Shown: in pieces, positions 1 to 64,000 of the stretch
How positions within the stretch are numbered: position 1 is the stretch's first letter
Layout: each line of letters begins with the position of its first letter
Assembly (NCBI RefSeq): GCF_025612915.1
Contig: NC_069115.1
Coordinates: forward strand, 25,855,757 to 25,919,756
Origin: Crassostrea angulata
Lineage: Eukaryota
DNA: 64,000 bases
Direction of reading: 5' to 3'
The notes under the pieces: generated by a model
The model's database searches: none
What the model was told of the DNA's origin: nothing
What the model saw: only the letters and a program-made list of their open reading frames with translations
Made by a program: the position numbers and the translations under genes

Positions 1-3000
1 AAACTAAAATCTACACTACCTGAGGATGCTTCCATTTTAATTTGAGCTTTCCTGGCGTCATAGTTTTTGAGAAGAAAGTTTAAAGATTTTCTCTATATAT
101 TCCTATGTAAAAGTTGAACCCCCAACTGTGTCCCAACCCTACCCCCGGGGACCATGATTTGAACAAACTAAATCTACTCTACCTGAGGATGCTTCCATTT
201 TAATTTGAGTTTTCTTGGCGTCATAGTTTTTGAGAAAAATGTTTAAAGATTTTCTGTATATATTCCTAAGTAAAACTTGATCCCCCTCCTGTGGCCCTAC
301 CCTACATCCGGGGACCATGATTTGAACAAACAAGAATATTCACTTCCTGAGGATGCTTCCATTTTAATTTGAGCTTTCCTGGCGTCATAGTTTTTGAGAA
401 GAAAGTTTACAGATTTTCTCTATATATTCCTATGTAAAACTTGATCCCCCTACTGTGGCCCAACCCTACCCCCGGGGACCATGATTTGAACAAACTAAAA
501 TCTACACTACCTGAGGATGTTTCCATTTTAATTTGAGCTTTCCTGGCGTCATAGTTTTTTTGAAGAATGTTTAAAGATTTTCTCTATATATTCCTAATAA
601 AACTTGATCCCCCTTCTGTGGCCCAACCCTACCCCCGGGGACCATGATTTGAACAAACTAAAATCTACACTACCTGAAGATGCTTCCATTTTAATTTGAG
701 CTTTCCTGGCGTCATAGTTTTTGAGAAGAAAGTTTAAAGATTTTCTGTATATATTCTTAAGTAAAAATTGATCCCCCTACTGTGGCCCAACCCTACCCCC
801 GGGGACCATGATTTGAACAAACTAAAATCTACACTACCTGAGGATGCTTCCATTTTAATTTGAGCTTTCCTGGCGTCATAGTTTTTGAGAAGAAAGTTTA
901 CAGATTTTTTCTATAAATTCCTATGTAAAACTTGATCCCCCTACTGTGGCCCTACCCTACCCCCGGGGACCATGATTTGAACAAACTAAAATCTACACTA
1001 CCTGAGGATGCTTCCATTTTAATTTGAGCTTTCTTGGCGCCATAGTTTTTTAGAAGAATGTTTAAAGATTTTCTCTATATATTCCTATGTAAAACTTGAT
1101 CCCCCTACTGTGGCTCAACCCTACCCCCGGGGACCATGATTTGAACAAACTAGAATCTACACTACCTGACGATAATTCCATATTAATTTGAGCTTTCCTT
1201 GCGTCATAGTTTTTGAGAAGAAAGTTTACAGATTTTCTCTATATATTCCTAAGTTAAACTTGATCCCCCTACTGTGGCCCAACCCTACCCCCGGGGACCA
1301 TGATTTGAACAAACTAAAATCTATACTACCTGAGGATGCTTCCATTTTAATTTGAGCTTTCCTGGCGTCAAAGTTTTTGAGAAGAAAGTTTAAAGATTTT
1401 CTCTATATATTCCTATGTTAAACTTGATCCCCCTACTGTGGCCCTACCCTACCCCCGGGGACCATGATTTGAACAAACTAAAATCTACACTACCTGAGGA
1501 TGCTTCCATTTTAATTTCAGCTTTCCTGGCGTCATAGTTTTTTTGATGAATGTTTAAAGATTTTCTCTATATATTCCTATTTAAAACTTGATCCCCCTAC
1601 TGTGGCCCAAACCTACCCCCGGGGACCATGATTTGAACAAACTAAAATCTACACTACCTGAGGATGCTTCCATTTTAATTTGAGCTTTCCTGGCGTCATA
1701 GTTTTTTTGAAGAATGTTTAAAGATTTTCTCTATATATTCCTAAGTAAAACTTGATCCCCCTTCTGTCGCCCAACCCTACCCCCGGGGACCATGAATTGA
1801 ACAAACTAAAATCTACACTACCTGAGGATGCTTCCATTTTAATTTGAGCTTTCCTGGCGTCATAGTTTTTGAGAAGAAAGTTTAAAGATTTTCTGTATAT
1901 ATTCTTAAGTAAAAATTGATCCCCCTACTGTGGCCCAACCCTACCCCCGGGGACCATGATTTGAACAAACTAAAATCTACACTACCTGAGGATGCTTCCA
2001 TTTTAATTTGAGCTTTCCTGGCGTCATAGTTTTTGAGAAGAAGGTTTACAGATTTTTTCTATATATTCCTATGTAAAACTTGATCCCCCTACTGTGGCCC
2101 TACCCTACCCCCGGGGACCATGATTTGAACAAACTGAAATCTACACTACCTGAGGATGCTTCCATTTTAATTTGAGTTTTCTTGGCGCCATAGTTTTTTA
2201 GAAGAATGTTTAAAGATTTTCTCTATATATTCCTATGTAAAACTTGATCCCCCTTCTGTGGCCCAACCCTACCCCCGGGGACCATGATTTGAACAAACTA
2301 AAATCTACACTACCTGAGGATGTTTCCATTTTAATTTGAGCTTTCCTGGCGTCATAGTTTTTGAGAAGAATGTTTAAAGATTTTCTCTATATATTCCTAT
2401 GTAAAACTTGATCCCCCTACTGTGGCTCAACCCTACCCCCGGGGACCATGATTTGAACAAACTAGAATCTACACTACCTGACGATAATTCCATTTTAATT
2501 TGAGCTTTCCTTGGGTCATAGTTTTTGAGAAGAAAGTTTACAGATTTTCTCTATATATTCCTAAGTAAAACTTGATCCCCCTACTGTGGCTCAACCCTAC
2601 CCCCGGGGACCATGATTTGAACAAACTAAAATCTACACTACCTGAGGATGCTTCCATTTTAATTTCAGCTTTCCTGGCGTCATAGTTTTTTTGAAGAATG
2701 TTTAAAGATTTTCTCTATATATTCCTAAGTAAAACTTGATCCCCCTTCTGTGGCCCAACCCTACCCCCGGGGACCATGATTTGAACAAACTAAAATCTAC
2801 ACTACCTGAGGATGCTTCCATTTTAATTTGAGCTTTCCTGGCGTCATAGTTTTTGAGAAGAAAGTTTAAAGATTTTCTGTATATATTCTTAAGTAAAAAT
2901 TGATCCCCCTACTGTGGCCCAACCCTACCCCCGGGGACCATGATTTGAACAAACTAAAATCTACACTATCTGAGGATGCTTCCATTTTAATTTGAGCTTT

Positions 3001-5269
3001 CCTGGCGTCATAGTTTTTGAGAAGAAAGTTTACAGATTTTTTCTATATATTCCTATGTAAAACTTGATCCCCCTACTGTGGCCCTACCCTACCCCCGGGG
3101 ACCATGATTTGAACAAACTGAAATCTACACTACCTGAGGATGCTTCCATTTTAATTTGAGTTTTCTTGGCGCCATTGTTTTTTAGAAAAATGTTTAAAGA
3201 TTTTCTCTATATATTCCTATGTAAAACTTGATCCCCCTACTGTGGCTCAACCCTACCCCCGGGGACCATGATTTGAACAAACTAGAATCTACACTACCTG
3301 ACGATAATTCCATTTTAATTTGAGCTTTCCTTGCGTCATAGTTTTTGAGAAGAAAGTTTACAGATTTTCTCTATATATTCCTAAGTAAAACTTGATCCCC
3401 CTACTGTGGCCCAATCCTACCCCCGGGGACCATGATTTGAACAAACTAAAATCTATACTACCTGAGGATGCTTCCATTTTAATTTGAGCTTTCCTGGCGT
3501 CATAGTTTCTGAGAAGAAAGTTTAAAGATTTTCTCTATATATTCCTATGTAAAACTTGATCCCCCTACTGTGGCCCTACCCTACCCCCGGGGACCATAAT
3601 TTGAACAAACTAAAATCTACACTACCTGAGGATGTTTCCATTTTAATTTGAGCTTTCCTGGCGTCATAGTTTTTTTGATGAATGTTTAAAGATTTTCTCT
3701 ATATATTCCTAAGTAAAACTTGATCCCCCTACTGTGGCCCAAACCTACCCCCGGGGACCATGATTTGAACAAACTAAAATCTACACTACCTGAGGATGCT
3801 TCCATTTTAATTTGAGCTTTCCTGTTGTCATAGTTTTTGAGAAGAAAGTCTAAAGATTTTTTCTATATATTCCTATGTAAAACTTGATCCCCCTACTGTG
3901 GCCCTACCCTACCCCCGGGGACCATGATTTGAACAAACTAAAATCTACACTACCTGAGGTTGCTTCCATTTTAATTTGAGCTTTCCTGGCGTCATTGTTT
4001 TTGAGAAGAAAGTTTACAGATTTTCTCTATATATTCCTATGTAAAAGTTGATCCCCCTACTGTGGCCCAACCCTACCCCCGGGGACCATGATTTGAACAA
4101 ACTAAAATCTACACTACCTGAGGATGCTTCCATTTTAATTTGAGCTTTCCTGGCGTCATAGTTTTTTTGATGAATGTTTAAAGATTTTCTCTATATATTC
4201 CTAAGTAAAACTTGATCCCCCTACTGTGGCCCAAATCTACCCCCGGGGACCATGATTTGAACAAACTAAAATCTACACTACCTGAGGATGCTTCCATTTT
4301 AATTTGAGCTTTCCTGTCGTCATAGTTTTTTAGAAGAAAGTCTAAAGATTTTCTCTATATATTTCTATGTAAAACTTGATCCCCCCACTGTGGCCCTACC
4401 CTACCCCCGGGGACCATGTTTTGAACAAACTAAAATCTACACTACCTGAGGATGTTTCCATTTTAATTTGAGCTTTCCTGGCGTCATAGTTTTTGAGAAG
4501 AAAGTTTAAAGATTTTTTGTATATATTCCTAAGTAAAACTTGATCCCCCTACTGTGGCCCTACCCTACATCCGGGGACCATGATTTGAACAAACAAGAAT
4601 ATTCACTACCTGAGGATGCTTCCATTTTAATTTGAGCTTTCCTGGCGTCATAGTTTTTGAGAAGAAAGTTTAAAGATTTTCTGTATATATTCTTAAGTAA
4701 AAATTGATCCCCCTACTGTGGCCCAACCCTACCCCCGGGGACCATGATTTGAACAAACTAAAATCTAAACTACCTGAGGATGCTTCCATTTTAATTTGAG
4801 CTTTCCTGGCGTCATAGTTTTTGAGAAGAAAGTTGACAGATTTTCTCTATATATTCCTATGTAAAACTTGATCCCCCTACTGTGGCCCTACCCTACCCCC
4901 GGGGACCATGATTTGAACAAACTAAAATCTACACTACCTGAGGATGCTTCCATTTTAATTTGAGCTTTCTTGGCGCCATAGTTTTTTAGAAGAATGTTTA
5001 AAGATTTTCTCTATATATTCCTATGTAAAACTTGATCCCCCTACTGTGGCTCAACCCTACCCCCGGGGACCATGATTTGAACAAACTAGAATCTACACTA
5101 CCTGACGATAATTCCATTTTAATTTGAGCTTTCCTTGCGTCATAATTTTTGAGAAGAAAGTTTACAGATTTTCTCTATATATTCCTATGTAAAACTTGAT
5201 CCCCCTACTGTGGCCCAACCCTACCCCCGGGGACCATGATTTGAACAAACTAAAATCTATACTACGTGA

Positions 5270-8200
5270 GGATGCTTCCATTTTAATTTGAGCTTTCCTG
5301 GCGTCATAGTTTTTGAGAAGAAAGTTTAAAGATTTTCTCTATATATTCCTATGTAAAACTTGATCCCCCTACTGTGGCCCTACCCTACCCCCGGGGACCA
5401 TGATTTGAACAAACTAAAATCTACACTACCTGAGGATGCTTCCATTTTAATTTGAGCTTTCCTGGCGTCAAAGTTTTTGAGAAGAAAGTTTAAAGATTTT
5501 CTGTATATATTCTTAAGTAAAAATTGATCCCCCTACTGTGGCCCAACCCTACTCCCGGGGACCATGATTTGAACAAACTAAAATCTACACTACCTGAGGA
5601 TGCTTCCATTTTAATTTGAGCTTTTCTGGCGTCATAGTTTTTGAGAAGAAAGTTTACAGATTTTTTCTATATATTCCTATGTAAAACTTGATCCCCCTAC
5701 TGTGGCCCTACCCTACCCCCGGGGACCATGATTTGAACAAACTGAAATCTACACTACCTGAGGATGCTTCCATTTTAATTTGAGTTTTCTTGGCGCCATA
5801 GTTTTTTAGAAGAATGTTTAAAGATTTTCTCTATATATTCCTATGTAAAACTTGATCCCCCTACTGTGGCTCAACCCTACCCCCGGGGACCATGATTTGA
5901 ACAAACTAGAATCTACACTACCTGACGATAATTCCATTTTAATTTGAGCTTTCCTTGCGTCATAGTTTTTGAGAAGAAAGTCTACAGATTTTCTCTATAT
6001 ATTCCTAAGTAAAACTTGATCCCCCTACTGTGGCCCAATCCTACCCCCGGGGACCATGATTTGAACAAACTAAAATCTATACTACCTGAGGATGCTTCCA
6101 TTTTAATTTGAGCTTTCCTGGCGTCATAGTTTCTGAGAAGAAAGTTTAAAGATTTTCTCTATATATTCCTATGTAAAACTTGATCCCCCTACTGTGGCCC
6201 TACCCTACCCCCGGGGACCATAATTTGAACAAACTAAAATCTACACTACCTGAGGATGTTTCCATTTTAATTTCAGCTTTCCTGGCGTCATAGTTTTTTT
6301 GATGAATGTTTAAAGATTTTCTCTATATATTCCTTAGTAAAACTTGATCCCCCTACTGTGGCCCTACCCTACCCCCGGGGACCATGATTTGAACAAACTA
6401 AAATCTACACTACCTGAGGATGCTTCCATTTTAATTTGAGCTTTCCTGTTGTCATAGTTTTTGAGAAGAAAGTCTAAAGATTTTTTCTATATATTTCTAT
6501 GTAAAACTTGATCCCCCTACTGTGGCCCTACGCTACCCCCGGGGACCATGATTTGAACAAACTAAAATCTACACTACCTGATGATGCTTCCATTTTAATT
6601 TGAGCTTTCCTGGCGTCATAGTTTTTGAAAAAATTTTAAAGATTTTCTCTATATATTCCTATGTAAAACTTGATCCCCCTACTGTGGCCCTACCCTACCC
6701 CTGGGGACTATGATTTGAACAAACTAAAATCTACACTACCTGAGGTTGCTTCCATTTAAATTTGAGCTTTCCTGGCGTCATTGTTTTTGAGAAGAAAGTT
6801 TACAGATTTTCTCTATATATTCCTATGTAAAAGTTGATCCCCCTACTGTGGCCCAAACCTACCCCCGGGGACCATGATTTGAACAAACTAAAATCTACAC
6901 TACCTGAGGATGCTTCCATTTTAATTTGAGCTTTCCTGGCGTCATAGTTTTTTTGATGAATGTTTAAAGATTTTCTCTATATATTCCTAAGTAAAACTTG
7001 ATCCCCCTACTGTGGCCCAAATCTACCCCCGGGGACCATGATTTGAACAAACTAAAATCTACACTACCTGAGGATGCTTCCATTTTAATTTGAGCTTTCC
7101 TGTCGTCATAGTTTTTTAGAAGAAAGTCTAAAGATTTTCTCTATATATTTCTATGTAAAACTTGATCCCCCCACTGTGGCCCTACCCTACCCCCGGGGAC
7201 CATGTTTTGAACAAACTAAAATCTACACTACCTGAGGATGTTTCCATTTTAATTTGAGCTTTCCTGGCGTCATAGTTTTTGAGAAGAAAGTTTAAAGATT
7301 TTTTGTATATATTCCTAAGTAAAACTTGATCCCCCTACTGTGGCCCTACCCTACATCCGGGGACCATGATTTGAACAAACAAGAATATTCACTACCTGAG
7401 GATGCTTCCATTTTAATTTGAGCTTTCCTGGCGTCATAGTTTTTGAGAAGAAAGTTTAAAGATTTTCTGTATATATTCTTAAGTAAAAATTGATCCCCCT
7501 ACTGTGGCCCAACCCTACCCCCGGGGACCATGATTTGAACAAACTAAAATCTAAACTACCTGAGGATGCTTCCATTTTAATTTGAGCTTTCCTGGCGTCA
7601 TAGTTTTTGAGAAGAAAGTTGACAGATTTTCTCTATATATTCCTATGTAAAACTTGATCCCCCTACTGTGGCCCTACCCTACCCCCGGGGACCATGATTT
7701 GAACAAACTAAAATCTACACTACCTGAGGATGCTTCCATTTTAATTTGAGCTTTCTTGGCGCCATAGTTTTTTAGAAGAATGTTTAAAGATTTTCTCTAT
7801 ATATTCCTATGTAAAACTTGATCCCCCTACTGTGGCTCAACCCTACCCCCGGGGACCATGATTTGAACAAACTAGAATCTACACTACCTGACGATAATTC
7901 CATTTTAATTTGAGCTTTCCTTGCGTCATAGTTTTTGAGAAGAAAGTTTACAGATTTTCTCTAAATATTCCTAAGTAAAACTTGATCCCCCTACTGTGGC
8001 CCAACCCTACCCCCGGGGACCATGATTTGAACAAACTAAAATCTACACTACCTGAGGATGCTTCCATTTTAATTTGAGCATTCCTGGCGTCATAGTTTTT
8101 TTGATGAATGTTTAAAGATTTTCTCTATATATTCCTAAGTAAAACTTGATCCCCCTACTGTGGCCCAAATCTACCCCCGGGGACCATGATTTGAACAAAC

Positions 8201-11200
8201 TAAAATCTACACTACCTGAGGATGCTTCCATTTTAATTTGAGCTTTCCTGTCGTCATAGTTTTTTAGAAGAAAGTCTAAATATTTTCTCTATATATTTCT
8301 ATGTAAAACTTAATCCCCCTACTGTGGCCCTACCCTACCCCCGGGGACCATGTTTTGAACAAACTTAAATCTACACTACCTGAGGATGCTTCCATTTTAA
8401 TTTGAGCTTTCCTGGCGTCATAGTTTTTGAGAAGAAAGTTTAAAGATTTTTTGTATATATTCCTAAGTAAAACTTGATCCCCCTACTGTGGCCCTACCCT
8501 ACATCCGGGGACCATGATTTGAACAAACTAGAATCTACACTACCTGACGATAATTCCATTTTAATTTGAGCTTTCCTTGCGTCATAGTTTTTGCGAAGAA
8601 AGTTTACAGATTTTCTCTATATATTCCTATGTAAAACTTGATCCCCCTACTGTGGCCCAACCCTACCCCCGGGGACCATGATTTGAACAAACTAAAATCT
8701 ATACTACCTGAGGATGCTTCCATTTTAATTTGAGCTTTCCTGGCGTCATAGTTTTTGAGAAGAAAGTTTAAAGATTTTCTCTATATATTCCTAAGTAAAA
8801 CTTGATCCCCCTACTGTGGCCCAAATCTACCCCCGGGGACCATGATTTGAACAAACTTAAATCTACACTACCTGAGGATGCTTCCATTTTAATTTGAGCT
8901 TTCCTGGCGTCATAGTTTTTGAGAAGAAAGTTTAAAGATTTTTTGTATATATTCCTAAGTAAAACTTGATCCCCCTACTGTGGCCCTACCCTACATCCGG
9001 GGACCATGATTTGAACAAACTAGAATCTACACTACCTGACGATAATTCCATTTTAATTTGAGCTTTCCTTGCGTCATAGTTTTTGAGAAGAAAGTTTACA
9101 GATTTTCTCTATATATTCCTATGTAAAACTTGATCCCCCTACTGTGGCCCAACCCTACCCCCGGGGACCATGATTTGAACAAACTAAAATCTATACTACC
9201 TGAGGATGCTTCCATTTTAATTTGAGCTTTCCTGGCGTCATAGTTTTTGAGAAGAAAGTTTAAAGATTTTCTCTATATATTCCTATGTAAAACTTGATCC
9301 CCCTACTGTGGCCCTACCCTACCCCCCGGGGACCATAATTTGAACAAACTAAAATCTACACTACCTGAGGATGCTTCCATTTTAATTTCAGCTTTCCTGG
9401 CGTCATAGTTTTTTTGATGAATGTTTAATGATTTTCTCTATATATTCCTAAGTAAAACTTGATCCCCCTACTGTGGCCCAAACCTACCCCCGGGGACCAT
9501 GATTTGAACAAACTAAAATCTACACTACCTGAGGATGCTTCCATTTTAATTTGAGCTTTCCTGTTGTCATAGTTTTTGAGAAGAAAGTCTAAAGATTTTT
9601 TCTATATATTCCTATGTAAAACTTGATCCCCCTACTGTGGCCCTACCCTACCCCCGGGGACCATGATTTGAACAAACTAAAATCTACACTACCTGAGGAT
9701 GCTTCCATTTTAATTTGAGCTTTCCTGGCGTCATAGTTTTTGAAAAAAGTTTAAAGATTTTCTCTATATATTCCTATGTAAAACTTGATCCCCCTACTGT
9801 GGCCCTACCCTACCCCTGGGGACTATGATTTGAACAAACTAAAATCTACACTACCTGAGGTTGCTTCCATTTTAATTTGAGCTTTCCTGGCGTCATTGTT
9901 TTTGAGAAGAAAGTTTAGAGATTTTCTCTATATATTCCTATGTAAAACTTGATCCCCCTACTGTGGCCCAACCCTACCCCCGGGGACCATGTTTTGAACA
10001 AACTAAAATCTACACTACCTGAGGATGCTTCCATTTTAATTTGAGCTTTCCTGTCGTCATAGTTTTTTAGAAGAAAGTCTAAAGATTTTCTCTATATATT
10101 TCTATGTAAAACTTGATCCCCCCACTGTGGCCCTGCCCTACCCCCGGGGACCATGTTTTGAACAAACTAAAATCTACACTACCTGAGGATGTTTCCATTT
10201 TAATTTGAGCTTTCCTGGCGTCATAGTTTTTGAGAAGAAAGTTTAAAGATTTTTTGTATATATTCCTAAGTAAAACTTGATCCCCCTACTGTGGCCCTAC
10301 CCTACATCCGGGGACCATGATTTGAACAAACAAGAATATTCACTACCTGAGGATGCTTCCATTTTAATTTGAGCTTTCCTGGCGTCATAGTTTTTGAGAA
10401 GAAAGTTTAAAGATTTTCTGTATATATTCTTAAGTAAAAATTGATCCCCCTACTGTGGCCCAACCCTACCCCCGGGGACCATGATTTGAACAAACTAAAA
10501 TCTACACTACCTGAGGATGCTTTCATTTTAATTTGAGCTTTCCTGGCGTCATAGTTTTTGAGAAGAAAGTTGACAGATTTTCTCTATATATTCCTATGTA
10601 AAACTTGATCCCCCTACTGTGGCCCTACACTACCCCCGGGGACCATGATTTGAACAAACTAAAATCTACACTACCTGAGGATGCTTCCATTTTAATTTGA
10701 GCTTTCTTGGCGCCATAGTTTTTTAGAGGAATGTTTAAAGATTTTCTCTATATATTCCTATGTAAAACTTGATCCCCCTACTGTGGCTCAACCCTACCCC
10801 CGGGGACCATGATTTGAACAAACTAGAATCTACACTACCTGACGATAATTCCATTTTAATTTGAGCTTTCCTTGCGTCATAGTTTTTGAGAAGAAAGTTT
10901 ACAGATTTTCTCTATATATTCCTAAGTAAAACTTGATCCCCCTACTGTGACCCAACCCTACCCCCGGGGACCATGATTTGAACAAACTAAAATCTATACT
11001 ACCTGAGGATGCTTCCATTTTAATTTGAGCTTTCCTGGCGTCATAGTTTTTGAGAAGAAAGTTGACAGATTTTCTCTATATATTCCTATGTAAAACTTGA
11101 TCCCCCTACTGTGGCCCTACCCTACCCCCGGGGACCATGATTTGAACAAACTAAAATCTACACTACCTGAGGATGCTTCCATTTTAATTTGAGCTTTCCT

Positions 11201-12941
11201 GGCGTCATAGTTTTTTTGATGAATGTTTAAAGATTTCCTCTATATATTCCTAAGTAAAACTTGATCCCCCTACTGTGGCCCAAACCTACCCCCGGGGACC
11301 ATGATTTGAACAAACTAAAATCTACACTACCTGAGGATGCTTCCATTTTTAATTTGAGCTTTCCTGGCGTCATAGTTTTTGAAAAAAGTTTAAAGATTTT
11401 CTCTATATATTCCTATGTAAAACTTGATCCCCCTACTGTGGCCCAACCCTACCCCCGGGGACCATGATTTGAACAAACTAAAATCTACACTACCTGAGGA
11501 TGCTTCCATTTTAATTTGAGCTTTCCTGGCGTCATAGTTTTTTTGATGAATGTTTAAAGATTTTCTCTATATATTCCTATGTAAAACTTGATCCCCCTAC
11601 TGTGGCCCAAATCTACCCCCGGGGACCATGATTTGAACAAACTAAAATCTACACTACCTGAGGATGCTTCCATTTTAATTTGAGCTTTCCTGTCGTCATA
11701 GTTTTTTAGAAGAAAGTCTAAAGATTTTCTCTATATATTTCTATGTAAAACTTGATCCCCCTACTGTGGCCCTACCCTACCCCCGGGGACCATGTTTTGA
11801 ACAAACTTAAATCTACACTACCTGAGGATGCTTCCATTTTAATTTGAGCTTTCCTGGCGTCATAGTTTTTGAGAAGAAAGTTTAAAGATTTTTTGTATAT
11901 ATTCCTAAGTAAAACTTGATCCCCCTACTGTGGCCCTACCCTACATCCGGGGACCATGATTTGAACAAACAAGAAAATTCACTTCCTGAGGATGCTTCCA
12001 TTTTAATTTGAGCTTTCCTGGCGTCATAGTTTTTGAGAAGAAAGTTTAAAGATTTTCTCTATATATTCCTATGTAAAACTTGATCCCCCTACTGTGGCCC
12101 AACTCTACCCCCGGGGACCATGATTTGAACAAACTAAAATCTATACTACCAGAGGATACTTACATTTTAATTTGAGCTTTCCTGGCGTCATAGTTTTTGA
12201 GAAGAAAGTTGACAGATTTTCTCTATATATTCCTATGTAAAACTTGATCCCCCTACTGTGGCCCTACCCTACCCCCGGGGACCATAATTTGAACAAACAA
12301 GAATATTCACTTTCTGATAATGCTTCCATTTTAATTTGAGCTTTCCTGGCGTCATAGTTTTTGAAAAGAAAGTTTACAGATTTTCTCTATATATTCTTAT
12401 GTAAAACTTGATCCCCCTACTGTGGCCCAATCCTACCCCCGGGGACCATGATTTGAACAAACTAAAATCTACACTACCTGAGGATGCTTCCATTTTAATT
12501 TGAGCTTTCTTGGCGTCATAGTTTTTGAGAAGAAAGTTTAAAGATTTTCTCTATACATTCCTATGTAAAAGTTGAACCCGTACTGTGGCCCAAACCTACG
12601 CCCCCGGGGACCATGATTTGAACAAACTAAAATCTTCTCTACCTGAGGATGCTTCCATTTTAATTTGAGCTTTCCTGGCGCCATAGTTTTTGAGAAGAAA
12701 GTTTAAAGATTTTCTCTATATATTCCTATGTAAAACTTGATCCCCCTACTGTGGCCCAACCCTACCCCCGGGGACCATGATTTGAACAAAATAAAACCTA
12801 CACTACCTGAGGATGCTTCCATTTTAATTTGAGCTTTCCTGGCGTCATTGTTTTTGAGAAGAAAGTTTACAGATTTTCTCTATATATTCCTATGTAAAAC
12901 TTGATCCCCCTACTGTGCAAACTAAAATCTATGCTACCTGA
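5270..12941. repeat. Copy 1 of a ~7.67-kb (47-monomer) tandem segmental duplication / HOR within the satellite
   Basis: It matches 12942-20613 at a constant offset of 7672 bp. Rare variants recur at that offset: 'caaagttttt' at 5469 and 13141, 'ctactcccgggg' at 5551 and 13223, and the identical 68-aa pseudo-ORFs at 11261 and 18933. Each copy ends with the same 131-bp truncated monomer. Confidence 0.85.
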
Positions 12942-15900
12942 GGATGCTTCCATTTTAATTTGAGCTTTCCTGGCGTCATAGTTTTTGAGAAGAAAGTTTA
13001 AAGATTTTCTCTATATATTCCTATGTAAAACTTGATCCCCCTACTGTGGCCCTACCCTACCCCCGGGGACCATGATTTGAACAAACTAAAATCTACACTA
13101 CCTGAGGATGCTTCCATTTTAATTTGAGCTTTCCTGGCGTCAAAGTTTTTGAGAAGAAAGTTTAAAGATTTTCTGTATATATTCTTAAGTAAAAATTGAT
13201 CCCCCTACTGTGGCCCAACCCTACTCCCGGGGACCATGATTTGAACAAACTAAAATCTACACTACCTGAGGATGCTTCCATTTTAATTTGAGCTTTTCTG
13301 GCGTCATAGTTTTTGAGAAGAAAGTTTACAGATTTTTTCTATATATTCCTATGTAAAACTTGATCCCCCTACTGTGGCCCTACCCTACCCCCGGGGACCA
13401 TGATTTGAACAAACTTAAATCTACACTACCTGAGGATGCTTCCATTTTAATTTGAGTTTTCTTGGCGCCATAGTTTTTTAGAAGAATGTTTAAAGATTTT
13501 CTCTATATATTCCTATGTAAAACTTGATCCCCCTACTGTGGCTCAACCCTACCCCCGGGGACCATGATTTGAACAAACTAGAATCTACACTACCTGACGA
13601 TAATTCCATTTTAATTTGAGCTTTCCTTGCGTCATAGTTTTTGAGAAGAAAGTCTACAGATTTTCTCTATATATTCCTAAGTAAAACTTGATCCCCCTAC
13701 TGTGGCCCAATCCTACCCCCGGGGACCATGATTTGAACAAACTAAAATCTATACTACCTGAGGATGCTTCCATTTTAATTTGAGCTTTCCTGGCGTCATA
13801 GTTTCTGAGAAGAAAGTTTAAAGATTTTCTCTATATATTCCTATGTAAAACTTGATCCCCCTACTGTGGCCCTACCCTACCCCCGGGGACCATAATTTGA
13901 ACAAACTAAAATCTACACTACCTGAGGATGTTTCCATTTTAATTTCAGCTTTCCTGGCGTCATAGTTTTTTTGATGAATGTTTAAAGATTTTCTCTATAT
14001 ATTCCTTAGTAAAACTTGATCCCCCTACTGTGGCCCTACCCTACCCCCGGGGACCATGATTTGAACAAACTAAAATCTACACTACCTGAGGATGCTTCCA
14101 TTTTAATTTGAGCTTTCCTGTTGTCATAGTTTTTGAGAAGAAAGTCTAAAGATTTTTTCTATATATTTCTATGTAAAACTTGATCCCCCTACTGTGGCCC
14201 TACGCTACCCCCGGGGACCATGATTTGAACAAACTAAAATCTACACTACCTGAGGATGCTTCCATTTTAATTTGAGCTTTCCTGGCGTCATAGTTTTTGA
14301 AAAAATTTTAAAGATTTTCTCTATATATTCCTATGTAAAACTTGATCCCCCTACTGTGGCCCTACCCTACCCCTGGGGACTATGATTTGAACAAACTAAA
14401 ATCTACACTACCTGAGGTTGCTTCCATTTAAATTTGAGCTTTCCTGGCGTCATTGTTTTTGAGAAGAAAGTTTACAGATTTTCTCTATATATTCCTATGT
14501 AAAAGTTGATCCCCCTACTGTGGCCCAAACCTACCCCCGGGGACCATGATTTGAACAAACTAAAATCTACACTACCTGAGGATGCTTCCATTTTAATTTG
14601 AGCTTTCCTGGCGTCATAGTTTTTTTGATGAATGTTTAAAGATTTTCTCTATATATTCCTAAGTAAAACTTGATCCCCCTACTGTGGCCCAAATCTACCC
14701 CCGGGGACCATGATTTGAACAAACTAAAATCTACACTACCTGAGGATGCTTCCATTTTAATTTGAGCTTTCCTGTCGTCATAGTTTTTTAGAAGAAAGTC
14801 TAAAGATTTTCTCTATATATTTCTATGTAAAACTTGATCCCCCCACTGTGGCCCTACCCTACCCCCGGGGACCATGTTTTGAACAAACTAAAATCTACAC
14901 TACCTGAGGATGTTTCCATTTTAATTTGAGCTTTCCTGGCGTCATAGTTTTTGAGAAGAAAGTTTAAAGATTTTTTGTATATATTCCTAAGTAAAACTTG
15001 ATCCCCCTACTGTGGCCCTACCCTACATCCGGGGACCATGATTTGAACAAACAAGAATATTCACTACCTGAGGATGCTTCCATTTTAATTTGAGCTTTCC
15101 TGGCGTCATAGTTTTTGAGAAGAAAGTTTAAAGATTTTCTGTATATATTCTTAAGTAAAAATTGATCCCCCTACTGTGGCCCAACCCTACCCCCGGGGAC
15201 CATGATTTGAACAAACTAAAATCTAAACTACCTGAGGATGCTTCCATTTTAATTTGAGCTTTCCTGGCGTCATAGTTTTTGAGAAGAAAGTTGACAGATT
15301 TTCTCTATATATTCCTATGTAAAACTTGATCCCCCTACTGTGGCCCTACCCTACCCCCGGGGACCATGATTTGAACAAACTAAAATCTACACTACCTGAG
15401 GATGCTTCCATTTTAATTTGAGCTTTCTTGGCGCCATAGTTTTTTAGAAGAATGTTTAAAGATTTTCTCTATATATTCCTATGTAAAACTTGATCCCCCT
15501 ACTGTGGCTCAACCCTACCCCCGGGGACCATGATTTGAACAAACTAGAATCTACACTACCTGACGATAATTCCATTTTAATTTGAGCTTTCCTTGCGTCA
15601 TAGTTTTTGAGAAGAAAGTTTACAGATTTTCTCTAAATATTCCTAAGTAAAACTTGATCCCCCTACTGTGGCCCAACCCTACCCCCGGGGACCATGATTT
15701 GAACAAACTAAAATCTACACTACCTGAGGATGCTTCCATTTTAATTTGAGCATTCCTGGCGTCATAGTTTTTTTGATGAATGTTTAAAGATTTTCTCTAT
15801 ATATTCCTAAGTAAAACTTGATCCCCCTACTGTGGCCCAAATCTACCCCCGGGGACCATGATTTGAACAAACTAAAATCTACACTACCTGAGGATGCTTC

Positions 15901-18900
15901 CATTTTAATTTGAGCTTTCCTGTCGTCATAGTTTTTTAGAAGAAAGTCTAAATATTTTCTCTATATATTTCTATGTAAAACTTAATCCCCCTACTGTGGC
16001 CCTACCCTACCCCCGGGGACCATGTTTTGAACAAACTTAAATCTACACTACCTGAGGATGCTTCCATTTTAATTTGAGCTTTCCTGGCGTCATAGTTTTT
16101 GAGAAGAAAGTTTAAAGATTTTTTGTATATATTCCTAAGTAAAACTTGATCCCCCTACTGTGGCCCTACCCTACATCCGGGGACCATGATTTGAACAAAC
16201 TAGAATCTACACTACCTGACGATAATTCCATTTTAATTTGAGCTTTCCTTGCGTCATAGTTTTTGAGAAGAAAGTTTACAGATTTTCTCTATATATTCCT
16301 ATGTAAAACTTGATCCCCCTACTGTGGCCCAACCCTACCCCCGGGGACCATGATTTGAACAAACTAAAATCTATACTACCTGAGGATGCTTCCATTTTAA
16401 TTTGAGCTTTCCTGGCGTCATAGTTTTTGAGAAGAAAGTTTAAAGATTTTCTCTATATATTCCTAAGTAAAACTTGATCCCCCTACTGTGGCCCAAATCT
16501 ACCCCCGGGGACCATGATTTGAACAAACTTAAATCTACACTACCTGAGGATGCTTCCATTTTAATTTGAGCTTTCCTGGCGTCATAGTTTTTGAGAAGAA
16601 AGTTTAAAGATTTTTTGTATATATTCCTAAGTAAAACTTGATCCCCCTACTGTGGCCCTACCCTACATCCGGGGACCATGATTTGAACAAACTAGAATCT
16701 ACACTACCTGACGATAATTCCATTTTAATTTGAGCTTTCCTTGCGTCATAGTTTTTGAGAAGAAAGTTTACAGATTTTCTCTATATATTCCTATGTAAAA
16801 CTTGATCCCCCTACTGTGGCCCAACCCTACCCCCGGGGACCATGATTTGAACAAACTAAAATCTATACTACCTGAGGATGCTTCCATTTTAATTTGAGCT
16901 TTCCTGGCGTCATAGTTTTTGAGAAGAAAGTTTAAAGATTTTCTCTATATATTCCTATGTAAAACTTGATCCCCCTACTGTGGCCCTACCCTACCCCCCG
17001 GGGACCATAATTTGAACAAACTAAAATCTACACTACCTGAGGATGCTTCCATTTTAATTTCAGCTTTCCTGGCGTCATAGTTTTTTTGATGAATGTTTAA
17101 TGATTTTCTCTATATATTCCTAAGTAAAACTTGATCCCCCTACTGTGGCCCAAACCTACCCCCGGGGACCATGATTTGAACAAACTAAAATCTACACTAC
17201 CTGAGGATGCTTCCATTTTAATTTGAGCTTTCCTGTTGTCATAGTTTTTGAGAAGAAAGTCTAAAGATTTTTTCTATATATTCCTATGTAAAACTTGATC
17301 CCCCTACTGTGGCCCTACCCTACCCCCGGGGACCATGATTTGAACAAACTAAAATCTACACTACCTGAGGATGCTTCCATTTTAATTTGAGCTTTCCTGG
17401 CGTCATAGTTTTTGAAAAAAGTTTAAAGATTTTCTCTATATATTCCTATGTAAAACTTGATCCCCCTACTGTGGCCCTACCCTACCCCTGGGGACTATGA
17501 TTTGAACAAACTAAAATCTACACTACCTGAGGTTGCTTCCATTTTAATTTGAGCTTTCCTGGCGTCATTGTTTTTGAGAAGAAAGTTTAGAGATTTTCTC
17601 TATATATTCCTATGTAAAACTTGATCCCCCTACTGTGGCCCAACCCTACCCCCGGGGACCATGTTTTGAACAAACTAAAATCTACACTACCTGAGGATGC
17701 TTCCATTTTAATTTGAGCTTTCCTGTCGTCATAGTTTTTTAGAAGAAAGTCTAAAGATTTTCTCTATATATTTCTATGTAAAACTTGATCCCCCCACTGT
17801 GGCCCTGCCCTACCCCCGGGGACCATGTTTTGAACAAACTAAAATCTACACTACCTGAGGATGTTTCCATTTTAATTTGAGCTTTCCTGGCGTCATAGTT
17901 TTTGAGAAGAAAGTTTAAAGATTTTTTGTATATATTCCTAAGTAAAACTTGATCCCCCTACTGTGGCCCTACCCTACATCCGGGGACCATGATTTGAACA
18001 AACAAGAATATTCACTACCTGAGGATGCTTCCATTTTAATTTGAGCTTTCCTGGCGTCATAGTTTTTGAGAAGAAAGTTTAAAGATTTTCTGTATATATT
18101 CTTAAGTAAAAATTGATCCCCCTACTGTGGCCCAACCCTACCCCCGGGGACCATGATTTGAACAAACTAAAATCTACACTACCTGAGGATGCTTTCATTT
18201 TAATTTGAGCTTTCCTGGCGTCATAGTTTTTGAGAAGAAAGTTGACAGATTTTCTCTATATATTCCTATGTAAAACTTGATCCCCCTACTGTGGCCCTAC
18301 ACTACCCCCGGGGACCATGATTTGAACAAACTAAAATCTACACTACCTGAGGATGCTTCCATTTTAATTTGAGCTTTCTTGGCGCCATAGTTTTTTAGAG
18401 GAATGTTTAAAGATTTTCTCTATATATTCCTATGTAAAACTTGATCCCCCTACTGTGGCTCAACCCTACCCCCGGGGACCATGATTTGAACAAACTAGAA
18501 TCTACACTACCTGACGATAATTCCATTTTAATTTGAGCTTTCCTTGCGTCATAGTTTTTGAGAAGAAAGTTTACAGATTTTCTCTATATATTCCTAAGTA
18601 AAACTTGATCCCCCTACTGTGACCCAACCCTACCCCCGGGGACCATGATTTGAACAAACTAAAATCTATACTACCTGAGGATGCTTCCATTTTAATTTGA
18701 GCTTTCCTGGCGTCATAGTTTTTGAGAAGAAAGTTGACAGATTTTCTCTATATATTCCTATGTAAAACTTGATCCCCCTACTGTGGCCCTACCCTACCCC
18801 CGGGGACCATGATTTGAACAAACTAAAATCTACACTACCTGAGGATGCTTCCATTTTAATTTGAGCTTTCCTGGCGTCATAGTTTTTTTGATGAATGTTT

Positions 18901-20613
18901 AAAGATTTCCTCTATATATTCCTAAGTAAAACTTGATCCCCCTACTGTGGCCCAAACCTACCCCCGGGGACCATGATTTGAACAAACTAAAATCTACACT
19001 ACCTGAGGATGCTTCCATTTTTAATTTGAGCTTTCCTGGCGTCATAGTTTTTGAAAAAAGTTTAAAGATTTTCTCTATATATTCCTATGTAAAACTTGAT
19101 CCCCCTACTGTGGCCCAACCCTACCCCCGGGGACCATGATTTGAACAAACTAAAATCTACACTACCTGAGGATGCTTCCATTTTAATTTGAGCTTTCCTG
19201 GCGTCATAGTTTTTTTGATGAATGTTTAAAGATTTTCTCTATATATTCCTATGTAAAACTTGATCCCCCTACTGTGGCCCAAATCTACCCCCGGGGACCA
19301 TGATTTGAACAAACTAAAATCTACACTACCTGAGGATGCTTCCATTTTAATTTGAGCTTTCCTGTCGTCATAGTTTTTTAGAAGAAAGTCTAAAGATTTT
19401 CTCTATATATTTCTATGTAAAACTTGATCCCCCTACTGTGGCCCTACCCTACCCCCGGGGACCATGTTTTGAACAAACTTAAATCTACACTACCTGAGGA
19501 TGCTTCCATTTTAATTTGAGCTTTCCTGGCGTCATAGTTTTTGAGAAGAAAGTTTAAAGATTTTTTGTATATATTCCTAAGTAAAACTTGATCCCCCTAC
19601 TGTGGCCCTACCCTACATCCGGGGACCATGATTTGAACAAACAAGAAAATTCACTTCCTGAGGATGCTTCCATTTTAATTTGAGCTTTCCTGGCGTCATA
19701 GTTTTTGAGAAGAAAGTTTAAAGATTTTCTCTATATATTCCTATGTAAAACTTGATCCCCCTACTGTGGCCCAACTCTACCCCCGGGGACCATGATTTGA
19801 ACAAACTAAAATCTATACTACCAGAGGATACTTACATTTTAATTTGAGCTTTCCTGGCGTCATAGTTTTTGAGAAGAAAGTTGACAGATTTTCTCTATAT
19901 ATTCCTATGTAAAACTTGATCCCCCTACTGTGGCCCTACCCTACCCCCGGGGACCATAATTTGAACAAACAAGAATATTCACTTTCTGATAATGCTTCCA
20001 TTTTAATTTGAGCTTTCCTGGCGTCATAGTTTTTGAAAAGAAAGTTTACAGATTTTCTCTATATATTCTTATGTAAAACTTGATCCCCCTACTGTGGCCC
20101 AATCCTACCCCCGGGGACCATGATTTGAACAAACTAAAATCTACACTACCTGAGGATGCTTCCATTTTAATTTGAGCTTTCTTGGCGTCATAGTTTTTGA
20201 GAAGAAAGTTTAAAGATTTTCTCTATACATTCCTATGTAAAAGTTGAACCCGTACTGTGGCCCAAACCTACGCCCCCGGGGACCATGATTTGAACAAACT
20301 AAAATCTTCTCTACCTGAGGATGCTTCCATTTTAATTTGAGCTTTCCTGGCGCCATAGTTTTTGAGAAGAAAGTTTAAAGATTTTCTCTATATATTCCTA
20401 TGTAAAACTTGATCCCCCTACTGTGGCCCAACCCTACCCCCGGGGACCATGATTTGAACAAAATAAAACCTACACTACCTGAGGATGCTTCCATTTTAAT
20501 TTGAGCTTTCCTGGCGTCATTGTTTTTGAGAAGAAAGTTTACAGATTTTCTCTATATATTCCTATGTAAAACTTGATCCCCCTACTGTGCAAACTAAAAT
20601 CTATGCTACCTGA
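12942..20613. repeat. Copy 2 of the ~7.67-kb tandem duplication
   Basis: See copy 1. Confidence 0.85.
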
Positions 20614-23600
20614 GGATGCTTCCATTTTAATTTGAGCTTTCCTGGCGTCATAGTTTTTTTGAAGAATGTTTAAAGATTTTCTCTATATATTCCTAAGTAA
20701 AACTTGATCCCCCTACTGTGGCCCAACCCTACCCCTGGGGACCATGATTTGAACAAACTAAAATCTACACTACCTGAGGATGCTTCCATTTTAATTTGAG
20801 CTTTCCTGTTGTCATAGTTTTTTTGGAAGAAAGTCTAAAGATTTTCTCTATATTTCTAAGTAAAACTTGAACCCCATACTGTGGCCCTACTCTACATCCG
20901 GGGACCATGATTTGAACAAACTAAAATCTACACTACCTGAGGATGCTTCCATTTTAATTTCAGCTTTCCTGGCGTCATTGTGTTTCTGAAGAAAGTTTTA
21001 AGATTTTCTCTATATATTCCTATGTAAAACTTGATCCCCCTACTGTGGCCCAACCCTACCCCCGGGGACCATGATTTGAACAAACTAAAATCTACACTAC
21101 CTGAGGATGCTTCCATTTTAATTTCAGCTTTCCTGGCGCCATAGTTTTTTAGAAGAATGTTTAAAGATTTTCTCTATATATTCCTAAGTAAAACTTGATC
21201 CCCCTACTGTGGCCCAACCCTACCCCCTGGGACCATGATTTGAACAAACTAAAATCTACACTACCTGAGGATGCTTCCATTTTAATTTGAGCTTTCCTGG
21301 CGTCATAGTGTTTCAGAAGAAAGTTTACAGATTTTCTCTATATATTCCTATATAAAACTTGATCCCCCTACTGTGGCCCAACCCTACCCCCGGGGACTAT
21401 GATTTGAACAGACTAAAATCTACACTACCTGAGGATGCTTCCATTTTAATTTCAGCTTTCCTGGCGTCATAGTGTTTGAGAAGAAAGTTTACAGATTTTC
21501 TCTATATATTCCTATATAAAAATTGATCCCCCTACTGTGGCCCAAATCTACCCCCGGGGACCATGATTTGAACAAACTAAAATCTACACTACCTGAGGAT
21601 GCTTCCTTTTTAATTTGAGCTTTCCTGTCGTCATAGTTTTTTAGAAGAAAGTCTAAAGATTTTCTCTATATATTTCTATGTAAAACTTGATCCCCCTACT
21701 GTGGCCCTACCCTACCCCCGGGGACCATGATTTGAACAAACTAAAATCTTTACTACCTGAGGATGCTTCCATTTTAATTTGAGCTTTCCTGGCGTCATAG
21801 TTTTTGAGAAGAAAGTTTAAAGATTTTCTGTATATATTCCTATGTAAAACTTGATCCCCCTACTGTGGCCCTACCCTACCCCCGGGGACCATGATTTGAA
21901 CAAACTAAAATCTACACTACCTGAGGATGCTTCCATTTTAATTTGAGCTTTCCTGGCGTCATAGTTTTTGAGAAGAAATATTACAGATTTTCTCTATATA
22001 TTCCTATGTAAAACTTGATCCCCCTACTGTGGCCCTACCCTACCCCCGGGGACCATGATTTGAACAAACTAAAATCTACACTACCTGAGGATGCTTCCAT
22101 TTTAATTTGAGCTTTCCTGTTGTCATAGTTTTTTTGGAAGAAAGTCTAAAGATTTTCTCTATAAATTCCTTTGTAAAACTTGATCCCCCTACTGTGGCCC
22201 TACCCTACCCCTGGGGACCATAATTTGAACAAACTAAAATCTACACTACCTGAGGATGCTTCCATTTTAATTTGAGCTTTCCTGGGGTCATAGTTTTTGA
22301 GAAGAAAGTTTACAGATTTTCTCTATATATTCCTATGTAAAACTTGATCCCCCTACTGTGGCCCTACCCTACCCCCGGGGACCATGATTTGAACAAACTA
22401 AAATCTACACTACCTGAGGATGCTTCCATTTTAATTTGAGCTTTCCTGGCGTCATAGTTTTTTTGATGAATGTTTAAAGATTTTCTCTATATATTCCTAA
22501 GTAAAACTTGATCCCCCTACTGTGGCCCAAATCTACCCCCGGGGACCATGATTTGAACAAACTAAAATCTACACTACCTGAGGATGCTTCCATTTTAATT
22601 TGAGCTTTCCTGTCGTCATAGTTTTTTAGAAGAAAGTCTAAAGATTTTCTCTATATATTTCTATGTAAAACTTGATCCCCCTACTGTGGCCCTACCCTAC
22701 CCCCGGGGACCATGTTTTGAACAAACTTAAATCTACACTACCTGAGGATGCTTCCATTTTAATTTGAGCTTTCCTGGCGTCATAGTTTTTTTGAAGAATG
22801 TTTAAAGATTTTCTCTATATATTCCTAAGTAAAACTTGATCCCCCTACTGTGGCCCTACCCTACATCCGGGGACCATGATTTGAACAAACAAGAATATTC
22901 ACTTCCTGAGGATGCTTCCATTTTAATTTGAGCTTTCCTGGCGTCATAGTTTTTGAGAAGAAAGTTTAAAGATTTTCTCTATATATTCCTATGTAAAACT
23001 TGATCCCCCTACTGTGGCCCAACTCTACCCCCGGGGACCATGATTTGAACAAACTAAAATCTATACTACCAGAGGATACTTACATTTTAATTTGAGCTTT
23101 CCTGGCGTCATAGTTTTTGAGAAGAAAGTTGACAGATTTTCTCTATATATTCCTATGTAAAACTTGATCCCCCTACTGTGGCCCTACCCTACCCCCGGGG
23201 ACCATAATTTGAACAAACAAGAATATTCACTTTCTGATAATGCTTCCATTTTAATTTGAGCTTTCCTGGCGTCATAGTTTTTGAAAAGAAAGTTTACAGA
23301 TTTTCTCTATATATTCTTATGTAAAACTTGATCCCCCTACTGTGGCCCAACCCTACCCCCGGGGACCATGATTTGAACAAACTAAAATCTACACTACCTG
23401 AGGATGCTTCCATTTTAATTTGAGCTTTCTTGGCGTCATAGTTTTTGAGAAGAAAGTTTAAAGATTTTCTCTATACATTCCTATGTAAAAGTTGAACCCG
23501 TACTGTGGCCCAAACCTACGCCCCCGGGGACCATGATTTGAACAAACTAAAATCTTCTCTACCTGAGGATGCTTCCATTTTAATTTGAGCTTTCCTGGCG

Positions 23601-26600
23601 CCATAGTTTTTGAGAAGAAAGTTAAAAGATTTTCTCTATATATTCCTATGTAAAACTTGATCCCCCTACTGTGGCCCAACCCTACCCCCGGGGACCATGA
23701 TTTGAACAAAATAAAACCTACACTACCTGAGGATGCTTCCATTTTAATTTGAGCTTTCCTGGCGTCATTGTTTTTGAGAAGAAAGTTTACAGATTTTCTC
23801 TATATATTCCTATGTAAAACTTGATCCCCCTACTGTGCAAACTAAAATCTATGCTACCTGAGGATGCTTCCATTTTAATTTGAGCTTTCCTGGCGTCATA
23901 GTTTTTTTGAAGAATGTTTAAAGATTTTCTCTATATATTCCTAAGTAAAACTTGATCCCCCTACTGTGGCCCAACCCTACCCCTGGGGACCATGATTTGA
24001 ACAAACTAAAATCTACACTACCTGAGGATGCTTCCATTTTAATTTGAGCTTTCCTGTTGTCATAGTTTTTTTGGAAGAAAGTCTAAAGATTTTCTCTATA
24101 TTTCTAAGTAAAACTTGAACCCCATACTGTGGCCCTACTCTACATCCGGGGACCATGATTTGAACAAACTAAAATCTACACTACCTGAGGATGCTTCCAT
24201 TTTAATTTCAGCTTTCCTGGCGTCATTGTGTTTCTGAAGAAAGTTTTAAGATTTTCTCTATATATTCCTATGTAAAACTTGATCCCCCTACTGTGGCCCA
24301 ACCCTACCCCCGGGGACCATGATTTGAACAAACTAAAATCTACACTACCTGAGGATGCTTCCATTTTAATTTCAGCTTTCCTGGCGCCATAGTTTTTTAG
24401 AAGAATGTTTAAAGATTTTCTCTATATATTCCTTAGTAAAACTTGATCCCCCTACTGTGGCCCAACCCTACCCCCTGGGACCATGATTTGAACAAACTAA
24501 AATCTACACTACCTGAGGATGCTTCCATTTTAATTTGAGCTTTCCTGGCGTCATAGTGTTTCAGAAGAAAGTTTACAGATTTTCTCTATATATTCCTATA
24601 TAAAACATGATCCCCCTACTGTGGCCCAACCCTACCCCCGGGGACCATGATTTGAACAAACTAAAATCTACACTACCTGAGGATGCTTCCATTTTAATTT
24701 GAGCTTTCCTGGCGTCATAGTGTTTGAGAAGAAAGTTGACAGATTTTCTCTATATATTCCTATATAAAAATTGATCCGCCTACTGTGGCCCAAATCTACC
24801 CCCGGGGACCATGATTTGAACAAACTAAAATCTACACTACCTGAGGATGCTTCCTTTTTAATTTGAGCTTTCCTGTCGTCATAGTTTTTTAGAAGAAAGT
24901 CTAAAGATTTTCTCTATATATTTCTATGTAAAACTTGATCCCCCTACTGTGGCCCTACCCTACCCCCGGGGACCATGATTTGAACAAACTAAAATCTTTA
25001 CTACCTGAGGATGCTTCCATTTTAATTTGAGCTTTCCTGGCGTCATAGTTTTTGAGAAGAAAGTTTAAAGATTTTCTGTATATATTCCTATGTAAAACTT
25101 GATCCCCCTACTGTGGCCCAACCCTACCCCCGGGGACCATGATTTGAACAAACTAAAATCTACACTACCTGAGGATGCTTCCATTTTAATTTGAGCTTTC
25201 CTGGCGTCATAGTTTTTGAGAAGAAAGTTTACAGATTTTCTCTATATATTCCTATGTAAAACTTGATCCCCCTACTGTGGCCCTACCCTACCCCCGGGGA
25301 CCATGATTTGAACAAACTAAAATCTACACTACCTGAGGATGCTTCCATTTTAATTTGAGCTTTCCTGTTGTCATAGTTTTTTTGGAAGAAAGTCTAAAGA
25401 TTTTCTCTATAAATTCCTTTGTAAAACTTGATCCCCCTACTGTGGCCCTACCCTACCCCTGGGGACCATAATTTGAACAAACTAAAATCTACACTACCTG
25501 AGGATGCTTCCATTTTAATTTGAGCTTTCCTGGCGTCATAGTTTTTGAGAAGAAAGTTTACAGATTTTCTCTATATATTCCTATGTAAAACTTGATCCCC
25601 CTACTGTGGGCCTACCCTACCCCCGGGGACCATGATTTGAACAAACTAAAATCTATACTACCAGAGGATACTTACATTTTAATTTGAGCTTTCCTGGCGT
25701 CATAGTTTTTGAGAAGAAAGTTGACAGATTTTCTCTATATATTCCTATGTAAAACTTGATCCCCCTACTGTGGCCCTCCCCTACCCCCGGGGACCATAAT
25801 TTGAACAAACAAGAATATTCACCTTCTGATAATGCTTCCATTTTAATTTGAGCTTTCCTGGCGTCATAGTTTTTGAAAAGAAAGTTTACAGATTTTCTCT
25901 ATATATTCTTATGTAAAACTTGATCCCCCTACTGTGGCCCAACCCTACCCCCGGGGACCATGATTTGAACAAACTAAAATCTACACTACCTGAGGATGCT
26001 TCCATTTTAATTTGAGCTTTCTTGGCGTCATAGTTTTTGAGAAGAAAGTTTAAAGATTTTCTCTATACATTCCTATGTAAAAGTTGAACCCCCTACTGTG
26101 GCCCAAACCTACGCCCCCGGGGACCATGATTTGAACAAACTAAAATCTTCTCTACCTGAGGATGCTTCCATTTTAATCTGAGCTTTCCTGGCGCCATAGT
26201 TTTTGAGAAGAAAGTTTAAAGATTTTCTCTATATATTCCTATGTAAAACTTGAGCCCCTACTGTGGCCCAACCCTACCCCCGGGGACCATGATTTGAACA
26301 AAATAAAACCTACACTACCTGAGGATGCTTCCGTTTTAATTTGAGCTTTCCTGGCGTCATTGTTTTTGAGAAGAAAGTTTACAGATTTTCTCTATATATT
26401 CCTATGTAAAACTTGATCCCCCTACTGTGCAAACTAAAATCTATGCTACCTGAGGATGCTTCCATTTTAATTTGAGCTTTCCTGGCGTCATAGTTTTTTT
26501 GAAGAATGTTTAAAGATTTTCTCTATATATTCCTAAGTAAAACTTGATCCCCCTACTGTGGCCCAACCCTACCCCTGGGGACCATGATTTGAACAAACTA

Positions 26601-27000
26601 AAATCTACACTACCTGAGGATGCTTCCATTTTAATTTGAGCTTTCCTGTTGTCATAGTTTTTTTGGAAGAAAGTCTAAAGATTTTCTCTATATTTCTAAG
26701 TAAAACTTGAACCCCATACTGTGGCCCTACTCTACATCCGGGGACCATGATTTGAACAAACTAAAATCTACACTACCTGAGGATGCTTCCATTTTAATTT
26801 CAGCTTTCCTGGCGTCATAGTGTTTCTGAAGAAAGTTTTAAGATTTTCTCTATATATTCCTATGTAAAACTTGATCCCCCTACTGTGGCCCAACACTACC
26901 CCCGGGGACCATGATTTGAACAAACTAAAATCTACACTACCTGAGGATGCTTCCATTTTAATTTGAGCTTTCCTGGCGTCATAGTGTTTCAGAAGAAAGT
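20580..27000. repeat. Region of ~3.25-kb and ~2.59-kb HOR repetition (20-mer and 16-mer)
   Basis: The truncated 131-bp marker monomer sits at 20583, 23831 and 26421, giving spacings of 3248 and 2590 bp. The 62-aa pseudo-ORFs at 20928 and 24176 are identical, and the one at 26768 is nearly so. The third copy lacks one monomer relative to the second, near 24350-24540. Confidence 0.8.
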
Positions 27001-30000
27001 TTACAGATTTTCTCTATATATTCCTATATAAAACTTGATCCCCCTACTGTGGCCCAACCCTACCCCCGGAGACCATGATTTGAACAGACTAAAATCTACA
27101 CTACCTGAGGATGCTTCCATTTTAATTTGAGCTTTCCTGGCGCCATAGTTTTTGAGAAGAAAGTTTACAGATTTTCTCTATATATTCCTATATAAAACTT
27201 GATCCCCCTACTGTGGCCCAAATCTACCCCCGGGGACCATGATTTGAACAAACTAAAATCTACACTACCTGAGGATGCTTCCATTTTAATTTGAGCTTTC
27301 CTGTCGTCATAGTTTTTTAGAAGAAAGTCTAAAGATTTTCTCTATATATTTCTATGTAAAACTTGATCCCCCTACTGTGGCCCTACCCTACCCCCGGGGA
27401 CCATGATTTGAACAAACTAAAATCTTTACTACCTGAGGATGCTTCCATTTTAATTTGAGCTTTCCTGGCGTCATAGTTTTTGAGAAGAAAGTTTAAAGAT
27501 TTTTTCTATATATTCCTATGTAAAACTTGATCCCCCTACTGTGGCCCAACCCTAACCCCGGGGACCATGATTTGAACAAACTAAAATTGATACTACCTGA
27601 GGATGCTTCCATTTTAATTTGAGCTTTCTTGGCGTCATAGTTTTTGAGAAGAAAGTTTACAGATTTTCTCTATATATTCCTATGTAAAACTTGATCCCCC
27701 TACTGTGGCCCTACCCTACCCCCGGGGACCATGATTTGAACAAACTAAAATCTACACTACCTGAGGATGCTTCCATTTTAATTTGAGCTTTCCTGGCGTC
27801 ATAGTTTTTTTGATGAATGTTTAAAGATTTTCTCTATAAATTCCTTTGTAAAACTTGATCCCCCTACTGTGGCCCTACCCTACCCCTGGGGACCATGATT
27901 TGAACAAACTAAAATCTACACTACCTGAGGATGCTTCCATTTTAATTTGAGCTTTCCTGGCGTCATAGTTTTTGAGAAGAAAGTTGACAGATGTTCTCTA
28001 TATATTCCTATGTAAAACTTGATCCCCCTACTGTGGCCCAACCCTACCCCCGGGGACCATGATTTGAACAAACTAAAATCTACACTACCTGAGGATGCTT
28101 CCATTTTAATTTGAGCTTTCCTGGCGTCATAGTTTTTTTGATGAATGTTTAAAGATTTTCTCTATATATTCCTAAGTAAAACTTGATCCCCCTACTGTGG
28201 CCCAAATCTACCCCCGGGGACCATGATTTGAACAAACTAAAATCTACACTACCTGAGGATGCTTCCATTTTAATTTGAGCTTTCCTGTCGTCATAGTTTT
28301 TTAGAAGAAAGTCTAAAGATTTTCTCTATATATTTCTATGTAAAACTTAATCCCCCTACTGTGGCCCTACCCTACCCCCGGGGACCATGTTTTGAACAAA
28401 CTTAAATCTACACTACCTGAGGATGCTTCCATTTTAATTTGAGCTTTCCTGGCGTCATAGTTTTTGAGAAGAAAGTTTAAAGATTTTTTGTATATATTCC
28501 TAAGTAAAACTTGATCCCCCTACTGTGGCCCTACCCTACATCCGGGGACCATGATTTGAACAAACTAGAATCTACACTACCTGACGATAATTCCATTTTA
28601 ATTTGAGCTTTCCTTGCGTCATAGTTTTTGAGAAGAAAGTTTACAGATTTTCTCTATATATTCCTAAGTAAAACTTGATCCCCCTACTGTGGCCCAACCC
28701 TACCCCCGGGGATCATGATTTGAACAAACTAAAATCTATACTACGTGAGGATGCTTCCATTTTAATTTGAGCTTTCCTGGCGTCATAGTTTTTGAGAAGA
28801 AAGTTTAAAGATTTTCTCTATATATTCCTATGTAAAACTTGATCCCCCTACTGTGGCCCTACCCTACCCCCGGGGACCATGATTTGAACAAACTAAAATC
28901 TACACTACCTGAGGATGCTTCCATTTTAATTTCAGCTTTCCTGGCGTCATAGTTTTTTTGATGAATGTTTAAAGATTTTCTCTATATATTCCTAAGTAAA
29001 ACTTGATCCCCCTACTGTGGCCCAAACCTACCCCCGGGGACCATGATTTGAACAAACTAAAATCTACACTACCTGAGGATGCTTCCATTTTAATTTGAGC
29101 TTTCCTGTTGTCATAGTTTTTGAGAAGAAAGTCTAAAGATTTTTTCTATATATTCCTATGTAAAACTTGATCCCCCTACTGTGGCCCTACCATACCCCCG
29201 GGGACCATGATTTGAACAAACTAAAATCTACACTACCTGAGGATGCTTCCATTTTAATTTGAGCTTTCCTGGCGTCATAGTTTTTGAAAAAAGTTTAAAG
29301 ATTTTCTCTATATATTCCTATCTAAAACTTGATCCCCCTACTGTGGCCCTACCCTACCCCTGGGGACTATGATTTGAACAAACTAAAATCTACACTACCT
29401 GAGGTTGCTTCCATTTTAATTTGAGCTTTCCTGGCGTCATTGTTTTTGAGAAGAAAGTTTAGAGATTTTCTCTATATATTCCTAAGTAAAACTTGATCCC
29501 CCTACTGTGGCCCAACCCTACCCCCGGGGACCATGATTTGAACAAACTAAAATCTACACTACCTGAGGATGCTTCCATTTTAATTTGAGCTTTCCTGTCG
29601 TCATAGTTTTTTAGAAGAAAGTCTAAAGATTTTCTCTATATATTTCTATGTAAAACTTGATCCCCCCACTGTGGCCCTGCCCTACCCCCGGGGACCATGT
29701 TTTGAACAAACTAAAATCTACACTACCTGAGGATGTTTCCATTTTAATTTGAGCTTTCCTGGCGTCATAGTTTTTGAGAAGAAAGTTTAAAGATTTTTTG
29801 TATATATTCCTAAGTAAAACTTGATCCCCCTACTGTGGCCCTACCCTACATCCGGGGACCATGATTTGAACAAACAAGAATATTCACTACCTGAGGATGC
29901 TTCCATTTTAATTTGAGCTTTCCTGGCGTCATAGTTTTTGAGAAGAAAGTTTAAAGATTTTCTCTATATATTCCTATGTAAAACTTGATCCCCCTACTGT

Positions 30001-31674
30001 GGCCCAACTCTACCCCCGGGGACCATGATTTGAACAAACTAAAATCTATACTACCAGAGGATACTTACATTTTAATTTGAGCTTTCCTTGCGTCATAGTT
30101 TTTGAGAAGAAAGTTGACAGATTTTCTCTATATATTCCTATGTAAAACTTGATCCCCCTACTGTGGCCCTACCCTACCCCCGGGGACCATGATTTGAACA
30201 AACTAAAATCTACACTACCTGAGGATGCTTCCATTTTAATTTGAGCTTTCTTGGCGCCATAGTTTTTTAGAAGAATGTTTAAAGATTTTCTCTATATATT
30301 CCTATGTAAAACTTGATCCCCCTACTGTGGCTCAACCCTACCCCCGGGGACCATGATTTGAACAAACTAGAATCTACACTACCTGACGATAATTCCATTT
30401 TAATTTGAGCTTTCCTGGCGTCATAGTTTTTTTGATGAATGTTTAAAGATTTCCTCTATATATTCCTAAGTAAAACTTGATCCCCCTACTGTGGCCCAAA
30501 CCTACCCCCGGGGACCATGATTTGAACAAACTAAAATCTACACTACCTGAGGATGCTTCCATTTTAATTTGAGCTTTCCTGGCGTCATAGTTTTTGAAAA
30601 AAGTTTAAAGATTTTCTCTATATATTCCTATGTAAAACTTGATCCCCCTACTGTGGCCCAACCCTACCCCCGGGGACCATGATTTGAACAAACTAAAATC
30701 TACACTACCTGAGGATGCTTCCATTTTATTTTGAGCTTTCCTGGCGTCATAGTTTTTTTGATGAATGTTTAAAGATTTTCTCTATATATTCCTAAGTAAA
30801 ACTTGATCCCCCTACTGTGGCCCAAATCTACCCCCGGGGACCATGATTTGAACAAACTAAAATCTACACTACCTGAGGATGCTTCCATTTTAATTTGAGC
30901 TTTCCTGTCGTCATAGTTTTTTAGAAGAAAGTCTAAAGATTTTCTCTATATATTTCTATGTAAAACTTGATCCCCCTACTGTGGCCCTACCCTACCCCCG
31001 GGGACCATGTTTTGAACAAACTTAAATCTACACTACCTGAGGATGCTTCCATTTTAATTTGAGCTTTCCTGGCGTCATAGTTTTTGAAAAAAGTTTAAAG
31101 ATTTTTTGTATATATTCCTAAGTAAAACTTGATCCCCCTACTGTGGCCCTACCCTACATCCGGGGACCATGATTTGAACAAAAAAGAATATTCACTTCCT
31201 GATAATGCTTCCATTTTAATTTGAGCTTTCCTGGCGTCATAGTTTTTGAGAAGAAAGTTTAAAGATTTTCTCTATATATTCCAAAGTAAAACTTGATCCC
31301 CCTACTGTGGCCCAACTCTACCCCCGGGGACCATGATTTGAACAAACTAAAATTTATACTACCAGAGGATACTTACATTTTAATTTGAGCTTTCCTTGCG
31401 TCATAGTTTTTGAGTAGAAAGTTGACAGATTTTCTCTATATATTCCTATGTAAAACTTGATCCCCCTACTGTGGCCCTACCCTACCCCCGGGGACCATGA
31501 TTTGAACAAACTAAAATCTACACTACCTGAGGATGCTTCCATTTTAATTTGAGCTTTCTTGGCGCCATAGTTTTTTAGAAGAATGTTTAAAGATTTTCTC
31601 TATATATTCCTATGTAAAACTTGATCCCCCTACTGTGGCTCAACCCTACCCCCGGGGACCATGATTTGAACAAA

Positions 31675-31677
31675 CTA
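31675..31677. other. Left target-site duplication (CTA) of the CACTA-like insertion
   Basis: The left flank is 'gaacaaaCTA|cactactgg' and the right flank is 'ccagtagtg|CTAgaatctacac'. Uninterrupted paralogous monomers, for example at 2455-2470 and 28561-28575, read 'gaacaaactagaatctacac' with a single CTA. Confidence 0.6.
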
Positions 31678-31932
31678 CACTACTGGCTCTAAAAACCCCT
31701 GTCCGTATGAAAATCCCCTGTCTTCCCCTGTCACCCCCTGTGTTTTCACTGTCATCCCCTGTACATCCCCTGTGTGCCACTGTACAGAGCCCCTGTATAC
31801 CCTGTCATCCCCCTTGCGCCCCTGTACACAACCCCTGTGTGCCACTGTAAGCCCCTGTCACCCCCTGTACGCCCCTGTCATCCCCTGTAAGCCACTGTAT
31901 ACCCCTGTGCATGCCCCTGACATCCCCTGTAC
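31678..31932 (+). repeat. Left terminal inverted repeat, ~255 bp, containing ~20 subterminal CCCCTGTNNN direct repeats (putative transposase-binding motifs)
   Basis: Its reverse complement matches 34485-34739 almost base for base. The internal period is ~10 bp: 'cccctgtccg', 'cccctgtctt', 'cccctgtcac', 'cccctgtaca' and so on. Confidence 0.85.
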
Positions 31933-32410
31933 TGTTTTTTACTGCTCGCTAAGTAAATAAAAAGCTGTTAATTAATTCGGATTTTTAAAAATTTATATTA
32001 AGCATTCATGTTTTAGACGGTGCTTGTTTTTCTTTGCATTTCATAGAGGGCAATATTACAAACGTAAATAATTTTGTCTCAACATTGACACAAATCAAGA
32101 TATACTTGTATACCGATAAACCGCTTTTTTTATTACATGCATTAAGTTTATACAAATGACCGTGTTCTGTAATTTGTATAAAAAAAAAGAAAGAAAGAAA
32201 AATAAGTGGAGGAGTGCGTGACATCTGCAATGTTCTGTGCCCTGTATAACATGATCAGCACGTGCAGATAACCACACACCGATCGAAATGATGAAATGAT
32301 ATATTTTGAATGTTTTGACCAGTGTAATGATGCATAGAATTAAACAGCCTTAATGAAGTTCATGTAAATCGCTGATAATTGCTGTCAGTATTGTTTTTTT
32401 TATAAATCAT

Positions 32411-32441
<31 letters not shown>
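32411..32441. repeat. (GA)n microsatellite inside the transposon
   Basis: 'gagagagagagaaagagagagagagagagag'. Confidence 0.9.
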
Positions 32442-32956
32442 TTGATTTTTTTCGGAAAGGGGGATTAGACCGGTCCATTGACACTTTTAACTTCTATCAG
32501 CTAGTGTGCATTTTCCAGTTGAGTTATCTATATGCATTATTCTATAGAATTGTCCTCATGCATATACACTGTAGAGCAATGATACCGTTAATGGATGATT
32601 TAATGCGTGACTGTATGCAAATGCCGGTAACGGGGTACCATTTAATTATACACACATGTATTATCTTAAACAATGGTCTGGGTTTCGGATCAGAAAAATA
32701 TCAGGCATTTATTTTAATTTTATTTCATTTGAAAAATGAAAAATATAAAAGAGCAATATACAGTTTTAATTCATATCACTGTGCCAAATAATGTTCTGAA
32801 TTTAAAGCTCTTCAATCATTTCATGTTTGAAATTCTCAGAACTGAAAAATTGAAATTTTCAATTTCTTGTTTCTTTACTTGGCAGACTGGGAAAAAAGTT
32901 CATAAGGTGTGTTTGAACAACATATTGCATTATTGTGTAGCATTATCGAGCATCCA

Positions 32957-33232
32957 GACCTGAGAACGTGTGTGTATATACAAGTACACGTGTGTCTGTC
33001 ACCTCATTGTTATTAATCTCGCTGCCGTGCACTGCAAATTGGCAAGAAGGGCTGTATACAGTATATAGCTATTATATATTCACTGACCGACCATTCAGAT
33101 CTGAGGAACTGTGTGTATATATACGTGTACACGTGTGTCTATCATCTCTTGCTACCGTGAACTGCAAATTGTCAAGAAGGGCTGTGTACAGTAGCTATTA
33201 TATAATCACTGACCGAGTGAAATAATGTCAAC
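32957..33232. repeat. Internal tandem duplication, 2 x ~138 bp, inside the transposon
   Basis: Unit 1 is 'cagacctgagaacgtgtgtgtatatacaagtacacgtgtgtctgtcacc...tgcactgcaaattggcaagaagggctgtatacagta...cactgaccgacc'. Unit 2 is 'cagatctgaggaactgtgtgtatatatacgtgtacacgtgtgtctatcatc...tgaactgcaaattgtcaagaagggctgtgtacagta...cactgaccgagtg'. Confidence 0.8.
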
Positions 33233-33384
33233 ATCTTCTCCTTTGAAAACTGTAGCTTCAATCAGCTAGTTGTTAAGCATGTGTCTTCAAGTATTTTGAT
33301 CAATTGATCTGGTCTAGTATAAAACATTGATGTATTAAAAATCAATATGACAGCTCTAAGTTAATCTAAATAATTATAGAAAAT

Positions 33385-33477
33385 TGGTTATGAAAATTAA
33401 TTAGGATTGCATGTTTACATATTAGGAAATTAATTCCCGATTAAACTATTAGTAACTTTTCATTAAAAATCAATGCA

Positions 33478-33540
<63 letters not shown>
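33385..33540. repeat. Module A of a duplicated internal segment: conserved AT-rich flank followed by a (CT)n microsatellite
   Basis: 'aaaattaattaggattgcatgtttacatattaggaaattaattcccgattaaactat...aaaaatcaatgcaatctctc(ct)n'. It is paralogous to 33645-33770. Confidence 0.75.
33479..33539. repeat. (CT)n microsatellite, ~30 units, inside the transposon
   Basis: A perfect ct dinucleotide run spans 33481-33539. Confidence 0.95.
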
Positions 33541-33543
<3 letters not shown>

Positions 33544-33644
33544 AAACTCCTTAGGCTACATGTAAAGAACACACTAGTTCTACATTTACATATATGTTGT
33601 GTATGTTCTGACCAGGGCTGCGGAATGATAAAGAATAGGTAATA

Positions 33645-33770
33645 AAAATTAGGATTGCATTTTTACTAGGAAATTAATTCCAGGGTAAACTATATAATTA
33701 ATAAATTTAATTCAAAATCAATGCAAACTCTCTCTTTCTCTCTCTCTCTCTTTCTTTCTCTCTCTCTCCA
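33645..33770. repeat. Module B, a diverged copy of module A (same flank plus a CT-rich microsatellite)
   Basis: 'aaaaattaggattgcatttttactaggaaattaattccagggtaaactat...caaaatcaatgcaaactctctc(t/c)n'. Confidence 0.75.
33728..33769. repeat. Imperfect (CT)n/(CTTT)n microsatellite inside the transposon
   Basis: 'ctctctctttctctctctctctctttctttctctctctctc'. Confidence 0.85.
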
Positions 33771-34484
33771 ATTAGCCGGTCAGAAACGTATTGAACAAAC
33801 ATAATGAAATAATTTCTTAGGCAAATTTATATAAGCTATTGAAGCTTTATTTTGCTATGCACGGGAAATTAATAAAGGTATAACAAAGAACTTGGTTAGA
33901 AAAAAGAAGAAAGGTGTACTCTATCGTTACATAGCTGATTATAAATTCTATATTCTGACTGATTTATTGGTTTTAGTTCGCTCCTATATGTTTAGATATA
34001 TACAAAATTAAAAACCATGTGCCGCGCTTGATCTTAGTCTCTAGTGTGTTGTTTATTACCAAGAATCATATGATTCAAAGGCTTAAGATATTCATAAGTA
34101 AAGTGTACATATATCTGTAGACAATTCAAAAAAATGAATAATTCACTCTAGGTTGTATTCTTATGTCTTTTTTTTCAAACATTAGGGAGTAGCGATGTTC
34201 CCGAGCTCCAAAGGACAACATGCACTGAGGCTTGAACACCTAATATAAAAAATAATTCCCGCCTTCACCTGAGGTTTACCACCAGGTGAATCTAAAATCT
34301 TTTTTTGTTAGCATGATTATTAAAGTATCAATAAATTATCAACTAAAACATGTGATTTCTAAAATTACGATAACAGTGTGTCTTGTGATTCGGCGCTGTT
34401 GAGTGCAAATATAGCTCAAAATATAACACATGTGATTTCAATAGCTGAATTAAGAAAATGATATTAAAAAAAAAGTCAAAAGCC

Positions 34485-34739
34485 GTACAGGGGATGTCAG
34501 GGGCATGCACAGGGGTATACAGTGGCTTACAGGGGATGACAGGGGCGTACAGGGGGTGACAGGGGCTTACAGTAGCACACAGGGGTTGTGTACAGGGGCG
34601 CACAGGGTATGACAGGGTATACAGGGGCTCTGTACAGTGGCACACAGGGGATGTACAGGGGATGACAGTGAAAACACAGGGGGTGACAGGGGAAGACAGG
34701 GGATTTTCATACGGACAGGGGTTTTTAGAGCCAGTAGTG
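34485..34739 (-). repeat. Right terminal inverted repeat, ~255 bp, with the subterminal CAGGGG(A/T/G) motifs in reverse complement
   Basis: It is the reverse complement of 31678-31932, with only a few mismatches. One example is 'ccccttgcg' on the left versus 'accctgtgcg' on the right. Confidence 0.85.
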
Positions 34740-34742
34740 CTA
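34740..34742. other. Right target-site duplication (CTA)
   Basis: See the left TSD. A 3-bp TSD is characteristic of CACTA/EnSpm/CMC elements. Confidence 0.6.
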
Positions 34743-37700
34743 GAATCTACACTACCTGACGATAATTCCATTTTAATTTGAGCTTTCCTTGCGTCATAGT
34801 TTTTGAGAAGAAAGTTTACAGATTTTCCCTATATATTCCTAAGTAAAACTTGATCCCCCTACTGTGGCCCAACCCTACCCCCGGGGATCATGATTTGAAC
34901 AAACTAAAATCTATACTACGCGAGGATGCTTCCATTTTAATTTGAGCTTTCCTGGCGTCATAGTTTTTGAGAAGAAAGTTTAAAGATTTTCTCTATATAT
35001 TCCTATGTAAAACTTGATCCCCCTACTGTGGCCCTACCCTACCCCCGGGGACCATGATTTGAACAAACTAAAATCTACACTACCTGAGGATGCTTCCATT
35101 TTAATTTGAGCTTTCCTGGCGTCATAGTTTTTTTGATGAATGTTTAAAGATTTTCTCTATATATTCCTAAGTAAAACTTGATCCCCCTACTAGTACTGTG
35201 GCCCAAACCTACCCCCGGGGACCATGATTTGAACAAACTAAAATCTACACTACCTGAGGATGCTTCCATTTTAATTTGAGCTTTCCTGGCGTCATAGTTT
35301 TTGAAAAAAGTTTAAAGATTTTCTCAATATATTCCTATGTAAAACTTGATCCCCCTACTGTGGCCCAACCCTACCCCCGGGGACCATGATTTGAACAAAC
35401 TAAAATCTACACTACCTGAGGATGCTTCCATTTTAATTTGAGCTTTCCTAGCGTCATAGTTTTTTTGATGAATGTTTAAAGATTTTCTCTATATATTCCT
35501 AAGTAAAACTTGATCCCCCTACTGTGGCCCAAATCTACCCCCGGGGACCATGATTTGAACAAACTAAAATCTACACTACCTGAGGATGCTTCCATTTTAA
35601 TTTGAGCTTTCCTGTCGTCATAGTTTTTTAGAAGAAAGTCTAAAGATTTTCTCTATATATTTCTATGTAAAACTTAATCCCCCTACTGTGGCCCTACCCT
35701 ACCCCCGGGGACCATGTTTTGAACAAACTTAAATCTACACTACCTGAGGATGCTTCCATTTTAATTTGAGCTTTCCTGGCGTCATAGTTTTTGAGAAGAA
35801 AGTTTAAAGATTTTTTGTATATATTCCTAAGTAAAACTTGATCCCCCTACTGTGGCCCTACCCTACATCCGGGGACCATGATTTGAACAAACTAGAATCT
35901 ACACTACCTGACGATAATTCCATTTTAATTTGAGCTTTCCTTGCGTCATAGTTTTTGAGAAGAAAGTTTACAGATTTTCTCTATATATTCCTATGTAAAA
36001 CTTGATCCCCCTACTGTGGCCCAACCCTACCCCCGGGGACCATGATTTGAACAAACTAAAATCTATACTACCTGAGGATGCTTCCATTTTAATTTGAGCT
36101 TTCCTGGCGTCATAGTTTTTGAGAAGAAAGTTTAAAGATTTTCTCTATATATTCCTATGTAAAACTTGATCCCCCTACTGTGGCCCTACCCTACCCCCCG
36201 GGGACCATAATTTGAACAAACTAAAATCTACACTACCTGAGGATGCTTCCATTTTAATTTGAGCTTTCCTGGCGTCATAGTTTTTTTGATGAATGTTTAA
36301 AGATTTTCTCTATATATTCCTAAGTAAAACTTGATCCCCCTACTGTGGCCCAAACCTACCCCCGGGGACCATGATTTGAACAAACCAAAATCTACACTAC
36401 CTGAGGATGCTTCCATTTTAATTTGAGCTTTCCTGTTGTCATAGTTTTTGAGAAGAAAGTCTAAAGATTTTTTCTATATATTCCTATGTAAAACTTAATC
36501 CCCCTACTGTGGCCCTACCCTACCCCCGGGGACCATGATTTGAACAAACTAAAATCTACACTACCTGAGGATGCTTCCATTTTAATTTGAGCTTTCCTTG
36601 CGTCATAGTTTTTGAAAAAAGTTTAAAGATTTTCTCTATATATTCCTATGTAAAACTTGATCCCCCTACTGTGGCCCTACCCTACCCCTGGGGACTATGA
36701 TTTGAACAAACTAAAATCTACACTACCTGAGGTTGCTTCCATTTTAATTTGAGCTTTCCTGGCGTCATTGTTTTTGAGAAGAAAGTTTAGAGATTTTCTC
36801 TATATATTCCTATGTAAAACTTGATCCCCCTACTGTGGCCCAACCCTACCCCCGGGGACCATGATTTGAACAAACTAAAATCTACACTACCTGAGGATGC
36901 TTCCATTTTAATTTGAGCTTTCCTGTCGTCATAGTTTTTTAGAAGAAAGTCTAAAGATTTTCTCTATATATTTCTATGTAAAACTTGATCCCCCCACTGT
37001 GGCCCTGCCCTACCCCCGGGGACCATGTTTTGAACAAACTAAAATCTACACTACCTGAGGATGTTTCCATTTTAATTTGAGCTTTCCTGGCGTCATAGTT
37101 TTTGAGAAGAAAGTTTAAAGATTTTTTGTATATATTCCTAAATAAAACTTGATCCCCCTACTGTGGCCCTACCCTACATCCGGGGACCATGATTTGAACA
37201 AACAAGAATATTCACTACCTGAGGATGCTTCCATTTTAATTTGAGCTTTCCTGGCGTCATAGTTTTTGAGAAGAAAGTTTGAAGATTTTCTGTATATATT
37301 CTTAAGTAAAAATTGATCCCCCTACTGTGGCCCAACCCTACCCCCGGGGACCATGATTTGAACAAACTAAAATCTACACTACCTGAGGATGCTTTCATTT
37401 TAATTTGAGCTTTCCTGGCGTCATAGTTTTTGAGAAGAAAGTTGACAGATTTTCTCTATATATTCCTATGTAAAACTTGATCCCCCTACTGTGGCCCTAC
37501 CCTACCCCCGGGGACCATGATTTGAACAAACTAAAATCTACACTACCTGAGGATGCTTCCATTTTAATTTGAGCTTTCTTGGCGCCATAGTTTTTTAGAA
37601 GAAAGTTTAAAGATTTTCTCTATATATTCCTATGTAAAACTTGATCCCCCTACTGTGGCTCAACCCTACCCCCGGGGACCATGATTTGAACAAACTAGAA

Positions 37701-40700
37701 TCTACACTACCTGACGATAATTCCATTTTAATTTGAGCTTTCCTTGCGTCATAGTTTTTGAGAAGAAAGTTTACAGATTTTCTCTATATATTCCTAAGTA
37801 AAACTTGATCCCCCTACTGTGGCCCAACCCTACCCCCGGGGACCATGATTTGAACAAACTAAAATCTATACTACCTGAGGATGCTTCCATTTTAATTTGA
37901 GCTTTCCTGGCGTCATAGTTTTTGAGAAGAAAGTTTAAAGATTTTCTCTATATATTCCTATGTAAAACTTGATCCCCCTACTGTGGCCCTACCCTACCCC
38001 CGGGGACCATGATTTGAACAAACTAAAATCTACACTACCTGAGGATGCTTCCATTTTAATTTGAGCTTTCCTGGCGTCATAGTTTTTTTGATGAATGTTT
38101 AAAGATTTCCTCTATATATTCCTAAGTAAAACTTGATCCCCCTACTGTGGCCCAAACCTACCCCCCGGGACCATGATTTGAACAAACTAAAATCTACACT
38201 ACCTGAGGATGCTTCCATTTTAATTTGAGCTTTCCTGGCGTCATAGTTTTTGAAAAAAGTTTAAAGATTTTCTCTATATATTCCTATGTAAAACTTGATC
38301 CCCCTACTGTGGCCCAACCCTACCCCCGGGGACCATGATTTGAACAAACTAAAATCTACACTACCTGAGGATGCTTCCATTTTAATTTGAGCTTTCCTGG
38401 CGTCATAGTTTTTTTCATGAATGTTTAAAGATTTTCTCTTTATATTCCTAAGTAAAACTTGATCCCCCTACTGTGGCCCAAATCTACCCCCGGGGACCAT
38501 GATTTGAACAAACTAAAATCTACACTACCTGAGGATGCTTCCATTTTAATTTGAGCTTTCCTGTCGTCATAGTTTTTTAGAAGAAAGTCTAAAGATTTTC
38601 TCTATATATTTCTATGTAAAACTTGATCCCCCTACTGTGGCCCTACCCTACCCCCGGGGACCATGTTTTGAACAAACTTAAATCTACACTACCTGAGGAT
38701 GCTTCCATTTTAATTTGAGCTTTCCTGGCGTCATAGTTTTTGAGAAGAAAGTTTAAAGATTTTTTGTATATATTCCTAAGTAAAACTTGATCCCCCTACT
38801 GTGGCCCTACCCTACATCCGGGGACCATGATTTGAACAAACAAGAATATTCACTTCCTGAGGATGCTTCCATTTTAATTTGAGCTTTCCTGGCGTCATAG
38901 TTTTTGAGAAGAAAGTTTAAAGATTTTCTCTATATATTCCTATGTAAAACTTGATCCCCTTACTGTGGCCCAACTCTACCCCCGGGGACCATGATTTGAA
39001 CAAACTAAAATCTATACTACCAGAGGATACTTACATTTTAATTTGAGCTTTCCTGGCGTCATAGTTTTTGAGAAGAAAGTTGACAGATTTTCTCTATATA
39101 TTCCTATGTAAAACTTGATCCCCCTACTGTGGCCCTACCCTACCCCCGGGGACCATAATTTGAACAAACAAGAATATTCACTTTCTGATAATGCTTCCAT
39201 TTTAATTTGAGCTTTCCTGGCGTCATAGTTTTTGAAAAGAAAGTTTACAGATTTTCTCTATATATTCTTATGTAAAACTTGATCCCCCTACTGTGGCCCA
39301 ACCCTACCCCCGGGGACCATGATTTGAACAAACTAAAATCTACACTACCTGAGGATGCTTCCATTTTAATTTGAGCTTTCTTGGCGTCATAGTTTTTGAG
39401 AAGAAAGTTTAAAGATTTTCTCTATACATTCCTATGTAAAAGTTGAACCCGTACTGTGGCCCAAACCTACGCCCCCGGGGACCATGATTTGAACAAACTA
39501 AAATCTTCTCTACCTGAGGATGCTTCCATTTTAATTTGAGCTTTCCTGGCGCCATAGTTTTTGAGAAGAAAGTTTAAAGATTTTCTCTATATATTCCTAT
39601 GTAAAACTTGATCCCCCTACTGTGGCCCAACCCTACCCCCGGGGACCATGATTTGAACAAAATAAAACCTACACTACCTGAGGATGCTTCCATTTTAATT
39701 TGAGCTTTCCTGGCGTCATTGTTTTTGAGAAGAAAGTTTACAGATTTTCTCTATATATTCCTATGTAAAACTTGATCCCCCTACTGTGCAAACTAAAATC
39801 TATGCTACCTGAGGATGCTTCCATTTTAATTTGAGCTTTCCTGGCGTCATAATTTTTTTTAAGAATGTTTAAAGATTTTCTCTATATATTCCTAAGTAAA
39901 ACTTGATCCCCCTACTGTGGCCCAACCCTACCCCTGGGGACCATGATTTGAACAAACTAAAATCTACACTACCTGAGGATGCTTCCATTTTAATTTGAGC
40001 TTTCCTGTTGTCATAGTTTTTTTGGAAGAAAGTCTAAAGATTTTCTCTATATTTCTAAGTAAAACTTGAACCCCATACTGTGGCCCTACTCTACATCCGG
40101 GGACCATGTTTTGAACAAACTTAAATCTACACTACCTGAGGATTCTTCCATTTTAATTTCAGCTTTACTGGCGTCATTGTGTTTCTGAAGAAAGTTTTAA
40201 GATTTTCTGTATATATTCCTATGTAAAACTTGATCCCCCTACTGTGGCCCAACCCTACCCCCGGGGACCATGATTTGAACAAACTAAAATCTACACTACC
40301 TGAGGATGCTTCCATTTTAATTTCAGCTTTCCTGGCGCCATAGTTTTTTAGAAGAATGTTTAAAGATTTTCTCTATATATTCCTAAGTAAAACTTGATCC
40401 CCCTACTGTGGCCCAAATCTACCCCCTTGGACCATGATTTGAACAAACTAAAATCTACACTACCTGAGGATGCTTCCATTTTAATTTGAGCTTTCCTGGC
40501 GTCATAGTGTTTCAGAAGAAAGTTTACAGATTTTCTCTATATATTCCTATATAAAACTTGATCCCCCTACTGTGGCCCAACCCTACCCCCGGGGACCATG
40601 ATTTGAACAGACTAAAATCTACACTACCTGAGGATGCTTCCATTTTAATTTCAGCTTTCCTGGCGTCATAGTGTTTGAGAAGAAAGTTTACAGATTTTCT

Positions 40701-43700
40701 CTATATATTCCTATATAAAAATTGATCCCCCTACTGTGGCCAAAATCTACCCCCGGGGACCATGATTTGAACAAACTAAAATCTACACTACCTGAGGATG
40801 CTTCCATTTTAATTTGAGCTTTCCTGTCGTCATAGTTTTTTAGAAGAAAGTCTAAAGATTTTCTCTATATATTTCTATGTAAAACTTGATCCCCCTACTG
40901 TGGCCCTACCCTACCCCCGGGGACCATGATTTGAACAAACTAAAATCTTTACTACCTGAGGATGCTTCCATTTTAATTTGAGCTTTCCTGGCGTCATAGT
41001 TTTTGAGAAGAAAGTTTAAAGATTTTCTGTATATATTCCTATGTAAAACTTGATCCCCCTACTGTGGCCCAACCCTACCCCCGGGGACCATGATTTGAAC
41101 AAACTAAAATTGATACTACCTCAGGATACTTCCATTTTAATTTGAGCTTTCCTGGCGTCATAGTTTTTGAGAAGAAAGTTTACAGATTTTCTCTATATAT
41201 TCCTATGTAAAACTTGATCCCCCTACTGTGGCCCTACCCTACCCCCGGGGACCATGATTTGAACAAACTAAAATCTACACTACCTGAGGATGCTTCCATT
41301 TTAATTTGAGCTTTCCTGTTGTCATAGTTTTTTTGGAAGAAAGTCTAAAGATTTTCTCTATAAATTCCTTTGTAAAACTTGATCCCCCTACTGTGGCCCT
41401 ACCCTACCCCTGGGGACCATGATTTGAACAAACTAAAATCTACACTACCTGAGGATGCTTCCATTTTAATTTGAGCTTTCCTGGCGTCATAGTTTTTGAG
41501 AAGAAAGTTTACAGATTTTCTCTATATATTCCTATGTAAAACTTGATCCCCCTACTGTGGCCCTACCCTACCCCCGGGGACCATGATTTGAACAAACTAA
41601 AATCTATACTACCAGAGGATACTTACATTTTAATTTGAGCTTTCCTGGCGTCATAGTTTTTGAGAAGAAAGTTTACAGATTTTCTCTATATATTCCTATG
41701 TAAAACTTGATCCCCCTACTGTGGCCCTACCCTACCCCCGGGGGACCATAATTTGAACAAACAAGAATATTCACTTTCTGATAATGCTTCCATTTTAATT
41801 TGAGCTTTCCTGGCGTCATAGTTTTTGAAAACAAAGTTTACAGATTTTCTCTATATATTCTTATGTAAAACTTGATCCCCCTACTGTGGCCCAACCCTAC
41901 CCCCGGGGACCATGATTTGAACAAACTAAAATCTACACTACCTGAGGATGCTTCCATTTTAATTTGAGCTTTCTTGGCGTCATAGTTTTTGAGAAGAAAG
42001 TTTAAAGATTTTCTCTATACATTCCTATGTAAAAGTTGAACCCCCTACTGTGGCCCAAACCTACACCCCCGGGGACTATGATTTGAACAAACTAAAATCT
42101 TCTCTACCTGAGGATGCTTCCATTTTAATTTGAGCTTTCCTGGCGCCATAGTTTTTGAGAAGAAAGTTTAAAGATTTTCTCTATATATTCCTATGTAAAA
42201 CTTGATCCCCCTACTGTGGCCCAACCCTACCCCCGGGGACCATGATTTGAACAAAATAAAACCTACACTACCTGAGGATGCTTCCGTTTTAATTTGAGCT
42301 TTCCTGGCGTCATTGTTTTTGAGAAGAAAGTTTACAGATTTTCTCTATATATTCCTATGTAAAACTTGATCCCCCTACTGTGCAAACTAAAATCTATGCT
42401 ACCTGAGGATGCTTCCATTTTAATTTGAGCTTTCCTGGCGTCATAGTTTTTTTGAAGAATGTTTAAAGATTTTCTCTATATATTCCTAAGTAAAACTTGA
42501 TCCCCCTACTGTGGCCCAACCCTACCCCTGGGGACCATGATTTGAACAAACTAAAATCTACACTACCTGAGGATGCTTCCATTTTAATTTGAGCTTTCCT
42601 GTTGTCATAGTTTTTTTGGAAGAAAGTCTAAAGATTTTCTTTATATTTCTAAGTAAAACTTGAACCCCATACTGTGGCCCTACTCTACATCCGGGGACCA
42701 TGATTTGAACAAACTAAAATCTACACTACCTGAGGATGCTTCCATTTTAATTTCAGCTTTCCTGGCGCCATAGTTTTTTAAAGAATGTTTAAAGACTTTC
42801 TCTATATATTCCTAAGTAAAACTTGATCCCCCTACTGTGGCCCAACCCTACCCCCTGGGACTATGATTTGAACAAACTAAAATCTACACTACCTGAGGAT
42901 GCTTCCATTTTAATTTGAGCTTTCCTGGCGTTATAGTGTTTCAGAAGAAAGTTTACAGATTTTCTCTATATATTCCAATATTAATCTTGATCCCCCTACT
43001 GTGGCCCAACCCTACCCCCGGGGACCATGATTTGAACAGACTAAAATCTACACTACCTGAGGATGCTTCCATTTTAATTTGAGCTTTCCTGGCGTCATAG
43101 TGTTTGAGAAGAAAGTTTACAGATTTTCTCTATATATTCCTATATAAAACTTGATCCCCCTACTGTGGCCCAACCCTACCCCTGGGGACCATGATTTGAA
43201 CAAACTAAAATCTACACTACCTGAGGATGCTTCCATTTTAATTTCAGCTTTCCTGGCGCCATAGTTTTTTTGGAAGAAAGTCTAAAGATTTTCTTCATAT
43301 TTCTAAGTAAAACTTGAACCCCATACTGTGGCCCTACTCTACATCCGGGGACCATGATTTGAACAAACTAAAATCTACACTACCTGAGGATGCTTCCATT
43401 TTAATTTCAGCTTTCCTGGCGCCATAGTTTTTTAAAGAATGTTTAAAGATTTTCTCTATATATTCCTAAGTAAAACTTGATCCCCCTACTGTGGCCCAAC
43501 CCTACCCCCTGGGACTATGATTTGAACAAACTAAAATCTACACTACCTGAGGATGCTTCCATTTTAATTTGAGCTTTCCTGGCGTTATAGTGTTTCAGAA
43601 GAAAGTTTACAGATTTTCTCTATATATTCCAATATAAAACTTGATCCCCATACTGTGGCCCAACCCTACCCCCGGGGACCATGATTTGAACAGACTAAAA

Positions 43701-46700
43701 TCTACACTACCTGAGGATGCTTCCATTTTAATTTCAGCTTTCCTGGCGTCATAATGTTTGAGAAGAAAGTTTACAGATTTTCTCTATATATTCCTATATA
43801 AAACTTGATCCCCCTACTGTGGCCCAAATCTACCCCCGGGGACCATGATTTGAACAAACTAAAATCTACACTACCTGAGGATGCTTCCATTTTAATTTGA
43901 GCTTTCCTGTCGTCATAGTTTTTTAGAAGAAAGTCTAAAGATTTTCTCTATATATTTCTATGTAAAACTTGATCCCCCTACTGTGGCCCTACCCTACCCC
44001 CGGGGACCATGATTTGAACAAACTAAAATCTTTACTACCTGAGGATGCTTCCATTTTAATTTGAGCTTTCCTGGCGTCATAGTTTTTGAGAAGAAAGTTT
44101 AAAGATTTTTTCTATATATTCCTATGTAAAACTTGATCCCCCTACTGTGGCCCAACCCTACCCCCGGGGACCATGATTTGAACAAACTAAAATTGATACT
44201 ACCTGAGGATGCTTCCATTTTAATTTGAGCTTTCCTGGCGTCATAGTTTTTGAGAAGAAAGTTTACAGATTTTCTCTATATATTCCTATGTAAAACTTGA
44301 TCCCCCTACTGTGGCCCTACCCTACCCCCGGGGACCATGATTTGAACAAACTAAAATCTACACTACCTGAGGATGCTTCCATTTTAATTTGAGCTTTCCT
44401 GGCGTCATAGTTTTTTTGATGAATGTTTAAAGATTTTCTCTATAAATTCCTTTGTAAAACTTGATCCCCCTACTGTGGCCCTACCCTACCCCTGGGGACC
44501 ATGATTTGAACAAACTAAAATCTACACTACCTGAGGATGCTTCCATTTTAATTTGAGCTTTCCTGGCGTCATAGTTTTTGAGAAGAAAGTTTACAGATTT
44601 TTTCTATATATTCCTATGTAAAACTTGATCCCCCTACTGTGGCCCAACCCTACCCCCGGGGACCATGATTTGAACAAACTAAAATCTATACTACCTGAGG
44701 ATGCTTCCATTTTAATTTGAGCTTTCCTGGCGTCATAGTTTTTGAGAAGAAAGTTTAAAGATTTTCTCTATATATTCCTATGTAAAACTTGATCCCCCTA
44801 CTGTGGCCCAACCCTACCCCCGGGGACCATGATTTGAACAAACTAAAATCTACACTACCTGAGGATGCTTCCATTTTAATTTGAGCTTTCCTGGCGTCAT
44901 AGTTTTTTTGATGAATGTTTAAAGATTTTCTCTATATATTCCTAAGTAAAACTTGATCCCCCTACTGTGGCCCAAATCTACCCCCGGGGACCATGATTTG
45001 AACAAACTAAAATCTACACTACCTGAGGATGCTTCCATTTTAATTTGAGCTTTCCTGTCGTCATAGTTTTTTAGAAGAAAGTCTAAAGATTTTCTCTATA
45101 TATTTCTATGTAAAACTTGATCCCCCTACTGTGGCCCTACCCTACCCCCGGGGACCATGATTTGAACAAACTTAAATCTACACTACCTGAGGATGCTTCC
45201 ATTTTAATTTGAGCTTTCCTGGCGTCATAGTTTTTGAGAAGAAAGTTTACAGATTTTCTCTATATATTCCTATGTAAAACTTGATCCCCCTACTGTAGCC
45301 CAACCCTACCCCCGGGGACCATGATTTGAACAAACTAAAATCTACACTACCTGAGGATGCTTCCATTTTAATTTGAGCTTTCCTGGCGTCATAGTTTTTT
45401 TGATGAATGTTTAAAGATTTTCTCTATATATTCCTAAGTAAAACTTGATCCCCCTACTGTGGCCCAAATCTACCCCCGGGGACCATGATTTGAACAAACT
45501 AAAATCTACACTACCTGAGGATGCTTCCATTTTAATTTGAGCTTTCCTGTCGTCATAGTTTTTTAGAAGAAAGTCTAAAGATTTTCTCTATATATTTCTA
45601 TGTAAAACTTGATCCCCCCACTGTTGCCCTACCCTACCCCCGGGGACCATGATTTGAACAAACTTAAATCTACACTACCTGAGGATGCTTCCATTTTAAT
45701 TTGAGCTTTCCTGGCGTCATAGTTTTTGAGAAGAAAGTTTAAAGATTTTTTATATATATTCCTAAGTAAAACTTGATCCCCCTACTGTGGCCCTACCGTA
45801 CATCCGGGGACCATGATTTGAACAAACAAGAATATTCACTTCCTGAGGATGCTTCCATTTTAATTTGAGCTTTCCTGGCGTCATAGTTTTTGAGAAGAAA
45901 GTTTAAAGATTTTCTCTATATATTCCTATGTAAAACTTGATCCCCCTACTGTGGCCCAACTCTACCCCCGGGGACCATGATTTGAACAAACGAAAATCTA
46001 TACTACCAGAGGATACTTCCATTTTAATTTGAGCTTTCCTGGCGTCATAGTTTTTGAGAAGAAAGTTGACAGATTTTCTCTATATATTCCTATGTAAAAC
46101 TTCATCCCCCTACTGTGGCCCAACCCTACCCCCGGGGACCATGATTTGAACAAAGAAGAATATTCACTTTCTGATAATGCTTCCATTTTAATTTGAGCTT
46201 TCCTGGCGTCATAGTTTTTGAAAAGAAAGTTTACAGATTTTCTCTATATATTCTTATGTAAAACTTGATCCCCCTACTGTGGCCCAACTCTACCCCCGGG
46301 GACCATAATTTGAACAAACTAAAATCTACACTACCTGAGGATGCTTCCATTTTAATTTGAGCTTTCCTGGCGTCATAGTTTTTGAGAAGAAAGTTTAAAG
46401 ATTTTCTGTATATATTCTTAAGTAAAACTTGATCCCCCTACTGTGGCCCAACCCTACCCCCGGGGACCATGATTTGAACAAACTAAAATCTACACTACCT
46501 GAGGATGCTTCCATTTTAATTTGAGCTTTCCTGGCGTCATAGTTTTTGAGAAGAAAGTTTACAGATTTTTTCTATATATTCCTATGTAAAACTTGATCCC
46601 CCTACTGTGGCCCTACCCTACCCCCGGGGACCATGATTTGAACAAACTAAAATCTACACTACCTGAGGATGCTTCCATTTTAATTTGAGCTTTCTCGGCG

Positions 46701-49599
46701 CCATAGTTTTTTAGAAGAATGTTTAAAGATTTTGTCTATATATTCCTATGTAAAACTTGATCCCTTTACTGTGGCTCAACCCTACCCCCGGGGTTCATGA
46801 TTTGAACAAACTAGAATCTACACTACCTAACGATAATTCCATTTTAATTTGAGCTTTCCTTGCGTCATAGTTTTTGAGAAGAAAGTTTAAAGATTTTCTC
46901 TATATATTCCTATGTAAAACTTGATCCCCCTACTGTGGCCCTACCCTACCCCCGGGGACCATGATTTGAACAAACTAAAATCTACACTACCTGAGGATGC
47001 TTCCATTTTAATTTGAGCTTTCCTGGCGTCATAGTTTTTTTGATGAATGTTTAAAGATTTTCTCTATATATTCCTAAGTAAAACTTGATCCCCCTACTGT
47101 GGCCCAAATCTACCCCCGGGGACCATGATTTGAACAAACTAAAATCTACACTACCTGAGGATGCTTCCATTTTAATTTGAGCTTTCCTGTCGTCATAGTT
47201 TTTTAGAAGAAAGTCTAAAGATTTTCTCTATATATTTCTATGTAAAACTTGATCCCCCTACTGTGGCCCTACCCTACCCCCGGGGACCATGTTTTGAACA
47301 AACTTAAATCTACACTACCTGAGGATGCTTCCATTTTAATTTGAGCTTTCCTGGCGTCATAGTTTTTGAGAAGAAAGTTTAAAGATTTTTTGTATATATT
47401 CCTATGGAAAACTTGATCCCCCTACTGTGGCCCTACCCTACATCCGGGGACCATGATTTGAACAAACAAGAATATTCACTTCCTGAGGATGCTTCCATTT
47501 TAATTTGAGCTTTCCTGGCGTCATAGTTTTTGAGAAGAAAGTTTAAAGATTTTCTCTATATATTCCTATGTAAAACTTGATCCCCCTACTGTGGCCCAAC
47601 TCTACCCCCGGGGACCATGATTTGAACAAACTAAAATCTATACTACCAGAGGATACTTCCATTTTAATTTGAGCTTTCCTGGCGTCATAGTTTTTGAGAA
47701 AAAAGTTGACAGATTTTCTCTATATATTCCTATGTAAAACTTGATCCCCCTACTGTGGCCCAACCCTACCCCCGGGGACCATAATTTGAACAAACAAGAA
47801 TATTCACTTTCTGATAATGCTTCCATTTTAATTTGAGCTTTCCTGGCGTCATAGTTTTTGAAAAGAAAGTTTACAGATTTTCTCTATATATTCTTATGTA
47901 AAACTTGATCCCCCTACTGTGGCCCAACCCTACCCCCGGGGACCATGATTTGAACAAACTAAAATCTACACTACCTGAGGATGCTTCCATTTTAATTTGA
48001 GCTTTCTTGGCGTCATAGTTTTTGAGAAGAAAGTTTAAAGATTTTCTCTATACATTCCTATGTAAAAGTTGAACCCCCTACTGTGGCCCAAACCTACGCC
48101 CCCGAGGACCATGATTTGAACAAACTAAAATCTTCTCTACCTGAGGATGCTTCCATTTTAATTTGAGCTTTCCTGGCGCCATAGTTTTTGAGAAGAAAGT
48201 TTAAAGATTTTCTCTATATATTCCTATGTAAAACTTGATCCCCCTACTGTGGCCAAACCCTACCCCCGGGGACCATAATTTGAACAAAATAAAACCTACA
48301 CTACCTGAGGATGCTTCCATTTTAATTTGAGCTTTCCTGGCGTCATTGTTTTTGAGAAGAAAGTTTACAGATTTTCTCTATATATTCCTATGTAAAACTT
48401 GATCCCCCTACTGTGCAAACTAAAATCTACACTACCTGAGGATGCTTCCATTTTAATTTGAGCTTTCCTGGCGTCATAGTTTTTGAGAAGAAAGTTTACA
48501 GATTTTTTCTATATATTCCTATGTAAAACTTGATCCCCCTACTGTGGCCCTACCCTACCCCCGGGGACCATGATTTGAACAAACTAAAATCTACACTACC
48601 TGAGGATGCTTCCATTTTAATTTGAGCTTTCTCGGCGCCATAGTTTTTTAGAAGAATGTTTAAAGATTTTCTCTATATATTCCTATGTAAAACTTGATCC
48701 CCCTACTGTGGCTCAACCCTACCCCCGGGGTTCATGATTTGAACAAACTAGAATCTACACTACCTGACGATAATTCCATTTTAATTTGAGCTTTCCTTGC
48801 GTCATAGTTTTTGAAAAGAAAGTTTACAGATTTTCTCTATATATTTCTATGTAAAACTTGATCCCCCTACTGTGGCCCTACCCTACCCCCGGGGACCATG
48901 ATTTGAACAAACTAAAATCTACACTACCTGAGGATGCTTCCATTTTAATTTGAGCTTTCTCGGCGCCATAGTTTTTTAGAAGAATGTTTAAAGATTTTCT
49001 CTATATATTCCTATGTAAAACTTGATCCCCCTACTGTGGCTCAACCCTACCCCCGGGGTTCATGATTTGAACAAACTAGAATCTACACTACCTGACGATA
49101 ATTCCATTTTAATTTGAGCTTTCCTTGCGTCATAGTTTTTGAAAAGAAAGTTTACAGATTTTCTCTATATATTCCTAAGTAAAACTTGATCCCCCTACTG
49201 TGGCCCAACCCTACCCCCGGGGACCATGATTTGAACAAATTAAAATCTATACTACCTGAGGATGCTTCCATTTTAATTTGAGCTTTCCTGGCGTCATAGT
49301 TTTTGAGAAGAAAGTTTAAAGATTTTCTCTATATATTCCTATGTAAAACTTGATCCCCCTACTGTGGCCCTACCCTACCCCCGGGGACCATGATTTGAAC
49401 AAACTAAAATCTACACTACCTGAGGATGCTTCCATTTTAATTTGAGCTTTCCTGGCGTCATAGTTTTTTTGATGAATGTTTAAAGATTTTCTCTATATAT
49501 TCCTAAGTAAAACTTGATCCCCCTACTGTGGCCCAACTCTACCCCCGGGGACCATGATTTGAACAAACTAAAATCTATACTACCAGAGGATACTACCAT

Positions 49600-52500
49600 T
49601 TTAATTTGAGCTTTCCTGGCGTCATAGTTTTTTAGAAGAAAGTCTAAAGATTTTCTCTATATATTTCTATGTAAAACTTGATCCCCCTACTGTGGCCCTA
49701 CCCTACCCCCGGGGACCATGTTTTGTACAATCTTAAATCTACACTACCTGAGGATGCTTCCATTTTAATTTGAGCTTTCCTGGCGTCATAGTTTTTGAGA
49801 AGAAAGTTTAAAGATTTTTTGTATATATTCCTATGTTAAACTTGATCCCCCTACTGTGGCCCTACCCTACATCCGGGGACCATGATTTGAACAAACAAGA
49901 ATATTCACTTCCTGAGGATGCTTCCATTTTAATTTGAGCTTTCCTGGCGTCATAGTTTTTGAGAAGAAAGTTTAAAGATTTTCTCTATATATTCCTATGT
50001 AAAACTTGATCCCCCTACTGTGGCCCAACTCTACCCCCGGGGACCATGATTTGAACAAACTAAAATCTATACTACCAGAGGATACTACCATTTTAATTTG
50101 AGCTTTCCTGGCGTCATAGTTTTTGAGAAGAAAGTTGACAGATTTTCTCTATATATTCCTATGTAAAACTTGATCCCCCTACTGTGGCCCAACCATACCC
50201 CCGGGGACCATAATTTGAACAAACAAAAATATTCACTTTCTGATAATGCTTCCATTTTAATTTGAGCTTTCCTGGCGTCATAGTTTTTGAAAAGAAAGTT
50301 TACAGATTTTCTCTATATATTCTTATGTAAAACTTGATCCCCCTACTGTGGCCCAACCCTACCCCCAGGGACCATGATTTGAACAAACTAAAATCTACAC
50401 TACCTGAGGATGCTTCCATTTTAATTTGAGCTTTCTTGGCGTCATAGTTTTTGAGAAGAAAGTTTAAAGATTTTCTCTATACATTCCTATGTAAAAGTTG
50501 AACCCCCTACTGTGGCCCAAACCTACGCCCCCGGGGACCATGATTTGAACAAACTAAAATCTTCTCTACCTGAGGATGCTTCCATTTTAATTTGAGCTTT
50601 CCTGGCGCCATAGTTTTTGAGAAGAAAGTTTAAAGATTTTCTCTATATATTCCTATGTAAAACTTGATCCCCCTACTGTGGCCCAACCCTACCCCCGGGG
50701 ACCATGATTTGAACAAAATAAAACCTACACTACCTGAGGATGCTTCCATTTTAATTTGAGCTTTCCTGGCGTCATTGTTTTTGAGAAGAAAGTTTACAGA
50801 TTTTCTCTATATATTCCTATGTAAAACTTGATCCCCCTACTGTGCAAACTAAAATCTACACTACCTGAGGATGCTTCCATTTTAATTTGAGCTTTCCTGG
50901 CGTCATAGTTTTTTTGAAGAATGTATAAAGATTTTCTCTATATATTCCTAAGTAAAACTTGATCCCCCTACTGTGGCCCAACCCTACCCCTGGGGACCAT
51001 GATTTGAACAAACTAAAATCTACACTACCTGAGGATGCTTCCATTTTAATTTGAGCTTTCCTGGCGTCATAGTTTTTGAGAAGAAAGTTTAAAGATTTTC
51101 TCTATATATTCCTATGTAAAACTGGATCCCCCTACTGTGGCCCAACCCTACCCCCGGGGACCATGATTTGAACAAACTAAAATCAACACTACCTGAGGAT
51201 GCTTCCATTTTAATTTGAGCTTTCCTGGCGTCATAGTTTTTTTGATGAATGTTTAAAGATTTTCTCTATATATTCCTAAGTAAAACTTGATCCCCCTACT
51301 GTGGCCCAAATCTACCCCCGGGGACCATGATTTGAACAAACTAAAATCTACACTACCTGAGGATGCTTCCATTTTAATTTGAGCTTTCCTGTCGTCATAG
51401 TTTTTTAGAAGAAAGTCTAAAGATTTTCTCTATATATTTCTATGTAAAACTTGATCCCCCTACTGTGGCCCTACCCTACCCCCGGGGACCATGATTTGAA
51501 CAAACTGAAATCTACACTACCTGAGGATGCTTCCATTTTAATTTGAGCTTTCCTGGCGTCATAGTTTTTGAGAAGAAAGTTTAAAGATTTTTTGTATATA
51601 TTCCTAAGTGAAACTTGATCCCCCTGCTGTGGCCCTACCGTACATCCAGGGACCATGATTTGAACAAACAAGAATATTCACTTCCTGAGGATGCTTCCAT
51701 TTGAATTTGAGCTTTCCTGGCGTCATAGTTTTTGAGAAGAAAGTTTAAAGATTTTCTCTATATATTCCTATGTAAAACTTGATCCCCCTACTGTGGCCAA
51801 ACTCTATCCCTGGGGACCATGATTTGAACAAACTAAAATCTATACTACCAGAGGATACTTCCATTTTAATTTGAGCTTTCCTGGCGTCATAGTTTTTGAG
51901 AAGAAAGTTGACAGATGTTCTCTATATATTCCTATGTAAAACTTGATCCCCCTACTGTGGCCCAACCCTACCCCCGGGGACCATAATTTGAACAAACAAG
52001 AATATTCACTTTCTGATAATGCTTCCATTTTAATTTGAGCTTTCCTGGCGTCATAGTTTTTGAAAAGAAAGTTTACAGATTTTCTCTATATATTCTTATG
52101 TAAAACTTGATCCCCCTACTGTGGCCCAACCCTACCCCCGGGGACCATGATTTGAATAAACTAAAATCTACACTACCTGAGGATGCTTCCATTTTAATTT
52201 GAGCTTTCTTGGCGTCATAGTTTTTGAGAAGAAAGTTTAAAGATTTTCTCTATATATTCCTATGTAAAAGTTGAACCCCCTACTGTGGCCCAAACCTACG
52301 CCCCCGGGGACCATGATTTGAACAAACTAAAATCTACTCTACCTGAGGATGCTTCCATTTTAATTTGAGCTTTCCTGGCGCCATAGTTTTTGAGAAGAAA
52401 GTTGACAGATTTTCTCAATATATTCCTATGTAAAACTTGATCCCCCTACTGTGGCCCTACCCTACCCCTGGGGACCATGATTTGAACAAACTAAAATCTA

Positions 52501-54300
52501 CACTACCTGAGGATGCTTCCATTTTAATTTGAGCTTTCCTGGCGTCATTGTTTTTGAGAAGAAAGTTTACAGATTTTCTCTATATATTCCTATGTAAAAC
52601 TTGATCCCCCTGCTGTGGCCCAACTCTACCCCTGGGGACCATGATTTGAACAAACTAAAATCTATACTACCAGAGGTTACTTCCATTTTAATTTGAGCTT
52701 TCCTGGCGTCATAGTTTTTGAGAAGAAAGTTGACAGATTTTCTCTATATATTCCTATGTAAAACTTGATCCCCCTACTGTGGCCCAACCCTACCCCCGGG
52801 GACCATGATTTGAACAAACTAAAATCTACACTACCTGAGGATGCTTCCATTTTAATTTGAGCATTCCTGGCGTCATAGTTTTTTTGATGAATGTTTAAAG
52901 ATTTTCTCTATATATTCCTAAGTAAAACTTGATCCCCCTACTGTGGCCCAAATCTACCCCCGGGGACCATGATTTGAACAAACTAAAATCTACACTACCT
53001 GAGGATGCTTCCATTTTAATTTGAGCTTTCCTGTCGTCATAGTTTTTTAGAAGAAAGTCTAAAGATTTTCTCTATATATTTCTATGTAAAACTTGATCCC
53101 CCTACTGTGGCCCTACCCTACCCCCGGGGACCATGATTTGAACAAACTTAAATCTACACTACCTGAGGATGCTTCCATTTTAATTTGAGCTTTCCTGGCG
53201 TCATAGTTTTTGAGAAGAAAGTTTACAGATTTTCTCTATATATTCCTATGTAAAACTTGATCCCCCTACTGTGGCCCAACCCTACCCCCGGGGACCATGA
53301 TTTGAACAAACTAAAATCTACACTACCTGAGGATGCTTCCATTTTAATTTGAGCTTTCCTGGCGTCATAGTTTTTTTGATGAATGTTTAAAGATTTTCTC
53401 TATATATTCCTAAGTAAAACTTGATCCCCCTACTGTGGCCCAAATCTACCCCCGGGGACCATGATTTGAACAAACTAAAATCTACACTACCTGAGGATGC
53501 TTCCATTTTAATTTGAGCTTTCCTGTCGTCATAGTTTTTTAGAAGAAAGTCTAAAGATTTTCTCTATATATTTCTATGTAAAACTTGATCCCCCCACTGT
53601 TGCCCTACCCTACCCCCGGGGACCATGATTTGAACAAACTTAAATCTACACTACCTGAGGATGCTTCCATTTTAATTTGAGCTTTCCTGGCGTCATAGTT
53701 TTTGAGAAGAAAGTTTAAAGATTTTTTGTATATATTCCTAAGTAAAACTTGATCCCCCTACTGTGGCCCTACCATACATCCGGGGACCATGATTTGAACA
53801 AACAAGAATATTCACTTCCTGAGGATGCTTCCATTTTAATTTGAGCTTTCCTGGCGTCATAGTTTTTGAGAAGAAAGTTTAAAGATTTTCTCTATATATT
53901 CCTATGTAAAACTTGATCCCCCTACTGTGGCCCAACTCTACCCCCGGGGACCATGATTTGAACAAACTAAAATCTATACTACCAGAGGATACTTCCATTT
54001 TAATTTGAGCTTTCCTGGCGTCATAGTTTTTGAGAAGAAAGTTGACAGATGTTCTCTATATATTCCTATGTAAAACTTGATCCCCCTACTGTGGCCCAAC
54101 CCTACCCCCGGGGACCATAATTTGAACAAAGAAGAATATTCACTTTCTGATAATGCTTCCATTTTAATTTGAGCTTTCCTGGCGTCATAGTTTTTGAAAA
54201 GAAAGTTTACAGATTTTCTCTATATATTCTTATGTAAAACTTGATCCCCCTACTGTGGCCCAACTCTACCCCCGGGGACCATAATTTGAACAAACTAAAA
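49600..54300. repeat. Copy A of a second large duplication. It starts at an offset of ~7653 bp relative to 57255-61460, with a 3-monomer indel
   Basis: The rare variant 'gttttgtacaatcttaaatc' at 49731 recurs at ~57391 (7660-bp offset). The truncated monomer at 50843 recurs at 58495. ORFs 50856/58509, 51471/59124 and 51840/59493 are identical at a 7653-bp offset. After about 53200 the offset drops to 7161 bp, because copy A has ~490 bp extra. Confidence 0.75.
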
Positions 54301-57254
54301 TCTACACTACCTGAGGATGCTTCCATTTTAATTTGAGCTTTCCTGGCGTCATAGTTTTTGAGAAGAAAGTTTACAGATTGTCTGTATATATTCCTAAGTA
54401 AAAATTGATCCCCCTACTGTGGCCCTACCCTACCCCCGGGGACCATGATTTGAACAAACTAAAATCTACACTACCTGAGGATGCTTCCATTTTAATTTGA
54501 GCTTTCTCGGCGCCATAGTTTTTTAGAAGAATGTTTACAGATTTTCTCTATATATTCCTATGTAAAACTTGATCCCTTTACTGTGGCTCAACCCTACCCC
54601 CGGGGTTCATGATTTGAACAAACTAGAATCTACACTACCTAACGATAATTCCATTTTAATTTGAGCTTTCCTTGCGTCATAGTTTTTGAAAAGAAAGTTT
54701 ACAGATTTTCTCTATATATTCCTAAGTAAAACTTGATCCCCCTACTGTGGCCCAACCCTACCCCCGGGGACCATGATTTGAACAAACTAAAATCTATACT
54801 ACCTGAGGATGCTTCCATTTTTTTTTAGTTTGAGCTTTCCTGGCGTCATAGTTTTTGAGAAGAAAGTTTAAAGATTTTCTCTATATATTCCTATGTAAAA
54901 CTTGATCCCCCTACTGTGGCCCTACCCTACCCCCGGGGACCATGATTTGAACAAACTAAAATCTACACTACCTGAGGATGCTTCCATTTTAATTTGAGCT
55001 TTCCTGGCGTCATAGTTTTTTTGATGAATGTTTAAAGATTTTCTCTATATATTCCTAAGTAAAACTTGATCCCCCTACTGTGGCCCAAATCTACCCCCGG
55101 GGACCATGATTTGAACAAACTAAAATCTACACTACCTGAGGATGCTTCCATTTTAATTTGAGCTTTCCTGTCGTCATAGTTTTTTAGAAGAAAGTCTAAA
55201 GATTTTCTCTATATATTTCTATGTAAAACTTGATCCCCCTACTGTGGCCCTACCCTACCCCCGGGGACCATGTTTTGAACAAACTTAAATCTACACTACC
55301 TGAGGATGCTTCCATTTTAATTTGAGCTTTCCTGGCGTCATAGTTTTTGAGAAGAAAGTTTAAAGATTTTTTGTATATATTCCTATGGAAAACTTGATCC
55401 CCCTACTGTGGCCCTACCCTACATCCGGGGACCATGATTTGAACAAACAAGAATATTCACTTCCTGAGGATGCTTCCATTTTAATTTGAGCTTTCCTGGC
55501 GTCATAGTTTTTGAGAAGAAAGTTTAAAGATTTTCTCTATATATTCCTATGTAAAACTTGATCCCCCTACTGTGGCCCAACTCTACCCCCGGGGACCATG
55601 ATTTGAACAAACTAAAATCTATACTACCAGAGGATACTTCCATTTTAATTTGAGCTTTCCTGGCGTCATAGTTTTTGAGAAGAAAGTTGACAGATTTTCT
55701 CTATATATTCCTATGTAAAACTTGATCCCCCTACTGTGGCCCAACCCTACCCCCGGGGACCATAATTTGAACAAACAAGAATATTCACTTTCTGATAATG
55801 CTTCCATTTTAATTTGAGCTTTCCTGGCGTCATAGTTTTTGAAAAGAAAGTTTACAGATTTTCTCTATATATTCTTATGTAAAACTTGATCCCCCTACTG
55901 TGGCCCAACCCTACCCCCGGGGACCATGATTTGAACAAACTAAAATCTACACTACCTGAGGATGCTTCCATTTTAATTTGAGCTTTCTTGGCGTCATAGT
56001 TTTTGAGAAGAAAGTTTAAAGATTTTCTCTATACATTCCTATGTAAAAGTTGAACCCCCTACTGTGGCCCAAACCTACGCCCCCGGGGACCATGATTTGA
56101 ACAAACTAAAATCTTCTCTACCTGAGGATGCTTCCATTTTAATTTGAGCTTTCCTGGCGCCATAGTTTTTGAGAAGAAAGTTTAAAGATTTTCTCTATAT
56201 ATTCCTATGTAAAACTTGATCCCCCTACTGTGGCCCAACCCTACCCCCGGGGACCATAATTTGAACAAAATAAAACCTACACTACCTGAGGATGCTTCCA
56301 TTTTAATTTGAGCTTTCCTGGCGTCATTGTTTTTGAGAAGAAAGTTTACAGATTTTCTCTATATATTCCTATGTAAAACTTGATCCCCCTACTGTGCAAA
56401 CTAAAATCTACACTACCTGAGGATGCTTCCATTTTAATTTGAGCTTTCCTGGCGTCATAGTTTTTGAGAAGAAAGTTTACAGATTTTTTCTATATATTCC
56501 TATGTAAAACTTGATCCCCCTACTGTGGCCCTACCCTACCCCCGGGGACCATGATTTGAACAAACTAAAATCTACACTACCTGAGGATGCTTCCATTTTA
56601 ATTTGAGCTTTCTCGGCGCCATAGTTTTTTAGAAGAATGTTTAAAGATTTTCTCTATATATTCCTATGTAAAACTTGATCCCCCTACTGTGGCTCAACCC
56701 TACCCCCGGGGTTCATGATTTGAACAAACTAGAATCTACACTACCTGACGATAATTCCATTTTAATTTGAGCTTTCCTTGCGTCATAGTTTTTGAAAAGA
56801 AAGTTTACAGATTTTCTCTATATATTCCTAAGTAAAACTTGATCCCCCTACTGTGGCCCAACCCTACCCCCGGGGACCATGATTTGAACAAACTAAAATC
56901 TATACTACCTGAGGATGCTTCCATTTTAGTTTGAGCTTTCCTGGCGTCATAGTTTTTGAGAAGAAAGTTTAAAGATTTTCTCTATATATTCCTATGTAAA
57001 ACTTGATCCCCCTACTGTGGCCCTACCCTACCCCCGGGGACCATGATTTGAACAAACTAAAATCTACACTACCTGAGGATGCTTCCATTTTAATTTGAGC
57101 TTTCCTGGCGTCATAGTTTTTTTGATGAATGTTTAAAGATTTTCTCTATATATTCCTAAGTAAAACTTGATCCCCCTACTGTGGCCCAAATCTATCCCCG
57201 GGGACCATGATTTGAACAAACTAAAATCTACACTACCTGAGGATGCTTCCATTT

Positions 57255-60200
57255 TAATTTGAGCTTTCCTGTCGTCATAGTTTTTTAGAAGAAAGTCTAA
57301 AGATTTTCTCTATATATTTCTATGTAAAACTTGATCCCCCTACTGTGGCCCTACCCTACCCCCGGGGACCATGTTTTGAACAATCTTAAATCTACACTAC
57401 CTGAGGATGCTTCCATTTTAATTTGAGCTTTCCTGGCGTCATAGTTTTTGAGAAGAAAGTTTAAAGATTTTTTGTATATATTCCTATGTTAAACTTGATC
57501 CCCCTACTGTGGCCCTACCCTACATCCGGGGACCATGATTTGAACAAACAAGAATTTTCACTTCCTGAGGATGCTTCCATTTTAATTTGAGCTTTCCTGG
57601 CGTCATAGTTTTTGAGAAGAAAGTTTAAAGATTTTCTCTATATATTCCTATGTAAAACTTGATCCCCCTACTGTGGCCCAACTCTACCCCCGGGGACCAT
57701 GATTTGAACAAACTAAAATCTATACTACCAGAGGATACTTCCATTTTAATTTGAGCTTTCCTGGCGTCATAGTTTTTGAGAAGAAAGTTGACAGATTTTC
57801 TCTATATATTCCTATGTAAAACTTGATCCCCCTACTGTGGCCCAACCCTACCCCCGGGGACCATAATTTGAACAAACAAGAATATTCACTTTCTGATAAT
57901 GCTTCCATTTTAATTTGAGCTTTCCTGGCGTCATAGTTTTTGAAAAGAAAGTTGACAGATTTTCTCTATATATTCTTATGTAAAACTTGATCCCCCTACT
58001 GTGGCCCAACCCTACCCCCGGGGACCATGATTTGAACAAACTAAAATCTACACTACCTGAGGATGCTTCCATTTTAATTTGAGCTTTCTTGGCGTCATAG
58101 TTTTTTAGAAGAAAGTTTAAAGATTTTCTCTATACATTCCTATGTAAAAGTTGAACCCCCTACTGTGGCCCAAACCTACGCCCCCGGGGACCATGATTTG
58201 AACAAACTAAAATCTTCTCTACCTGAGGATGCTTCCATTTTAATTTGAGCTTTCCTGGCGCCATAGTTTTTTAGAAGAAAGTTTAAAGATTTTCTCTATA
58301 TATTCCTATGTAAAACTTGATCCCCCTACTGTGGCCCAACCCTACCCCCGGGGACCATGATTTGAACAAAATAAAACCTACACTACCTGAGGATGCTTCC
58401 ATTTTAATTTGAGCTTTCCTGGCGTCATTGTTTTTGAGAAGAAAGTTTACAAATTTTCTCTATATATTCCTATGTAAAACTTGATCCCCCTACTGTGCAA
58501 ACTAAAATCTACACTACCTGAGGATGCTTCCATTTTAATTTGAGCTTTCCTGGCGTCATAGTTTTTTTGAAGAATGTATAAAGATTTTCTCTATATATTC
58601 CTAAGTAAAACTTGATCCCCCTACTGTGGCCCAACCCTACCCCTGGGGACCATGATTTGAACAAACTAAAATCTACACTACCTGAGGATGCTTCCATTTT
58701 AATTTGAGCTTTCCTGGCGTCATAGTTTTTGAGAAGAAAGTTTAAAGATTTTCTCTATATATTCCTATGTAAAACTTGATCCCCCTACTGTGGCCCAACC
58801 CTACCCCCGGGGACCATGATTTGAACAAACTAAAATCTACACTACCTGAGGATGCTTCCATTTTAATTTGAGCTTTCCTGGCGTCATAGTTTTTTTGATG
58901 AATGTTTAAAGATTTTCTCTATATATTCCTAAGTAAAACTTGATCCCCCTACTGTGGCCCAAATCTACCCCCGGGGACCATGATTTGAACAAACTAAAAT
59001 CTACACTACCTGAGGATGCTTCCATTTTAATTTGAGCTTTCCTGTCGTCATAGTTTTTTAGAAGAAAGTCTAAAGATTTTCTCTATATATTTCTATGTAA
59101 AACTTGATCCCCCTACTGTGGCCCTACCCTACCCCCGGGGACCATGATTTGAACAAACTTAAATCTACACTACCTGAGGATGCTTCCATTTTAATTTGAG
59201 CTTTCCTGGCGTCATAGTTTTTGAGAAGAAAGTTTAAAGATTTTTTGTATATATTCCTAAGTAAAACTTGATCCCCCTGCTGTGGCCCTACCGTACATCC
59301 AGGGACCATGATTTGAACAAACAAGAATATTCACTTCCTGAGGATGCTTCCATTTGAATTTGAGCTTTCCTGGCGTCATAGTTTTTGAGAAGAAAGTTTA
59401 AAGATTTTCTCTATATATTCCTATGTAAAACTTGATCCCCCTACTGTGGCCAAACTCTATCCCTGGGGACCATGATTTGAACAAACTAAAATCTATACTA
59501 CCAGAGGATACTTCCATTTTAATTTGAGCTTTCCTGGCGTCATAGTTTTTGAGAAGAAAGTTGACAGATGTTCTCTATATATTCCTATGTAAAACTTGAT
59601 CCCCCTACTGTGGCCCAACCCTACCCCCGGGGACCATAATTTGAACAAACAAGAATATTCACTTTCTGATAATGCTTCCATTTTAATTTGAGCTTTCCTG
59701 GCGTCATAGTTTTTGAAAAGAAAGTTTACAGATTTTCTCTATATATTCTTATGTAAAACTTGATCCCCCTACTGTGGCCCAACCCTACCCCCGGGGACCA
59801 TGATTTGAATAAACTAAAATCTACACTACCTGAGGATGCTTCCATTTTAATTTGAGCTTTCTTGGCGTCATAGTTTTTGAGAAGAAAGTTTAAAGATTTT
59901 CTCTATATATTCCTATGTAAAAGTTGAACCCCCTACTGTGGCCCAAACCTACGCCCCCGGGGACCATGATTTGAACAAACTAAAATCTACTCTACCTGAG
60001 GATGCTTCCATTTTAATTTGAGCTTTCCTGGCGCCATAGTTTTTGAGAAGAAAGTTTAAAGATTTTCTCTATATATACCTATGTAAAACTTGATCCCCCT
60101 ACTGTGGCCCTACCCTACCCCTGGGGACCATGATTTGAACAAACTAAAATCTACACTACCTGAGGATGCTTCCATTTTAATTTGAGCTTTCCTGGCGTCA

Positions 60201-61460
60201 TTGTTTTTGAGAAGAAAGTTTACAGATTTTCTCTATATATTCCTATGTAAAACTTGATCCCCCTGCTGTGGCCCAACTCTACCCCTGGGGACCATGATTT
60301 GAACAAACTAAAATCTATACTACCAGAGGTTACTTCCATTTTAATTTGAGCTTTCCTGGCGTCATAGTTTTTGAGAAGAAAGTTGACAGATTTTCTCTAT
60401 ATATTCCTATGTAAAACTTGATCCCCCTACTGTGGCCCAACCCTACCCCCGGGGACCATGATTTGAACAAACTAAAATCAACACTACCTGAGGATGCTTC
60501 CATTTTAATTTCAGCTTTCCTGGCGTCATAGTTTTTTTGATGAATGTTTAAAGATTTTCTCTATATATTCCTAAGTAAAACTTGATCCCCCTACTGTGGC
60601 CCAAACCTACCCCCGGGGACCATGATTTGAACAAACTAAAATCTACACTACCTGAGGATGCTTCAATTTTAATTTGAGCTTTCCTGTCGTCATAGTTTTT
60701 TAGAAGAAAGTCTAAAGATTTTCTCTATATATTCCTAAGTAAAACTTGATCCCCCTACTGTGGCCCTACCCTACCCCTGGGGACTAGGATTTGAACAAAC
60801 TTAAATCTACACTACCTGAGGATGCTTCCATTTTAATTTGAGCTTTCCTGGCGTCATAGTTTTTGAGAAGAAAGTTTAAAGATTTTTTGTATATATTCCT
60901 AAGTAAAACTTGATCCCCCTACTGTGGCCCTACCGTACATCCGGGGACCATGATTTGAACAAACAAGAATATTCACTTCCTGAGGATGCTTCCATTTGAA
61001 TTTGAGATTTCCTGGCGTCATAGTTTTTGAGAAGAAAGTTTAAAGATTTTCTCTATATATTCCTATGTAAAACTTGATCCCCCTACTGTGGCCCAACTCT
61101 ACCCCCGGGGACCATGATTTGAACAAACTAAAATCTATACTACCAGAGGATACTTCCATTTTAATTTGAGCTTTCCTGGCGTCATAGTTTTTGAAAAGAA
61201 AGTTGACAGATTTTCTCTATATATTCCTATGTAAAACTTGATCCCCCTACTGTGGCCCAACCCTACCCCCGGGGACCATAATTTGAACAAACAAGAATAT
61301 TCACTTTCTGATAATGCTTCCATTTTAATTTGAGCTTTCCTGGCGTCATAGTTTTTGAAAAGAAAGTTTACAGATTTTCTCTATATATTCTTATGTAAAA
61401 CTTGATCCCCCTACTGTGGCCCAACCCTACCCCCGGGGACCAGGATTTGAACAAACTAAA
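57255..61460. repeat. Copy B of the second large duplication
   Basis: See copy A. Confidence 0.75.
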
Positions 61461-64000
61461 ATCTATACTACCTGAGGATACTTCCATTTTAATTTGAGCT
61501 TTCCTGGCGTCATAGTTTTTGAAAAGAAAGTTTACAGATTTTCTCTATATATTCTTATGTAAAACTTGATCCCCCTACTGTGGCCCAACCCTACCCCCGG
61601 GGACCATGATTTGAACAAACTAAAATCTACACTACCTGAGGATGCTTCCATTTTAATTTGAGCTTTCTTGGCGTCATAGTTTTTGAGAAGAAAGTTTAAA
61701 GATTTTCTCTATATATTCCTATGTAAAACTTGATCCCCCTACTGTGGCCCTACCCTACCCCGGGGACCATGATTTGAACAAACTAAAATCAACACTACCT
61801 GAGGATGCTTCCATTTTAATTTCAGCTTTCCTGGCGTCATAGTTTTTTTGATGAATGTTTAAAGATTTTCTCTATATATTCTTAAGTAAAACTTGATCCC
61901 CCTACTGTGGCCCGAACCTACCCCCGGGGACCATGATTTGAACAAACTAAAATCTACACTACCTGAGGATGCTTCCATTTTAATTTGAGCTTTCCTGTCA
62001 TCATAGTTTTTTAGAAGAAAGTCTAAAGATTTTCTCTATATATTTCTATGTAAAACTTGATCCCCCTACTGTGGCCCTACCCTACCCCCGGGGACCATGA
62101 TTTGAACAAACTTAAATCTACACTACCTGAGGATGCTTCCATTTTAATTTGAGCTTTCCTGGCGTCATAGTTTTTGAGAAGAAAGTTTACAGATTTTTTG
62201 TATATATTCCTAAGTGAAACTTGATCCCCCTGCTGTGGCCCTACCGTACATCCAGGGACCATGATTTGAACAAACAAGAATATTCACTTCCTGAGGATGC
62301 TTCCATTTGAATTTGAGCTTTCCTGGCGTCATAGTTTTTGAGAAGAAAGTTTAAAGATTTTCTCTATATATTCCTATGTAAAACTTGATCCCCCTACTGT
62401 GGCCAAACTCTATCCCTGGGGACCATGATTTGAACAAACTAAAATCTATACTACCAGAGGATACTTCCATTTTAATTTGAGCTTTCCTGGCGTCATAGTT
62501 TTTGAGAAGAAAGTTGACAGATGTTCTCTATATATTCCTATGTAAAACTTGATCCCCCTACTGTGGCCCAACCCTACCCCCGGGGACCATAATTTGAACA
62601 AACAAGAATATTCACTTTCTGATAATGCTTCCATTTTAATTTGAGCTTTCCTGGCGTCATAGTTTTTGAAAAGAAAGTTTACAGATTTTCTCTATATATT
62701 CTTATGTAAAACTTGATCCCCCTACTGTGGCCCAACCCTACCCCCGGGGACCAGGATTTGAACAAACTAAAATCTATACTACCTGAGGATACTTCCATTT
62801 TAATTTGAGCTTTCCTGGCGTCATAGTTTTTGAAAAGAAAGTTTACAGATTTTCTCTATATATTCTTATGTAAAACTTGATCCCCCTACTGTGGCCCAAC
62901 CCTACCCCCGGGGACCATGATTTGAACAAACTAAAATCTACACTACCTGAGGATGCTTCCATTTTAATTTGAGCTTTCTTGGCGTCATAGTTTTTGAGAA
63001 GAAAGTTTACAGATTTTCTCTATATATTCCTATGTAAAACTTGATCCCCCTACTGTGGCCCTACCCTACCCCCGGGGACCATGATTTGAACAAACTAAAA
63101 TCAACACTACCTGAGGATGCTTCCATTTTAATTTCAGTTTTCCTGGCGTCATAGTTTTTTTGATGAATGTTTAAAGATTTTCTCTATATATTCTTAAGTA
63201 AAACTTGATCCCCCTACTGTGGCCCGAACCTACCCCCGGGGACCATGATTTGAACAAACTAAAATCTACACTACCTGAGGATGCTTCCATTTTAATTTGA
63301 GCTTTCCTGTCATCATAGTTTTTTAGAAGAAAGTCTAAAGATTTTCTCTATATATTTCTATGTAAAACTTGATCCCCCTACTGTGGCCCTACCCTACCCC
63401 CGGGGACCATGATTTGAACAAACTTAAATCTACACTACCTGAGGATGCTTCCATTTTAATTTGAGCTTTCCTGGCGTCATAGTTTTTGAGAAGAAAGTTT
63501 ACAGATTTTTTGTATATATTCCTAAGTGAAACTTGATCCCCCTGCTGTGGCCCTACCGTACATCCAGGGACCATGATTTGAACAAACAAGAATATTCACT
63601 TCCTGAGGATGCTTCCATTTGAATTTGAGCTTTCCTGGCGTCATAGTTTTTGAGAAGAAAGTTTAAAGATTTTCTCTATATATTCCTATGTAAAACTTGA
63701 TCCCCCTACTGTGGCCAAACTCTATCCCTGGGGACCATGATTTGAACAAACTAAAATCTATACTACCAGAGGATACTTCCATTTTAATTTGAGCTTTCCT
63801 GGCGTCATAGTTTTTGAGAAGAAAGTTGACAGATGTTCTCTATATATTCCTATGTAAAACTTGATCCCCCTACTGTGGCCCAACCCTACCCCCGGGGACC
63901 ATAATTTGAACAAACAAGAATATTCACTTTCTGATAATGCTTCCATTTTAATTTGAGCTTTCCTGGCGTCATAGTTTTTGAAAAGAAAGTTTACAGATTT
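61100..64000. repeat. Recently homogenised 8-monomer HOR (1312 bp), at least 2.2 near-identical tandem copies, running off the window end
   Basis: The rare variant 'ccaggatttg' occurs at 61441 and 62751. ORFs 62077/63389 and 62446/63758 are identical, and 61135/62446 are offset by 1311-1312 bp. The same 8-mer block is also present at ~51450-52750 and ~59100-60400. Confidence 0.8.

What the first reader, a model, noticed from the sequence alone, without database searches (positions are those of the whole stretch)
1..64000. Multi-scale higher-order repeat architecture: 8-mer, 16-mer, 20-mer and 47-mer blocks
Adjacent monomers differ by several percent. Rare variant monomers recur at fixed long offsets: 1312 bp (61.1-64 kb), 2590 and 3248 bp (20.6-27 kb, 39.8-42.4 kb), and 7672 bp (5.3-20.6 kb) and 7653 bp (49.6-61.5 kb). 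This means HORs are nested within larger segmental duplications. The 3' end of the window (61-64 kb) is the most homogeneous, suggesting the most recent amplification.
Basis: seen in the sequence. Interest (0 to 1): 0.6.

Follow-up and report, generated by a model that had tools for sequence, protein, structure and literature searches.

The report
Oyster satellite array with nested duplications
The window is 64 kb of the known oyster satellite DNA Cg170/CgiSat01a; its 164-bp units have been re-copied in blocks of 8 to about 47 units (and larger at long range), giving a real but irregular patchwork of mostly two-copy duplications, which is ordinary for a long satellite array.

Summary
Blocks recur at 1311/1312, 2592/2594, 3248, 7653 and 7672 bp, far beyond chance: 157 diagonal runs of at least 4 monomers at 97.5% identity or more, against 0.47 when monomer order is shuffled.

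The array is the published Crassostrea gigas satellite CgiSat01a of the Cg170/HindIII family; the window consensus matches it at 162 of 164 positions.

It is not a regular higher-order repeat. No multimer has more than about 2.1 tandem copies inside the window, and no single period dominates. It is a mosaic of nested, in-phase segmental duplications.

The claim that the 3' end is the most homogeneous and most recent is wrong. The youngest event is the 47-unit, 7672-bp duplication at 5.2-20.6 kb, with 3 substitutions in 7720 bp. The 8-mer at 61-64 kb has 5 differences in 1476 bp.

A three-way comparison at the 47-unit junction shows a hybrid monomer. This is the expected product of one in-register unequal homologous exchange.

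A 3062-bp non-coding CACTA-like transposon interrupts the array at 31678-34739.

Verdict: a known satellite with a known kind of dynamics, so low to moderate interest.

The parts
1..31677 (+). CgiSat01a (Cg170/HindIII family) satellite array, left part; 164-bp monomers head to tail
   Evidence: TRF period 164. Anchor spacing is 164 in 306 of 362 intervals. The window consensus is 162/164 identical to the published CgiSat01a consensus.
34740..64000 (+). Same satellite array, right part; it resumes in phase after the insertion
   Evidence: The monomer split by the insertion is restored once the insert and one CTA copy are removed.
5246..12917 (+). 47-unit (7672-bp) block, copy 1
   Evidence: At offset 7672 there are only 3 substitutions in 7720 bp, at 5744, 6582 and 8594.
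12918..20589 (+). 47-unit block, copy 2. Its first monomer is a hybrid: bases 12918-12938 carry the variants of the monomer at 20590, and bases from 12987 on carry those of the monomer at 5246.
   Evidence: The exchange point lies in 12939-12986.
19129..22376 (+). 20-unit (3248-bp) block, copy 1
   Evidence: 21 substitutions against copy 2, 99.35%.
22377..25624 (+). 20-unit block, copy 2
25625..26903 (+). Third, partial copy of the 20-unit block, lacking 4 monomers. This gives the 2592-bp spacing (the '16-mer').
   Evidence: 23033-24311 vs 25625-26903 is 99.1%. Class string.
35707..42692 (+). Long-range copy (43 monomers) of 16507-26739 with one 20-unit block fewer
   Evidence: Offset 19200: 16507-22376 vs 35707-41575, 99.2%. 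Offset 15951: 22377-26739 vs 38328-42692, 99.0%. It is the outgroup to the two local 20-unit copies, with site patterns 8/13/21.
44822..53125 (+). About 8-kb block, copy 1 (patchy)
   Evidence: Runs of 9, 12 and 26 monomers match 52798-60778 at offsets 7976, 7981 and 7653 with 99.2-99.7% identity.
52798..60778 (+). About 8-kb block, copy 2. The offset drops from 49 to 47 units through a 2-monomer length difference just 3' of the truncated monomer.
61107..64000 (+). 8-unit (1311/1312-bp) block, about 2.1-2.2 copies up to the end of the window
   Evidence: 61107-62581 vs 62418-63893: 4 substitutions and 1 indel, 99.66%.
12787..12917 (+). 131-bp truncated monomer (33-bp deletion, junction CTACTGTG|CAAAC). 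It is one of ten copies. The others are at 20459-20589, 23707-23837, 26299-26429, 39658-39788, 42252-42382, 48285-48415, 50714-50844, 56266-56396 and 58367-58497.
   Evidence: TRF period-131 rows. Anchor spacing of 295 occurs ten times. The junction and the left-flank variants are identical in all ten copies.
31678..34739 (.). 3062-bp non-coding insertion; a non-autonomous CACTA/EnSpm-like DNA transposon
   Evidence: Ends are CACTACTGG...CCAGTAGTG. It has 266-nt terminal inverted repeats, 97% complementary, built of ~10-bp repeats. No credible ORF.
31675..31677 (.). Target-site duplication CTA, left copy (the right copy is at 34740-34742)
   Evidence: Removing the insert and one CTA restores ...ACAAACTAGAATC..., a monomer variant seen elsewhere in the array.

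Best explanation
The window is one long, single-orientation array of the oyster satellite CgiSat01a (Cg170/HindIII family). Its internal structure is a mosaic of nested segmental duplications made in monomer phase.

Blocks of about 5 to 47 monomers were duplicated at different times and with different offsets, and in one case a 43-monomer block was copied about 16-19 kb away. Later events copied regions that already contained earlier duplications.

The most likely mechanism is unequal homologous exchange between misaligned copies of the array. This could be sister-chromatid or homologue crossover, or an equivalent template switch during break-induced repair. Older duplicated motifs then provide the long stretches of high identity that seed the next exchange.

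Shown here: the blocks, their identities, their relative order, and the in-phase hybrid monomer at the 47-unit junction. Inferred: the enzymatic pathway, and that the other events arose the same way.
For: Identity of the satellite: the window consensus is 162/164 identical to CgiSat01a.

Blocks beyond chance: 157 runs against 0.47 in shuffles, with the longest 47 against 5. Under the CEN180-type definition there are 401 block pairs and 98% of monomers lie in at least one block, against 21.7 pairs and 26% in shuffles.

No single-monomer duplication: the fraction of near-identical pairs at lag 1 is 0.3% against 3.7% expected, and 0 of 1000 shuffles were as low. No monomer has its nearest twin at lag 1.

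Phase and orientation:
- All copies are direct and in phase.
- Only one phase-breaking junction type exists in 64 kb, and it has a single origin, with the same junction and the same left-flank variants in all ten copies.

Mechanism at base level: the first monomer of 47-unit copy 2 carries the 5' variants of the monomer that follows copy 2 (20590) and the 3' variants of the first monomer of copy 1 (5246). The exchange lies in a 48-bp stretch that is identical in all three. This is exactly the product predicted for one in-register unequal exchange.

Nesting and order of events:
- The 20-unit copies differ from each other by 21 sites.
- They differ from the remote copy by 29 and 34 sites.
- So the local duplication is younger than the long-range one.
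- Divergences range from 0.04% to about 1%.
Against: Only one event is resolved to a base-level breakpoint.

The long-range copies (offsets 15.9-26.9 kb) are not tandem. They need either later turnover between the copies or a non-reciprocal, conversion-like or replicative transfer.

Crossover, gene conversion and break-induced replication cannot be told apart from one sequence.

The assembly cannot be checked against reads here. A 7.7-kb tandem copy at 99.96% identity is the kind of feature that assemblers sometimes create or collapse.
Confidence: 0.82

Rival explanations
1. This is a regular higher-order repeat array of the alpha-satellite type. One or a few fixed multimers (8, 16, 20 or 47 units) would be reiterated many times and homogenised as units.
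For: Copies of a block are 99.0-99.96% identical, while monomers inside a block are about 93% identical. The 8-unit block runs into the end of the window, so it could continue beyond it.
Against: The maximum tandem copy number is 2.0-2.1 for every multimer. Nearest-twin lags are spread from 2 to 49 or more, with no dominant period. Lag 47, the strongest, involves only 21.5% of pairs, and these come from two unrelated blocks.
Confidence: 0.05
2. The near-identical tandem copies, above all the 47-unit pair, are assembly artefacts (false duplication in a long-read assembly of a satellite) rather than real structure.
For: There are only 3 differences in 7720 bp. No read data are available here to validate the assembly.
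Against: The junction is a clean, biologically sensible hybrid monomer rather than a ragged join. The other blocks are 0.3-1% diverged, which assemblers resolve easily. The same architecture recurs in independent regions of the window.
Confidence: 0.08
3. Blocks were amplified through extrachromosomal circles and rolling-circle replication and then reinserted. The 131-bp truncated monomer would be the circle-closure scar.
For: The truncated junction sits at the boundary of successive units (12918, 20590, 23838, 26430), and it is the only phase-breaking join in the array. Homology between junction copies ends at or within about one monomer 3' of the junction.
Against: Units between successive junctions differ in length (7672, 3248, 2592 bp and others) and in content. 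The 47-unit event is fully explained by an in-phase exchange that merely carried an older junction along. Other monomers, such as class U, are equally frequent block ends.
Confidence: 0.05

Closest known systems
Cg170/HindIII satellite of Crassostrea gigas, subfamily CgiSat01a (PMC8268682; Clabby et al. 1996 as cited there)
   Same: The monomer is 164 bp. The window consensus is 162/164 identical to the published consensus on the same strand. The arrangement is tandem, head to tail. AT content is about 61% against the published 59.8%.
   Different: The published analysis of older assemblies found mostly short, Helitron/Helentron-embedded arrays. Its longest standalone array was 232 monomers (~40 kb, with a gap). 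Here at least 372 monomers fill 64 kb without reaching either end of the array. Neither of the two oyster satellitome papers I text-searched for the terms 'HOR' and 'higher-order' describes higher-order structure.
Arabidopsis CEN180 'HOR blocks' (bioRxiv 10.1101/2021.05.30.446350)
   Same: Under the same operational definition (at least 3 consecutive monomers with at most 5 differences, repeated in the same orientation), the array gives many block pairs of variable size and distance. Nearly all monomers lie in at least one block, and divergence rises weakly with distance. A transposon has invaded the array.
   Different: The satellite and the organism are different. Blocks here reach 47 monomers within only 64 kb, and the mean is 4.8 against 3.69. 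The interrupting element is a DNA transposon, not an ATHILA retrotransposon.
Primate alpha-satellite higher-order repeat arrays (established knowledge)
   Same: Multimeric blocks are far more similar to each other than the monomers within a block are to one another.
   Different: There is no constant period, and there are at most about 2 tandem copies per block. Monomers within a block differ by about 7%, not the 20-40% typical of alpha satellite (the alpha-satellite figure is from my own knowledge).
CACTA / EnSpm (CMC) DNA transposons, for the insertion only (established knowledge of the superfamily)
   Same: The termini begin 5'-CACTA. There is a 3-bp target-site duplication, long terminal inverted repeats, and arrays of short subterminal repeats.
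   Different: There is no transposase ORF, so it is non-autonomous. Homology to a named element was not tested.

Membership tests
Cg170/HindIII satellite, subfamily CgiSat01a | Monomer of 164 bp repeated head to tail | tested here: met
   TRF period 164. 306 of 362 anchor intervals are exactly 164 bp.
Cg170/HindIII satellite, subfamily CgiSat01a | Sequence matches the published CgiSat01a consensus rather than CgiSat01b | tested here: met
   162/164 identical to CgiSat01a and 141/168 to CgiSat01b. Individual monomers average 95.3% identity to CgiSat01a.
Cg170/HindIII satellite, subfamily CgiSat01a | Origin in Crassostrea (Magallana) gigas, at a centromeric location | not testable with these tools
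   The window contains no unique flanking sequence. Close relatives such as C. angulata carry the same family. Centromeric FISH and CenH3 data come from the literature only.
Cg170/HindIII satellite, subfamily CgiSat01a | Array flanked by Helitron/Helentron boxes (element-associated) or standalone | not testable with these tools
   Neither end of the array lies within the window.
Classical higher-order repeat array (alpha-satellite type) | Copies of the multimer are much more alike than the monomers within it | tested here: met
   99.0-99.96% between copies against 92.9% between monomers.
Classical higher-order repeat array (alpha-satellite type) | The same multimer reiterated many times in tandem | tested here: not met
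   At most 2.0-2.1 tandem copies for any lag from 2 to 60.
Classical higher-order repeat array (alpha-satellite type) | One period dominates the array | tested here: not met
   Nearest-twin lags are spread over 2-49 and beyond. The best lag (47) covers 21.5% of pairs, from two unrelated blocks.
HOR blocks in the CEN180 sense (block pairs) | At least 3 consecutive monomers with at most 5 differences each, repeated elsewhere on the same strand, in excess of chance | tested here: met
   401 block pairs, mean 4.8 monomers, maximum 47; 98% of monomers are included. Shuffles gave 21.7 pairs and 26%.
CACTA/EnSpm-type DNA transposon (the insertion) | Terminal inverted repeats beginning CACTA, and a 3-bp target-site duplication | tested here: met
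   Ends are CACTACTGG.../...CCAGTAGTG, flanked by CTA on each side. The inverted repeats are 266 nt and 97% complementary.
CACTA/EnSpm-type DNA transposon (the insertion) | Subterminal arrays of short repeats | tested here: met
   Arrays with a 10-bp period at 31713-31930 and, inverted, at 34487-34704.
CACTA/EnSpm-type DNA transposon (the insertion) | Encodes, or is homologous to an element that encodes, a CACTA-type transposase | not tested
   The only ORF over 100 aa is the 142-aa one at 34343-34771, and about two thirds of it lies in the right terminal repeat. No homology search against transposon libraries was possible.

The most novel reading that the evidence does not exclude
The single phase-breaking junction in the array (the 131-bp truncated monomer) may act as a barrier or hotspot that focuses exchange points. 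All ten copies share 4-10 or more monomers on the left. On the right they continue into four different contexts, with homology ending within about 0-1 monomer of the junction. This would be expected if branch migration between misaligned arrays stalls at the 33-bp heterology.

A related reading is that the two independent large duplications share a preferred length of about 47 units (7.65-7.98 kb).
Probability: 0.1. Interest if true: 0.5.

Novelty: new member of a known kind. Interest (0 to 1): 0.27.

Why it matters
The published oyster satellitome work describes C. gigas as lacking classical long satellite arrays. CgiSat01 was the only candidate, and 232 monomers was the longest array recovered. 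This window shows at least 64 kb of that satellite behaving like a classical array, with recent multi-kilobase block duplications and a transposon insertion.

It supplies two practical things:
- Concrete markers for following one array across individuals and assemblies: the junction 24-mer CCCCCTACTGTGCAAACTAAAATC and the block map.
- One cleanly resolved unequal-exchange product.

It does not change what is understood about how satellites evolve.

Tried and rejected
- Whole-window autocorrelation decays with lag because of small indels and the 33-bp deletions. It under-reports long offsets, so I replaced it with local-window and monomer-matrix analyses.
- Self-BLAST with a 96% identity filter returned a single merged alignment and was uninformative.
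- A full-text search for monomer substrings in papers found nothing. The match came from a supplementary FASTA file.
- Scans of the metagenome collection for the junction 24-mer and for a conserved 34-mer of the monomer, and of the viral collection for the 34-mer, gave no exact match. These collections appear to hold no oyster DNA, so the negative result for the junction says nothing.
- Literature searches for an oyster telomere-to-telomere centromere or HOR description found none in the library.
- The idea that the truncated junction is a unique recombination hotspot was tested. Block right-ends are enriched there (51/95 at the junction against 162/573 elsewhere). Several ordinary monomers, such as class U, are equal or stronger block ends, so the evidence is weak.
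- Recurrent independent origin of the 33-bp deletion was rejected. There is no microhomology at its ends, and all ten copies share the same left-flank variants.
Full report
WHAT IS THERE

The whole window is one tandem array of a 164-bp, AT-rich unit, all on the + strand. GC is about 38.5% with a constant negative GC skew. It is interrupted once, at about 31.7-34.7 kb.

Cutting at a conserved 18-mer gives 363 anchors, and 306 of the 362 spacings are exactly 164 bp. Ten spacings of 295 bp mark a 131-bp truncated unit, and one spacing of 3229 bp marks the insertion. I cut the array into 372 monomers and aligned them. Mean pairwise identity is 92.9%, and adjacent monomers average 92.5%.

IDENTITY OF THE SATELLITE

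The window consensus matches the published consensus CgiSat01a at 162 of 164 positions. [quoted passage not shown] The match to the sister subfamily CgiSat01b is 141 of 168.

[quoted passage not shown] It is mostly embedded in Helitron/Helentron elements as short arrays, and the longest standalone array in the assemblies then available was 232 monomers (about 40 kb, with a gap). Related oysters carry the same family. The species therefore cannot be fixed from this window alone.

CHECK OF THE OBSERVATION

It is present ten times, with an identical junction and identical left-flank variants.

The monomer identity matrix shows the corresponding off-diagonal blocks:
- 47 units at offset 7672: 3 substitutions in 7720 bp, 99.96%.
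- 20 units at offset 3248: 21 substitutions, 99.35%.
- A 16-unit variant at offset 2592, seen twice: 99.0-99.1%.
- 26 units at offset 7653: 35 substitutions in 4235 bp, 99.17%.
- 8 units at offset 1311/1312: 5 differences in 1476 bp, 99.66%.

This is far beyond chance. There are 157 diagonal runs of at least 4 monomers at 97.5% or more, with the longest 47. After shuffling monomer order the mean is 0.47 runs and the longest is 5.

Missed:
- Long-range, non-tandem copies. 16507-22376 is repeated at 35707-41575 (offset 19200, 99.2%). 22377-26739 is repeated at 38328-42692 (offset 15951, 99.0%). 8835-12917 is repeated at 35707-39788 (offset 26872, 99.4%).
- The region 44.8-60.8 kb is one duplication of about 8 kb. 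Its offset changes from 7976-7981 bp (49 units) to 7653 bp (47 units) through a two-monomer length difference.
- The array carries a 3062-bp insertion.

Wrong: the statement that 61-64 kb is the most homogeneous and most recent part. Mean pairwise identity at 60.4-63.4 kb is 92.0%, among the lowest in the window. The 8-unit copies are about nine times more diverged than the 47-unit copies.

IS IT A HIGHER-ORDER REPEAT?

In the classical sense, no. For every lag from 2 to 60 monomers the longest tandem run corresponds to at most 2.0-2.1 copies. Nearest-twin lags are spread from 2 to 49 and beyond, with no dominant period. The strongest lag (47) involves 21.5% of monomer pairs, contributed by two blocks of different content.

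In the relaxed sense used for Arabidopsis CEN180, yes. That definition asks for at least 3 consecutive monomers with at most 5 differences, repeated on the same strand. Here there are 401 block pairs, mean 4.8 monomers, maximum 47, and 98% of monomers lie in at least one block. Order shuffles give 21.7 pairs and 26%. Divergence between blocks rises only weakly with distance (rho 0.23).

Amplification works on multi-monomer blocks only. Adjacent monomers are significantly less alike than random pairs (z = -5.4). Near-identical neighbours are 0.3% against 3.7% expected, and none of 1000 shuffles was as low.

NESTING AND ORDER OF EVENTS

The class string of monomers shows a core motif ending in the truncated monomer. 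It recurs ten times within blocks of different size.

The region 19.1-26.9 kb holds two 20-unit copies followed by a third copy lacking four monomers. The pair [20-unit][16-unit] was copied as part of a 43-monomer block to 35.7-42.7 kb. A three-way comparison gives 21 differences between the two local 20-unit copies and 29 and 34 to the remote copy, with site patterns 8/13/21. The local 20-unit duplication is therefore younger than the long-range copy. The 47-unit duplication, which overlaps the source region, is the youngest of all.

MECHANISM

All copies are direct and in monomer phase. The only phase-breaking join in 64 kb is the 33-bp deletion. It has no microhomology at its ends and a single origin.

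The 47-unit event can be resolved to the base:
- The monomer that begins copy 2 (12918) carries, in its first 21 bases, the variants of the monomer that follows copy 2 (20590), not those of the first monomer of copy 1 (5246).
- From base 12987 on it carries the variants of copy 1, not those of 20659 onward.
- The intervening 48 bases are identical in all three.

This is exactly the product expected from one in-register unequal exchange between two monomers 7672 bp apart. The older truncated junction was carried along as a passenger.

I infer, but did not show, that the other blocks arose the same way. I also infer that earlier duplicated motifs (1-1.6 kb at 97-99% identity, against about 93% background) are the preferred substrates for later exchanges. 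Crossover, conversion-type transfer and break-induced replication cannot be separated with one sequence. The non-tandem long-range copies need either later turnover or a non-reciprocal transfer.

AN ODDITY I COULD NOT SETTLE

All ten junction copies share at least 4-5 monomers on the left, but on the right they fall into four contexts. Homology between contexts ends within about 0-1 monomer of the junction. This could mean that the 33-bp heterology focuses exchange points.

A direct test gives only weak support. Block right-ends are about twice as frequent at the junction as elsewhere (51/95 against 162/573). Several ordinary monomers are equal or stronger block ends. I keep this as the low-probability novel reading.

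THE INSERTION

The insertion at 31678-34739 (3062 bp) has these features:
- Termini CACTACTGG...CCAGTAGTG.
- Flanked by a 3-bp duplication of CTA (31675-31677 and 34740-34742). Removing it restores a normal monomer variant.
- 266-nt terminal inverted repeats, 97% complementary, built of ~10-bp repeats.
- Internal GA/TC microsatellites.
- No credible ORF.

By the textbook criteria of the superfamily it reads as a non-autonomous CACTA/EnSpm-like DNA transposon. Homology to a named element was not tested. None of the paralogous satellite blocks carries it.

CAVEATS

- The assembly cannot be checked against reads here. The 99.96% tandem pair is the feature most exposed to assembly error, although its clean hybrid junction argues that it is real.
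- The window reaches neither end of the array. The centromeric position, the flanks and the continuation of the 8-unit block are therefore unknown.
- The public collections reachable here hold no exact match to this satellite.

VERDICT

The satellite is already known. The kind of architecture is well known from other long satellite arrays. It is absent from the two oyster satellitome papers I text-searched for 'HOR' and 'higher-order', and my searches of the held library found no oyster HOR description. I file it as a new member of a known kind, of low to moderate interest.

Noticed in passing
window 31678-34739 (target duplications at 31675-31677 and 34740-34742): A 3062-bp non-coding insertion with CACTA-type termini and a 3-bp CTA target duplication. 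It has 266-nt inverted repeats made of ~10-bp subterminal repeats, and internal (GA)n and (TC)n tracts. It is probably a non-autonomous CACTA/EnSpm-like transposon. It is a single copy, absent from all paralogous satellite blocks.
   Followed up: partly
whole window, monomer matrix: Adjacent monomers are less similar than random monomer pairs: 92.47% against 92.94 +/- 0.09%, z = -5.4. Near-identical neighbours are almost absent, at 0.3% against 3.7% expected.
   Followed up: yes
first base after the junction at 12918, 20590, 23838, 26430, 39789, 42383, 48416, 50845, 56397 and 58498: All ten copies of the truncated monomer share several monomers of left flank but continue into four different right-hand contexts. 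Homology ends within about one monomer of the junction. Block ends are about twice as frequent there as elsewhere, but other monomers are equally strong boundaries.
   Followed up: partly
5246-20589 and 44822-60778: Two large tandem duplications of different content have almost the same period: 47 units (7672 bp) and 47-49 units (7653-7981 bp). A rough estimate of the chance of such a coincidence is 0.05.
   Followed up: no
whole window, monomer alignment: Variation among monomers is concentrated at about 15 of the 164 positions (for example consensus positions 87-88, 102, 124 and 155). Transversions outnumber transitions, 1491 to 836. The least variable stretch is CATTTTAATTTGAGC.
   Followed up: no
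28052-31489 vs 35379-39147: Satellite blocks on either side of the transposon are paralogous: runs of 11 and 7 monomers at 98.4-99.3% identity, with offsets of 7327 and 7656 bp that include the insert. The transposon lies between the copies, so its age relative to that duplication cannot be read off.
   Followed up: partly

Follow-up and report, generated by a model that had tools for sequence, protein, structure and literature searches.

The paired CCCCTGT arrays in this stretch of oyster DNA are best read, and with moderate confidence, as belonging to the inverted ends of a non-autonomous transposon of the CMC group, a cut-and-paste element of 3,062 bp inserted in a Cg170/CgiSat01a satellite array, with the repeats serving as candidate multivalent binding sites. 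The element runs from 5'-CACTACTGG to CCAGTAGTG-3' (that is, CACTAC...GTAGTG) and interrupts the satellite at a single point.

An insertion in an oyster satellite array

The window (the whole 64-kb stretch of DNA that was analysed) consists of one tandem array with a 164-bp period throughout (TRF), a GC content of ~0.385 and a constant strand skew. Alignment to a supplementary satellite library showed that its monomer matches the published CgiSat01a consensus. At least 370 monomers of this CgiSat01a/Cg170 array are present (~61 kb of satellite), and the array runs off both ends of the window; for comparison, the longest standalone array in the assembly of PMC8268682 contains 232 monomers (~40 kb). 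A short, 131-bp variant of the monomer, starting with CAAAATAAAACCTACACT, is found repeatedly to the left and right of the insertion, its copies lying at irregular distances of ~2.1-7.7 kb, which suggests a multi-kb higher-order or segmental duplication within the satellite. Cg170 is the main centromere-associated satellite of the Pacific oyster, and the long array of the window may be part of a centromeric block.

Within the 64 kb, this array is broken only once, by the 3,062-bp insertion (Table 1). When the element and one CTA are deleted, a gapless CgiSat01a monomer, ACAAACTAGAATC, is restored across the junction; the resulting empty site reads ...GATTTGAACAAACTAGAATCTACACT... and keeps the satellite register (328 = 2 x 164). 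Because the empty site aligns gaplessly and in register, the 3-bp target-site duplication is demonstrated rather than assumed. In full, the ends read 5'-CACTACTGGCTCTAAAAA... at the left and ...TTTTTAGAGCCAGTAGTG-3' at the right. The outermost 18 nt are identical in the two arms, contain no repeat unit, and are the presumed site of end recognition and cleavage.

The left inverted end lies exactly where an earlier note on this DNA had placed it, and the two 255-bp ends are identical at 251 positions. Weaker inverted similarity continues to 31943, extending the repeat pair to 266 nt at 97% identity. Together, the inverted ends account for 510 of the 3,062 bp (17%). Folding of the C-rich strand revealed no hairpin within a single inverted end.

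Table 1. Positions of the element, its parts and its host satellite in the window, and of arrays in environmental contigs (L-numbered loci, positions in the respective contig)
Feature	Position	Strand	Remarks
Host CgiSat01a (Cg170/HindIII) array, left flank	1..31677	+	TRF 164-bp period; match to Crassostrea gigas CgiSat01a consensus
131-bp monomer variant, left of element	12787-13048, 20459-20720, 23707-23968, 26299-26560		
Target-site duplication, left copy	31675..31677	+	CTA; flank reading
Left terminal inverted repeat	31678..31932	+	255 bp; 251/255 identity to right arm, no indels
Unique tip CACTACTGGCTCTAAAAA	31678..31695	+	18 nt, CACTA-type; identical in both arms, without repeat unit
Left subterminal array	31696..31930	+	20 CTGT-anchored units, 15 exact CCCCTGT; all direct
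Spurious Pro/Cys-rich ORF	31772-31960	+	62 aa, no Pfam match
Decayed left-array units	~31810 and ~31914		
G-quadruplex motif, left arm	31852-31885	-	Four GGGG runs, 6-nt loops; second G3 motif also in this arm
AT-rich non-coding interior	31933..34484	.	2,552 bp; ORF, Pfam and Rfam scans
Spurious Pro/Cys-rich ORF	34343-34771	-	142 aa, no Pfam match
Right terminal inverted repeat	34485..34739	-	255 bp; inverted repeat pair; tip ...CCAGTAGTG at 34739
G-quadruplex motif, right arm	34532-34565	+	Four GGGG runs, 6-nt loops; second G3 motif also in this arm
Target-site duplication, right copy	34740..34742	+	CTA; flank reading
Host satellite array, right flank	34743..64000	+	Same array resumes
131-bp monomer variant, right of element	39658-39919, 42252-42513, 48285-48546, 50714-50975, 56266-56527, 58367-58628		
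Environmental family A, examples	L026 1060; L045 554; L100 1126; L009 58; L078 195		
Environmental family B	L036 3400-5420; L073 250-1450; L094; L018		L094 on minus strand

Repeat units of the inverted ends

The repeat unit has the core CC(C/A)CTGT, and CCCCTGT occurs in one orientation per arm, reading inward. When units are anchored on CTGT, the right arm yields 21 of them, including 15 exact CCCCTGT on the minus strand, against the 20 of the left arm; both counts include the variant cores CCACTGT, TCACTGT and ACCCTGT. One or two further decayed units (CCCCTGA, CCCCCTTG) bring the total to ~22 per end, in agreement with the ~20 iterations previously reported. All 30 exact copies of CCCCTGT in the window sit in the two arms, the other 61 kb being free of them, and dinucleotide-preserving shuffles of an arm contained 1.4 copies on average and never more than 6, compared with the 15 observed.

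Of the 19 intervals between successive units in the left arm, 11 measure 10 bp, as do 13 of the 20 in the right arm; the remainder are 9, 11 or 13 bp long, apart from a few wider gaps (19-22 bp). By TRF, each arm has a 10-bp period and 20.9 copies. The ~10-bp spacing described in the earlier note is thus borne out, and two of its other statements hold in part. The motif had been said to run the full 255 bp of each end: it does span nucleotides 19-253, but the first 18 nt are unique and unit 1 is followed by a 19-bp gap. The spacing had also been called roughly helical, which is true on average. The mean unit pitch is ~10.4 bp, and unit positions are most coherent in phase at a period of 10.4-10.5 bp (R = 0.82, versus 0.19 at 10.0 bp). 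However, against a helix of 10.5 bp per turn, each unit in the exact 10-bp runs drifts by ~17 degrees, amounting to ~137 degrees over eight steps. The mean pitch agrees with helical phasing without being strong evidence for it, because the 10.4-bp mean is made up of exact 10-bp runs and occasional 11- or 13-bp steps; strict helical phasing was rejected as strong evidence, since the mean pitch alone fits.

Conservation is distributed very unevenly along the unit. Among the 19 alignable units of the left arm, the three bases upstream of the CTGT anchor are C in 17, 19 and 15 cases, and the three spacer bases downstream of it carry only 0.1-0.5 bits, which is near random. The non-anchored CCC positions of this arm match the consensus in 51 of 57 cases and the spacer positions in 21 of 57 (Fisher p = 5.6e-9), and the same contrast appears in the right arm (Fisher p 2e-8). 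This pattern fits constraint on the 7-bp core. The two arms carry their units in identical order with zero indels, and three of the four differences between them fall in one unit. This goes part of the way towards answering the earlier note's question of a locus-specific minisatellite expansion: expansions that took place independently in each arm after insertion would not yield such agreement, so the array predates the insertion and did not expand locally afterwards.

An array of this kind could nonetheless be neutral. A short unit with G/C asymmetry might have expanded by slippage or unequal exchange in one end and been copied to the other. The minisatellite so formed would have extended the inverted ends, in the manner of foldback elements, and would be tolerated although no protein needs it. 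We regard this origin as somewhat unlikely, although several features speak for it: within the array, TRF detects two higher-order periods (23 and 42 bp), and blocks of several units recur; one left-arm unit has decayed to CCCCCTTG, its right-arm counterpart being the intact ACCCTGTG; and 10-bp CCCCTGTNNN arrays are common elsewhere, either plain (loci L077 and L049 of the environmental scan below) or as a foldback-like palindrome (L036), which marks the motif as prone to expansion. Recent expansion, however, would be expected to yield uniform units such as those of L077 and L049, whereas neighbouring units of the oyster array almost never share a spacer. An old neutral array, in turn, would have lost cores and spacers alike, whereas here the cores are kept (p ~6e-9). 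Moreover, a plain minisatellite should show even divergence and local variation in length; the oyster array shows a contrast between core and spacer, and its arms differ by no indel.

Coding capacity and superfamily

The longest ORF lying wholly within the interior of the element encodes 95 aa, and stop codons are dense in all six frames. Rfam scans of the interior found nothing, and the best Pfam hit (E 0.03), which falls far short of the curated cut-offs, is not credible. Because its interior is non-coding, the element cannot encode its own transposase and is non-autonomous. The ORFs rich in proline and cysteine at 31772 and 34343, already suspected of being spurious products of the repeats, are both present, and neither matches Pfam. 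A search with the 85 aa encoded by the inverted repeat returned no match in a set of 5.8 billion proteins, and no recorded sequence was identical to the 142-aa ORF.

The interior is itself partly duplicated (32947-33063 / 33088-33193, 130-141 bp; and 33420-33520 / 33664-33768). A (GA)n tract at 32411-32441 is inverted relative to (TC)n tracts at 33479-33539 and 33728-33768, and the sequence adjoining the latter is duplicated as well, in the form AAAATCAATGCAA + (TC)n, with the copies 248 bp apart.

Judged by its ends and duplication alone, the element is probably a non-autonomous CMC transposon of the CACTA/EnSpm or Chapaev type. The likeness to plant En/Spm proposed in the earlier note, along with the identification of the arrays as transposon ends, finds support in the CACTAC...GTAGTG termini and the 3-bp duplication. 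The defining features of CACTA elements are CACTA termini, subterminal repeats in direct and inverted orientation that cover several hundred bp, and a target duplication of 3 bp (PMC8978399). Members of the Chapaev/CMC group have invariable 5'-CAC...GTG-3' ends and duplicate 3-4 bp (PMC4079192), and the target duplications of EnSpm elements measure 2-4 bp (PMC7165386). The oyster element exhibits the 5'-CAC(TA)...(TA)GTG-3' termini of CMC transposons, a duplication (CTA) within the 2-4 bp range and equal to the 3 bp of CACTA, and closely spaced short subterminal repeats, 20-21 per end and direct only. Animal relatives of the 'TRC/Mirage' type start with CCC and duplicate 2 bp (PMC1636069; PMC4298943), which groups the element with CACTA and Chapaev instead. 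Every mollusc examined contains CMC elements, and Crassostrea is polymorphic for CMC-EnSpm insertions.

The same architecture could instead belong to AcademX or, with less likelihood, to PIF/Harbinger; taken together, we consider these assignments unlikely. An autonomous AcademX element would encode an Academ transposase with an XPG nuclease. AcademX elements produce 3-bp duplications in animals, almost all Academ families start with a pyrimidine and end with a purine, and in some the inverted ends exceed 100 bp (PMC7165386). The 3-bp duplication and C...G ends of the oyster element agree with this description, but these features are not specific to AcademX. PIF/Harbinger elements also duplicate 3 bp, according to a passage in PMC2213677, and the oyster duplication has this length. 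In addition, a curated bivalve library lists 100 Academ and 58 PIF-Harbinger families compared with 2 CMC families. On the other hand, CACTAC...GTAGTG contains the motif that gives CACTA its name and conforms to the CAC...GTG ends that are invariable in Chapaev/CMC. No match to the termini or the array was present in the supplementary text of PMC7165386, the paper on Academ, where CACTACTGG appears only twice, inside unrelated sequence. Neither was the element matched in the curated bivalve TE library, nor were strings of the satellite and tip sequences matched in full-text papers. A TWA target and non-CAC termini are typical of PIF/Harbinger; the element, with its CTA duplication and CAC ends, would depart from this pattern. 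The putative CMC transposon may well be catalogued already in Repbase or Dfam. It is a tidy case of a known design and no new kind of element.

Candidate role of the array and comparison with known systems

If the element is a CMC transposon, its CACTAC tip would be recognized and cut by a cognate DDE transposase with the Transposase_21-type catalytic domain of that superfamily, whose gene would lie elsewhere in the genome. The array behind the tip could then act as a multivalent landing pad on which small sequence-specific DNA-binding domains load side by side, these domains being supplied either by the N-terminus of the transposase or by a TnpA-like accessory protein. Such loading would raise the local protein concentration, mark both ends as cognate, and thereby aid end pairing ahead of cleavage. 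In En/Spm, TnpA binds 12-bp subterminal motifs, and in Ac, the transposase binds subterminal AAACGG repeats, many copies of which lie within ~250 bp of each end. Protein binding to the oyster array is suggested by its units, which all point one way, keep the 7-bp core and leave the 3-nt spacers free. The exclusively direct orientation counts against the reading of the element as a whole, since classical CACTA subterminal motifs mix direct and inverted copies (PMC8978399). Tandem repeats that provide inverted ends with additional transposase sites have precedents: Galileo has THAP sites in the tandem repeats of its long inverted ends, where more repeats are proposed, in the relevant passages of PMC4079207, to raise the efficiency of transposition, and the inverted ends of Tm1 from root-knot nematodes consist largely of 14-bp tandem repeats (PMC3169594). 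The subterminal repeats of Ac/Ds are also mentioned in a passage of PMC3260210.

Alternatively, the array might act through DNA structure, with G-quadruplexes on the G-rich strand and i-motifs on the C-rich strand influencing end pairing, replication or chromatin. On the G-rich strand, whose 3' end lies at the element tip, GGGG recurs every 10 nt. Runs of at least three G number 18 per arm, two canonical G3+N1-7 motifs, one of them GGGGATGACAGGGGCGTACAGGGGGTGACAGGGG, are also present in each, and the strand asymmetry is mirrored at the two ends. Nevertheless, canonical motifs number only two per arm, the conserved core also takes in CTGT/ACAG beyond the G run, a part dispensable for a quadruplex, and the fold of the C-rich strand is nothing special (z = -0.37); a structural role is thus very unlikely in our estimation. 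We see virtually no chance that, instead of a transposon, the feature is an assembly artefact or the product of a local inverted duplication within the satellite. Nothing but the repetitive context speaks for this; against it stand the exact boundaries, the 3-bp duplication, the empty site restored in register, ends and interior that are unlike the satellite, and the absence of CCCCTGT from the other 61 kb.

Similar arrays were sought in environmental and prokaryotic sequence. With three phased cores as the query, more than 120 loci were retrieved from metagenome contigs and 98 from prokaryote genomes; as these were picked by the CCCCTGT motif itself, they form a biased sample and serve as a lead only. 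They were rejected as homologues of the oyster element, because BLAST similarity lies within the repeat only and does not reach the tip or the interior. No second copy of the element and no autonomous partner emerged from these loci, from the viral contigs or from the protein searches above. In viral contigs, the exact terminal 25-mer had 0 matches, and the phased motif was found at 7 loci. The one inspected, L219 on a phage-like IMG/VR contig, has a short, apparently intergenic, iteron-like cluster of GTGCACCCCTGT at ~6300-6450; this short repeat is unrelated, and L219 was rejected as a relative.

In several groups of contigs, the 10-bp array starts right after a conserved unique leader and the outer flanks differ, an arrangement that looks like the ends of mobile elements. 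The environmental leaders do not start with CAC. No transposase gene was identified beside these arrays, where the elements run off their contigs; the long ORFs of L094 lie in flanking DNA. Family A (34 contigs among L004-L120) has a ~30-nt leader, ACAAGGG(G/T)TTCTGCCTGTGCGCTTCGCTGCA, followed directly by (CCCCTGTGTA)n. Its outer flanks are unrelated between contigs, several copies abut TTTAGGG/CCCTAAA telomere-like repeats, and in four contigs (L013, L056, L079, L120) it lies within a ~200-bp tandem unit alongside (GGAAATACTCG)n. Family A looks like a mobile or subtelomeric element of some protist or alga. In family B, the leader ...GGTTAGTACCTTATGTAAGACTACGTATAATGTCCCGAGAATATGGCTGTAGCTCTAGTATA gives way to hundreds of bp of alternating ACCCCTGTAA / ACCCTTGTAT units, and in L036, the two arms (~1.1 kb and ~0.8 kb) meet almost head to head as a classic foldback. 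Other leaders occur in families C (L008, L081, L104, L108) and D (L011, L101), and L077 is a plain minisatellite adjoining CCCTAAA telomere-like repeats.

It is conceivable, though a long shot, that the CCCCTGT 10-bp array is a portable end module found across transposon lineages and not the quirk of one oyster family. The idea arises because, in environmental eukaryote contigs, arrays with this core and pitch directly follow at least four conserved leaders that are unrelated to one another; one of these families is present on 34 contigs with differing outer flanks, and a single locus forms a complete foldback. Such a module, whether chosen by a conserved DNA-binding protein or by a shared quadruplex/i-motif property, would represent a convergent or exchanged cis-element for end pairing.

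To return to the oyster element as a probable CMC transposon, oyster genomics gains a cleanly bounded, CACTA/CMC-type non-autonomous element within a long Cg170 array. Its ends offer an unusually simple candidate binding code, comprising a 7-bp core, free 3-nt spacers and ~22 copies. They also carry a warning for annotation, as ends of this type yield phantom ORFs rich in proline and cysteine. The general view of transposons is unchanged, since textbooks already describe both the subterminal repeats of CACTA elements and the tandem repeats of foldback ends.

Like CACTA/En-Spm elements, the oyster element has CACTA-type termini, duplicates 3 bp of its target, and carries short subterminal repeats over a few hundred bp at both ends (PMC8978399). 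It differs from En/Spm in that its repeats lie inside a 255-bp, 98%-identical inverted end, are all direct, and share a 7-bp core at a regular ~10-bp pitch; moreover, its host is an animal, and it lacks genes for a transposase or a TnpA-like protein. In En/Spm, the inverted ends are short, and the motifs are irregularly spaced and present in both orientations. The first six terminal bases, CACTAC, are presumably the same as those of the 13-bp inverted end of En/Spm. With Chapaev (CMC), the element shares 5'-CAC...GTG-3' termini and a duplication of 3-4 bp (PMC4079192). Chapaev3 inserts at TWA, between A and T (PMC4079192), whereas the oyster element, which encodes no transposase by which to place it, duplicates CTA.

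Foldback elements (FB, Galileo and Tetris of Drosophila; Tm1 of nematodes) resemble it in their long inverted ends of short tandem units behind a unique tip and in their non-coding middle. They belong, however, to the Mutator or P superfamilies, with duplications of 7-10 bp (8-10 bp for Mutator/FB) and inverted ends that make up most of the element, in contrast to the 17%, 3 bp and CACTA termini seen here. Ac/Ds elements (hAT) are similar in carrying many copies of a very short motif near each end. Elements of the hAT type have 8-bp duplications and 11-bp inverted ends, and their motifs occur in both orientations at irregular spacing. Finally, the environmental CCCCTGTNNN minisatellites (L036, L049, L077) share the core, the 10-bp period and, in several families, the placement of the array behind a unique leader; their units are uniform (CCCCTGTGTA) or form 20-bp alternating pairs, whereas those of the oyster element combine a fixed core with free spacers.
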